Part shown: positions 1-35,339 of the stretch, piece by piece
Layout of the letters: each line of letters starts with the position of its first letter
Position numbering within the stretch: position 1 is the stretch's first letter
From: Patescibacteria group bacterium
Lineage (GTDB): Bacteria > Patescibacteriota > Microgenomatia > UBA8517
Direction: 5' to 3'
NCBI GenBank assembly: GCA_025999275.1
Contig: AP024680.1
Location: 750,522-785,860 of the forward strand
Length of the DNA: 35,339 bases
Notes under the pieces: generated by a model
What the model was told of the DNA's origin: nothing
The model's input: only the letters and a program-made list of their open reading frames with translations
Database searches by the model: none
Translations under genes and position numbers: made by a program

Positions 1-38
1 CCCTATCCCTATCCCAATCACTATCTTTAGGCACTGAT

Positions 39-653
39 ATGGTAATTCAATCGCAATTAACAGCAGATAACCAACTAATAAATTCCATTAACACCCTCTC
101 TGCTCCACTTTCGATTCAATCTTTGGCTTTGGCGCCAGTTGAAATAATGGCTGGCAAAATTAGAATTGACACCAATGGCGATGTTTATATAGAAGGCAAC
201 CTTTATGTTGCCGGCCGTGTCGAATCCTCCGGCCTAACCATCAAGCCCAAAGCCGATGGGACAGGGTCCGACCCTGTCCGTATAGAAGATGAGGCGGGAA
301 ACTTGCAAGCCACCTTAACTGCAAGCGGATCAGCTCAGTTTAAAGAAGTTGCCTCTGATAAAATTGTTATTGCTGGAGCCTCGATTGCAAGTAATTCGGC
401 AAGTCTAATAAACGGCCAAATAGAAACTAACGCCACCGCCGGCTCTGGCATTTTGCCTGCAGGGCAAAAAGAAATTGCCATCATCTCCCCCGCTATTAAA
501 GCTGACTCTTTGGTTTATATTACCCCAACCTCTGATACCAAAAATTATGTTCTTTATGTAAAGTCAAAAGAAGACGGAAAAATGGTCGTTGGCTTCAACC
601 GAGCACTTGATATAGACGTTTCCTTTAATTGGTGGATAGTCCAAACAAAATAA
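39..653 (+). CDS. hypothetical protein (beta-strand-rich, Gly/Ala/Ser/Ile-rich, no signal peptide seen)
   Basis: 204-aa ORF in track. The ATG at 39 follows a CCCTATC-type heptamer-word tract (1-30), and the stop lies 7 nt before the next gene. No family recognised by eye. Confidence 0.5.
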   Translation: MVIQSQLTADNQLINSINTLSAPLSIQSLALAPVEIMAGKIRIDTNGDVYIEGNLYVAGRVESSGLTIKPKADGTGSDPVRIEDEAGNLQATLTASGSAQFKEVASDKIVIAGASIASNSASLINGQIETNATAGSGILPAGQKEIAIISPAIKADSLVYITPTSDTKNYVLYVKSKEDGKMVVGFNRALDIDVSFNWWIVQTK

Positions 654-660
654 AACTAAT

Positions 661-1257
661 ATGACAAATAAGACAGATAAGACCCATAAGACAAACCTGA
701 TCCCTCCACATGGTGGGTATAAAAACCTCGAAGCTTACAAAATGGCTGTCATAATTTCTGATGCCACAGCTTTCTTTTGCCGGAAGTGGATAGCCGATTT
801 AAAACAATCTGCACAAATGAACGGTGCTGCCCGCTCTGGTAAACAATGCTTAGTTGAAGGAAGTTTAAACTCTGGCACATCCAAAAAGCTAGAACTTAAA
901 CTTGTTGGAAATGCTCGTGGAAGTTATGGAGAACTGCTTGAGGATTTTGAGGATTTCTTAAGACAAAGAAAACTAGCCGTCTGGCAGAAAGATAACCCAC
1001 GCGCGCTTGCAATTAGAAGAATTGCGTATAAGCCTGATAAGTCTTATAAGACCTATGAGACATATATAGAAAACGAGAATCCGGAGATTGCTGCAAACAC
1101 GCTAATTTGTCTGATTAACCAAGAAAATTATCTACTAGACCGCCTTTTACACTCGCTTGAAAAAGATTTTCTTGAAAAAGGCGGCTTTACTGAAAGGCTT
1201 TACCTTAAAAGAAAGGAATATAAGACACATAAGACAAATACAACTAATAGTAAATAG
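661..1257 (+). CDS. four-helix-bundle protein (23S rRNA intervening-sequence protein / Avd-like family with C-terminal suffix extension)
   Basis: 198 aa. IPPHGGYKNLEAYKMAVIISDATAFFCRKW and GSYGELLEDFEDFLRQRKL match my memory of four-helix-bundle (suffix-domain) proteins. No search run. Confidence 0.65.
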   Translation: MTNKTDKTHKTNLIPPHGGYKNLEAYKMAVIISDATAFFCRKWIADLKQSAQMNGAARSGKQCLVEGSLNSGTSKKLELKLVGNARGSYGELLEDFEDFLRQRKLAVWQKDNPRALAIRRIAYKPDKSYKTYETYIENENPEIAANTLICLINQENYLLDRLLHSLEKDFLEKGGFTERLYLKRKEYKTHKTNTTNSK

Positions 1258-1325
1258 AAGTATATCAAAACATATATTTTTATATAAAGAATAATAGAAA
1301 TTTATCTTTTGTTCCAAAATGGGGA

Positions 1326-1354
1326 TTGACATACTATATGGAATAGTTAAGAAT
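1326..1354 (+). promoter_or_regulatory. sigma70-like promoter candidate TTGACA-17-AAGAAT upstream of 1368..3425
   Basis: Perfect -35 at 1326-1331 and a weak -10. This conflicts with use of the AAGGG SD at 1356-1360, so confidence is low. Confidence 0.3.
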
Positions 1355-1367
1355 AAAGGGAATTAAA

Positions 1368-3425
1368 ATGGAAAAAAGTCTAAAAACAATTGAAAAATAT
1401 TTAATCTTTTTAGCAGCTTTGATCTCTCCTATTTTGGTATTGCCTATATTTCCTGACTCCTACAACACCCCCAAACTTGCTTTCCTCTCGGCAGTGGTAG
1501 CAATTTTAATCTTAGTTAAATCCGCTCAAATCATTGCCAACCAAAAACTGGAGGTAAACCTAAGTTCACCTGATTTGCCTGTTTTCCTTGTAGCTCTCTC
1601 ATATCTAACTTCAGGAATCTTCAAAACCCCTAACAAAATGGAAGCCTTCTTTTTACCAGGAACAGCAACTTTAATAATCGCCCTTTTGCTTTTCTACTTC
1701 CTCGTCAATCAAAACGAAGGCGGTAAAAAACTTATTTCACAAGGACTAATAATCTCAAGTGTGATTACATCTTTAATTTCTTTGACCACTCTTTTTGGCT
1801 TAAATCAAAAGCTTGCGTTTCTGCCTGAATTTGCAAAAGCTGAAGGCTTTTCACCAGTCGGAGGAAGTTTTCTGACATTTATTTTCCTTGTTACCACCAT
1901 TCCATTTGCTCTTGATATAATTATCAAAGAGGAAAAAATTTTCAAAAAAACTATTTGGGCTATTTCTCTTCTTACAATTACCGCTGCTACTGGCGCTAAC
2001 CTTTATCAAATTCTCCCAGGCAAAAAATTCGAGCCCAAAATGCCACCAACACAGATTTCTTGGAGTATTGCTGTTGATGCCATAAAAGATTCGCCTATAT
2101 TTGGCGCGGGACCAGGAAACTATCTAACCGCATTTAACCGCTTCCGCCCCCTACCTTACAATTCCCTTGATTTCTGGCAGATAAAATTCACCAACTCTCA
2201 AAACTTTTTCCTTCAAGTTATTACTGAAACAGGACTTTTGGGACTGCTTGCAATTGTTATTTTAGGAATTGCTTTGGTAAAAATTATTACCACACAAAAA
2301 ACAAAAACCGAAAGTAACGAAGAATTTGAATTTGATTTCCTAAAAATTGGCCTTGTTATCTCAACTTTAGCTTTATTTTTCTCCGGCCCATATCTTACTC
2401 CCCTTCTTGTTTTCTTTGCCTATTTGAGCCTAAACGCAAAAACTAAAAAAGTTATCTTCAACTTTGAGGCTGTTCAAAAAGAACAAAGGCAAACTTCAAT
2501 TATGGCCTCTCTGCTTGTCAGCCTGCCTCTTATCATTGGCGCTTTGGTCTTTTTATACTTTGGCGCCAAAGTTGTCTCAGCTGAATACACATTCAAACAG
2601 GCGCTTGACGCTGTCAATAAAAATGACGGCAACGCCGCTTTTCAGAATATGGCCAAAGCCATTCAAAAAAATCCCAAAGTTGACAGGTACCATACTTCTT
2701 TTGCTCAATTAAATTTCCTTATCGCTCAAAACATAGCTCAGGTAAAAGAAGGAGAGAAAATTACGGACGAGCAAAGAAACGCCATCAGCCAATTGATTCA
2801 ACAGGCAATTACAGAAGGCAAATCTGCCGTTTCTTTAAATATCCAAAGAGCCGACAACTGGGAGCTTCTTGGAAACCTCTATAAACAAATTATGGCCTTC
2901 TCTCAAGGCGCAGACCAATTCGCAATTCAAGCGCTAAGCCAAGCAGTAGCCCTAGATCCCGTCAACCCCGCTTTGAGAGTTTCTTTAGGAGGAGTATATT
3001 TTGCTATCGGCGACTATGAGAACGCAATTGATACATTCAAACTGGCTGTTATTGCCAAGCCCGATTGGGCTAATTCTCGATACAATTTAGCTGTTGCATA
3101 CCGCGAAAAAGGCGAGACAGACAAAGCCTTAGCTGAATTTAACAACACTTTAAGTCTGCTTGAAAAAGACTCAAACGACTGGCAAATTGTTAAAAAAGAG
3201 CTAGAAGATTTACAAGCTAAAAAGGAAGCTGGTAAAAAAGAATCGGAAAGTTCAGGTCAAACAAAGCCGGAGGAACTGACCCCGCCTCAAAAAACAGAAA
3301 AAGTAGTTGAGCCTCCGGTCAATTTACCTGAAGAAGCCGCTCCTCCTTCACCGGTTGCAACACCAACACCTGAAACCACACCAGAAACAACGTCCGTGCC
3401 TCAATCTAACCCATATACTCCGTAA
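1368..3425 (+). CDS. O-antigen-ligase/Wzy_C-like polytopic membrane protein fused to C-terminal TPR repeats and a Pro/Thr/Glu-rich tail
   Basis: 685 aa with many hydrophobic helices in residues 1-410. The loop motif DSPIFGAGPGNYLTAF is typical of the O-antigen ligase family. TPR-like repeats are present (NWELLGNLY, ALDPVNP, NLAVAYREKGETDKA), followed by the tail PPVNLPEEAAPPSPVATPTPETTPETT. Confidence 0.6.
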   Translation: MEKSLKTIEKYLIFLAALISPILVLPIFPDSYNTPKLAFLSAVVAILILVKSAQIIANQKLEVNLSSPDLPVFLVALSYLTSGIFKTPNKMEAFFLPGTATLIIALLLFYFLVNQNEGGKKLISQGLIISSVITSLISLTTLFGLNQKLAFLPEFAKAEGFSPVGGSFLTFIFLVTTIPFALDIIIKEEKIFKKTIWAISLLTITAATGANLYQILPGKKFEPKMPPTQISWSIAVDAIKDSPIFGAGPGNYLTAFNRFRPLPYNSLDFWQIKFTNSQNFFLQVITETGLLGLLAIVILGIALVKIITTQKTKTESNEEFEFDFLKIGLVISTLALFFSGPYLTPLLVFFAYLSLNAKTKKVIFNFEAVQKEQRQTSIMASLLVSLPLIIGALVFLYFGAKVVSAEYTFKQALDAVNKNDGNAAFQNMAKAIQKNPKVDRYHTSFAQLNFLIAQNIAQVKEGEKITDEQRNAISQLIQQAITEGKSAVSLNIQRADNWELLGNLYKQIMAFSQGADQFAIQALSQAVALDPVNPALRVSLGGVYFAIGDYENAIDTFKLAVIAKPDWANSRYNLAVAYREKGETDKALAEFNNTLSLLEKDSNDWQIVKKELEDLQAKKEAGKKESESSGQTKPEELTPPQKTEKVVEPPVNLPEEAAPPSPVATPTPETTPETTSVPQSNPYTP

Positions 3426-3713
3426 GAATATCGGTTGACAAATTACGATTTAAGAATTATGAATTAAGGGGTATTAATTAGAGGAAGATTAAAGATGGTA
3501 GAAAGTAGTAAGCATTAAGGTAAGGGAACGTGAATTTAGGATTTAAGAATTACGGAGAAAGGTTATAGGGATGTAATTCACAATTCAAAACTCAAGGTTA
3601 AAAATTCCTGTATACCGCCAGGAAAGGATAAGAATAGTAGTGCAAAATTGCTTACTATTTCTAAGATTTACAGCCAAAAAGTCCATTTATGTTTGCTTTT
3701 CTGATTTTAAATT

Positions 3714-4826
3714 CTATCTCAGAACAGAAAATGGATTAAGATAGGTACCGGACTTAATCACTTCAAAATGAAGATGGGTACCTGTAGATCTGCCTGTTGA
3801 CCCCATTTTACCAATTGCCGAGCCTCTTGAAACAGTCTGACCAACTTTAACATAAATTGCCGAAAGATGAGCATACAAGGTTTTATAACCATTACCATGA
3901 TCTATCACAACCCTATTTCCATAACCATAATTATCAGGCCAGCCAGCAACTATAACCTTACCAGCATCAGCCGCCAAAACATCTGGAGCAGACTTATTGG
4001 CAATATCAATTCCTTTATGGTACCAGGAAAAACGCTGAGTTATGGTCCCAGCCGCTGGCCAGACAAAATTGCCAGAAGCAACAACAGTTCCAGCATCAGG
4101 AGTAATCTGACGAATTCTCTCAACCGGACCTGTTGGAGATTCAGCAGGCATAACCCCATCAGGAACTATAATTATCTGCCCAACTGCCAAGTCAAAAGTC
4201 TCATCATTGGTAAAAGTATTGTAAGGAAAATCAACTATAGCCTGCGGTGAAGCATCGTATTTTTTAGCAATAGAATACACTGTATCCCCTTTTTGAACCT
4301 TATGAGAAACACCTGTTACTGGCAAAATCTCAAGAGTTTGACCAGCTTTTATTTTCCCTTTTTTATCAAGTTTGTTTTGCCAACGGATAGTATCCTCTGA
4401 AACTCCAAACTTCTGAGCAATAGAGGAAATCGTATCTCCCTCAACTACAGTATACTCAATAATTTTCTCTCTTAACCTATCCGAGGCAATAGTCTCTGTT
4501 GCCGGTTCTTCAGTTGCCGCTGATAAAACAGCGCCGGGAGAAGAATAACTCCAAGGATCAACAGAACGACCTGGAAATTCGTTGGCAACAACAGGCGCCA
4601 TAAAAACACCAAGGGCAGCCAAAGATGCCATACCTGTGTGCATAAAACGACCTGCCAGCCTTCCCCTTTGTCGATAAAGAGCAGTAGCAAACACTTTTTT
4701 CCTAGACTCAAACCTGAAGAAAGAAAGACGAAGATTCTTAACTAAAAAACTGCCAAGTTCTCTTAAGAAAATCTTAATCTCCTCGGCAAGCTCAAGAAAC
4801 TGCTGTAGCGAATCTTCCATTAGCAA
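3714..4826 (-). CDS. LysM-LysM-M23 family peptidoglycan metallopeptidase, membrane anchored
   Basis: Two LysM motifs (YTVVEGDTISSIAQKFGV, HKVQKGDTVYSIAKKYDA) and M23 motifs (HKGIDIA, GYGNRVVIDHGNGYKTLYAHL, GSTGRSTGTHLHFEV). The track start is TTG, with an ATG two codons downstream. Confidence 0.9.
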   Translation of the reverse strand: MLMEDSLQQFLELAEEIKIFLRELGSFLVKNLRLSFFRFESRKKVFATALYRQRGRLAGRFMHTGMASLAALGVFMAPVVANEFPGRSVDPWSYSSPGAVLSAATEEPATETIASDRLREKIIEYTVVEGDTISSIAQKFGVSEDTIRWQNKLDKKGKIKAGQTLEILPVTGVSHKVQKGDTVYSIAKKYDASPQAIVDFPYNTFTNDETFDLAVGQIIIVPDGVMPAESPTGPVERIRQITPDAGTVVASGNFVWPAAGTITQRFSWYHKGIDIANKSAPDVLAADAGKVIVAGWPDNYGYGNRVVIDHGNGYKTLYAHLSAIYVKVGQTVSRGSAIGKMGSTGRSTGTHLHFEVIKSGTYLNPFSVLR

Positions 4827-4901
4827 GAAAACAAGTTATCATAAGAAAACCAAAAGGTCAACCCCGGCCTGTTAACTAATAAAGGCAAGGCAAGAGGCAA
4901 A

Positions 4902-4969
4902 AGGTGCCAAGCTAGTACACCCTAAGGGTGTCTCAGGTTGGCACCTTCCTTAAAAACAGCTTGACACCT
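4902..4969 (+). repeat. REP copy 1 (full: hairpin plus third arm)
   Basis: AAGGTGCCAAGCTagtACACCCTAAGGGTGTctcAGGTTGGCACCTTccttaaaaacAGCTTGACACC. Confidence 0.9.
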
Positions 4970-4980
4970 AACAGATCTAA

Positions 4981-5088
4981 GTCAAAAGGCAAAAGCTAAA
5001 ATTCAAAATTTAAAATTATTTAATTATCTAATAAAAATTTTGACTTTTAACTTGTAATTTTGAATTTTGAATTTTAATTTTTGAATTA
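4981..5088. repeat. AT-rich long imperfect palindrome module (GTCAAAAG / AATTCAAAA words), copy 1
   Basis: The left arm GTCAAAAGGCAAAAGCTAAAATTCAAAATTTAAAATTA is mirrored by TTTTGACTTTTAACTTGTAATTTTGAATTTTGAATTTT. It lies on the third-arm side of REP copy 1. Confidence 0.8.
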
Positions 5089-5204
5089 TTTTATTCATAA
5101 TTCTTGAATTCTAAATCCATATTCCTTCCCTTACTACTTACTACTATTTCCAATCTTCCCATACCCCATTCCCCATAATTCATAATTCTTAACTACACCA
5201 TTGC

Positions 5205-5322
5205 ATCCGTGTACTAGTCTACAAAACCGTCTGCCACTTCTAATTACTATCAATACATCGATTTATTGATAGTTGTCTATAGTCTAGTTTAAAAGTATCA
5301 GTCAGATGCGAGGTTTCTATAC
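5205..5322 (+). repeat. conserved intergenic core, copy 1 (palindrome at 5247-5272 with one mismatch)
   Basis: ATCCGTGTACTAGTCTAC...ACTTCTAATTACTATCAATACATCGATTTATTGATAGTTGT. The first 81 nt align ungapped to 28028-28108 with about 10 mismatches (hand alignment). Confidence 0.8.
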
Positions 5323-5433
5323 TTTATACCCATAATTCATACCCCTTAATTCATAATTCTTAAATCATAAATCCCAATCCCCCCAACTATTACAGACTTG
5401 CTCTTAATCGACTTTATGGATTAAACTAGAAAT

Positions 5434-6021
5434 ATGGAAAAAAGTGGCCCAATTAAAAAAATAGCTCTAACAACAAGCCTTTGTATATTATCCTCCCTTC
5501 TTACCCTTCTTATATGCAAAAACTCCAATTCCTGTTCAAAAAAGGATCAAGATAAAACTTCCGCAGCAACACCAGTTGAGAACCAAAACCAAACTACAGT
5601 CAAAATTGAAAACGTAGAAGACATAGAAAAAGAACTTTCAGAAATTAAAGATGAACTGGCCAAAATTAGAGCTGAGCAAAGAGGGGTCAACCAGATCTTA
5701 GGCGCTGCCACTTCAGGCTCAATTAGTGATTTTATGGACGCTTTAAACAATCTCAAAGAGCAAACTTCCACCCCCTCCCCAACCTTAAGTAACTACCCAA
5801 ACGCCGTTGGGTATATCAAAATGGACTCTTCCCGCTTCATCACAGTTGATATTTATCAATCCGCAAGCTTCTCCTCAACTGTCATCGCACAAATGGAAAA
5901 AACAAGGAGTTATCCCTACTTTGAAAAAAAAGACAACTGGTATCAGATCGAGCTGCCAGACAAAAAAAGAGGTTATGTTAATGCTAAATTTGTAATTGAA
6001 GAGACAATTAGAACACCATAA
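5434..6021 (+). CDS. membrane-anchored/lipoprotein-like protein with C-terminal SH3b domain
   Basis: 195 aa. N-terminal hydrophobic segment ending LLICKNSNSC, a coiled stretch, then an SH3b-like C-terminus (GYIKMDSSRFITVDIYQSASFSS...DNWYQIELPDKKRGYVNAKFV). Confidence 0.6.
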   Translation: MEKSGPIKKIALTTSLCILSSLLTLLICKNSNSCSKKDQDKTSAATPVENQNQTTVKIENVEDIEKELSEIKDELAKIRAEQRGVNQILGAATSGSISDFMDALNNLKEQTSTPSPTLSNYPNAVGYIKMDSSRFITVDIYQSASFSSTVIAQMEKTRSYPYFEKKDNWYQIELPDKKRGYVNAKFVIEETIRTP

Positions 6022-6585
6022 ATGAAAAAGGAAATAGCTGCCCGAACATTTCTTCTTCTCTGTACCATTATGGCAACAATCGCCAGCATCAGTGGAGTTC
6101 TTAATATCAAAACAACCCAGGATTTAATCTTTCAAGTCCTTTTTCTCCCCGTCAGCCTGTTTTTCATCTTTGAAACAATCCAGGTCTTCTTTTTAAACAA
6201 AAAACCGCTTGCTGAAAGCCTCTTTTCAGGCAGAAAACCAATTCTTATATTTTCTTTATCGTTATTAATAATAGTAGTTGCCATAAAATCCCTAAATCTT
6301 ACCCGCCCCAAAGAAACAAAACTAGAAACAACGCCAATTCCTGTCCTTTCCCCCACCCCAACTCCCCAGCCAACCAATGATAATCTGCCCAAAATCACAA
6401 TTAAAACTAAAAACCCCCAAACCATTGTTAATTTAAGAGAAGCCCCTTCCACCAATTCAGAAATCATAGGCGGGCTAAAATCAGGGCAGGTATATTCTCT
6501 TATTGAAGAGAAAGGCGATTGGTACAATATTAAAATAGACGAAAATATCAAGGGTTGGGTTTATAAGGACTATATCCAAAAATGA
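6022..6585 (+). CDS. 2-TM anchored protein with Pro/Thr linker and C-terminal SH3b domain
   Basis: 187 aa that starts at the nucleotide after the upstream stop. SH3b-like motif: VNLREAPSTNSEIIGGLKSGQVYSLIEEKGDWYNIKIDENIKGWVYKDYI. Confidence 0.6.
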   Translation: MKKEIAARTFLLLCTIMATIASISGVLNIKTTQDLIFQVLFLPVSLFFIFETIQVFFLNKKPLAESLFSGRKPILIFSLSLLIIVVAIKSLNLTRPKETKLETTPIPVLSPTPTPQPTNDNLPKITIKTKNPQTIVNLREAPSTNSEIIGGLKSGQVYSLIEEKGDWYNIKIDENIKGWVYKDYIQK

Positions 6586-7211
6586 GAAAGACAATCATCT
6601 ATTACAGCTTTATTATCACCTTAATAATGGTGGCAGTGGGCTTTATCAGCGCCCAAAACACACCACAGCTTATCTCCTCTATCTTTTTCTTCCCGCTTGC
6701 TCTTTACTTTTCTTTGCTTGTCTTTCCCCAAAGAAAAAAGGCTATAGATTTGATTAATGTAAAAATCAGGCCACAAAAAGCCTCGGTTGTCAAAAAAGAA
6801 GAGGCTGTGGTTGAGGAAGGTGAGGTTGAAAAAATAGATATTGATAGAAGAGCTTTCTTAAAGATTATTGGTTCTGCCGGAATGAGCCTTTTTATGCTTG
6901 CCTTGTTTACCAAAAAGGCTGAAGCTGCATTCTTTGGCTCCGTTCCCGGCCCTGGGACTGTTGGAATTAAGAATGCAAGCGGCCAGCTTATCAACCCTGC
7001 TGAAAAGCAGCCTACAGATGGCTACAAGATAAGCAGAATCGACGATGGCACCCCAGCCTACTACGGATTTACAAACAAAGACGGCGAGTGGTTTATTATG
7101 AAAGAGGACTCAAGCGGCAATTACACCTATGCCGTTGGGTCGACTGATTTTGCCTCAAATTGGACCAACCGAGCTTCCCTTTCCTACGGTGAATATTTCG
7201 AAAAGTTCTAG
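6582..7211 (+). CDS. 2-TM anchored protein with an internal twin-arginine (Tat) signal-like segment and a beta-rich C-terminal domain
   Basis: 209 aa with an ATGA overlap to the upstream gene. Residues 86-116 (IDIDRRAFLKIIGSAGMSLFMLALFTKKAEA) match the S/T-R-R-x-F-L-K motif plus h-region plus AxA site. Confidence 0.6.
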   Translation: MRKTIIYYSFIITLIMVAVGFISAQNTPQLISSIFFFPLALYFSLLVFPQRKKAIDLINVKIRPQKASVVKKEEAVVEEGEVEKIDIDRRAFLKIIGSAGMSLFMLALFTKKAEAAFFGSVPGPGTVGIKNASGQLINPAEKQPTDGYKISRIDDGTPAYYGFTNKDGEWFIMKEDSSGNYTYAVGSTDFASNWTNRASLSYGEYFEKF

Positions 7212-7213
7212 GG

Positions 7214-7242
7214 TTGAAATAAACAAAAATAAAGAGTAATTT
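7214..7242 (+). promoter_or_regulatory. promoter candidate TTGAAA-17-TAATTT upstream of the Cache gene
   Basis: Hexamers and spacing counted by hand. The -10 ends 8 nt before the ATG. Confidence 0.3.
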
Positions 7243-7250
7243 TAAACAGT

Positions 7251-8189
7251 ATGAATAAAAAACTGATTTTGTTTAACTTTTTCATAAACATATTCCTACC
7301 ACTTGTTACAATACTGGGAGTCACTGAATATTTTCATTACCAACGCCTCAAAAACCAGGCAAAAGACAACGCCACTTTCCTTAATCGCTTTTACTCTGAA
7401 AAAATTACAGACAAAATAAATAAAACAGAGTTTCTCTTAAAAACAGTCTCAGCAGTAGCCTCAACAAGCAATATGGACACAAAAACAATTAAAGAATTTA
7501 TCAAAAATTATCTTGAAATAGATAAAGACTATACTACAGTAGGAATAACAAACGAAAATGGAGACGTAATTATAAGCACTCTTGACCCAAAGGATAAAGT
7601 TAACCTTTCAGACAGAAGTTATTTTCAAGAAGCAAAAGAAAGCCTATCTCTCTCAGCCAGCGAAATCTTGAAAGGAAGAATCACAGGTAAAGAGTCTGTT
7701 GTTTTTGCCTATCCAATAATAGACAGCGAAGAAAAATTCAAAGGTGTTGTATTTACCGGAATTAGTCTTGAAACATTAAACCAGATTTTAGAGAGCCTTT
7801 ATGTGCCTGAGAATGCCTCTGTAATGGTCTTGGATAAAAACGGAGTCATACTCGCCAGAAAACCAGAAAATGAAAAATGGAGAGGAAAAAATATCATCAA
7901 TCAATTTGAAGTGGCAAGAAAAGCAATTTCAGAAAAAAAATTTGGCGCTTTGATCGGCAGGGGTATTGATAATCAAGAGAAAGTCTTTGCTTACCAGCCA
8001 ATAGAGTATAACAGTGCCAATAGCAAAATTTTTATCATAAGCGGTTTTTCAACAGATGTCATAAAAGAGCCCGTGAAACAGCATCTTGTTATATTTTCAA
8101 TCTTATTTTCCCTCTTCTTTGTAATACTTACTGTTGTCAACTATTTAATACTTAAAAATCTAAAGAAAAAGGGCCTTCTTGAAAGCTAA
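7251..8189 (+). CDS. Cache-type extracytoplasmic sensor domain protein without output domain
   Basis: 312 aa with TM helices at both ends. The ectodomain carries Cache-like motifs (VGITNENGDVIIST, LSDRSYFQEAK, VFAYPI, MVLDKNGVILA). The protein ends about 12 aa after TM2. Confidence 0.55.
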   Translation: MNKKLILFNFFINIFLPLVTILGVTEYFHYQRLKNQAKDNATFLNRFYSEKITDKINKTEFLLKTVSAVASTSNMDTKTIKEFIKNYLEIDKDYTTVGITNENGDVIISTLDPKDKVNLSDRSYFQEAKESLSLSASEILKGRITGKESVVFAYPIIDSEEKFKGVVFTGISLETLNQILESLYVPENASVMVLDKNGVILARKPENEKWRGKNIINQFEVARKAISEKKFGALIGRGIDNQEKVFAYQPIEYNSANSKIFIISGFSTDVIKEPVKQHLVIFSILFSLFFVILTVVNYLILKNLKKKGLLES

Positions 8190-8215
8190 ATACCAAAAGT
8201 AATATACTTAAGGTA

Positions 8216-8698
8216 ATGAAAAAGGAAATTGCTTTGGTGGCAGCTGTCATTCTTTTTGGCCTTGCATATGGACTTGATTATATTGCAGGGCCTGTAAGTA
8301 TTAGGGTTAAAGATCCTGTTGAATTTTTCTCAAATCCAGTAATTTCCAAGTATCCTTTGACTGCAGTTGCCGTTTCTATTCGATCAATTGCAATTTTAAC
8401 AAGTTTAGTTTTGATCCTCTCGCTAATTGAAAAGAAATACTTGCTTAAAGTCTTTATTTCTCTTTTTATCGGCGGCATTTTTGAGCTTTATGCAATCCAG
8501 CAAATAGCAACTGGGGGCAGAACTACCCCAATTCAATGGACCTTGGCTTTCTCTTATGCAGGCTTTTTGCTCTTACCTACTATAATTTTTTACATCATCA
8601 AGGGAATAATAACCGGTATTAAGGATAAACTTGGAATAAAAGAGGAAAAAACATACCCCCAACCCATCTTTGAAGACAAAGAGAAAGACAAAGAATAG
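8216..8698 (+). CDS. integral membrane protein (4 TM), acidic/Lys-rich tail
   Basis: 160-aa ORF with hydrophobic helices throughout, followed by a REP copy at 8715. Confidence 0.5.
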   Translation: MKKEIALVAAVILFGLAYGLDYIAGPVSIRVKDPVEFFSNPVISKYPLTAVAVSIRSIAILTSLVLILSLIEKKYLLKVFISLFIGGIFELYAIQQIATGGRTTPIQWTLAFSYAGFLLLPTIIFYIIKGIITGIKDKLGIKEEKTYPQPIFEDKEKDKE

Positions 8699-8714
8699 CT
8701 TTAGCTTTCAACCT

Positions 8715-8760
8715 GGAAGGTGTCCTAGCTTGACACCTTCCTTAAAAACAACTTGACACC
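8715..8760 (+). repeat. REP copy 2 (central ACACCC/GGGTGT palindrome deleted)
   Basis: GGAAGGTGTCctAGCTTGACACCTTCCttaaaaacaACTTGACACC, 17 nt after the stop of 8216..8698. Confidence 0.8.
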
Positions 8761-8953
8761 TGAAGCATTTAAGTCAAAAGCAAAATTGGGAATTAGTAGC
8801 ATGTAGCAAGCAGCAAGGGGAAAAAGAATCAACGCTTAAAATCTAAAGTAGTGGCCAGAAGAATTAGTCAGCAGAGAATACAAATAAACTCCTGAGGTCA
8901 AATTAACAACCGAAAGGCCTAACTGACTCAAAACCAATATCAAAAATAGTAAC

Positions 8954-9343
8954 CTATTTTGTTTCCCTTTTTGTGATGACGCTCCAGGCAATTCTTTGCA
9001 GCCAGTTGGCTAAAATTCCAATCACCAGTGCCCAAAGCCAACTAGCAATTCCAAGCCCCAAGAAGTGTGGCAAACGGGCAATTATCCAAACCCCAACAGT
9101 GTTAACAGCCAAAAAATAAAACCAAACTGAAACGCCAGACTTTAAAGCTGTTCCTCTAGCTAAAAGATAATCCCAAATAACCCAAATAAAAAATGTTTGC
9201 CAAAAAGAAGCGTAAATTGCCGCCTCAATTGCCGAAAAGCGCCAGTTGCCTAAAACTACATTTTCAGGGAAAATTAAATTCAAGACAAATAAAACCACAG
9301 TGTTAATAAACCAGTAGGAAAAATAAAGAATGTGGTTATACAA
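8954..9343 (-). CDS. integral membrane protein (4 TM, Trp-rich)
   Basis: 129-aa ORF. A strong SD-like AAGGAGGTGA lies upstream on the minus strand (about 9357-9366), and a TGcTATTAT extended -10-like site lies further upstream. Confidence 0.55.
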   Translation of the reverse strand: MYNHILYFSYWFINTVVLFVLNLIFPENVVLGNWRFSAIEAAIYASFWQTFFIWVIWDYLLARGTALKSGVSVWFYFLAVNTVGVWIIARLPHFLGLGIASWLWALVIGILANWLQRIAWSVITKRETK

Positions 9344-9700
9344 TTTTCTTCACCTCCTTTTGCCCAAATCCAATTAATTCCTATAATAGCACAATTTCTA
9401 TCTAGGTAAAGACAATTTTGACCATTGCTCTTAAAAACGATGAGGCTATCAATGTATTGATTTATTAGTAGAAAGTAGTAAGGGAAAGGAATGTGGATTT
9501 ACGATTTAAGATTTAAGAATTATGAATTAAGGGTTGGGAATTAGAATATCTAAATTCTAAGCACTAAATTCTAAACAAATCCCAATTTTCCACAATTTTC
9601 CAAATTCCAAACAAACAACCATCTAGCTCCGACTAGCTTCGACCAATTTTAACCAACTCCGACTAATTTCAACCAACCTTGACCAACTTCGACCAACATC

Positions 9701-9770
9701 TGACAGCTGATAGCCGATGGCTAATAACTGATGCCTGATATCTGATGACCGATAGCTGATAGCTGATCAA
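9701..9770 (+). repeat. degenerate heptamer array, 10 contiguous units of TGATAGC type
   Basis: tgacagc tgatagc cgatggc taataac tgatgcc tgatatc tgatgac cgatagc tgatagc tgatcaa, with strict 7-nt phase. It is preceded by GACCAAC-type 8-11-nt words (9621-9700). Confidence 0.85.
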
Positions 9771-9773
9771 TCA

Positions 9774-9831
9774 GGTGTCAAGCTGTTTTGGAAGAAGGTG
9801 CCAACCTAAGACACCCTTAGGGTGGCAAGCT
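9774..9831 (-). repeat. REP copy 3
   Basis: GGTGTCAAGCTgttttggaagaAGGTGCCAACCTaagACACCCTTAGGGTGGCAAGCT. It abuts a 10-unit TGATAGC heptamer array and lies 46 nt from the RAYT stop. Confidence 0.9.
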
Positions 9832-9877
9832 AAACTAGCCCTTGCTACTTACTACCAACACTTAGAATTTCTACTCC

Positions 9878-10570
9878 CTACTTCTCCAAATGCTTCATTT
9901 CTTCAAGCTCTCTGCCGTAATCAATTTGGGCAAAGACAAAATCTCGATAGAAATTTGCATCCTTAAACTGATTTAAGACTAAATCTTTGTTGCAGATCTC
10001 AGCCTCCATCTTTCCAAAATATTCAGGTAAAGAAGACCAAGGATAACTTTCTAAATCTTCTTTCTTCACCAAATAGGAAACAGCCGGATTAATATGAATA
10101 TATCGGGAGACATGAAGTAATTGCTCGTTCGTATCAATATGAACCGCCTTAAAACTTCCCTGGAATATTGGACCAACTCTGTTATGCCTTTTATTAAAAT
10201 ATCGGGTATAGCTATTGGTAAAGTCGGAAACAAAACCGCTAACTCCCCCATCTTTAAGCTGTCTTAAAAGAAAATGAAAATGATTTGGCATCAAACAATA
10301 AGCAATAATATCAACTCTTCTTTCTCCATTTCTTTCCATATTTTCCAAGACCCCCTGCCTTCTTTGATTTTCCAAAACAAGAAGTTTAGAAAGACGAAAC
10401 GGCTGATTTGAAAAAAGATAATAAGCCAAAGTCAAAATTGCTCTTTTATATTCCCTTTTGGAGGTAAAAATATCGTTTCCCTCAATACCACGATTGTAAA
10501 TATGGTAAACCTCTCCGTCGGCAAAAATGGTTTTTCTTATATTAGCCATTAATTTAGAATAATTTATCAA
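9878..10570 (-). CDS. IS200-like Y1 HUH transposase of the REP-associated (RAYT) type
   Basis: Motifs YHIYNRG, CLMPNHFHFLL (HUH) and SRYIHINPA (catalytic Tyr region). The track start is TTG at 10570, and the ATG at 10549 is an equally plausible start. The gene is flanked by REP copies at 9774-9831 and 10577-10629. Confidence 0.85.
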   Translation of the reverse strand: MINYSKLMANIRKTIFADGEVYHIYNRGIEGNDIFTSKREYKRAILTLAYYLFSNQPFRLSKLLVLENQRRQGVLENMERNGERRVDIIAYCLMPNHFHFLLRQLKDGGVSGFVSDFTNSYTRYFNKRHNRVGPIFQGSFKAVHIDTNEQLLHVSRYIHINPAVSYLVKKEDLESYPWSSLPEYFGKMEAEICNKDLVLNQFKDANFYRDFVFAQIDYGRELEEMKHLEK

Positions 10571-10576
10571 AAGGAA

Positions 10577-10629
10577 GGTGTCAAGCTGTTTTTGGGGGAG
10601 GTGCCAAGCTAGGACACCCTTAGGGTGTA
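10577..10629 (-). repeat. REP copy 4 (right arm truncated)
   Basis: GGTGTCAAGCTgtttttgggggAGGTGCCAAGCTaggACACCCTTAGGGTGTAC, 6 nt from the RAYT TTG start. Confidence 0.85.
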
Positions 10630-10660
10630 CTTGATAATTGGTAAAAATATAATTAAGACC

Positions 10661-10669
10661 TGCTATAAT
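10661..10669 (+). promoter_or_regulatory. extended -10 promoter candidate TGcTATAAT
   Basis: Perfect TATAAT with an upstream TG. It ends 7 nt before the ATG at 10677. Confidence 0.35.
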
Positions 10670-10676
10670 CTAAGAA

Positions 10677-10862
10677 ATGGCAAAACGAAAAGTTGTTTTG
10701 GAAATCGAAGTTGATGAAACCAAAATATCCCCCGGCTGGGAAAAATACTTAGAGGAATTCTTCAAAAATTTAGATAATTCTATCATGCCAATCGGAAATG
10801 AAGCAAGAAAAGAAATAAAAATTAAAAAAATTGAAATAAAAAAATCTGATAAACTAATTTAA
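10677..10862 (+). CDS. small hypothetical protein (61 aa, Lys/Glu-rich)
   Basis: ORF directly downstream of a TGcTATAAT extended -10 motif (10661-10669). No similarity recognised. Confidence 0.35.
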   Translation: MAKRKVVLEIEVDETKISPGWEKYLEEFFKNLDNSIMPIGNEARKEIKIKKIEIKKSDKLI

Positions 10863-10872
10863 TCTAAATTAT

Positions 10873-11517
10873 ATGGATCGAAAAACAACACAAAATTCAC
10901 CCATCAAAATTGTTATCGGTATACCCTCAAACGGCTATATTCGAGCTGAAACAATAACTTCGCTGATTGAAGCTATTTCCTACCTTCAAGGTATAGAGGT
11001 GATTGTTTCCGCGCCAACCGGCTGTTATATTCACCAATTGCGTGAATATCTAGGCGAGCAATCTTTACAACTTCAAGCCACCCACCTAATGTTTATTGAC
11101 AGCGATATGACCTTTGAACCCCAAGGAATATTAAAGCTTCTAAAAGCCAAAAAACCAATTATCGGCGGAGATTATAATTATAAATTAACGCCAAAAATGT
11201 CAGTTACTAAAATTGACCCTGAAAAAATTGACAAAAAATATATCGAGGAAGATCCCAATTTTCCGGGATATCTAAGATTAAAAGAAGACAACCGACCCAA
11301 CTTTCCTTTTGAAGTTAAAGCCATTGCTACCGGCTTTATGCTGATTGAAACACAAGTATTTAAAAAAATAAAAAAACCCTGGTTTTGGTTTGATATTGAA
11401 AATGAAAAACTAGTTGGCGAGGATCTTTATTTTTGTCAAAAAGCAAAAAAAGAAAATATCAGCATTTGGTGTGAACCAACAATTAAAATTGGCCATTTAG
11501 GAATAAAAATTTATTAA
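10873..11517 (+). CDS. GT-A fold glycosyltransferase (family-2-like, DxD)
   Basis: 214 aa. N-terminal IVIGIPSNG Rossmann-like start, a DSD (DxD) motif in LMFIDSDMTF, and GEDLYFCQKAKK, a motif typical of GT2-like enzymes. Confidence 0.6.
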   Translation: MDRKTTQNSPIKIVIGIPSNGYIRAETITSLIEAISYLQGIEVIVSAPTGCYIHQLREYLGEQSLQLQATHLMFIDSDMTFEPQGILKLLKAKKPIIGGDYNYKLTPKMSVTKIDPEKIDKKYIEEDPNFPGYLRLKEDNRPNFPFEVKAIATGFMLIETQVFKKIKKPWFWFDIENEKLVGEDLYFCQKAKKENISIWCEPTIKIGHLGIKIY

Positions 11518-11522
11518 AAACT

Positions 11523-14324
11523 ATGCCGGCAATTAGAGATTGGTCATATAATTATCACTCAACCACAACTGCAACTACTATATACTGCCCTTTGCCCCAG
11601 TATCAACAAAATGATTTGCTTTTAGCAATTTTATCAACTGATACTGGTACGACTCAAGCCTGGTCAGCTACCGGCTGGACCCAGCTTTTTTCCCAATCAA
11701 ATACAGTAAATTTAGGAATAATGTATAAAATTGCCGGCGCTTCAGAGACAAATCCAACCTTTACCTATACTATTGCTGAAACTGCCAACGCAGCAATCTT
11801 AAGCATAATGGATGTTGATACCTCAACCCCAATTGCCAACTATGCCACTGCTAATGGCACAACTGCTAGATTTGCTATGCCAACAACCTCTGCCACCCGC
11901 AATAACTCTTTGATTATTTATTGTTCTGCTCATCCTTCAACTACTGTTATTCCCTCAATTATTGAAGGACCAGTAACGCAAATTACCTCAAAAGACGGCT
12001 CTGCTCATTCTGACTCAATTGCTTGGGGATTTCAACCAACTTCAGGAACTACTCCCAACAATGTCTATTGGTCAGTTTCTAGAACCACTTACACTTCAAA
12101 ACTGGCAACTATTGTCATTAACCCACCAGCAACCGGCGCCACAGTTGTTCCTACTTATTGCGCGGCTGACAACTCGGTTTATATTGACCCAATTCATGGA
12201 ACAACTGCCTTTCGCGGTAACACTGCCTGGGCTGGAACGGCTACAACTTATTTTACTTCACCTTTAGCTGACTTAACTTTAGCCAATACCACTGTTTCTA
12301 CCAAAACCGACTACGGCATAAATTCTTATCGCTCCTGCGGCGGTATGACCGGGCCAACTACTGCTACTAGTTCCTGGATGGGCGCAACTTTAGTGCTGGC
12401 TACTGCCAACAAACCAAATGTTACTGGTAAAAACATTCTTCTTCACGCCATGCCTCTTGTACCGGCTGATATTCAGACAGTTGATGGTGTAAATTTAGGT
12501 CGAGGCATTGCTGTTGGTATGTTTTCCTCGGCTAATAATGCCAAAACTTATCATGTTCATGGCGCTGGAACCTCCTGGGGTATAAATCGCGCGCCTGTAA
12601 TTATTAATGAAAGCTATAGCGGTCCGGGCTTAATTGATTCCCGCGGCACTTTTGACCCAACTTCAGTTTTAGGTTTTGCTTGTTTTACTTCAGGCTTTTT
12701 GATTTCTTCTGACTGGGTTTGGTCAATGATCTGGATGCTTGATACGACTGTCGTCGCCGGCGGCAATGCCAACAATCCTATTGATGTAGGTGGTATCAGA
12801 GTGGCAGCGGCTGATGGTCATGAAAGAATGAGCGTTATTCAGCAGGGAAAAAATGAGCTTTTGGTGCTTCAGCCGCTGCAGTTTGGTGATGGCGGCACTA
12901 ACCCGACTTATTTATATCTTGACTCCACTTCAATTGAGTTTCCTGAGATTTATAACCGCACTACCCGTCAGGTCTATTATTGTTCTGCAGACAATGTCGC
13001 TGGTTTAACCTATTATGCCGGCCCAAGCGATACAATAATTCACAGAAATTCAATTGTCTCCTCTGCCTCGCCTTATCACTTTAGGCTTCACGCCTCTTCT
13101 TCAACCTCAGCCACTTATGATTTTTCTGGTTTATCAATTATCGGCGCAGGTCAAATTGTTTTAAATAAAGCAATTACTCTTTCTCAAATAACAATCAATA
13201 AGTACCAAAGCTTAGATGTTAGCAATTTAACTTTAAATAACAGCTCAATCTTAAACCCGCCAAATTCCAACAACTCAATCACTGTTAACTCCTCAACAAC
13301 ATTTAACTCCTGTGATTTCAATGTCACGACCCTTTCTGCCGGCAATTATCTTTTATCAACCACTACTCCTAATAAATTTTCAAACTGCTATTTTACTGGC
13401 TCAACCTCATCTGGTCATGCAATAAGAATTACTGCTGCCGGTACTTATAGTTTTTCTGGTAATATTTTCTCTGGCTTTGGAAATGATGAAACCACATCAG
13501 CGGCAATTTTTAATGATTCAGGCGGCCTAGTGACTTTAAACATTACTGGTGGCGGAAATACCCCAACAGTTAGAAATGGCACTGGCGCCTCAACAGTAAT
13601 TGCAAACGCAGTAACTTTATCAGTAACGGTTAAAAACGAGGCCGGCTCACCTATTCAAAACGCTCGCGTCTCAATCCAAAAAACTGCCAGCAACTCTTTA
13701 ACCGGCGCTTTGCTATGGAATGGCTCAACCTACACCAATGAAACCACAGCTGCCAATGATGCGACTGCCAATGATATGACTCTTCTTCGTTCATCTCCAG
13801 CTGTAAATGACGCTTATTATTTTGGCGGCAAAGAACCTTTTTACAAATTAAGAATAAATATTGGGACAGCTGGATCTGGCACTTGGACAATCACTTGGGA
13901 ATACTACAACGGTTCAACCTGGAGCGCAATTCCTGATGTCAACGACCCAACTAACGGCTTTAGAAATGGAACTGGAAATAAAGATATAACCTTTTCTCCA
14001 CCATCAAATTGGGCGTCAACTTCTATAAATGGAATTCCGGCTTTTTGGATAAGAGCAAGGATTTCAAGCTTCACCAGCATCACCACCCAGCCTAAGGGCA
14101 CACAGGCTTGGGTCTATTTGCAAATTATGAACCAACTCACCAATTCAAGCGGGATTGCAAGCAAAAGCTATAACTACACTTCAGATGAAGATGTCTATAT
14201 AATCATAAGAAAATCAAGCGCCGGAGACACAAAATATTATCCTGTTAACACCCAGCAACAGATAACAAGCTCCGGGCTATCACTAACTTGGACATTAATC
14301 CAAGACACCATCGCCTCAGCCTAA
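11523..14324 (+). CDS. large Ser/Thr/Asn-rich beta-helix-like protein, no signal peptide (candidate fibre / glycosylation substrate)
   Basis: 933-aa ORF starting 6 nt after the GT gene. Short beta-helix-style repeats are present (NLTLNNSSI, ITVNSSTTF, IRITAAGTYSFSGNIF), plus an Ig-like stretch (VTLSVTVKNEAGSPIQNARVSI). No TM or RR motif. Confidence 0.75.
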   Translation: MPAIRDWSYNYHSTTTATTIYCPLPQYQQNDLLLAILSTDTGTTQAWSATGWTQLFSQSNTVNLGIMYKIAGASETNPTFTYTIAETANAAILSIMDVDTSTPIANYATANGTTARFAMPTTSATRNNSLIIYCSAHPSTTVIPSIIEGPVTQITSKDGSAHSDSIAWGFQPTSGTTPNNVYWSVSRTTYTSKLATIVINPPATGATVVPTYCAADNSVYIDPIHGTTAFRGNTAWAGTATTYFTSPLADLTLANTTVSTKTDYGINSYRSCGGMTGPTTATSSWMGATLVLATANKPNVTGKNILLHAMPLVPADIQTVDGVNLGRGIAVGMFSSANNAKTYHVHGAGTSWGINRAPVIINESYSGPGLIDSRGTFDPTSVLGFACFTSGFLISSDWVWSMIWMLDTTVVAGGNANNPIDVGGIRVAAADGHERMSVIQQGKNELLVLQPLQFGDGGTNPTYLYLDSTSIEFPEIYNRTTRQVYYCSADNVAGLTYYAGPSDTIIHRNSIVSSASPYHFRLHASSSTSATYDFSGLSIIGAGQIVLNKAITLSQITINKYQSLDVSNLTLNNSSILNPPNSNNSITVNSSTTFNSCDFNVTTLSAGNYLLSTTTPNKFSNCYFTGSTSSGHAIRITAAGTYSFSGNIFSGFGNDETTSAAIFNDSGGLVTLNITGGGNTPTVRNGTGASTVIANAVTLSVTVKNEAGSPIQNARVSIQKTASNSLTGALLWNGSTYTNETTAANDATANDMTLLRSSPAVNDAYYFGGKEPFYKLRINIGTAGSGTWTITWEYYNGSTWSAIPDVNDPTNGFRNGTGNKDITFSPPSNWASTSINGIPAFWIRARISSFTSITTQPKGTQAWVYLQIMNQLTNSSGIASKSYNYTSDEDVYIIIRKSSAGDTKYYPVNTQQQITSSGLSLTWTLIQDTIASA

Positions 14325-14335
14325 CCTCTTGTTTT

Positions 14336-14393
14336 ACCTTGCCACCCTAAGGGTGTCTTAGGTTGACACCTTCCCCAAAAATAGCTTGACACC
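14336..14393 (+). repeat. REP copy 5
   Basis: accttGCCACCCTAAGGGTGTcttAGGTTGACACCTTccccaaaaatAGCTTGACACC, 12 nt after the stop of the 933-aa gene. Confidence 0.85.
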
Positions 14394-14404
14394 TGAATAG
14401 GTTA

Positions 14405-14522
14405 AGTTAAAAGTCAAAAGGCAAAACTCAAAAGTAAAATTCAAAATTTAAAAATATTTAATTAAAGAAAACTTTTGACTTTTAACTTGTAGTTTTGACT
14501 TTTGAATTTTAACTTTTGAATT
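14405..14522. repeat. AT-rich palindrome module, copy 2
   Basis: Same word content and order as 4981-5088, adjacent to REP copy 5. Confidence 0.8.
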
Positions 14523-14623
14523 ATCTTATTCATAAATCTTAAATCTTAATTCCTTTCCCCTTACTACTATCTTCCTTTTCCCTCTTGCTCAACAAAGCCA
14601 AATGTAGAATAATCACAAAAGAA

Positions 14624-16741
14624 ATGAACAAGACTAAAAAGGCAGGAGAGATTCTAAATCAGGGGGCAAAACTTCTAGCTGAAGGCAAGGCAAAACAGGC
14701 AATTACCCTTTTTAAGAAATCAATCAATCTTGATGATAAAATCGTTGCCGCTCACTTTGACTTAGCCTTGGCCTATATGCAGACTGGTGATGAACTCTCA
14801 GCCATCGAGTCGCTCAAAAAAACCACCAAGCTAAAACCCGATGACTTTGAAGCTTTTAATCTCCTTGGGCACCTTTATATGAATCAAAAAATGGTTGATC
14901 TTGCTCTTCCCTGCTTTCTTAAAGCAACAAAAATCAACCCAATGATGGCAGAAGCCCATTACAATCTTGGCGTTGCCTATATGCAAAAGAAGATGTTTGA
15001 CAAGGCGCTTTCTGCCTACAAAAAAAGCTTAAAAGTCTTTCCCAACAACTCAATTGTTTTTAACAACATCGGTGTTGTTTATGAAGATATGGGAAATCCT
15101 CAAAAAGCGCTTGAATATTTCAAAAAAGCAATCAAAGTGAACCCACAAAATGCCACCGCCCTGCAGAACATAGGCGCATACTATATTAAGATAGACCCCA
15201 AAAAATCCAAAGAGTATTTTGAAAAAGCCACCAAAATTGAAAAAAATTCAGATAACGCATTCTTTAATCTTGGCGTTGCTCTAAGGCTGACTGGAGACAC
15301 TGAAGGCTCAATTGCCGCCTTCGAAAAATCACTCAAGCTAAATCCAAACAACCAAATCACCTACGGCCAGCTTTACCATCAACTTCGCGATATAGTCGAC
15401 TTTAAGAAAGCCAAAAAATTGGAAGGCAAGATGAGATCTCTTTCTGATAAAAACCTGAAAGAAGGCACCTTGCCTGCTGAAACCATCTTTGTTTCTGTAA
15501 TCTACGATGATAACCCAAAAAGAAACCTGGAAATCGCCAAGGCCTGGAGCCGCTACATTGAAGAAAAAGTCGCGCCATTCAAAAGAAACTACATCTTTGC
15601 CAAAAAGAAAAAGAAAGAGAAAATCAAAATTGGATACCTTTCAAACGACTTCAAAGATCACGCCACAAGCCACCTCTTAATGGGAGTCTTAAGAGAACAC
15701 AACAGATCAAAGTTTGAAATTTATGCCTATTCCTATTCAGAAAATGATAAAAGTTACTATCGAAAAGAGATTGAGAAACTAACCAAATTCAGAGACATTC
15801 TCACGCTTTCAGATCAAGAAGCAGCAGACTTAATCTACAAGGATAAAATTGATATTCTAGTTGATCTAAAAGGCCATACTACAAACTCAAGGCTTGAAAT
15901 AGCCGCTCTAAGGCCGGCTCCTGTCCAAATTCATTACCTTGGCTTCCCCGGATCTGTGGGAGCAGATTTTATTGACTACTTCATCACTGACAAAATCCTA
16001 ACCCCACCAAAACTAAGGCCCTATTTTAGCGAAAAACTAATTTATATGCCCCACTCATACCAAGCAAACGACAACAAACAAAAAATACTAAAAAGTCTTT
16101 CCTCAAGAAAGCAGTTTGGCCTGCCCGAAGACGCATTCCTTTTTGCCTCTTTTAACCAGCCTTATAAAATTACAGAAGACGCGCTTGATGCATGGTCTAC
16201 CATTCTTAAGAAAGCCCCAAAAAGCGCCATCTTGTTCTTGGCAAAAAACCAAACGCAGGTTAAAAATATAACCTCAGAATTCAGAAAAAGGAAAATAGAT
16301 GTCTCAAGAATATTCTTTAGCCTCCCCATTAAAAAATCGGCTCACCTGGCAAGACTTTCCCTATGTGATGCCGCCCTTGACACTTTTATCTGCAACGGCC
16401 ATACAACCACATCCGATGCCCTATGGGCAGGAATTCCTGTGATTACCCTTTTGGGAAAGCATTTTGCCTCAAGAGTCAGCGCCAGCCTTCTTTGCGCTCT
16501 TGGGGTGCCCGAGCTTATCACCAAAACAAAAGAGGAATACATAAATCTTGCCGTCTCCCTTGCTAAAGATACCCAGAAAGCAAAAGAGATAAAAGAGAAA
16601 ATCAAAGCAAATCGTCTTAAAGAGCCTCTCTTTGACACCACTAGATTTACAAGAAACCTAGAAAAAGCTTACATTAAAGTCTGGGAAAATTATCTTTCAG
16701 GCAAAAAACCAAGAGATTTTGTCATCAAAGATGAAAATTGA
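14624..16741 (+). CDS. TPR-repeat protein O-GlcNAc-transferase-like glycosyltransferase (GT41, SPINDLY family), paralogue 1
   Basis: About 8-9 N-terminal TPR units. The C-terminal half aligns by eye with the OGT catalytic domain (GYLSNDFKDHATSHL, ALRPAPVQIHYLGFPGS, FASFNQPYKI, CNGHTTTSDALWAGIPV, ASRVSASLL). The ATG at 14624 is preferred over the track TTG at 14585. Confidence 0.9.
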   Translation: MNKTKKAGEILNQGAKLLAEGKAKQAITLFKKSINLDDKIVAAHFDLALAYMQTGDELSAIESLKKTTKLKPDDFEAFNLLGHLYMNQKMVDLALPCFLKATKINPMMAEAHYNLGVAYMQKKMFDKALSAYKKSLKVFPNNSIVFNNIGVVYEDMGNPQKALEYFKKAIKVNPQNATALQNIGAYYIKIDPKKSKEYFEKATKIEKNSDNAFFNLGVALRLTGDTEGSIAAFEKSLKLNPNNQITYGQLYHQLRDIVDFKKAKKLEGKMRSLSDKNLKEGTLPAETIFVSVIYDDNPKRNLEIAKAWSRYIEEKVAPFKRNYIFAKKKKKEKIKIGYLSNDFKDHATSHLLMGVLREHNRSKFEIYAYSYSENDKSYYRKEIEKLTKFRDILTLSDQEAADLIYKDKIDILVDLKGHTTNSRLEIAALRPAPVQIHYLGFPGSVGADFIDYFITDKILTPPKLRPYFSEKLIYMPHSYQANDNKQKILKSLSSRKQFGLPEDAFLFASFNQPYKITEDALDAWSTILKKAPKSAILFLAKNQTQVKNITSEFRKRKIDVSRIFFSLPIKKSAHLARLSLCDAALDTFICNGHTTTSDALWAGIPVITLLGKHFASRVSASLLCALGVPELITKTKEEYINLAVSLAKDTQKAKEIKEKIKANRLKEPLFDTTRFTRNLEKAYIKVWENYLSGKKPRDFVIKDEN

Positions 16742-19136
16742 ACCCAAGAGTCTTGCTGATCAATACGCAGAAAAAGGGATAAATCTAGCCAACAGTGGCG
16801 ATCTTGACAACGCCATAAAATTTTTCAAGAAGTCAATTAAACTTTCTCCAAATGCCCAGATTTACTATTTCCTTGGCTTAAGCCACCAATTAAAAGGAGA
16901 TCTTGAAAATGCCAAAAAATACTATCTGAAATCAATAAAAACAGATGACAAATACTCAATGTCATATAACAACTTAGGAGTCATTTATCTTGACCAAAAA
17001 GAATACTCAAAAGCAGTTAATTGCTTCGAAAAATCAATAAAATCAGATATATCAAATTCCTTTGCATATAACAATCTAGGCAATGCCTACAAAAAAATGG
17101 GAGACTCTAAAAAGGCCAAACAAGCATGGAAAAACGCCATCAAGATATTTCCCCGACTTCCCGAACCTTATAACAATCTGGGAGTTTTGGCTTACGAGGA
17201 AAAAAAATACAAAAAAGCAATTTCCTACCTTAAAAAAGCTGCTGATATTGACCCTGAGTACATTCAACCGCTATATCACCTTGGTTTTGTTTTTGCCCGT
17301 TTGAAAAAATTCAACATAGCCTCAAATTACCTTGAAAAATATATAAAAAAAGCAAAACCAGACGCCAACACTTTAGCGCTTTTGGCAAATTGTTACCTTA
17401 ACTGCGGCAAGCTCAAAGAAGCTCTTGAAAAGTTTGAGGAAGCATTAACTTTAGAACCTGAATCTCCGTTTATTATTAATGATTTGGGTAATTTATATAA
17501 ACAGATTGGGGATCTTGAAAAGGCCGCCTATTATTACCAAAAAGCGCTAAAGATAAACCCAAAACTTGACGGAACATTAAACAATTTAGGAACAGTATTT
17601 TTTAATCGCAGGCAATACCAAAAAGCAATTAACACCTTCACCAAAGCGATTGAAATCAACCCCAACATATCAACTGCCCACTACCACTTGGGCCTAATCT
17701 TTGAAAGGCAAGGAAAGTTTGACAAGGCAGCAAGGCATCTTGTTAAAGCCTATCAAATTGATCCTGAGCTTGGAGAGGCTTTGAATGTTATCACCTACCT
17801 TACCATGCAAGGATGCCTTTATGATAAATATGATTACTATTCCAAAAAACTTGACGAGCTGACAATAAAAGAAATCAAAAAAGGCGGAAAAATAAGCCAG
17901 TCGCCATTTTTAAACACTGTAAGAACTGAAGATCCAAAAACCCATCTTCAAATTGCCAGTCAAAAAAGCCGCGAAATAAAAGAAGATGTCAAAGGCTATC
18001 TTGAAAACTGGAAAACACCAAAATTTAAAAGAAAAGGTGTAATTACCCTGGGATATCTTTCAAATGACTTTTACGATCATGCCACAACCCATCTAATCCA
18101 AAGGCTTTTCAAGCTTCACAATCGAAACCGCTTTGCCGTTTATGCCTACTCATACGGACCAGACGACAAAAGCCCTTATAGAAAAATGCTTGAAAAAGAC
18201 GCTGATCTTTTCGTTGACATTAAAGACTTAAGTTTTATTGATGCGGCAAGAAAAATTAGACAGGACGGCGTTGATATCCTAATTGACCTGAAAGGTCACA
18301 CAAGAGACAGCCGTCTTGAGATTTTGGCCCTTCGTCCCTCCCCCATTCAAATCCACTATCTTGGCTACCCGGGAACAACTGGTGCTGACTTCATAGACTA
18401 TTTTCTCACCGATTCTGTAATTACCAGAAAAGAAGACGAAAAATACTTCAGCGAAAAGCTAATTTATCTGCCAAACTCTTACCAGATAAACAACAATCAA
18501 AGGCAGATTTGGAAAGGAGAAATAACAAAAGAGGAAATGGGAATTCCCAAAAACAAATTTGTCTTTTGCTCTTTTAATCAAAGCTACAAAATTAACCGCA
18601 GGACACTTTATCTTTGGCTTGAAATTCTAAAAAAAGCAAAAGAATCAGTCTTGGTTTTGCTTGAAACAAATAGTTTTGCGCCGCGGGAAATAAAAAAGGA
18701 AGCGGAAAAAAACGGCGTTAATCCAAAAAGGATAATTTTCGTTCCCCGACTGCCGCAAGAGAAACACTTGGCAAGAATTGGGCTTTGCGATCTTGCTCTT
18801 GATACTCTAACTTGTAATGGCCATACCACCACTTCTGACACCTTATGGGCAGGAGTGCCTGTTGTTGCCCTTTATGGAAAACACTTTGCCTCGCGCGTCA
18901 GTTCAAGTCTGCTTTCGGCAATTAACCTGAAAGAGCTTATTACCCATTCTGGAAAAGAATATCTTGAGCTTGCAGTTGATCTTTACAAAAATCCAAAAAA
19001 ATTAGAAAAAATAAAAAAGAAACTTGAAAAAAATAGACTAAAAGCGCCCCTTTTTGACAGTGAACAAACAGTTAAAAATCTTGAGAAAGCTTTTTTGGAA
19101 GCTGTAGAAAGGAAATTTGGGAAGGTGTCAAGCTAG
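16731..19136 (+). CDS. TPR-repeat protein O-GlcNAc-transferase-like glycosyltransferase (GT41, SPINDLY family), paralogue 2
   Basis: About 10 TPR units plus the same GT41 motifs (GYLSNDFYDHATTHL, ALRPSPIQIHYLGYPGT, CSFNQSYKI, CNGHTTTSDTLWAGVPV). The ATG at 16731 overlaps the upstream stop by 11 nt (track TTG at 16719). The last codons and the stop lie inside a REP. Confidence 0.9.
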   Translation: MKIEPKSLADQYAEKGINLANSGDLDNAIKFFKKSIKLSPNAQIYYFLGLSHQLKGDLENAKKYYLKSIKTDDKYSMSYNNLGVIYLDQKEYSKAVNCFEKSIKSDISNSFAYNNLGNAYKKMGDSKKAKQAWKNAIKIFPRLPEPYNNLGVLAYEEKKYKKAISYLKKAADIDPEYIQPLYHLGFVFARLKKFNIASNYLEKYIKKAKPDANTLALLANCYLNCGKLKEALEKFEEALTLEPESPFIINDLGNLYKQIGDLEKAAYYYQKALKINPKLDGTLNNLGTVFFNRRQYQKAINTFTKAIEINPNISTAHYHLGLIFERQGKFDKAARHLVKAYQIDPELGEALNVITYLTMQGCLYDKYDYYSKKLDELTIKEIKKGGKISQSPFLNTVRTEDPKTHLQIASQKSREIKEDVKGYLENWKTPKFKRKGVITLGYLSNDFYDHATTHLIQRLFKLHNRNRFAVYAYSYGPDDKSPYRKMLEKDADLFVDIKDLSFIDAARKIRQDGVDILIDLKGHTRDSRLEILALRPSPIQIHYLGYPGTTGADFIDYFLTDSVITRKEDEKYFSEKLIYLPNSYQINNNQRQIWKGEITKEEMGIPKNKFVFCSFNQSYKINRRTLYLWLEILKKAKESVLVLLETNSFAPREIKKEAEKNGVNPKRIIFVPRLPQEKHLARIGLCDLALDTLTCNGHTTTSDTLWAGVPVVALYGKHFASRVSSSLLSAINLKELITHSGKEYLELAVDLYKNPKKLEKIKKKLEKNRLKAPLFDSEQTVKNLEKAFLEAVERKFGKVSS

Positions 19137-19170
19137 TACACCCTAAGGGTGTCTTAGGTTGGCACCTTCC
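19130..19170 (+). repeat. REP copy 6 (hairpin only), overlapping the stop codon of OGT paralogue 2
   Basis: GGAAGGTGTCAAGCTAGtACACCCTAAGGGTGTcttAGGTTGGCACCTTCC. The TAG within AAGCTAG is the CDS stop (19134-19136). Confidence 0.9.
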
Positions 19171-19184
19171 TTACTAAATAATAG

Positions 19185-20033
19185 ATGAGGATCATTAATA
19201 ATAAATTTATCGCCGTCAAAAAGTGCCGATACGGTTATTTTGCCTACAACAAAAACGACCTTTTTGTTGGCCGCTCGCTTGATTTATATGGCGAGTGGAG
19301 TCAGCCTGAATTTGACCTGCTTGGAAAATTTATTAATCCCGGCGATATTGTTCTTGATATTGGCGCCTACATTGGCACCCACAGCGTCTTTTTTGCCAAG
19401 AAAGTCTCCCCCGGCGGCCTTGTTATTGCCATCGAGCCACAAAGAACAGCCTACAACCTTCTTAACACCAACATCAGCCTAAATGAGCTTCTAAACGTCA
19501 TTACCATTCACAAATTTGCCTCAAATATCCATCAAAAAATAACCGTTCCCCTTTTAAACCCCTATGTAAAACAAAACTTTGGTGCTATCAAAATCAGTAA
19601 ATTCAAAGAAGGAGAAATTGTCGAATCTGTTTTAATTGACGACTTTCATCTTTCAGGCTGTAATTTAATCAAGATTGACACCGAGGAAAACGAAGACAAA
19701 ATCATAGAAGGCGGGCTAAAAACAATAAAGAAATATAAACCAATAATTTATGTTGAAAACAATGAAATTCAAGATTCAGAAAGAATAATCAGCGCTATTA
19801 AAAAAATCGGCTATTTCCCCTACTGGCACATCTTCTCCTATTTTAACCCCAACAATTTCTTTAAAAATCCAAAAAATGTATTTTCAAAATTTGGCCCTGA
19901 GGCAAATATGATTTGCTTTCCAAAAACGCCAAACAAACTTCCAGCAAATTTAATAGAAGTAGCAGGGCTAAAAGACAACTGGGAAAAAGCAAGAGAAAGG
20001 CTTACCTTGCCAAGAAAAGACAAAAAGATATAA
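19185..20033 (+). CDS. FkbM-family SAM-dependent methyltransferase
   Basis: 282 aa. VLDIGAYIGTHSVFFAK...VIAIEP matches the SAM-binding motif of the FkbM family, and the IKIDTEE motif is also present. Confidence 0.8.
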   Translation: MRIINNKFIAVKKCRYGYFAYNKNDLFVGRSLDLYGEWSQPEFDLLGKFINPGDIVLDIGAYIGTHSVFFAKKVSPGGLVIAIEPQRTAYNLLNTNISLNELLNVITIHKFASNIHQKITVPLLNPYVKQNFGAIKISKFKEGEIVESVLIDDFHLSGCNLIKIDTEENEDKIIEGGLKTIKKYKPIIYVENNEIQDSERIISAIKKIGYFPYWHIFSYFNPNNFFKNPKNVFSKFGPEANMICFPKTPNKLPANLIEVAGLKDNWEKARERLTLPRKDKKI

Positions 20034-20041
20034 TAAAAAAG

Positions 20042-20560
20042 ATGAAAATTACAGACATCAATGGAATTCAAAGGGATTGTCTAAAGGTTACTTCAGATCC
20101 AGCTTACCCCGGATTTGTCAAGGTTGACTATATGCCTCACTTTAGAAAAGGAGACATTTATAGCGAATGGTATCCAATTGATCAATTCCTTGAGAAAAAT
20201 CCGGAATTTAAAAAAGTATTCGCAAAAACCAAAATCCAAGAAGACTTAGGAGTTGTTGGCTATGCCTCAAGTCTAACTCTGGTTGATCGAACCAAAAAAT
20301 GGGAAACAAATGTCTTCAAAGACATAACAGTTTGGATATCAAGAGGAAAAGGCGAAGGACAAACAAGAAAAATCGTCTCAAACAGCGAGGACACACTCAT
20401 AATAGATAAACCTTGGAAAGTAGTGCCCGATAAAACTTCACAATATGTAATTTCAAACAATGTCAACGACCCGCAAGTTCTTGGAAACACCCTGCCTGAG
20501 GTCAAAGAAGAAAAGAAAAGAAAAAAGAAAAAACTTGACTTAAAAATAGTTGTAGATTAA
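20042..20560 (+). CDS. hypothetical protein with Lys-rich C-terminal tail
   Basis: The track ORF starts at 19913 but overlaps the FkbM gene. The in-frame ATG at 20042 (MKITDING) lies 8 nt after the FkbM stop and is the likely start. Confidence 0.55.
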   Translation: MKITDINGIQRDCLKVTSDPAYPGFVKVDYMPHFRKGDIYSEWYPIDQFLEKNPEFKKVFAKTKIQEDLGVVGYASSLTLVDRTKKWETNVFKDITVWISRGKGEGQTRKIVSNSEDTLIIDKPWKVVPDKTSQYVISNNVNDPQVLGNTLPEVKEEKKRKKKKLDLKIVVD

Positions 20561-20569
20561 ATTAAAGAC

Positions 20570-21055
20570 ATGCAAATCACCAACCTCTTTAAGAAAAAAG
20601 AAGAAACAAAGGAAGAAAAATCAGCACCATTTACTCCTGTCAAAGTTCCTCCAAGAGATAAAAAAGGCAGATTCTTGCCTAAAAAAGAAAATAAAGAAAA
20701 AACAAAAGAAAAAAAGGAAGAAAAACCAGAAATTTTAAGCGTCACCTTCTTTGGCAAAGAAGTTAGAAAAGCCTACGCAGGTGGAAAATGGTATTTTGCC
20801 ATTGATGATATTTATAACATTGCCTACCCGCCAAAAGAAGGAGAAGTGGTCAAGACCACCGAAGAGTTTGAAAAGATTAAAAAAGAGGTAACTAAAGAAT
20901 TTGAAGGCATTCTATTTGCAGAAGCAGAAGGAATCAAAAAATTAATCGAGGAAATAAAAGGGGTTTTCCCCGGTCCTTTCACCCGCTGGCTTGATGAATC
21001 AGCCCAACTTCCATTTGTTCCACCACCCAAAGAGGAGAAAAAAGAAAATGAATAA
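20570..21055 (+). CDS. hypothetical protein: Lys/Glu-rich N-terminus plus weak Bro-N/KilA-N-like segment
   Basis: 161 aa. VTFFGKEVRKAYAGGKWYFAIDDIYNIAY resembles the F-x-F...R...WF..D....LGY pattern of Bro-N DNA-binding domains (weak, from memory). Confidence 0.45.
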   Translation: MQITNLFKKKEETKEEKSAPFTPVKVPPRDKKGRFLPKKENKEKTKEKKEEKPEILSVTFFGKEVRKAYAGGKWYFAIDDIYNIAYPPKEGEVVKTTEEFEKIKKEVTKEFEGILFAEAEGIKKLIEEIKGVFPGPFTRWLDESAQLPFVPPPKEEKKENE

Positions 21056-21338
21056 AAAAGTAAGATATATCCCCACACAAAATCCCGATCCTTTGGAAAA
21101 AATCCATTATGTCTGTAGTGGTGGCTGTGGTTTTGTGTCAAACACTCCCGGCAAATGCTACACCGCAGGCTGCTACCGCTATCGAAATCCGTTAACTGAG
21201 TGTCGATGTAAAGACGGATTACACCAGGACATTATTACCAGAAATGTAGATAAAGATCTCCCTCTTCCCCCAAATACTACTCTCAAAGCTGTCCCGATCT
21301 CAAAAACCAAAAAATCAGCGACAAAAAGTAAAAAATAA
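21048..21338 (+). CDS. small Cys-rich (6 Cys) zinc-ribbon-like protein with basic tail
   Basis: The in-frame ATG at 21048 (MNKKVRY) overlaps the upstream stop by 8 nt. The motif is HYVCSGGCGFVSNTPGKCYTAGCYRYRNPLTECRC. Confidence 0.5.
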   Translation: MNKKVRYIPTQNPDPLEKIHYVCSGGCGFVSNTPGKCYTAGCYRYRNPLTECRCKDGLHQDIITRNVDKDLPLPPNTTLKAVPISKTKKSATKSKK

Positions 21339-21383
21339 TATAAAAGTATATCTTTTTGCGTCAAAAGTAACATTTTTGGGGTA

Positions 21384-21413
21384 TTGACAAATAATAAAAG
21401 AGCAACCTATACT
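21384..21413 (+). promoter_or_regulatory. promoter candidate TTGACA-18-TATACT upstream of 21442..23478
   Basis: Perfect -35 and 5/6 -10 in the only sizeable intergenic gap (103 nt) inside the 19185-25738 gene string. Confidence 0.45.
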
Positions 21414-21441
21414 GGTTTAGACGGCAATCTTTTAATAATTT

Positions 21442-23478
21442 ATGGCTATATCAGACGACTTTACCATCGATTATGTAAATAAGAGGATTTATCATTCCTC
21501 AGGAACTACTATCTACACTGTAAACGCACTCTATTCTTATCTTCAGAACACTTTTGACGAACCAGAGCAAATGGATGATCCAATCCCGATGTCTGCCCAG
21601 ACTCCTACTGAGTATACCTTAATTAATGGCTGGTTCATGAACGAGGCAAGAGAGGGCTCCCCTTCCCGAAATTGCTTTGAATTTCTCAAAGGCGGAGCTA
21701 TAAAAACAGATGGTCAAAATGGAGAAATTCAAATATTAACACTTAATTCATCCGGTTATACCAATGCTGTTGTTTCAGATATAGGAAAAATTGTAAAAGA
21801 CGATGGGGCTGACACTGGTCCCCTTCTTGACTATGATAATACCAATCGCAAGTGGTGGATAAGGGCCTCAAGCACAATTGCAAGTGGCTCAGCTATAACA
21901 ATTACAAGCGGAACTGGAGCTGGAACTGCAGCTGCCAATTCAGCAACAGGAGAACAACTTTGGGCAAACATTTACACTCTTGGATCCATCGAGGAGGATT
22001 TGTCAGCTCCATCTGGGCAAAAACAGCAAATCTATATTGAACAGAACGGATCTCGTATATTTTCAGGTACAGAATGGTGGCCTGAAGGCGGAGAGTCAGC
22101 AACCACAAGGCATATTGATATACTCCTTAAAGTAAAAGAGGCTAGCCAGGAAATTGACGGAGCCCAAATTACAGTCTTCTTGCGCCATTATCAAAGCCAA
22201 CCCACTGAATCTAACCCCGCAGATCTTTACGACCACTTTAGCATTGACCTTTCCTCAGGTGGACGAAACGCTGTCCCTCTTGCTACCGCAAACGACCTTA
22301 ACAATACATCTTATCAGTCAACTGTATCAGGTTACAACGACATAACCATTGCTTTTGTTAATGGAACCATTAGCTATAGTGCAATAAATGGATCATTCCC
22401 TAGCTTCCAAACAGTAACTGGAAGTTCATCGGGTGCGACTGGAATTGTCCTAAAGCAAACCACAACTTCAGGAGCAGGAACTTTGACCTTGGGAAATGTA
22501 GTTGGAACCTTTCAAAATGGCGAGTCTATTTCAGGAGGTGGGGTTTCTGCCACCTCCTCCTCAACCTTAACCGAGGCTTACAAAATGCCAAAGAACTTCG
22601 AGCAGGGTTCAGAGTATAACTATTCTGTTATTATAGACTGCGCTGGAAGGCCGCTATCTCAGGTCTATGAATACCTAAAGTATGTAACAAGAATCGGCTC
22701 AACTTTCACCATGTACCCCACCATCTACCCACAAGGCGGTCCCCTTTCACACACCACCAAACAAGGACAACTTTATATTAGGGCCCATGAAGATACTCAA
22801 ACCACACCCACAAATACATTCTCCCCCGTTAAGGCCTCTCCTTTTGGAACTTTTGCAGGAGGTAAATTCTTCGGCGCCCAAGGTATCTGGATTGAAAATA
22901 TGGCAGCTTCTGATATTCAGAACTTTCAGCTTATTGATTCTGATGGCTCAACCAGGACTCCTCCCAACAAGCAGTCAATCACAATTACCAACCTTCTTTC
23001 AGATGACCGCGTGGCAGTATTTAGAACCACATCAGGAACAACTATCAACAAGGCAATGTACACAGCAGGAGCTGGAAATAATAGTGGCAATACCACCTTT
23101 GTAGTAAATGAGAGCATTGCCGTTGATACACCAGCATCAGGAGTTATTAGAATTGTTGACACATCAGACAACACAAACACGCGAGAAACAAGGTACACTT
23201 ATACAAGCTGGTCTGGCTCAACATTCTCCGGTCTATCTCCGGCTTTAAACAGAAACTACACACAAACGGAAGATACTGCCTATGTTCCATTTATTGACAC
23301 AACAGCAAGCGGCACTTCGGTTTCAGTTACCGTCATTTACACTACAGATAGAACAATTCTGGTCCGCGTAAGAAGATATACCCCAACTGCTATTTTGCCT
23401 TTTGAAACAACTGGAACATTTGGATCCACAGGTTATGCAACCAGTGCTATAAGAACTGTCGATTCAATTGTCAGCTAA
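21442..23478 (+). CDS. large Ser/Thr/Gly-rich protein, no signal peptide (fibre/virion-like)
   Basis: 678-aa ORF downstream of TTGACA-18-TATACT (21384-21413). No TM or signal peptide. The composition is like the 933-aa protein. Confidence 0.75.
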   Translation: MAISDDFTIDYVNKRIYHSSGTTIYTVNALYSYLQNTFDEPEQMDDPIPMSAQTPTEYTLINGWFMNEAREGSPSRNCFEFLKGGAIKTDGQNGEIQILTLNSSGYTNAVVSDIGKIVKDDGADTGPLLDYDNTNRKWWIRASSTIASGSAITITSGTGAGTAAANSATGEQLWANIYTLGSIEEDLSAPSGQKQQIYIEQNGSRIFSGTEWWPEGGESATTRHIDILLKVKEASQEIDGAQITVFLRHYQSQPTESNPADLYDHFSIDLSSGGRNAVPLATANDLNNTSYQSTVSGYNDITIAFVNGTISYSAINGSFPSFQTVTGSSSGATGIVLKQTTTSGAGTLTLGNVVGTFQNGESISGGGVSATSSSTLTEAYKMPKNFEQGSEYNYSVIIDCAGRPLSQVYEYLKYVTRIGSTFTMYPTIYPQGGPLSHTTKQGQLYIRAHEDTQTTPTNTFSPVKASPFGTFAGGKFFGAQGIWIENMAASDIQNFQLIDSDGSTRTPPNKQSITITNLLSDDRVAVFRTTSGTTINKAMYTAGAGNNSGNTTFVVNESIAVDTPASGVIRIVDTSDNTNTRETRYTYTSWSGSTFSGLSPALNRNYTQTEDTAYVPFIDTTASGTSVSVTVIYTTDRTILVRVRRYTPTAILPFETTGTFGSTGYATSAIRTVDSIVS

Positions 23479-24431
23479 TGTCTGACCTAATTAATTACTT
23501 TATCTCCAATGAAGGAAGCCTTGATAATGCAAGCCTTGAATTTGACAAGCTTGTAAACTACCTCTCAACCCTTGAAAACTTCAGGGTGCAAATAGACAAT
23601 CAAAAAGCTTCTCTTTTTTGTTTTGAATCAGGGAAACAGTCTTTTCTTGCCTTTAGAGAAAAGGCAACTTCCGACTCAATCTTCAACAACCAAATAGTCT
23701 ATTCTTGTGAACAAAACGATTGGCAAAGCACAAAAAGCCTAAACAAAGCAATAAAAGAATACGGATACCGCCTTTTTAACCCAGCCCTTGGCTTCTTTTT
23801 AACCAACAATGAAAACTTAACTGATCTTTATAACACCATTGTTGAAGAAAAATTAAAAAAAATATTTAGAAAATTTGGGCTAGTTCCTCTTTTTAAGTAT
23901 GAAAACAGCCTTGTTTATTATGCTCAAGACATAAAAAATAAGTCTGTAAACCTTGTTAACCGCCACCTTCTTGAATTTCTGCTATCTCAGGAGGAAATAT
24001 TTGGTAGAAAAGAAGACTTTTCTGTTAAAGTAGCTGATGATATTCCAAGATTCATCGCCCTTTTTGACCGCGGGTTAATCCCAATTTCTTTTTATAAGAC
24101 CGCTTCAAGCAAAAGCAATGTGATTAATCTAAGCGGTATTGATCTTGAAGAAACAAAAGAAAAAATAATTGTCACACCTGTTTTTTTTGAATTTGTCCCC
24201 TCAAAACAAGCCTTTAGAAACTCTCCCAAAACTCCTTTTATAAAAGAAAATCTAATCCCCAAAGGCGGATCAATCAAAGATTATCTAAAAGCAATAAACG
24301 AAGGATCTTTCTTTAAAGGTAAAATTATATCTGTTAAAGTAGGCCACGATATTGCTTTTGAAACCGACAGGCAAAAAAATCCTATTCCAAGAATAACTGT
24401 TAGTATATTTTTAGATGAACAAAATGATTAA
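23478..24431 (+). CDS. hypothetical protein (317 aa)
   Basis: Its start overlaps the upstream stop (TAATG), which implies translational coupling. No family recognised. Confidence 0.65.
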   Translation: MSDLINYFISNEGSLDNASLEFDKLVNYLSTLENFRVQIDNQKASLFCFESGKQSFLAFREKATSDSIFNNQIVYSCEQNDWQSTKSLNKAIKEYGYRLFNPALGFFLTNNENLTDLYNTIVEEKLKKIFRKFGLVPLFKYENSLVYYAQDIKNKSVNLVNRHLLEFLLSQEEIFGRKEDFSVKVADDIPRFIALFDRGLIPISFYKTASSKSNVINLSGIDLEETKEKIIVTPVFFEFVPSKQAFRNSPKTPFIKENLIPKGGSIKDYLKAINEGSFFKGKIISVKVGHDIAFETDRQKNPIPRITVSIFLDEQND

Positions 24432-24439
24432 AATAAACT

Positions 24440-25738
24440 ATGGCTACACTAACTTTTCTAAAATACGACAAAGTAATCCAAGTTGATGCCCCACAAGTTG
24501 AGGTAACAATACAGGATTTAATCAACCAAATACGCGACTACGAAGATGAACTTGAAAATATGGATATTGAAAAGATCGCCGACGCCTACGGAAAGCAGCC
24601 ACTTGGAACCAACGAATTCATAGGTATTACTCTGGTCCTTGTTAATGACTGGAGAATTGCATTTGAAGCAAGACCGGGACCTGATACTGTTACCTGCTAT
24701 GTAAGAGGTGGAAATTTGGTTGCTGAGAATATTTATGACAATAACCCAATCAAACCAACTGCTTTTACCCAGGTTGTCATTGCCCAATCATCATCACCCA
24801 CAATTATTAGAGCTGAGTCTGATTATGGAGCTTTGTTTTTAATCGAATCATTAAGAGGAAAACATGCTTCTTTGGGAAATATATTTTACTGGAATCCAAT
24901 TTCAGGAAGTGACAGCAACAGCGGAACAAGTCCTCAGACAGCAGTTAAGACCTTTGACAAGGCCCAATCTCTTGCCACAGTCGGAAATCATGACATCATC
25001 TTTGCCATATCAACTGATCCATCAGGAGTAACAACAGTCACCACTCCCATAAGCATCACCAAATCAACTTTAAAACTTCGTGGACCAGGCTTCCCCTTTC
25101 AGTTTGCCCCAACAACAGCCGGTAGCCCAACAATTCAAATTGCCGCTGACGGAGTCGAGCTTTCAGGATTTTATGTTACCACCGCAAGCGGCGGATCTGA
25201 TAATGGAATTGAAATTTCAGGAGACAATGTTTTAATCAAAGACTGCTGGGTAAGTGGTGCCAGTGCAAATGGAATTTATGTTACCAACGCTTCAAGAACC
25301 CAAATTGACACCTGCGCAATTGAAGACTGCGGCCTAAATGGAATTTTGCTTTCAAGTTCAACAGCGCTATCAACTATCAAAAAATGCATAATCACCGGAA
25401 ATCAAAACGGCGTTTCCCTTTCGGGAACAAATATTAACGATAATATTTTTGAAACTAACTTAATCTATAATAACACAGGCACGGGAATTAATATTGGAAC
25501 AGGAGTCTTAAGAACTGGAATAAGACTGCTTCATACCTTTGCCGGAAATGCAGTCAATATACAAGACCTTGGCACAGGTACATTCCAGGACACTTCAGGA
25601 ACAATTACTCAAGGAGATATCGATGCCATTGTAGATGGCGTTTGGGATGAGATAATTGGTACCCATACTACCCCAGGCTCTGCAGGCAAGACGCTTAAAG
25701 ACGCAAAAACCAAAGCCACTCTTGCTTCGCTGAAGTAA
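24440..25738 (+). CDS. right-handed parallel beta-helix repeat protein (pectate-lyase/NosD-like fold), tail-fibre-like N- and C-termini
   Basis: 432 aa. Beta-helix repeats are present (GIEISGDNVLIKDCWVSGASANGIYVTNASRTQIDTCAIEDCGLNGILLSSS...ITGNQNGVSLSG...NNTGTGINIG). No signal peptide. A REP follows at 25744. Confidence 0.8.
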   Translation: MATLTFLKYDKVIQVDAPQVEVTIQDLINQIRDYEDELENMDIEKIADAYGKQPLGTNEFIGITLVLVNDWRIAFEARPGPDTVTCYVRGGNLVAENIYDNNPIKPTAFTQVVIAQSSSPTIIRAESDYGALFLIESLRGKHASLGNIFYWNPISGSDSNSGTSPQTAVKTFDKAQSLATVGNHDIIFAISTDPSGVTTVTTPISITKSTLKLRGPGFPFQFAPTTAGSPTIQIAADGVELSGFYVTTASGGSDNGIEISGDNVLIKDCWVSGASANGIYVTNASRTQIDTCAIEDCGLNGILLSSSTALSTIKKCIITGNQNGVSLSGTNINDNIFETNLIYNNTGTGINIGTGVLRTGIRLLHTFAGNAVNIQDLGTGTFQDTSGTITQGDIDAIVDGVWDEIIGTHTTPGSAGKTLKDAKTKATLASLK

Positions 25739-25743
25739 TATTT

Positions 25744-25794
25744 GGAAGGTGCCAAGCTAGTCCACCCTAAGGGTGTTTTAGGTTGGCACCTTCC
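25744..25794 (+). repeat. REP copy 7 (hairpin only)
   Basis: GGAAGGTGCCAAGCTagtCCACCCTAAGGGTGTtttAGGTTGGCACCTTCC, 6 nt after the stop of 24440..25738. Confidence 0.9.
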
Positions 25795-25819
25795 TCTTAG
25801 CCAGTTCCCCTTTTTCCTA

Positions 25820-25848
25820 TTGCATTTTTAAATTCGAAAGTTTATTCT
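25820..25848 (+). promoter_or_regulatory. promoter candidate TTGCAT-17-TATTCT upstream of tatA paralogue 1
   Basis: Hexamers and spacing counted by hand, immediately after REP copy 7. Confidence 0.35.
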
Positions 25849-25858
25849 AAGGCTAGTT

Positions 25859-26071
25859 ATGAATTTCTTAAGAAACATAGGCACTCCAGAAATCATAATA
25901 ATTACCTTGATTTTGATTATCTTCTTTGGCAGCAAAAGAATGAACGAGATGGCCCGTCAATTAGGAGAGGCAAGCAAAGAGTTAAAAAAGGCAAAAAAGG
26001 AAGCTAAAGAAGGAATTGAAGCCGTTAAAGAAGAAGTAAAATTAGAAGACAGCAAGAAAGGGGGTGCTTAG
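25859..26071 (+). CDS. tatA: TatA/E-family protein, divergent paralogue 1 with long charged tail
   Basis: 70 aa. An N-terminal TM is followed by FFGSKRMNEMARQLGEASKELKKA (the F-G hinge plus amphipathic helix pattern). Confidence 0.7.
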   Translation: MNFLRNIGTPEIIIITLILIIFFGSKRMNEMARQLGEASKELKKAKKEAKEGIEAVKEEVKLEDSKKGGA

Positions 26072-26072
26072 A

Positions 26073-26216
26073 ATGCCATCAAGAGTAGGAACAGCAGAGA
26101 TTGTCATCATCGCCTTAATAATATTGGTCTTTTTTGGCGGAAAGAAATTGCCAGAGTTTATAAAAGGATTGGGGGAAGCAGTTAAAGAATTCAAAAAAGC
26201 CTCAAAAGAGGAATAG
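26073..26216 (+). CDS. tatA: TatA/E-family protein, paralogue 2 (not in ORF track, 47 aa)
   Basis: Hand translation gives [47 protein letters not shown]. The ATG lies 2 nt after the upstream stop. Confidence 0.75.
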   Translation: MPSRVGTAEIVIIALIILVFFGGKKLPEFIKGLGEAVKEFKKASKEE

Positions 26217-26314
26217 AAAAAGTCGTCTAGACCTTAGTATTGATAAAGATTAAAGGCTTCTTTGGTCTGTTATGGCTAATAGAATAATTTAGGAATACCT
26301 AATATTTTAACCAA

Positions 26315-26363
26315 CCCCGCCGTAGGCGGGGACCAACTGTGACTAACCCCGCCGTAGGCGGGG
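26315..26363. repeat. two identical GC-rich hairpins CCCCGCCgtaGGCGGGG, 32 nt apart
   Basis: Hairpins at 26315-26331 and 26347-26363, flanked by ACCAA...ACCAA and ACTAA...ACTAA respectively. They are the only GC-rich perfect stems noticed in the window. Confidence 0.8.
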
Positions 26364-26420
26364 ACTAACTTCGACAAGCTTTGACCAGCATCTGACAGCC
26401 AACAACTGATAACTAACGTC

Positions 26421-26469
26421 TGACAGCTGACAGCTGATGACTGATGGCTGATAGCTGATAGCTGATAGC
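26421..26469 (+). repeat. heptamer array, 7 contiguous units of TGATAGC type
   Basis: tgacagc tgacagc tgatgac tgatggc tgatagc tgatagc tgatagc. Shorter arrays occur at 35236-35252 and, inverted and degenerate, at about 33860-33900. Confidence 0.85.
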
Positions 26470-26531
26470 TTTTTTACCTTTTACCCCCCAACCATCTTTC
26501 ACTTCCCCCATCAATTTGATAGACTAAAATT

Positions 26532-27290
26532 ATGGCCAAAGGTTCCGCTATTAACCCCGAATTACAAAAGGTCATAAACAAAAATTTACCCTTCTTAATG
26601 GAGATAAGAAGAAGAATTCTTTTTACAGCTTCCGTGTTTTTAGTGTTCTCGTTTTTAGGCTTTTTCTACTACGAAAAAATAATCAAGTCCGTCTTCAATC
26701 TGCTAAATCTGCCTGCTGTTAACATTGTCTTTACTTCCCCATTCCAATATATGGAGTTGGCGATAAATTGCGGAGTGGCAGTTGGGCTTGTCATCAGTTT
26801 CCCTTTGATAATTTGGCAGCTGCTTTCATTTCTAAAGCCGGCGCTTAAGCCAAAGGAATTTAGAATCATACTTCTTCTTTTGCCTGTTAGTTTAGCCTTA
26901 TTTGCCGGAGGTTTTGGAGTTGGAATCTGGATGATGAGATATGTGGTCTCTCTTTCCTATCAAAAATCAGTAGAGCTTTCAATTGGAACACTACTTGACA
27001 TCAGCTCTCTTCTCTCAAAGATTATAGTCACTTCCTCTTTAATGGGGATAGCCTTCCAATTCCCCATTGTTATGACTGCTTTGATGCAGCTTAACATTGT
27101 CAAAACCAAAAAATTTGCCAAACAAAGACCGCTCATCTACACTTTGGCAATTATATTTGCTGCTCTAATGCCTCCAACTGACATCTTTTCCCTTCTTCTT
27201 CTAACTTTACCTCTTGTAATTCTATTTGAACTTACGCTATTATTAAACAAGTTAGTCAAACCTGAAAAAGGGAGGGGGTGGAAAAAATGA
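26532..27290 (+). CDS. tatC: twin-arginine translocase subunit TatC
   Basis: 252 aa with 6 TM helices. The motifs [20 protein letters not shown] and [19 protein letters not shown] are typical of TatC. Confidence 0.9.
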
Positions 27291-27439
27291 GAGGAATTGG
27301 AACAACAGAATTAATTATTATCGCAGTCGTACTCTTGATTCTTTTTGGAGGTAAAAAACTTCCTGAGCTGGGAAGAGGGTTGGGAGATGCAATAAAGGAA
27401 TTCAAAAAATCAGTAAAGGGTAAGGAAGACAAAAAATAG
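27287..27439 (+). CDS. tatA: TatA/E-family protein, paralogue 3 (not in ORF track, 50 aa)
   Basis: Hand translation gives [54 protein letters not shown] overlap with the tatC stop. Confidence 0.8.
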
Positions 27440-27446
27440 TCTTTTT

Positions 27447-27845
27447 ATGGCTTTGCTTGCACCTTTGATTTTTATTTTTCTAGTCTTCCCCCTTTATATT
27501 GTTGAAATCTTCCTGCCCTATCCTTATTTTGTAGAAGAACTGGCTAAGTTCTTTGTTGTTTATTTTGTAATTAGCTATCAAAAAAAAGCAAGAAAAAGGC
27601 TTGAAGTTGCTCTTGTGTCAGGTTTCTTATTTTCTCTCTCTGAGACTCTACTCTACTTTGCTACCGCTTCAATGATGGGAGGAATAAATATTATCATCAC
27701 CAGATTTATTCTTACCTCCTTAATGCACTGCCTAACAATTAGTCTTATGACCATTTCTTTAAACAAGAAAAATCTAATCTTTTTAGCTCTCCTGTTATCA
27801 ATTGGTATCCACTATTTCTTCAATCTTATGATAATGAAGTTCTAA
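27447..27845 (+). CDS. small polytopic membrane protein with PrsW/CPBP-like intramembrane protease motifs
   Basis: 132 aa. VEELAKF (EExxK), GFLFSLSE and LMHCLT resemble PrsW-family motifs, but the protein is shorter than typical PrsW. Confidence 0.4.
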   Translation: MALLAPLIFIFLVFPLYIVEIFLPYPYFVEELAKFFVVYFVISYQKKARKRLEVALVSGFLFSLSETLLYFATASMMGGINIIITRFILTSLMHCLTISLMTISLNKKNLIFLALLLSIGIHYFFNLMIMKF

Positions 27846-27885
27846 AAGCTGATTGACAACAACCAACACCCCTTAATTCATAATT

Positions 27886-27920
27886 CTTAAATCTTAAATC
27901 TTAAATCTTAAATCTTAATT
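27886..27920 (+). repeat. heptamer array (CTTAAAT)x5 within a word mosaic
   Basis: cttaaat x4 plus cttaatt. It is flanked by CATAATT, CTTACTA and CCCATAC word tracts (27860-28010). The same words occur at 5089-5204, 5323-5390 and 14523-14580, and inverted at 3440-3600, 9470-9540 and 33920-34100. Confidence 0.8.
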
Positions 27921-28027
27921 CTTTCCCCCCTTACTACTTTCTACCTTCTACTTACTACTATTTTTAATCTTCCCATAACTAATACCCCACCATTCATAAT
28001 TAATACTGTATGATTTTTGACTATCGT

Positions 28028-28143
28028 ATCCGTGTACTAGTCTACGGAACCGATTATTACTTCTAATTACTATCAATACATCGATGTATTGATAGTTGTT
28101 TATGGTCTTTTACAACTAGCAACCAGTGTGAAAATTTCTATAC
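28028..28143 (+). repeat. conserved intergenic core, copy 2 (perfect 26-bp palindrome at 28070-28095)
   Basis: CTATCAATACATC|GATGTATTGATAG is a perfect 13+13 palindrome centred on ATCGAT. The flanks match copy 1. Confidence 0.8.
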
Positions 28144-28192
28144 ACACCCATAATTCATGCCCCCATTCCATTATTCACAATTCATATTAGTA

Positions 28193-28260
28193 CCATTTTG
28201 CCTTTTCCTTTCTGATGTTAAATAGGAATTTTTGAATTTCGAATTCTAACTTTTGAATTA
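28193..28260. repeat. AT-rich module, partial copy
   Basis: CCATTTTGCCTTTTCC...TTTTTGAATTTCGAATTCTAACTTTTGAATTA next to REP copy 8. Confidence 0.6.
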
Positions 28261-28269
28261 AACCCTCCA

Positions 28270-28336
28270 GGTGTCAAGCTATTCTTTAAAGAAGGTGTCA
28301 AGCTAGGACACCCTTAGGGTGTATTAGCTTGACACC
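28270..28336 (-). repeat. REP copy 8 (full)
   Basis: GGTGTCAAGCTattctttaaagaAGGTGTCAAGCTaggACACCCTTAGGGTGTattAGCTTGACACC, 7 nt from the stop of the minus-strand 869-aa gene. Confidence 0.9.
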
Positions 28337-28342
28337 CAACTA

Positions 28343-30952
28343 CTAATTGTCAGCATCAGCAGAAGAAACAAAATCCTGCAAAACCCAACCTTCAAAAACA
28401 GGCTTGACTCCTTTTTCGTCCTTCAAAACTACCTTAATCCAACCTCCGGCCTGATCTATTTTAGTCAACTCTTTGGCAGAAGAAACCTCATAAATAGTCT
28501 TGGCGTCAGTATCAGGCTTTTCCTTTACTTTAACAGACTGTCCATCTTTGGCCGAAACCCTAACAATCTCTTCCCCACCTTTGCCATTTTCATCTTCAAC
28601 TGAAAGAACCTTGTTTTGAGTCTCATTTTTAACAACTTCTAACTTCTGGCTTTCTGAACTCTCATTTTGTACTACTTTAGAAGACTTTAAAATTACCTGC
28701 CTCACTACAAAGGCCGAAACCAAAGATGATAAGATAGCAACCATTATAAATGGAGTAAACCCTTTTAGAGCCTTTCTAGAATGCCCTGGGGCACTTTTTT
28801 CCTGACTAACAACTTCTTCTTCCTTTTTAACTTTCTTACTCTTCTTTGATACTCTAAGATAGAAAAGCAAAAGAACAAAGCCAGCAACAACAACAGCCAC
28901 TATTCCCCAAACAGTCAAAACCTGAGCACCACCAACAAAACCAAGATAAGCACCGGCAGAACTGGCCTGGGAAACCAAAGTCTTAAGGCTGTCCATCTTT
29001 TGGTTAACAGAGTTAAGTTCAATCTGCGCCTCTCGATAGGCTTTAATCTTCTGTTCGGGAGTATTTGCCTGGCTCTGCAAAGATAATATCTTATCCAGAG
29101 AAACATTAATATCGCTTTTCAAAGTCACGCCTTGAGCAAAATAAGCCGTCTTCTCAAGTGGCCTTGATAATTCTTCAGCCTGCTTTCTTAAACTTTCAAC
29201 CTGATCTTTGGAAATCACCCAGATATCATCAACCCTAACAGCCAAAGTCTTTGTTTCACCAGCTGCAAGCTCAAATTCCCCTTCAACATAATACTGATCT
29301 TTCTCGGTGTCATACTTAACAGAAAGCCCCTCATCAACCTCAAGAATATCCTCTTCTTTAACTTCAGGAGGTAAATAATACTTAACCGGCACTTTTTGGG
29401 AAACAATGTTTGATGGGTTGGTTATTAAAGATTTAAAGACAATACTTCCCTCCTCAAGCCAAGTGTTGGCAAATGCAGTCTTTGGTCCCTTGGCAAGATA
29501 AAGACGGTTGGCAGCAATTAAAGCTTTAAGACCCAAAAGCTTATTTTTAAGTTGTTTTGAATAAGAAGCATCCTTTGCCTTGGATGAAAGAGCAAGCAAT
29601 GCTTTTGGGATCCTGTTAATTGATAAGATATTTCTTGTCAATTGTGAAGATTTTGCATCAATTTCTTTTTCATTTATACTGTTTAGACTGGCAATTGTTT
29701 TATCAACCTCCGCCTCATTTTTGTCCAAAGCCAAAGCCAAGGTCTGAATCTCATCTATCTTGCCATAAATACTTTTTGCACCTTGCTTATCTGAAACATT
29801 ACCAATCATCTTTTCTAAAGTATCAAGGTAAAAAGCCAGTCCCTTAATTTCCCGATAAGAAGAAGTTGATTTGCCTGAAGAGGCAACCATGTTTTGAACC
29901 GAAGAAATGGTTGAATCTATTGCCAAAATCTGATCAGCAGCATCTTCAGCCTCTTTCCATCCCCAACTGTTTTTAAGCCAATTTACCTGACCAAAAAGAC
30001 TGGAGGAAGAATCAGTATCGCCCCTTTCCCCAACAGTCTTCTTCAAATCCATCAAAATATCAAGAATTTCATCGGTTGAAAGGCTGTTCCATTTTCCTGC
30101 CAAAATCGAGCTCTTGCTTCTAACAAATTGACTATTAATAAATATAGACTCGGCAACTGATTTTGTCTGATCAAGTTTAGAATTTAAGCTAATATTATCA
30201 TCCTCAATGAAATTCTGAATAATAGGCTTGTTGACTAGTTTCTCCAAAATGAGTCGGGTTTCCTGAGTTGTCTTCTTAATATCATTTGTGGTTTTAACTA
30301 AACTGGCAATATCACCACTATTTCCAGAAACACTAGACGAAAGGTTTTCAACATCGCTTCTAGTTGCCAAAGAGCCACTTGAAAGGTCTGATCCTGTGAG
30401 TGTTCTTGTTGCATAACTCCAGATATTTGAAACCAAAGAACCAAAACTGGTTAAAGTACGGCCGGAGTAGTTCCAAATATCAGAAGCCAGCGTTCCAAAA
30501 CCAGAAAGTGTTCTGCCCGAATAATTCCAAACAGCATCTGCAATCTCAGTTGCAGTGGGACCACCACTGCCGCTTGACTTTACTTCAAAACTTTTGTCAA
30601 GACACATATTTTGCCCATCAACAACACAGCAAAGCTGGGTTCGATAATAACCCTCAGTTGAAGGGCCAGTAAAAGAATAACCATACCAACCATCAGTGGT
30701 AGCAGTAATTGAGCCAATATTTAAAAATTCAGAGCCATCAGGATAGCGGCTTTCAAGAGAACAGGTGGCATTGGTAACCTTGTTATAAGAATCATCATAA
30801 ATAAACTCACCAACCGTGCAGTTTTGAGAAGTTATGCAAGTTGAAGGGCTGCCCGCTGCAGCCTCTATGCTTTGAGGATGCATAAAGGCTGCAATTATGG
30901 CTACTAATAAAGCTTGAGACGGCAAACTTTTGAATCGGGCAGTTTTAATCAT
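28343..30952 (-). CDS. large secreted/membrane-anchored envelope protein: signal peptide, Cys-rich domain, 3 x 18-aa repeats, long coiled-coil region, TM hairpin, C-terminal SH3b
   Basis: 869 aa. The signal-like N-terminus ends IEAAAG. Repeats: WNYSGRTLSGFGTLASD / WNYSGRTLTSFGSLVSN / WSYATRTLTGS. TM segments lie at about residues 675-700 and 740-762. The SH3b-like end is GGWIKVVLKDEKGVKPVFEGWVLQDFV. Confidence 0.8.
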   Translation of the reverse strand: MIKTARFKSLPSQALLVAIIAAFMHPQSIEAAAGSPSTCITSQNCTVGEFIYDDSYNKVTNATCSLESRYPDGSEFLNIGSITATTDGWYGYSFTGPSTEGYYRTQLCCVVDGQNMCLDKSFEVKSSGSGGPTATEIADAVWNYSGRTLSGFGTLASDIWNYSGRTLTSFGSLVSNIWSYATRTLTGSDLSSGSLATRSDVENLSSSVSGNSGDIASLVKTTNDIKKTTQETRLILEKLVNKPIIQNFIEDDNISLNSKLDQTKSVAESIFINSQFVRSKSSILAGKWNSLSTDEILDILMDLKKTVGERGDTDSSSSLFGQVNWLKNSWGWKEAEDAADQILAIDSTISSVQNMVASSGKSTSSYREIKGLAFYLDTLEKMIGNVSDKQGAKSIYGKIDEIQTLALALDKNEAEVDKTIASLNSINEKEIDAKSSQLTRNILSINRIPKALLALSSKAKDASYSKQLKNKLLGLKALIAANRLYLAKGPKTAFANTWLEEGSIVFKSLITNPSNIVSQKVPVKYYLPPEVKEEDILEVDEGLSVKYDTEKDQYYVEGEFELAAGETKTLAVRVDDIWVISKDQVESLRKQAEELSRPLEKTAYFAQGVTLKSDINVSLDKILSLQSQANTPEQKIKAYREAQIELNSVNQKMDSLKTLVSQASSAGAYLGFVGGAQVLTVWGIVAVVVAGFVLLLFYLRVSKKSKKVKKEEEVVSQEKSAPGHSRKALKGFTPFIMVAILSSLVSAFVVRQVILKSSKVVQNESSESQKLEVVKNETQNKVLSVEDENGKGGEEIVRVSAKDGQSVKVKEKPDTDAKTIYEVSSAKELTKIDQAGGWIKVVLKDEKGVKPVFEGWVLQDFVSSADADN

Positions 30953-30964
30953 TTCTTTCTAAAG

Positions 30965-31105
30965 CTACTCCTTAGCTGCTTTCTTAAATTCCCTTATCGC
31001 ATCGCCCACTCCTCTTGCCAATTCCGGCAACTTTTTACCTCCGAAAAGCAAGAGTAAAACTAAAGCGATAACTATCAGCTCAGGCGCTCCAATATTATTG
31101 AACAC
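30965..31105 (-). CDS. tatA: TatA/E-family protein, paralogue 4 (not in ORF track, 46 aa, GTG start)
   Basis: Hand translation of the minus strand gives [46 protein letters not shown]. An SD-like GGGGGTGA lies 9 nt upstream. The stop is 12 nt before the 869-aa gene. Confidence 0.65.
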   Translation of the reverse strand: MFNNIGAPELIVIALVLLLLFGGKKLPELARGVGDAIREFKKAAKE

Positions 31106-31173
31106 TTACAAGGTCACCCCCTTTCTTGGTAAATAAAACATCCTTTACAAAAGGTTGTTTTATTATTAATAAA

Positions 31174-31202
31174 AGTATGAAACAGTAAAAATATTTTGTC
31201 AA
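31174..31202 (-). promoter_or_regulatory. promoter candidate TTGACA-17-CATACT for the tatA4 / 869-aa operon
   Basis: The minus-strand reading of 31197-31202 is TTGACA and of 31174-31179 is CATACT. Confidence 0.4.
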
Positions 31203-31223
31203 GAGTCAATTTAGTTTTAAATA

Positions 31224-31315
31224 ATCTTATCATAATCTTATCAAAATTTAACAAAATAGCTTCAGAAATTAAATAATTTAGAGGACTTGACAACATGATA
31301 AGATTTAGATAAGAT
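31224..31315. promoter_or_regulatory. four GATAAGAT boxes (two inverted pairs, 11-bp phasing) plus TTGACA-17-TAAGAT promoter of the Fic-wHTH gene
   Basis: ATCTTATC at 31224 and 31235. GATAAGAT at 31297 and 31308. The -35 is at 31287-31292 and the -10 at 31310-31315, overlapping the last box. Confidence 0.4.
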
Positions 31316-31330
31316 TTTTATAAAGCAAAA

Positions 31331-32284
31331 ATGGCCAATCTAACTTATACACTCTCAAGTAAAATTAGTGAGGAATTAGAGATTATAGAAAAAAACAGAA
31401 AAGAAATACTACTTCATCCTCTTACCCCAAGAATTGAAACAAGAATGCGTTGGGAGGCTCTTATTGACAAAATATACTGGTCAATGGCAATGATTGATGA
31501 ACCAATTTCCAAAAAAGACATAATCAAAATCATCAAATCATCAGGAAAAGAAAAAAAGCAAATTAAAGAGAAAAGAGTGGCTCAACTTTACAACGTTTTC
31601 AATTTCATCTATTTTGATTGGCTTTCCTCCCCCCTTCCCATTACAGCAAATTCCTTAAAAAAAATATATGAAATAGGCTGCAAAGACAATCGTCCAGGAG
31701 CTCCTCTTGGAAAATCAGAAGAAAAAGAATTATCCAAAACATTGGCCTATATTCAGACAGGAAATGATCATCCAATTATTAAATCAGGCATTATTCAAAT
31801 ACAAATTCTTGATACCGTCCCCTTTAGATACGCCAACAACAGAATGTCGCGACTTGCTTCATATCTTTTCTTATACAAGCATTACTTTGACATGCGCGGG
31901 CTTTTGGTTTTGGAAGAATATTACCGTCAAGACATAGTTGCCTACAACCAAACCATAGAATCATCCATAAAAGGGGGCAATCTAACATTATGGCTTGAAT
32001 ACTTTACCCAAGGAATAAGAATTCAAAGCGAAAAAATAGTCAATCAACTAAAAGAAGGGGTAATCAATCCAACTCTGCCAGCTTCATACTTCAGGTTAAA
32101 CAGCCGCCAGAAAAAGATTCTTTCAGTAGTTCAAAAGCCGGGGCTTATCATTACCAATAAAAAAGTTCAAGAGATGTTTGGGATTTCGCAAATTACAGCT
32201 TCAAGAGATTTAAGCAAGCTAGCCCTTCTTGGCCTTCTTGTTACCCATGGAAAAGGCAGAGGCGTTTATTATACTCGGGTTTGA
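31331..32284 (+). CDS. Fic/DOC-fold protein with degenerate active-site motif and C-terminal winged-HTH
   Basis: 317 aa. HPIIKSGIIQIQILDTVPFRYANNRMSRLASYL aligns with the Fic motif region (HPFxxGNGRxxR). The C-terminus FGISQITASRDLSKLALLGLLVTHGKGRGVYY is wHTH-like. Confidence 0.65.
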   Translation: MANLTYTLSSKISEELEIIEKNRKEILLHPLTPRIETRMRWEALIDKIYWSMAMIDEPISKKDIIKIIKSSGKEKKQIKEKRVAQLYNVFNFIYFDWLSSPLPITANSLKKIYEIGCKDNRPGAPLGKSEEKELSKTLAYIQTGNDHPIIKSGIIQIQILDTVPFRYANNRMSRLASYLFLYKHYFDMRGLLVLEEYYRQDIVAYNQTIESSIKGGNLTLWLEYFTQGIRIQSEKIVNQLKEGVINPTLPASYFRLNSRQKKILSVVQKPGLIITNKKVQEMFGISQITASRDLSKLALLGLLVTHGKGRGVYYTRV

Positions 32285-32300
32285 AAAATAAAACTAAGAA

Positions 32301-32371
32301 GGTGTCAAGCTGTTTTTTAACTAAGGTGTCAACCTAAGACACCCTTAGGGTGTACTAGCTTGGCACCTTCC
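32301..32371 (-). repeat. REP copy 9 (full), fills the gap between the convergent Fic-like gene and rho
   Basis: GGTGTCAAGCTgttttttaactAAGGTGTCAACCTaagACACCCTTAGGGTGTactAGCTTGGCACCTTCC. Confidence 0.9.
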
Positions 32372-32377
32372 TTACCC

Positions 32378-33721
32378 TCAAGCCTTGGTTAAAGTGTTGA
32401 GGAAAGTTTTATTATCTTCAGTTTCCCTTAACTTCTGCAGGAAAAGTTCAGTTCTTTCATCATCACTCATCAAATCAAGCATCCTCCTCATCGTCACAAT
32501 CTTTGGCAAGTCTTCTTTATCATAAAGAAGCTCCTCCTGCCTTGTACCAGATCGAGTCAAATCAATTGCCGGGAATATTCTTCTCTCAGCCAACTTTCTA
32601 TCCAAATGAAGCTCCATATTACCAGTGCCCTTGAATTCCTCATAAATCAAATCATCCATACGGCTTCCTGTATCAACCAAGCAGGTGCCAATTATGGTTA
32701 AGCTGCCTCCATTTTCAATTTTCCTTGCCGCACCAAAAAACTTCTTGGCCGGGAAAAGTGCCATTGGGTCAAAACCACCGGATAAAGTTCTACCTGATGT
32801 GGGAAGAGCCAAGTTATAAGCGCGAGCCATTCTGGTGATTGAATCAAGCAAAATCACAACATCAGCTCCACCCTCAACCATTCTTTTTGCTCGCTCCAAG
32901 GCCAACTCCCCTACTCTTGTTTGCTCAACAGGCGCTTCATCAAAATTGGAAGCCACAACTTCTCCCTTACCATTTGTCATTTTCTCCATATGACGCCTAA
33001 TATCTGTTACCTCCTCCGGCCTCTCGCCTATCAAAACTGCCATCAAATGAACTTTTTTAGACTTGCCGTTATCCTCAGGATAATTTGTGGCAATGCCGGC
33101 AATAATATCCTTCATCAGCCAAGTCTTACCAGCCTTCGGAGGAGAAACAACCAATCCTCTCTGGCCAAAACCAATGGGAGAAACCAAGTCAATAACCCTT
33201 GTTGAAAGCGGCTCTTTTCCGGTTGAAAGCACAATCTTTTCATCAGGATAAATAGCAGTCATATCATCAAGATCAACCCTGTCTGTTGGCAACTCTTCAA
33301 TCGGCTTACCGTTTACATTTTCAACCTTTAGAAGTCCCCAATAGCGCTCATTTTCTTTGGGCCGCCTTGCTTGTCCCCCTACCCAATCACCAACCTTAAG
33401 ATTAAAACGCCTGATCTGGCTTGCTGATATATAAATATCACGGTCTGAGGGGGTATATTTTGGGCGAAGAAGACCTGATCCTTCATGAGCAATGTCCAAG
33501 ACCCCCTCTACATATTCAGTTGGTAAATTGGCATCGGGAATAATCCGCTCATCAACAGTTAAAAGCCTTTTTGAGCTATCTTGCACTTGGATATCAACTT
33601 GTCCACGAGACAATTCCCCTGAAACTTCAGGCTCAGGAAGTTTTGGTTCGCCAACAAAATCCTTAGCGCTTGAGGCAGAAAGGGCTTGATTGTCATCAAC
33701 CATAGACTTTTTAGTAGGCAT
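32378..33721 (-). CDS. rho: transcription termination factor Rho
   Basis: 447 aa. Walker A is PPKAGKT. IYISASQIRRFNLKVGD, LIGERPEEVT, ILLDSITRMARAYN, FFGAARKIENGGSLTII and EEFKGTGNMELHLDRKLAERRIFPAID align closely with E. coli Rho. Confidence 0.95.
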   Translation of the reverse strand: MPTKKSMVDDNQALSASSAKDFVGEPKLPEPEVSGELSRGQVDIQVQDSSKRLLTVDERIIPDANLPTEYVEGVLDIAHEGSGLLRPKYTPSDRDIYISASQIRRFNLKVGDWVGGQARRPKENERYWGLLKVENVNGKPIEELPTDRVDLDDMTAIYPDEKIVLSTGKEPLSTRVIDLVSPIGFGQRGLVVSPPKAGKTWLMKDIIAGIATNYPEDNGKSKKVHLMAVLIGERPEEVTDIRRHMEKMTNGKGEVVASNFDEAPVEQTRVGELALERAKRMVEGGADVVILLDSITRMARAYNLALPTSGRTLSGGFDPMALFPAKKFFGAARKIENGGSLTIIGTCLVDTGSRMDDLIYEEFKGTGNMELHLDRKLAERRIFPAIDLTRSGTRQEELLYDKEDLPKIVTMRRMLDLMSDDERTELFLQKLRETEDNKTFLNTLTKA

Positions 33722-33814
33722 AAAAATTTGAAAATTACCTAAACTGCTATTAAATTAAATTCCCATGTATTTGTTAGGAAGAATCTCTATGTTCCCGAGG
33801 CGGAAACTAATTGT

Positions 33815-33843
33815 AGTTTAGGGCAGAAAGGTTGTTTTGTCAA
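33815..33843 (-). promoter_or_regulatory. promoter candidate TTGACA-17-TAAACT for rho
   Basis: The minus-strand reading of 33838-33843 is TTGACA and of 33815-33820 is TAAACT. This would give a leader of about 85 nt. Confidence 0.45.
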
Positions 33844-34109
33844 TAGGAAAAAGAAAGATTCAGCTATCAGAAATCGGCCGTCAGATTTCAGCTATTGGCT
33901 AAAAGGCAAAGACCAGGTAAAAAGAATTAAGATTCACGATTTATGATTTAAGATTTAAGATTTATGAATTAAGGGGTATGGGGTATGGGAAAGTAAAGAT
34001 AGTAGTAAGTATAATGTAGTAAGTAGTAAGGGAGAAAAGAATATAGATTTAGGATTTATGAATTATGAATTATGAATTATGGATGAAGGAGTATGAATTA
34101 TGGGAAAGT

Positions 34110-34230
34110 AATTCAAAAGTTAAAATTCAAAAGTCAAAATTACAAATTAAAAGTCAAAAATTTTCTTAGATAATTAAATAATTTTAAATTTTAAATTGTA
34201 TTTTTGAATTTTGCCTTTTGACTTTTGACT
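34110..34230. repeat. AT-rich palindrome module, copy 3 (inverted relative to copies 1-2)
   Basis: Reverse complement of the 4981-5088 type module, adjacent to REP copy 10. Confidence 0.8.
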
Positions 34231-34241
34231 TAGATCTGTTG

Positions 34242-34299
34242 GGTGTCAAGCTGTTTTTAAGGAAGGTGCAAACCTAGGACACCCTTAGGGTGGCAAGCT
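34242..34299 (-). repeat. REP copy 10
   Basis: GGTGTCAAGCTgtttttaaggAAGGTGCAAACCTaggACACCCTTAGGGTGGCAAGCT. Confidence 0.85.
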
Positions 34300-34406
34300 A
34301 GAGTAAAATTCAAAATTCTTACCTGCTGCTATTCAGGAATTTTTACTTCTCCAATCTATTGTATGAAGTCTCTATCTTTTTAAGACACAAAAATATAAAA
34401 TAAGTT

Positions 34407-34739
34407 ATGCCAGAATCAGAGAAAAATCCAAAAGAAGAATACGAAAGCGTACTCTCTAACATAAGAGAAATAAGACCTAGAGCTGAAGATGGAGACCCTG
34501 AAGCAAATGAAGCTCTAGATTTACTAGAAGAAAGACTAAGCGAGCTGACAAGAAAAATAGCTGAAAATGAAGGAATAAAAGACCCTTACAAGGGCGATCC
34601 CCTTTTGGAAAAATGGGAAGAACTTTGGAAGAGATTAAGAGAAACTAGAAATAAAGGAGGTAACGAAGATCCAATCTGGGAAGAAATTAAAAAAACTGCT
34701 GCAGCTATTGAAGCAAGAGGATCTTTTTCTAGAAACTAA
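34407..34739 (+). CDS. hypothetical acidic helical protein (110 aa)
   Basis: ORF in track with no overlapping alternative. No family recognised. Confidence 0.45.
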   Translation: MPESEKNPKEEYESVLSNIREIRPRAEDGDPEANEALDLLEERLSELTRKIAENEGIKDPYKGDPLLEKWEELWKRLRETRNKGGNEDPIWEEIKKTAAAIEARGSFSRN

Positions 34740-34825
34740 CTAAAAACTGACAAAGACGAACCTTGTCAATAAACACCTCCAAATTAATAATTGATAAAAA
34801 AGAAAAAATCATGTAAATTTAAAGT

Positions 34826-35059
34826 GTGCTAACCCAAAACAACCTAAAAAAGATTCAAGGAGTCATAAAAAAAGAGCTACAGCAAGAAAGAGCAGAAATC
34901 AGGAAAGAAACTCAAGATATTGTTAGAACAGAGCTAACACAAGCAAGAAAAGAGATTAGAAAAGAAACCCAAGAAATCGTAAAAGAAGAACTCACTCCAG
35001 TAAAAGACAACATCGCCCAAGTTAGAAAAGACATCAAAACAATAGTAAACTTCTTTTGA
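34826..35059 (+). CDS. hypothetical coiled-coil protein with internal duplication (77 aa, GTG start)
   Basis: ORF in track. It contains the duplicated unit EIRKETQ(D/E)IV(R/K)xELT. Confidence 0.4.
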   Translation: MLTQNNLKKIQGVIKKELQQERAEIRKETQDIVRTELTQARKEIRKETQEIVKEELTPVKDNIAQVRKDIKTIVNFF

Positions 35060-35339
35060 CAAGGAGTATCTGGAAATAAGAAAAATAATTGAAAGAATAG
35101 AAAAGCACTTAAGCCTGCCGCCGATGGTGTAATTTAAAAAGACTAATAATCAGCGCCAAAAAGACAATTCCAAGAAAAACAAAACCAATCCACTCCAAGA
35201 CCTGCGGCCAATAGAAAATGTAAATAACCAAAGGCTGATAGCTGATAGCTGACGGAGTCACTATCCACCCATTTGCCCAGCCATTAAACTTTACATGAGT
35301 TGCTTTTTCAATTTTGAATTTTGAATTTTGATTTTCAAA

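What the first reader, a model, noticed from the sequence alone, without database searches (positions are those of the whole stretch)
10577..25794. REP-punctuated 15-kb island pairing cytoplasmic glycosyl- and methyl-transferases with signal-less Ser/Thr-rich fibre-like proteins (candidate undescribed system)
Three co-directional gene blocks, each ended by a REP (14336, 19130, 25744), make up the island. Block (i) holds a small ORF, a GT-A glycosyltransferase and a 933-aa S/T/N-rich beta-helix-like protein. Block (ii) holds two tandem TPR-GT41 OGT-type enzymes. Block (iii) holds an FkbM methyltransferase followed by six tightly packed ORFs. These include 678-aa and 432-aa S/T/G-rich proteins, and the 432-aa protein is a clear parallel beta-helix. 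None of the four large proteins shows a signal peptide, TM helix or RR motif, so they remain accessible to cytoplasmic GT41 enzymes, whose TPR arms classically select protein substrates. A GT41 enzyme next to a beta-helix adhesin is the logic of HMW1C/HMW1. A TPR-glycosyltransferase next to its filament substrate is the logic of FlmG/flagellin. To my knowledge the present combination is not a described system: two OGT, GT-A and FkbM with phage-fibre-like proteins, directly upstream of a Tat cluster that exports folded proteins. Bacterial OGT substrates are largely unknown, so physical linkage to candidate substrates would be valuable.
Basis: partly seen in the sequence, partly recalled or inferred. 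Interest (0 to 1): 0.75.

Follow-up and report, generated by a model that had tools for sequence, protein, structure and literature searches.

The report
Phage-fibre-like locus with OGT glycosyltransferases
A small uncultured bacterium of the Microgenomates (CPR) group keeps three proteins resembling phage tail fibres or tailspikes at a fixed chromosomal site next to its Tat export genes, and in this lineage OGT-type sugar-adding enzymes and a methyltransferase are wired into the same gene cluster, which names concrete candidate substrates for bacterial OGT enzymes but proves no modification.

Summary
Two TPR-GT41 proteins match human OGT (E 3e-132) and keep the catalytic Lys and His. FkbM is confirmed. 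The "GT-A" is only weakly supported. The REPs are real but occur window-wide and belong to a RAYT at 9878-10570.

The large signal-less proteins are relatives of phage receptor-binding proteins. The 933-aa model (pLDDT 86) matches an uncultured Caudovirales protein over its full length. Relatives of the 678-aa protein sit in IMG/VR contigs and beside a Baseplate_J gene. The first 125 residues of the 432-aa beta-helix protein form an anchor domain shared with phage genes that follow 678-like genes.

This is not a prophage. I found no capsid, portal, terminase or integrase. The 678/432 pair lies just upstream of tatA/tatC-prsW in dozens of Microgenomates species, and the 678-aa protein is the best conserved protein there.

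GT41 genes are absent from most such loci (about 9 of 60). Where present they are embedded in about a dozen different arrangements, and orthologues of this GT41 are nearly always found with fibre genes.

Best reading: a domesticated phage-fibre locus with an accessory cytoplasmic glycosylation/methylation cassette. Modification, export and Tat involvement are untested.

The parts
9878..10570 (-). REP-associated tyrosine transposase (RAYT), flanked by REPs. It explains the REPs and is not part of the fibre system.
   Evidence: Pfam Y1_Tnp E 1e-9. REPs at 9796-9825 and 10599-10628.
10576..10631 (.). REP copy at the left edge of block (i).
10677..10862 (+). 61-aa Lys/Glu-rich ORF, function unknown. 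A 49%-identical ORF lies near an o214-like gene in L113.
10873..11517 (+). 214-aa phage-type small protein, probably a GT-A glycosyltransferase (DSD motif). It recurs next to 933-like genes in L113, L114 and L111.
   Evidence: phrog_1574 E 3e-30 and PHROG glycosyltransferase 3e-4. PDB 2c0n STIV A197 E 0.006. 108 phage records hit.
11523..14324 (+). 933-aa tailspike-like protein with N-terminal jelly-rolls, a right-handed beta-helix and C-terminal beta-sandwiches. No signal peptide.
   Evidence: AF2 pLDDT 85.8, pTM 0.76. Foldseek BFVD full-length match to an uncultured Caudovirales protein, E 8e-52, TM 0.62, plus many minor tail proteins. PDB hits to GH87 glucanase, Kp7 tail fibre and CBA120 TSP4. 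251 homologues.
14335..14396 (.). REP copy, followed by a composite heptamer-repeat spacer up to 14584.
14585..16741 (+). TPR + GT41 OGT-type glycosyltransferase a. The database protein starts at residue 14, about 14624.
   Evidence: Pfam Glyco_transf_41 E 2e-102. Human OGT E 3e-132; Int-D absent; catalytic Lys (FNQPYK) and His (DFKDH) aligned. P0269.
16719..19136 (+). TPR + GT41 OGT-type glycosyltransferase b, with a longer TPR arm.
   Evidence: Pfam E 7e-97 with 9 TPR stretches. The motifs DFYDH and FNQSYK are present in the sequence.
19120..19180 (.). REP copy between GT41b and FkbM.
19185..20033 (+). FkbM-family SAM methyltransferase, 12 nt upstream of the fibre operon.
   Evidence: Pfam PF05050 E 2e-13. 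TIGR01444 E 2e-21. The same position is seen in L113, L006, L110 and the P0343 contig.
20045..20560 (+). 171-aa conserved small cytoplasmic protein (o215), function unknown. It accompanies the locus in about 22 genomes.
20570..21055 (+). 161-aa Lys/Glu-rich protein (o161), function unknown.
20991..21338 (+). Small Cys-rich protein (o115; the likely start is near 21048). It lies immediately upstream of the 678-like gene in about 20 genomes.
21442..23478 (+). 678-aa all-beta Ser/Thr/Gly-rich protein. It is the conserved core of the locus and belongs to an uncharacterised modular family shared with phage tail modules.
   Evidence: >1000 homologues at 57-95% identity over the full length. 1073 clusters at 50% identity, with modular architecture. 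IMG/VR relatives. Baseplate_J and tail-fibre neighbours in L027 and L081. Median 67% identity against 46% for TatC.
23478..24431 (+). 317-aa protein, function unknown. It occurs only with the 'type B' version of the locus, which marks the window as a mosaic.
24440..25738 (+). 432-aa tailspike-like protein: an N-terminal anchor domain (1-125) shared with phage genes that follow 678-like genes, a right-handed beta-helix insert, and a conserved C-terminal tail.
   Evidence: Pfam Beta_helix E 8e-14 and NosD. Alignment A3.
25744..25792 (.). REP copy after the last fibre gene.
25859..27290 (+). tatA, tatA and tatC. They are a conserved downstream neighbour, and a functional link is unproven.
   Evidence: Pfam. 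In 34 of 35 genome loci tat lies within 4 kb of the 432-like gene.

Best explanation
The region is the local version of a chromosomal 'fibre locus' that is conserved in position but variable in content across Microgenomates (CPR bacteria).

Its core is a set of proteins derived from, or shared with, phage receptor-binding modules:
- a highly conserved 678-aa all-beta protein;
- a 432-aa protein made of a phage-type N-terminal anchor domain plus a beta-helix;
- one or more large variable tailspike-like proteins, here the 933-aa jelly-roll + beta-helix protein.

The core sits among envelope genes, directly upstream of tatA/tatC-prsW.

In this lineage the locus has acquired an accessory modification cassette. 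It comprises two catalytically intact TPR-GT41 (OGT-type) glycosyltransferases, an FkbM methyltransferase translationally packed onto the fibre operon, and a phage-type GT-A-like protein in front of the 933-aa gene.

Proposed mechanism:
1. The signal-less, Ser/Thr-rich fibre proteins fold in the cytoplasm.
2. The TPR arms of the GT41 enzymes recruit them.
3. They are O-glycosylated on Ser/Thr. FkbM methylates the sugar or the protein, and the GT-A possibly extends the glycan.
4. They are then deployed as oligomeric fibres or adhesins on the cell, or on a particle.

Shown here: gene content, enzyme family and catalytic motifs, homology to phage tail-module proteins, the conserved chromosomal position, and recurrent embedding of GT41/FkbM in the locus.

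Inferred: that these proteins are the GT41 substrates, the nature of the sugar, oligomerisation, surface localisation and the export route.
For: Phage-RBP nature of the large proteins:
- o933 model pLDDT 85.8. Full-length BFVD match E 8e-52, TM 0.62, and many minor tail or tail proteins. PDB tail-fibre and tailspike hits.
- 21 IMG/VR contigs carry 678-like genes followed by a gene with the o432 N-domain, with o933-like pieces upstream.
- Neighbours are PHROG tail fibre/tail spike families in L081 and Baseplate_J in L027.

Not a prophage, and conserved:
- No capsid, portal, terminase or integrase in 35 kb. The flanks are Wzy_C/TPR, M23/LysM, SH3_3, dCache, Tat, PrsW, Fic and Rho.
- An o432-like gene follows the o678-like gene in 63 of 80 loci, and tat lies within 4 kb in 34 of 35.
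- o678 has median 67% identity, against 46% for TatC, 34% for PrsW and 37% for SH3_869 in the same genomes.

Enzymes: GT41a against human OGT gives E 3e-132 with the catalytic Lys and His aligned.

Linkage of the modification genes:
- The identical architecture is seen in L113.
- GT41a-GT41b-FkbM-...-678-432 is seen in L006 and L110, and GT41-FkbM-...-678-432-tat on the P0343 contig at 42% identity.
- Other arrangements: 678-GT41-GT41-432 in L020; five tandem GT41 genes before 678-like/317/432 in L057; GT41 x3 + FkbM after 678-like in L055; GT41 next to o933 in L114 and L111.
- L082 shows independent coupling of FkbM, GT2, GT4 and GDP-mannose dehydratase to the o933C/678 pair.

Precedent: TPR-GT41 Ogt next to pilA is required for PilA glycosylation (PMC9306852).
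Against: - No modification is demonstrated.
- Most species-level loci lack GT41 within 10 kb (about 51 of 60), so the fibres do not need it.
- The Ser+Thr content of 678 homologues is the same with and without linked GT41.
- One GT41a orthologue (L109, 52% identity) has no fibre gene within -10/+6 kb.
- I could not measure the background density of GT41 genes in these genomes, and many linked loci are phylogenetically related. Part of the association may therefore be inherited synteny.
- The neighbourhood also holds envelope genes (Wzy_C-like, SH3_3 proteins) that could be the real targets.
- There is no export signal and no identified exporter.
- The 678-aa model is poor (pLDDT 66) with no fold match, so its fibre nature rests on context.
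Confidence: 0.5

Rival explanations
1. Envelope super-locus with unrelated targets. The GT41 pair, FkbM and the GT-A-like protein modify something else, such as pilins, an S-layer or SH3-domain wall proteins, or a polysaccharide. They lie near the fibre genes only because gene order in this part of the small Microgenomates chromosome is conserved.
For: - The flanks are envelope genes: a Wzy_C/TPR protein, an M23/LysM peptidase, SH3_3 membrane proteins, dCache and PrsW.
- Most fibre loci lack GT41.
- L109 has the GT41 orthologue without fibre genes nearby.
- Extra GT4 genes occur in L003 and L113.
- The known bacterial OGT target is a pilin (PMC9306852).
Against: - GT41 genes are found between, before and after the fibre genes in about a dozen different arrangements and orientations, across Roizman-, Woese- and Amesbacteria-type genomes.
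- FkbM is 12 nt from the fibre operon here and in the same position in three other lineages.
- L114 keeps GT41 with o933 even where 678/432 are absent.
- L082 couples FkbM and GT genes to the same fibre pair in a viral contig.
Confidence: 0.25
2. Decaying prophage or tail-fibre remnant. The large proteins are leftovers of an integrated phage's host-recognition module, and the OGT genes are coincidental neighbours.
For: - Relatives occur in IMG/VR contigs and next to Baseplate_J and tail-fibre genes.
- BFVD gives phage matches.
- The fibre proteins differ in composition from their neighbours: Lys 2-4% against 10-14%, and GC 0.44-0.455 against about 0.37.
- The locus is a mosaic of 'type A' 678 with 'type B' 317/432.
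- The variable slot collects mobile cargo: RAYT, AbiEii, AAA_14/DUF4143 and toxin-antitoxin genes.
- Roizmanbacteria prophages exist (PMC6509639).
Against: - The window has no capsid, portal, terminase, tape-measure or integrase gene.
- The locus holds the same chromosomal position upstream of tat in dozens of species-level genomes from several Microgenomates lineages.
- The 678-aa protein is intact, full length and the best conserved protein of the neighbourhood. That is the opposite of decay and of fast-evolving phage fibres.
Confidence: 0.12
3. Fibres supplied in trans to a phage-tail-like particle (a tailocin, a GTA-like agent or a resident phage) whose head and tail genes lie elsewhere in the genome. 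The glycosylation would decorate the particle's fibres.
For: - The anchor-domain logic (the o432 N-domain following 678-like genes in phages) implies attachment to a larger assembly.
- The proteins have no secretion signals, which fits release by lysis.
- From general knowledge, RcGTA encodes its head spikes and tail fibres away from the main cluster.
Against: I saw no tail tube, sheath or baseplate gene within 10 kb in any CPR locus examined with Pfam tables. Nothing is known of such particles in Microgenomates. I could not examine the rest of the genome.
Confidence: 0.08

Closest known systems
Cyanobacterial Ogt (TPR-GT41) and the pilin PilA (Synechococcus elongatus Synpcc7942_0051 next to pilA; Nostoc punctiforme OgtA), PMC9306852
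   Same: A signal-less cytoplasmic TPR + GT41 OGT homologue with the conserved catalytic Lys is encoded beside the gene for a surface-filament subunit, and it is required for that subunit's GlcNAc modification.
   Different: The candidate substrates here are large (432-933 aa) phage-RBP-like beta-helix/all-beta proteins without a prepilin or any other signal, not a 14-kDa type IV pilin. There are two (elsewhere up to five) GT41 paralogues plus FkbM and a GT-A-like protein. Nothing here has been tested experimentally.
HMW1C/HMW1 (Haemophilus influenzae) and related NGT-adhesin pairs
   Same: A GT41-family enzyme encoded next to a beta-helical adhesin that it glycosylates in the cytoplasm before export.
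   Different: HMW1C-type enzymes lack the TPR arm and N-glycosylate Asn. HMW1 has a Sec signal and a TPS domain and is exported by HMW1B. Here the enzymes are TPR-OGT type, and there is no signal, TPS domain or TpsB gene.
FlmG/flagellin and Maf/flagellin glycosylation islands (PMC7591256)
   Same: A TPR-containing cytoplasmic protein glycosyltransferase is encoded with its filament substrate. Ser/Thr O-glycosylation happens before export without a cleavable signal.
   Different: I detected no flagellin and no nonulosonic-acid pathway genes. The catalytic domain here is GT41.
Phage branched receptor-binding complexes (tailspikes with N-terminal anchor domains, e.g. CBA120 TSP1-4, Klebsiella phage tail fibres) and phage-encoded virion glycosylation
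   Same: Right-handed beta-helix tailspike-like proteins. A conserved N-terminal anchor domain is fused to exchangeable C-terminal modules. The gene order (large fibre, 678-like, anchor-domain protein) is shared with viral contigs. Sugar-modifying genes sit next to the fibre genes in L082.
   Different: In the window and in about 50 CPR genomes the module is chromosomal, at a fixed position, without virion genes, and its central protein is unusually conserved. The families have no PHROG or Pfam model and no cultured-phage homologue for 678 and 432.
Serine-rich-repeat adhesins with GtfA/GtfB and the accessory Sec system (Gram-positive cocci). This comparison is from general knowledge.
   Same: Cytoplasmic O-GlcNAc modification of Ser/Thr-rich adhesins by enzymes encoded in the same locus as a dedicated export system.
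   Different: The enzyme families differ (GT4/DUF1975), the substrates have long signal peptides, and the exporter is SecA2/SecY2. Here the neighbouring exporter is Tat, and no signal links it to the proteins.

Membership tests
GT41 / OGT-type O-glycosyltransferase | N-terminal TPR superhelix followed by the bipartite GT41 (GT-B) catalytic domain | tested here: met
   Pfam Glyco_transf_41 E 2e-102 and 7e-97 with multiple TPR hits. Human OGT E 3e-132, SPINDLY E 2e-92, XcOGT E 1e-55.
GT41 / OGT-type O-glycosyltransferase | Catalytic lysine (hOGT K842 in FNQLYK) and active-site histidine (hOGT H498 in DFGNH) | tested here: met
   GT41a aligns FNQPYK and DFKDH to the human motifs. GT41b carries FNQSYK and DFYDH in its sequence. 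I assigned the residue numbers from memory.
GT41 / OGT-type O-glycosyltransferase | Transfer of a sugar (GlcNAc or fucose) to Ser/Thr of protein substrates | not testable with these tools
   Needs enzymology or mass spectrometry.
HMW1C/HMW1-type adhesin glycosylation | TPR-less HMW1C-type GT41, and a substrate with a Sec signal and TPS domain exported by a TpsB partner | tested here: not met
   The enzymes carry 4-9 TPRs. There are no signal or hydrophobic segments in the large proteins. No TpsB/POTRA gene is in the window.
FlmG or Maf flagellin glycosylation system | Flagellin substrate and nonulosonic-acid biosynthesis genes in the locus | tested here: not met
   No flagellin or Pse/Leg pathway Pfam hit among the 30 window proteins scanned.
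Phage tailspike / tail-fibre (receptor-binding protein) | Right-handed parallel beta-helix or fibre fold with structural similarity to known phage RBPs | tested here: met
   o432: Pfam Beta_helix E 8e-14. o933: AF2 pLDDT 85.8, with Foldseek hits to the Kp7 tail fibre, CBA120 TSP4 and K2-2 TSP, and a full-length BFVD Caudovirales match at E 8e-52. For o678 the result is inconclusive: pLDDT 66 and no significant match.
Phage tailspike / tail-fibre (receptor-binding protein) | Encoded in a virion tail module (baseplate, tail and fibre genes adjacent) | tested here: not met
   Met only in distant relatives: L027 Baseplate_J, L081 tail-fibre PHROGs and the IMG/VR contigs. It is not met in the window or in the CPR loci inspected.
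Phage tailspike / tail-fibre (receptor-binding protein) | Homotrimeric assembly and receptor binding or depolymerase activity | not tested
   No multimer prediction tool or assay was available.
Prophage | Integrase, terminase, portal and major capsid genes | tested here: not met
   None among all window ORFs of 80 aa or more scanned with Pfam, PHROGs and NCBIfam.
Tat substrate | N-terminal twin-arginine signal (S/T-R-R-x-F-L-K plus a hydrophobic region) | tested here: not met
   A regex plus hydrophobicity scan of all window ORFs of 60 aa or more found only a spurious antisense ORF. No dedicated predictor was available.
FkbM methyltransferase family | Methyltransf_21 / TIGR01444 SAM-dependent methyltransferase domain | tested here: met
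   PF05050 E 2e-13. TIGR01444 E 2e-21, above the cut-off.
GT-A glycosyltransferase (the 214-aa protein) | GT-A Rossmann-like fold with a DxD motif and a match to a GT family model | tested here: inconclusive
   No Pfam or NCBIfam hit. phrog_1574 (unknown function) E 3e-30, PHROG glycosyltransferase 3e-4. STIV A197 GT-A E 0.006 over 62 residues. A DSD motif is present. One phage homologue is annotated as a putative glycosyltransferase.
REP/RAYT system | Palindromic REP copies in intergenic regions plus a Y1 (IS200-like) transposase flanked by REPs | tested here: met
   9 core copies against 0 expected. Y1_Tnp at 9878-10570 between two REPs.

The most novel reading that the evidence does not exclude
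Microgenomates have domesticated a phage receptor-binding module into a vertically inherited cell-surface attachment fibre. The conserved 678-aa protein would act as a hub carrying exchangeable tailspike-like heads. In some lineages the fibre would be O-glycosylated and methylated in the cytoplasm by dedicated OGT paralogues, and it would leave the cell fully folded through the adjacent Tat system by hitch-hiking on an unidentified signal-bearing partner. That would be a previously unknown host-contact organelle of CPR episymbionts, and the first defined multi-protein substrate set for bacterial OGTs.
Probability: 0.12. Interest if true: 0.85.

Novelty: new variant of a known kind. Interest (0 to 1): 0.6.

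Why it matters
Few substrates of bacterial OGT homologues are known. This locus offers three specific, clonable candidates per genome. It also offers natural comparison sets: the same fibre locus with and without GT41/FkbM, and with one to five GT41 paralogues.

Separately, the 678/432 pair is an unannotated family (no Pfam, PHROG or PDB relative). It is more conserved than TatC across Microgenomates and is shared with phage tail modules. If it is a surface fibre, it is a candidate host-attachment structure for a large group of uncultured episymbionts. It would also be an example of a phage receptor-binding module domesticated without the rest of the tail.

Tried and rejected
- Sequence searches against the PDB with single proteins and with profiles of the 678, 933 and 432-N families, and with o317 and o215, gave nothing.
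- The AF2 model of the 678-aa protein was poor (pLDDT 66). Its Foldseek PDB search gave no significant hit; the best were phage Chi and lambda tail-tip proteins at E 5e-3, probability 0.2. I do not use these as evidence.
- PHROGs gave nothing for 678, 933, 432, or ten stand-alone anchor-domain proteins.
- Pfam on the neighbours of the viral contig L085 was uninformative.
- The single metagenome scan with GT41a was wasted on low-complexity patterns: 5 irrelevant loci.
- GenBank phages have no 678 or 432 relative and only a 106-residue match for 933.
- Rfam gave no hit in the window.
- Literature searches for a description of this locus in CPR/Patescibacteria found none.
- I considered and rejected a REP-bounded genomic island, because the REPs are window-wide.
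- I rejected an intact prophage, because no virion or integration genes are present.
- I rejected a Tat-substrate assignment, because there are no RR signals.
- I tested whether a Ser/Thr enrichment of 678 homologues tracks GT41 presence. It does not.

Full report
OBSERVATION. The ORF map matches the finding.
- Block (i) holds a 61-aa ORF, a 214-aa ORF and a 933-aa ORF (10677-14324).
- Block (ii) holds two TPR + GT41 proteins (14585-19136; Pfam Glyco_transf_41 E 2e-102 and 7e-97).
- Block (iii) holds an FkbM methyltransferase (19185-20033; PF05050, TIGR01444) and six tightly packed ORFs ending with the 678-, 317- and 432-aa proteins. The 432-aa protein hits Pfam Beta_helix (E 8e-14).

The 933-, 678- and 432-aa proteins contain 19-25% Ser+Thr and only 2-4% Lys, against 10-14% Lys in their neighbours. 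They show no hydrophobic segment or RR motif in a simple scan. TatA, TatA and TatC follow.

The REPs are real. The core CACCCTWAGGGTG occurs 9 times against 0 expected. Five of the nine copies lie outside the region, and a Y1 transposase (RAYT) sits at 9878-10570 between two copies. The REPs are therefore a genome-wide intergenic feature, not island borders.

The 'GT-A' assignment of the 214-aa protein is only weakly supported. It matches phrog_1574 (unknown function) at E 3e-30, a PHROG glycosyltransferase family at 3e-4, and the STIV A197 GT-A at E 0.006. It has a DSD motif and homologues in 108 phage records.

ORGANISM AND SETTING. Homologues of nearly every protein come from Roizman-, Shapiro-, Woese-, Levy-, Ames- and Gottesmanbacteria MAGs, so the window is from a Microgenomates (CPR) chromosome. 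The rest of the window encodes a Wzy_C/TPR membrane protein, an M23/LysM peptidase, SH3_3 membrane proteins, a dCache protein, PrsW, a large SH3_3 protein with a signal peptide, a Fic/HTH protein and Rho. There is no capsid, portal, terminase, tape-measure or integrase gene.

WHAT THE LARGE PROTEINS ARE.

The 678-aa protein:
- It has more than 1000 homologues, the top 120 being 57-95% identical over the full length, and none has a name or a Pfam domain.
- An exhaustive search finds 1073 clusters at 50% identity. The architecture is modular: an N-domain of about residues 1-310, a C-domain of about residues 457-677 and a variable middle. The domains are sometimes embedded in 2-4 kaa giants.
- Relatives at 29-48% identity occur in 21 IMG/VR viral contigs up to 183 kb. 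They also occur in non-CPR bacteria and archaea.
- In an Isosphaeraceae MAG the relative lies downstream of a Baseplate_J gene and a beta-helix protein. In the viral contig L081 its neighbours hit PHROG tail-fibre and tail-spike families.

The 432-aa protein:
- In those viral and non-CPR loci the gene after the 678-like gene encodes one of two things. It is either a 160-200-aa protein or a larger protein of unrelated C-terminus.
- In both cases the first 125 residues or so align with the N-terminus of the 432-aa protein. The short versions also share its C-terminal tail (VWDE..H..GSAGK.L..KATLASLK).
- The 432-aa protein is therefore a phage-type anchor domain with a beta-helix inserted.

The 933-aa protein:
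- It gave a confident AF2 model (pLDDT 85.8, pTM 0.76) with jelly-rolls, a right-handed beta-helix and C-terminal sandwiches.
- Foldseek finds a full-length match to an uncultured Caudovirales protein (E 8e-52, TM 0.62) and many phage minor-tail or tail proteins in BFVD.
- In the PDB it finds GH87 glucanases, the Klebsiella phage Kp7 tail fibre, CBA120 TSP4 and the HFTV1 turret.
- Pieces of it occur just upstream of 678-like genes in viral contigs.

All three proteins therefore belong to a phage receptor-binding module. For the 678-aa protein this rests on gene context, because its own model was poor (pLDDT 66) and matched nothing.

A CONSERVED CHROMOSOMAL LOCUS, NOT A PROPHAGE.
- In 80 loci from one genome per species, a 432-like gene follows the 678-like gene in 63. 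tatA/tatC are present in 44-46, prsW in 32 and the large SH3_3 protein in 36.
- Of the 35 loci that have a full-length 432-like gene and tat, 34 have tat within 4 kb.
- The small genes o215, o160, o161 and o115 accompany the locus in 20-30 genomes.
- Between them lies a variable slot. It holds 933-like or giant proteins (2813 aa in L001, 2280 aa in L112) and mobile cargo such as RAYT, AbiEii, AAA_14/DUF4143 and toxin-antitoxin genes.
- In the 17 genomes with the same 678 type, the 678-aa protein is the best conserved protein of the neighbourhood. Median identities are 67% for 678, 49% for 432, 46% for TatC, 34% for PrsW and 37% for SH3_869.
- The 317-aa gene occurs only where the 678-like protein is about 30% identical and the 432-like protein about 60% identical. 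The window is therefore a recombinant of two locus types.

A fixed position, variable content, mosaicism and one strongly constrained core protein are what one expects of a functional surface-structure locus. They are not what one expects of a decaying prophage.

THE MODIFICATION CASSETTE AND ITS LINKAGE. GT41a aligns with human OGT at E 3e-132 and lacks only the intervening domain. The catalytic Lys (FNQPYK) and the active-site His (DFKDH) are aligned. GT41b carries the same motifs.

Starting from the fibre locus, only about 9 of 60 CPR loci have a GT41 catalytic-domain ORF within 10 kb. The cassette is therefore accessory.

Starting from GT41a orthologues, the picture reverses:
- The whole architecture (o214-like, 933, GT41a, GT41b, FkbM, o215, o161, o115, 678, 317, 432) is repeated in L113.
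- GT41a-GT41b-FkbM-...-678-432-tat recurs in L006 and L110 (58-59% identity).
- GT41-FkbM-...-678-432-tat recurs on the P0343 contig at 42% identity.
- L108 and L111 carry 933-like genes (the latter with an o214-like gene) directly upstream of the GT41 pair.
- Only L109 lacks fibre genes nearby. L107 is truncated after GT41b, and it shows that block (i) can be absent: there the RAYT is followed directly by GT41a.

Other lineages embed GT41 differently:
- 678-GT41-GT41-432 in L020.
- Five tandem GT41 genes before 678-like/317/432/tat in L057.
- Three GT41 genes plus FkbM on the other strand after a 678-like gene in L055.
- One GT41 gene after 432 in L015.
- GT41 next to 933, with two more GT41 genes before tat, in L114, which lacks 678/432 altogether.

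A viral contig (L082) places GT4, GDP-mannose dehydratase, GT2, a B12-radical-SAM protein, GT4, FkbM and GT2 directly upstream of a 933C-like and a 678-like gene. FkbM is 12 nt from the first fibre-operon gene in the window. Association that survives this much rearrangement argues for a functional link. I could not correct for phylogeny or for the background number of GT41 genes per genome.

MECHANISM AND RIVALS.

Best-supported model (confidence about 0.5): the fibre proteins are made without signal peptides. In this lineage the TPR arms of the two OGT paralogues recruit them, and they are O-glycosylated on Ser/Thr in the cytoplasm. FkbM methylates the sugar or the protein, and the GT-A-like protein may act on the adjacent 933-aa protein. 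The fibres are then deployed as oligomers. Every enzymatic and localisation step is inferred.

Rivals:
- The enzymes serve other envelope targets and are neighbours through conserved synteny (about 0.25).
- The region is a prophage remnant with coincidental OGTs (about 0.12).
- The fibres are supplied in trans to a particle encoded elsewhere (about 0.08).

The Tat idea has only adjacency in its favour. I found no twin-arginine signal in any real ORF of the window. The Ser+Thr content of 678 homologues does not differ between GT41-linked and unlinked loci.

COMPARISON WITH KNOWN SYSTEMS.
- The closest published logic is cyanobacterial Ogt. This cytoplasmic TPR-GT41 enzyme is encoded beside pilA and is required for PilA GlcNAc modification, with a catalytic Lys mutant inactive (PMC9306852).
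- FlmG/flagellin (PMC7591256) and HMW1C/HMW1 share the idea of cytoplasmic glycosylation of a surface filament or adhesin by a neighbouring enzyme. Their defining features are not met here. These are a TPR-less N-glycosyltransferase with a TPS-exported substrate for HMW1C/HMW1, and flagellin with nonulosonic-acid genes for FlmG.
- On the substrate side the closest known things are phage branched receptor-binding complexes with anchor-domain tailspikes. The virion context that defines them is absent here.
- Roizmanbacteria phages and a prophage have been described (PMC6509639). I found no description of this locus.

VERDICT. This is a new variant of a known kind: a protein-glycosylation cassette beside the genes for a surface structure. 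It acts on an undescribed set of candidate substrates, namely phage-fibre-like proteins fixed in a CPR chromosome. Interest 0.6. The linkage is recurrent and gives a directly testable substrate hypothesis for bacterial OGTs. The conserved 678/432 pair is itself an unannotated, widespread family. Against that, no modification, localisation or export route is shown, and most fibre loci do without GT41.

Noticed in passing
window 9878-10570 (-), with REPs at 9796-9825 and 10599-10628: A RAYT (IS200-like Y1 transposase) is flanked by two REP copies, which is a REPtron-like arrangement. In the close relative L107 the RAYT is followed directly by GT41a, so block (i) (10677-14324) is a REP-flanked indel.
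   Followed up: partly
window 5035-5112, 14404-14522, 34110-34231, 35305-35335; 9700-9767, 26420-26470; 9496-9531, 27872-27923, 33922-33973; 34056-34102: Intergenic spacers contain tandem arrays of several different heptamers (AATTTTG, CTGATAG, CTTAAAT/GATTTAA, TTATGAA, AAGTCAA) next to REPs. Whole composite spacers of 100-200 nt are repeated, for example 4918-5127, 14343-14562 and, inverted, 34105-34305. This is reminiscent of cyanobacterial STRR heptamer repeats. Function unknown.
   Followed up: partly
window 5197-5285 and 28020-28108: An 89-nt repeat (85% identity) contains a perfect 10-12-bp hairpin (CTATCAATACATCGAT...ATTGATAG). The second copy folds much better than shuffles (z about -4). 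There is no Rfam match. One copy lies upstream of the SH3_3 gene pair and the other beyond the 3' end of the large SH3_3 gene.
   Followed up: partly
window 11523-14324, 21442-23478, 24440-25738: The three fibre-like proteins have 2-4% Lys against 10-14% in neighbouring proteins. Their genes have GC 0.44-0.455 against about 0.37 around them. This compositional contrast is compatible with foreign (phage) origin or with fold constraints.
   Followed up: no
L108:8103-8351 and L112:8484-8729: 81-82-aa ORFs correspond only to the N-terminus (residues 3-87) of the 678-aa protein and lie right after a 933-like or a 2280-aa giant protein. They may be remnants or a stand-alone docking peptide.
   Followed up: no
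L082:70-12193 (IMG/VR UViG_3300009034_002814): This viral contig carries a sugar-modification cassette (GT4, GDP-mannose 4,6-dehydratase, GT2, B12-radical SAM, GT4, FkbM, GT2) directly upstream of 933C-like and 678-like genes. The match length and identity resemble the Archaeoglobales MAG locus L023.
   Followed up: partly
window 25859-26071 and 26064-26216: Two tandem, slightly overlapping tatA genes lie upstream of tatC. Related genomes have three, sometimes with a further copy beyond the large SH3_3 gene.
   Followed up: no
window 31331-32284: A Fic/DeoR-HTH protein is conserved downstream of the large SH3_3 gene in about 15 related loci. It is part of the same long syntenic block.
   Followed up: no
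window 10873-11517: The 214-aa protein has homologues in 108 GenBank phage records, mostly Synechococcus and Prochlorococcus myophages (phrog_1574, no assigned function). A Methanobacteriales virus also carries one.
   Followed up: partly

Follow-up and report, generated by a model that had tools for sequence, protein, structure and literature searches.

A probable captured phage virion-appendage cassette in a Tat-bearing accessory island of a Patescibacteria genome

The window, meaning the whole 35,339-nt stretch of DNA analysed here, contains an accessory island set between two cellular genes. Its features are given below by position, strand and content.

4827..32377, no strand: accessory island of 27.5 kb, between an M23 peptidase gene (3714-4826) and rho (32378-33721)
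4901..4969, no strand: REP-type palindromic hairpin at the left border, 93% identical over 70 nt (inverted) to the right copy
6582..7211, plus: RR6582, with two TM helices at the N-terminus followed by an internal twin-arginine signal (DRRAFLK...AEA|AFFGSVPGPG), and a conserved domain of ~95 aa
8216..8698, plus: M8216, a conserved small membrane protein of the cluster (in 19 genome loci and no viral locus)
10873..11517, plus: glycosyltransferase-like protein (phrog_1574, E 2.7e-30; weak matches to PHROG glycosyltransferases)
11523..14324, plus: F933, 933 aa, Ser/Thr-rich; its C-terminal ~60-130 aa are a phage c0 domain, by c0 profile
14585..16741 and 16719..19136, plus: two TPR + GT41 (OGT/HMW1C-type) protein glycosyltransferases (PF13844, E 2.3e-102 and 7.1e-97)
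19185..20033, plus: FkbM-type methyltransferase (PF05050, E 2.1e-13)
20042..20560, plus: P4, 172 aa, signal-less; conserved partner of RR6582 and M8216 at other loci
20570..21055, plus: P5, 161 aa, Lys/Glu-rich, poorly conserved (8 relatives)
21048..21338, plus: P6, 96 aa, Cys-rich, standing before the 660-aa type of P1
21442..23478, plus: P1, 678 aa, phage c1 homologue (Syn5 gp53-related), multi-beta-sandwich, by homology and model
23478..24431, plus: P3, 317 aa, an insert between P1 and P2
24440..25738, plus: P2, 432 aa, with a c2 N-terminal anchor (1-~125), a beta-helix (148-390) and C-terminal helices with VWDE..H..GS.G
25859..26071, plus: tatA (PF02416, E 6.6e-12)
26532..27290, plus: tatC, sole genome copy (PF00902, E 1.5e-37)
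27447..27845, plus: PrsW-like intramembrane protease (PF13367, E 1.7e-6; 15 genome loci)
28343..30952, minus: Env869, envelope protein with a signal peptide, three W(N/S)Y..RTL(T/S) repeats, an extended helical region, TM segments and an SH3 at the C-terminus (16 genome loci)
31331..32284, plus: Fic-like + HTH protein at the island end (PF08220, E 1.3e-5; 7 genome loci); the Fic-like call is PF02661 at E 0.0023, below the cut-off
32300..32369, no strand: REP-type hairpin at the right border, inverted match to the left copy

An earlier note on this DNA had singled out positions 20042-25738 as a tightly coupled operon of signal-less, fibre-like proteins with a phage flavour. Its account of the layout was correct. 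The six plus-strand ORFs from P4 to P2 are closely packed, with ATGAATAA at 21048, TAATG spanning 23476-23480 and a gap of 8 nt at 24432-24439. None of the six N-termini (6/6) has a signal-like hydrophobic stretch in the translations, and a regex scan of all 1670 genome ORFs found no twin-arginine motif in the block; F933 likewise had neither a signal peptide nor a twin-arginine motif. The internal promoter proposed at 21384-21413 matches the consensus at 11/12 positions, yet it is unsupported, because the 21 promoter-like sites in 19000-26600 do not exceed the number in shuffles (16.5 ± 4.0). The supposed Bro-N likeness of P5 is not supported, with no Pfam match at E ≤ 0.1 and no precomputed Pfam domain in any of its 8 relatives. 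P4 (18 genome loci, 0 viral) and M8216 had no Pfam or PHROG match, and atlas leads for P4 were at chance level. P6 was found in 16 genome loci, in the order P6-P1, and in no viral locus. P3, without a family or atlas match, has homologues only in G014, a genome of another genus, and in one Amesbacteria locus (L043). As a frame for the functional unit the block is too narrow; that unit is the island.

By sequence, F933, P1 and P2 are homologues of a cassette, c0-c1-c2, carried by uncultured tailed phages. Of 28 viral loci fetched, 26 had any blastp match; P1 and P2 homologues were adjacent and in the same order in 21 of these, and c0 preceded them in 10. A c0 profile of 19 viral proteins matched F933 alone in the window and in the genome (E 2.8e-24 and 6.5e-23), and blastp linked F933 to c0 proteins in 10 viral loci. 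The carriers are tailed phages by their gene content: L075 encodes TerL (1.2e-154) and a portal (1.4e-108), L084 TerL and a portal (3.2e-96), L071 a tail sheath (6.5e-63), and L083 a DNA polymerase and TerL. The cassette is built from c0, a variable body with a small conserved C-terminal domain, c1 of ~460 aa, and c2, an N-terminal anchor of ~125 aa followed by a variable tip. At E ≤ 1e-3 the c2 N-domain family comprised 1790 clusters, of which 150 were listed. In nearly all of these 150 the domain begins no later than residue 13 (in one, at residue 94), and these proteins range from 138 to 1081 aa, a distribution which, at the sequence level, is that of an anchor plus an exchangeable tip.

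The earlier note had proposed a pectate-lyase-type beta-helix in P2, and a right-handed one was indeed recovered (PF13229, E 7.7e-14; residues 148-390 in the model). Its top structural match was the tailspike of cyanophage Pam1 (Z 25.6, 219 aligned, rmsd 2.2), next to alginate and pectate lyases (Z 24-25; Foldseek best Pel9A, 5.9e-6). As modelled, the tip of P2 is a tailspike/depolymerase-type beta-helix. The phage flavour proposed for the N-terminus and C-terminal motif of P2 was right too; the earlier reading stands for P2 and is unsupported for Bro-N. Both motifs are real and specific: VWDE..H...GS.G at the P2 C-terminus and W(N/S)Y..RTLT in Env869, where a strict regex finds 2/3 repeats and the third, VWNYSGRTLS, is seen in the translation. 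Each is confined to its one protein among the 1670 ORFs of the genome and, across all fetched loci, the motifs are confined to the P2/c2 and Env869 families. For P1, "fibre-like" was not a fitting term. Its model (pLDDT 86.4) shows beta-sandwich domains strung one after another, with no obvious long fibre, and structure comparison gave no recognisable solved fold for the core, so its role is taken from context only.

Homologues of P1 numbered >1000 and those of P2 >465. Among the best 120 listed, identities were 57-95% for P1 (most covering 78-100% of the query) and 56-99% for P2 (most covering 85-100%). Across families P2, including the beta-helix, remains 47-62% identical, an unusually high conservation for a receptor-binding protein. 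It can be argued, against our explanation, that the target is therefore constant and the recognition not host-specific.

Could the three genes be the leftover tail-fibre module of a once-integrated phage, the "edge of a decayed prophage" among the options of the earlier note? The cassette is of phage type, and the island is missing from same-genus genomes and flanked by repeat copies. However, the flanking genes are cellular, and the flanking repeats belong to the ordinary REP family of the genome, which is dispersed in the same-genus genome G002. Searches of the window with Pfam and PHROGs gave no match to capsid, portal, terminase, tube, integrase or lysis families, and the claim that phage hallmark genes are missing extends to the genome. 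Profiles of the phage neighbour genes c3, c4, c5 and c7 had no match in the 786-kb genome either. Besides F933, P1 and P2, the only genome ORFs resembling viral-locus ORFs were two at ~239 and ~451 kb, each matching one L083 ORF. In CPR the cassette genes are intact, strongly conserved and set among cellular genes, never beside capsid or terminase genes, and their homologues are near full length in hundreds of clusters. The same cellular neighbours (Tat, RR6582, P4, M8216, Env869, PrsW-like) recur in 15-28 of the 49 genome loci, across many CPR lineages. A decayed prophage is therefore very improbable. Island placement, Tat linkage and the lack of any other phage gene instead argue that a phage module was captured and now sits in a cellular island that bears Tat, a reading that we hold with good confidence. 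Of the three options in the earlier note, the "domesticated receptor-binding module" fits best.

Comparison with sister genomes showed that the island is not always present. It is absent from two same-genus genomes, where the rho-M23 gap measures 450 bp (G002) and ~1.9 kb (G001), with no island genes between. The island is syntenic with that of G014, where it flanks the M23 gene on the opposite side, and its distribution is patchy, over at least 8 families in a class sample of 401 genomes. Because a RAYT-type Y1 transposase lies within it and a REP copy marks each border, the whole 27.5 kb might be taken for an unrecognised mobile element using the cassette on its own particle or vesicle. Against this, no integrase, replication, packaging or capsid gene was found with Pfam and PHROGs, and what the island carries are genes for membrane proteins, export and glycosylation. 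Island genes of our genome and of G014 are 36-61% identical, a range comparable to that of the neighbouring cellular genes (M23 64%, rho 77%), as vertical descent with loss would give. We give this explanation hardly any credence.

The transfer probably ran from phage to CPR, but the c1 tree is unrooted. An old CPR surface system could have been taken up by phages as an adsorption device: CPR clades interleave with some viral rows of that tree, and the viral contigs L059-L061 carry a CPR-like full-length P2, although these contigs could be mis-sorted cell DNA. On the other hand, the minimal forms (c1 ~460 aa, c2 ~165 aa) fall in a separate, 100%-supported clade of 16 phage-contig rows. Relatives also occur in phage Syn5 and in records named Rubrivivax, Nitrososphaerota, Desulfarculales and Woesearchaeota, and the cassette is rare in CPR (P2 in 17 of 401 class genomes and in 0 of 300 other genomes of a phylum sample). 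Uptake from CPR by phages is thus quite unlikely, and capture from a phage remains our reading.

In CPR the place of the cassette is immediately upstream of tatA/tatC: of 38 genome loci that have P2, 28 encoded TatC nearby on the same strand, as against none of the 26 viral loci. Of the 10 P2 loci without it, 3 had <900 bases of contig left and 4 stood under non-CPR record names (archaea, Rubrivivax, Desulfarculales). TatC had one match in the genome studied here and none in the island-less G001, G002 and G043. In the class sample TatC occurred in 39 genomes, including all 17 with P2, where the two were always on the same contig, 51 to 11,575 bp apart, usually within 3 kb and co-directional. 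The other 22 TatC-positive genomes had no P2 or P1-profile match (the P1-profile search had no positive control). Far from the island lie other candidate Tat substrates, namely four SRREFLK lipoproteins that include a polysaccharide deacetylase. Together with TatC without the cassette, they mean that the linkage could reflect co-carriage on one island, not a shared pathway. The island has a candidate Tat substrate of its own, judged by its signal: in RR6582 the (R/K)RxFLK motif and the AxA cleavage site are kept in 16/16 aligned homologues, and the gene occurs in 15 of 49 genome loci and no viral locus.

From these neighbours a mechanism can be proposed. The cassette proteins would fold, and perhaps be glycosylated, in the cytoplasm; the GT41 pair occurs in 11-12 genome loci, and F933 has 25% S+T and 21 NxS/T sequons. 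The folded complex would leave through the island Tat translocase, possibly carried by RR6582, since the cassette proteins have no signal of their own. Env869 would hold it at the surface, where it would work as an appendage that adheres to a host cell or surface polymer and cuts glycans. Alternatively, the proteins might never leave the cytoplasm or the inner membrane face, serving for instance as decoys or sensors in defence against related phages or as a glycan-processing enzyme complex, with Tat merely co-carried; the absence of signal sequences and the independent occurrence of Tat substrates and TatC would agree with this. The constant, mostly close TatC-P2 linkage, the c2-specific motif shared by the signal-peptide protein Env869, and a tailspike-type beta-helix with the anchor-plus-tip build of extracellular virion parts make it unlikely. 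Surface display via Tat is possible, and we propose it tentatively. For the "fibre exported by an unknown route" of the earlier note there is now a concrete candidate route in the island TatA/TatC. The three appendage genes probably provide the cell with its own means of gripping surface sugars or cutting them. For the statement as a whole, a captured phage virion-appendage cassette in a Tat-bearing cellular island and a Tat-dependent surface appendage, we estimate a probability of roughly 0.6. No published description of a CPR cassette beside Tat was found in the literature searched.

The closest known phage counterpart, a distant one, is cyanophage Syn5 (NC_009531, genes 53-55). Its gp53, a "structural protein", is homologous to c1/P1 (tblastn 6e-8, blastp 2.6e-22, A2 profile 6.8e-13) and gp55 to the c2/P2 N-domain (A5 profile 1.7e-7). 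The two genes share a late cluster next to the one for terminase, an arrangement also seen in L084. Syn5 differs in being a complete phage, in a gp55 of 156 aa without a beta-helix, and in having gp54 between the two. The BFVD model of a 622-aa Syn5 structural protein, the length of gp54, weakly matches the P1 model (E 1.1e-3). Raytcheva et al. 2014 reportedly assigned the Syn5 "horn" to gp53 and gp54. A 4.7-Å map with secondary-structure prediction placed gp55 in knob-like proteins on capsid hexamers, not on the tail, as the consulted part of Gipson et al. 2014 (PMC4102127) describes. "Tail fibre" may thus be the wrong term, and "virion appendage" is safer.

The P2 helix (148-390) resembles tailspike depolymerases (Pam1 7eea, CBA120 TSP2, Dettilon gp208) and lyases (Pel9A 1ru4, alginate lyases) in fold (Z 25.6-21), and the tailspikes also in their small N-terminal anchor domain. 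It shares no sequence family with them beyond PF13229 and comes from a cell without virions. In Haemophilus influenzae the GT41 enzyme HMW1C glycosylates the adhesin HMW1 in the cytoplasm before export. Here, too, two GT41 enzymes stand beside Ser/Thr/Asn-rich exported-type proteins; HMW1, however, leaves by Sec and two-partner secretion, and the glycosylation targets in the island are guessed. Tat hitchhiking is known from E. coli HybO/HybC and DmsA/DmsB, where a twin-arginine small subunit carries a signal-less folded partner. The putative carriage of P1 and P2 by RR6582 differs in that no cofactor protein is involved. In actinobacterial Rieske proteins TM helices precede the Tat signal, and by analogy RR6582, with two TM helices before (R/K)RxFLK, would have a Rieske-type internal signal.

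Within CPR, the pam pilus operon has a conserved, co-localised "tail fibre-like protein", according to the consulted part of a preprint (Troman et al. 2026, PMC13278184). Both it and the cassette are phage-fibre-like, but it is a separate gene, the pam components described there all have Sec signal peptides, and the word "Tat" is absent from the preprint's main text. In our window, positions 3-653 hold the end of the pam-side giant fibre, which is 4 kb ahead of the island. A last comparison is with the MAT fibres of Bdellovibrio bacteriovorus, phage-fibre-like proteins on the predator surface which bind prey glycans, as set out in the part of the paper used here (Caulton et al. 2024, PMC10769870). 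P1 and P2 have no S74 peptidase domain match, and that part does not report MAT with Tat; by function alone, the MAT fibres are a model for how P1 and P2 may work.

The window, the terminal 35,339 bases of a single-contig genome (785,860 bp, 35% G+C), contains a block of six packed ORFs:

20042-20560, plus strand: P4
20570-21055, plus strand: P5
21048-21338, plus strand: P6
21442-23478, plus strand: P1
23478-24431, plus strand: P3
24440-25738, plus strand: P2

The tight packing described in the earlier note was confirmed, with ATGAATAA at 21048, TAATG at 23476-23480 and an 8-nt gap before 24440. A 103-nt gap precedes P1 and holds an 11-of-12 promoter-like site (21384-21413). The claim of an internal promoter there was not supported, because such sites are not commoner here than in shuffled sequence (21 versus 16.5 +/- 4.0). 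All six proteins had been called signal-less; by eye none has a signal peptide, and a twin-arginine scan of the genome's 1670 ORFs flagged none of them. Pfam and PHROGs searches of the six were near-empty. The exceptions were both in P2: PF13229 (E 7.7e-14), which bears out the suspected beta-helix in 24440-25738, and a faint tailspike PHROG (E 0.012). The Bro-N segment (PF02498) proposed for P5 gave no Pfam match at E<=0.1, and eight relatives have no precomputed Pfam domain; a loose F.G..VR....G.W.F...DI pattern was seen by eye only. For P4 and P3, a protein atlas search returned scores <=0.83 or no usable match.

Viral relatives were sought in IMG/VR by pattern scans with the P1 alignment, which gave 27 loci, with one more added via a single protein. 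In a blastp comparison of all window ORFs with all viral-locus ORFs, 26 viral loci had any match, and exactly three window proteins had viral relatives: F933 (11523-14324), P1 and P2. We call their phage counterparts c0, c1 and c2. P1 and P2 had their relatives in one and the same set of 21 viral loci, in each case as neighbours in the order P1-P2, and relatives of F933 were found directly upstream in 10 viral loci. P1 shared 30-56% identity with c1 of the 21 loci over residues 1-678, and F933 was the sole match of the profile of the C-terminal c0 domain (E 2.8e-24). In the window, F933 lies 7.1 kb upstream of P1, with GT41, methyltransferase, P4, P5 and P6 genes in between; in other loci from CPR bacteria (a group of tiny uncultured bacteria that includes Microgenomatia), the counterparts of F933 and P1 are adjacent apart from P6. 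The c1 and c2 homologues are separated in the window by P3 (317 aa), an insert with no detectable family and with homologues only in G014, a genome of another genus, and in one Amesbacteria locus. In other genomes this place is taken by different inserts.

The minimal phage forms are small (c0 about 130 aa, c1 about 460 aa, c2 about 165 aa). Compared with c1, P1 has two extra beta-sandwich domains inserted. P2 aligns with c2 from the 21 loci over residues 1-~125 and has an added beta-helix, and among the viral c2 proteins, too, a few are full length (429-454 aa). Close homologues of P1 and of P2 number in the hundreds to thousands, and most of the 120 listed per protein are near full length. 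The source names on the nearest homologues (Roizmanbacteria, Woesebacteria, Shapirobacteria and others) suggest that the window comes from a CPR bacterium of the Microgenomatia type. Searched against 1.84 billion representatives, a c2 N-domain profile found 1790 clusters; of the 150 listed, almost all have the domain starting at residues 1-13, in proteins of 138-1081 aa. Judged from these alignments, the family is built as a conserved anchor with exchangeable tips.

The viral contigs carry terminase, portal, head-closure, tail sheath, tail fibre and DNA polymerase families (E 1e-19 to 1e-154), and by this gene content they are genuine tailed phages, podovirus-like and myovirus-like. Their cassette proteins were nearly invisible to reference collections. 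The proteins c3, c0, c1 and c2 of one viral locus (L075) had no match in PHROGs, and Pfam searches of 19 c2 N-domains gave nothing below E 0.01. Among solved structures searched by sequence (PDB), the c1 profile had 0 matches at E<=1 and the c2 N-domain profile two at chance level. A tblastn search of P1, P2 and L075 c1 against 50,697 deposited phage records found no match.

A cultured reference was found in cyanophage Syn5, whose gene 53 ('structural protein') is matched by a myovirus-type c1. In local searches, Syn5 gp53 matched viral c1 proteins (best 2.6e-22) and the A2 profile of the P1 family (E 6.8e-13), and gp55 matched the c2 N-domain profile (1.7e-7). A large 'dark' phage family, absent from PHROGs and Pfam scans, is now tied to cultured Syn5 in this way. 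In 2014 work by Raytcheva and colleagues, gp53 and gp54 are said to build the Syn5 'horn'. Gipson et al. 2014 (PMC4102127) tentatively equate gp55 with knob-like proteins on capsid hexamers. Given these proposed locations of gp53 and gp55, 'virion appendage or decoration module' is a better name than tail fibre. Of the phage tail-fibre flavour first attributed to the block, the phage link holds through the c0-c1-c2 homology, and the tail-fibre label may be the wrong one.

The edge of a prophage would be one source of such genes. Pfam and PHROG scans of the island described below and of most of the window found no terminase, portal, major capsid, tail tube/sheath, integrase or lysis gene, in agreement with the earlier note. 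Genome-wide, viral-locus ORFs matched only F933, P1, P2 and two ORFs at about 239 and 451 kb, each of which matches one ORF of the viral locus L083. Profiles of the phage neighbours c3, c4, c5 and c7 had no match in the whole genome.

The block lies in an island that sister genomes lack. Two complete same-genus genomes (G001, G002) have the gene order giant fibre - Wzy/TPR protein - M23 peptidase - rho, the spacing between rho and M23 being 450 bp in G002 and about 1.9 kb in G001. In the genome that holds the window (G000) this interval is 27.5 kb (4827-32377), and the comparison with sister genomes that had been proposed as a check showed that the 27.5-kb stretch with the block is not present between M23 and rho in either. 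DNA comparison with G001 and G002 gave dispersed REP-like repeats as the only matches (78 in G002). The same gene set in identical order occurs in G014 (different genus, same family), but on the other side of the M23 gene. From left to right, the island contains:

Two SH3 membrane proteins
6582-7211: RR6582
dCache membrane protein
Two small membrane proteins
9878-10570, minus strand: RAYT-type Y1 transposase
Glycosyltransferase
11523-14324: F933
Two TPR-GT41 glycosyltransferases
FkbM methyltransferase
20042-25738, plus strand: P4, P5, P6, P1, P3, P2
25859-26071: tatA
26532-27290: tatC
PrsW-like protease
28343-30952, minus strand: Env869
Fic-like/HTH protein

A REP-type hairpin copy lies at each border (4901-4969 and 32300-32369; the two share 93% identity over 70 nt), which may be coincidence because the REP family is dispersed in the genome. 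Further palindromic REP-type copies were seen within the island at 25763-25775, 9490-9620, 14405-14530, 26307-26470 and 27873-27960. Outside the island, window positions 3-653 are the C-terminal end of a giant ORF (genome 743756-751174) with 62-70% identity in G001 and G002. Between the giant fibre and Wzy/TPR genes, positions 661-1257 encode a 198-aa helical protein with 65% identity in G002 and no Pfam match at E<=1e-4.

The same cellular neighbourhood recurred in 49 genome loci collected with the P1 alignment. The order is RR6582 - P4 - M8216 (8216-8698 in the window) - F933 or a giant P1-like protein - P6 - P1, followed, after a variable insert, by P2 - tatA (1-3 copies) - tatC - PrsW-like - Env869 - Fic-like. 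Per 49 genome loci, TatC was found in 28, TatA in 25, M8216 in 19, P4 in 18, P6 and Env869 in 16 each, and RR6582 and PrsW-like in 15 each; all eight were found in 0 of the 26 viral loci with any match. The tatC gene was on the strand of P2 in 28 of the 38 P2-bearing genome loci, mostly 7-2000 bp away. Among the ten P2 loci without tatC, three have <900 bases of contig left and four bear non-CPR record titles. In these four, P2 is short (175-447 aa) and the locus lacks the CPR neighbour genes, which is what one would expect to see in prophages or in binned phage contigs. Many other loci (L011, L012, L014, L021 and L023-L027 among them) are titled 'uncultured Gammaproteobacteria/Pseudomonadales' despite a CPR gene set, and these titles look like unreliable placeholders.

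The linkage to Tat was also visible in genome samples. Of 401 genomes of the class, 17 gave a P2 match; G000 is one of them, the 17 span at least eight families, and four of the matches are partial. In an even phylum sample, P2 was found in 0 of 300 other genomes. TatC (PF00902) was found in 39 of the same 401, including all 17 P2-positive genomes, each with both genes on one contig and 51 to 11,575 bp apart. Among G000, G001, G002, G014 and the island-less G043, tatC occurred only where the island is present. The 22 remaining TatC-positive genomes had no P2 match and no match in an A2 search that lacked a positive control. Eight of them were inspected: three have a distant tatC type (27-31% identical) and five the island type (41-52%), which in three of the five lies beside other giant ORFs. 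In one of these three, G690 (another genus of the same family; locus L091, G690:C4:150500-170499), the order is rho - M23 - tatC - tatA, then a 2245-aa ORF, which puts tatC and tatA at the rho-M23 site of G000 with neither P1 nor P2. For islands that link Tat to giant proteins, the rho/M23 site has the look of a hot spot. We put at about 80% the probability that this is a captured phage cassette in a cellular, Tat-bearing island and not a prophage.

For the direction of transfer, an unrooted maximum-likelihood c1 tree (72 rows, 551 columns) was built from all blastp matches of 400-1100 aa with >=350 aligned residues, with giant and fragmentary ones left out. P1 of the window fell into a well-supported clade made up entirely of genome rows (26). 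Other CPR clades stood beside the viral rows L059-L061, L083 and L009, and the minimal phage forms made up a separate 16-row clade with 100% support. This pattern therefore indicates that exchange between phages and CPR chromosomes took place more than once. The implied wide host range of the minimal forms favours a phage origin, short of proof.

The P1 model (pLDDT 86.4, pTM 0.76) consists of beta-sandwich domains in a row. The only stretch that matched known folds was residues 509-676, which resemble Ig/transthyretin-like domains (best Z 9.6, VIA-wide) of a sort common in phage tail and pilin proteins. Foldseek against the PDB gave Gram-positive pilins as best matches to the P1 model (E 5.1e-4, TM 0.10), and BFVD gave 45 weak matches, mostly unnamed, with a few 'baseplate wedge/J-like' (TM <=0.17). 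The P2 model (pLDDT 82.7) has four parts: an alpha/beta N-domain, a low-confidence linker, a beta-helix (residues 148-390, pLDDT mostly >90) and two C-terminal helices that bear a conserved motif and an invariant ...KATLASLK end. The beta-helix matched the tailspike of cyanophage Pam1 best (Z 25.6, 219 aligned, rmsd 2.2), followed by alginate and pectate lyases and other tailspikes. Two other identities for c1/c2, the P2/Mu-type baseplate proteins J/I and sheath/tube proteins, were considered and dropped for want of Pfam or fold support.

P2 is far more conserved than P1, which occurs in at least two length classes and is only 33% identical between G000 and G014. This sequence pattern suggests that P2 may act on a constant target, with P1 and c0 varying. 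F933 and P1 contain 24-25% Ser+Thr and 21 and 11 NxS/T sequons, respectively, and their genes neighbour two GT41 enzymes.

No N-terminal (S/T)RRxFLK motif was found in P1-P6 or F933 by regex over the first 140 residues of all genome ORFs. The regex flagged an internal twin-arginine motif at residue 88 of RR6582, and this motif is kept in 16 of 16 homologues (twin residue RR in nine of the 16 aligned sequences, KR in seven). The homologues have two TM helices, a variable linker, the stretch D.(D/N)(R/K)R.FLK..G...h-region...A.A directly followed by AFFGSVPGPG, and a highly conserved domain of ~95 aa. This layout recalls Rieske-type dual Sec/Tat insertion. As a Tat substrate of the island itself, RR6582 is a good candidate. 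Elsewhere in the genome, four SRREFLK Tat-signal proteins are encoded 30-57 kb before the window (G000:C1:693176-694090, 707453-708484, 717503-718567 and 718865-719917; L098, L099). Three of them have an identical signal region over 39 residues, three paralogues have a lipobox-like Cys after the signal, and one of the four is a polysaccharide deacetylase.

Two motifs connect the cassette with Env869. Among all fetched loci, [VIL]W.[YWFA]..R.LT was found only in Env869 homologues (eight loci and the window) and viral c2 tails (four), and VWDE..H...GS.G only in P2/c2 (31 genome, three viral) and two Env869 homologues. The secreted, membrane-anchored Env869 would thus display a peptide that phage c2 carries behind its anchor domain.

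A role of the cassette at the cell surface is plausible, and one possible, hitherto undescribed route of export and display can be outlined. F933, P1 and P2 would fold in the cytoplasm, where they may be glycosylated, and leave in folded form through the dedicated TatA/TatC across the CPR cell's single membrane. RR6582 would carry them, since the appendage proteins have no signal of their own, with P4 as its putative cytoplasmic helper. Docking on Env869 would go through the W.Y..RTLT / VWDE..H..GS.G motif, which is shared with phage c2 tails. As a whole, this pathway of Tat export, carriage by RR6582 and P4 and docking on Env869 is unlikely to be correct. If it were true, Tat would be the route by which a cell-surface weapon or adhesin is assembled, and this would explain the retention of Tat by genome-reduced CPR bacteria without redox enzymes.

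CPR bacteria account for a large part of bacterial diversity and spend their lives attached to other microbes, and how they recognize and hold their hosts is little understood. Tat, beside which the cassette recurs, is the only export system that can carry proteins already folded. The captured cassette is probably a phage outer-particle module that cells have adopted and, in many lineages, preserved intact. If displayed, it could be tested as a candidate means by which Microgenomatia recognize hosts or cut glycans, and it would account for the patchy occurrence of Tat among these tiny genomes. In searches of the full-text literature we found no paper linking phage-like genes with Tat in CPR. 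One survey (PMC9166423) records Tat as present in Microgenomatia, and the pam-pilus preprint (PMC13278184) mentions a different 'tail fibre-like protein' and Sec-dependent parts.

Display would also place the cassette with tailocins, injection systems and the MAT fibres of Bdellovibrio as a new case of cells reusing phage parts. MAT fibres are trimeric, with an S74 intramolecular-chaperone peptidase or related tip, whereas P1, P2 and F933 have no S74 domain by Pfam. MAT fibres (PMC10769870) are the nearest functional parallel, and the likeness is one of function only.
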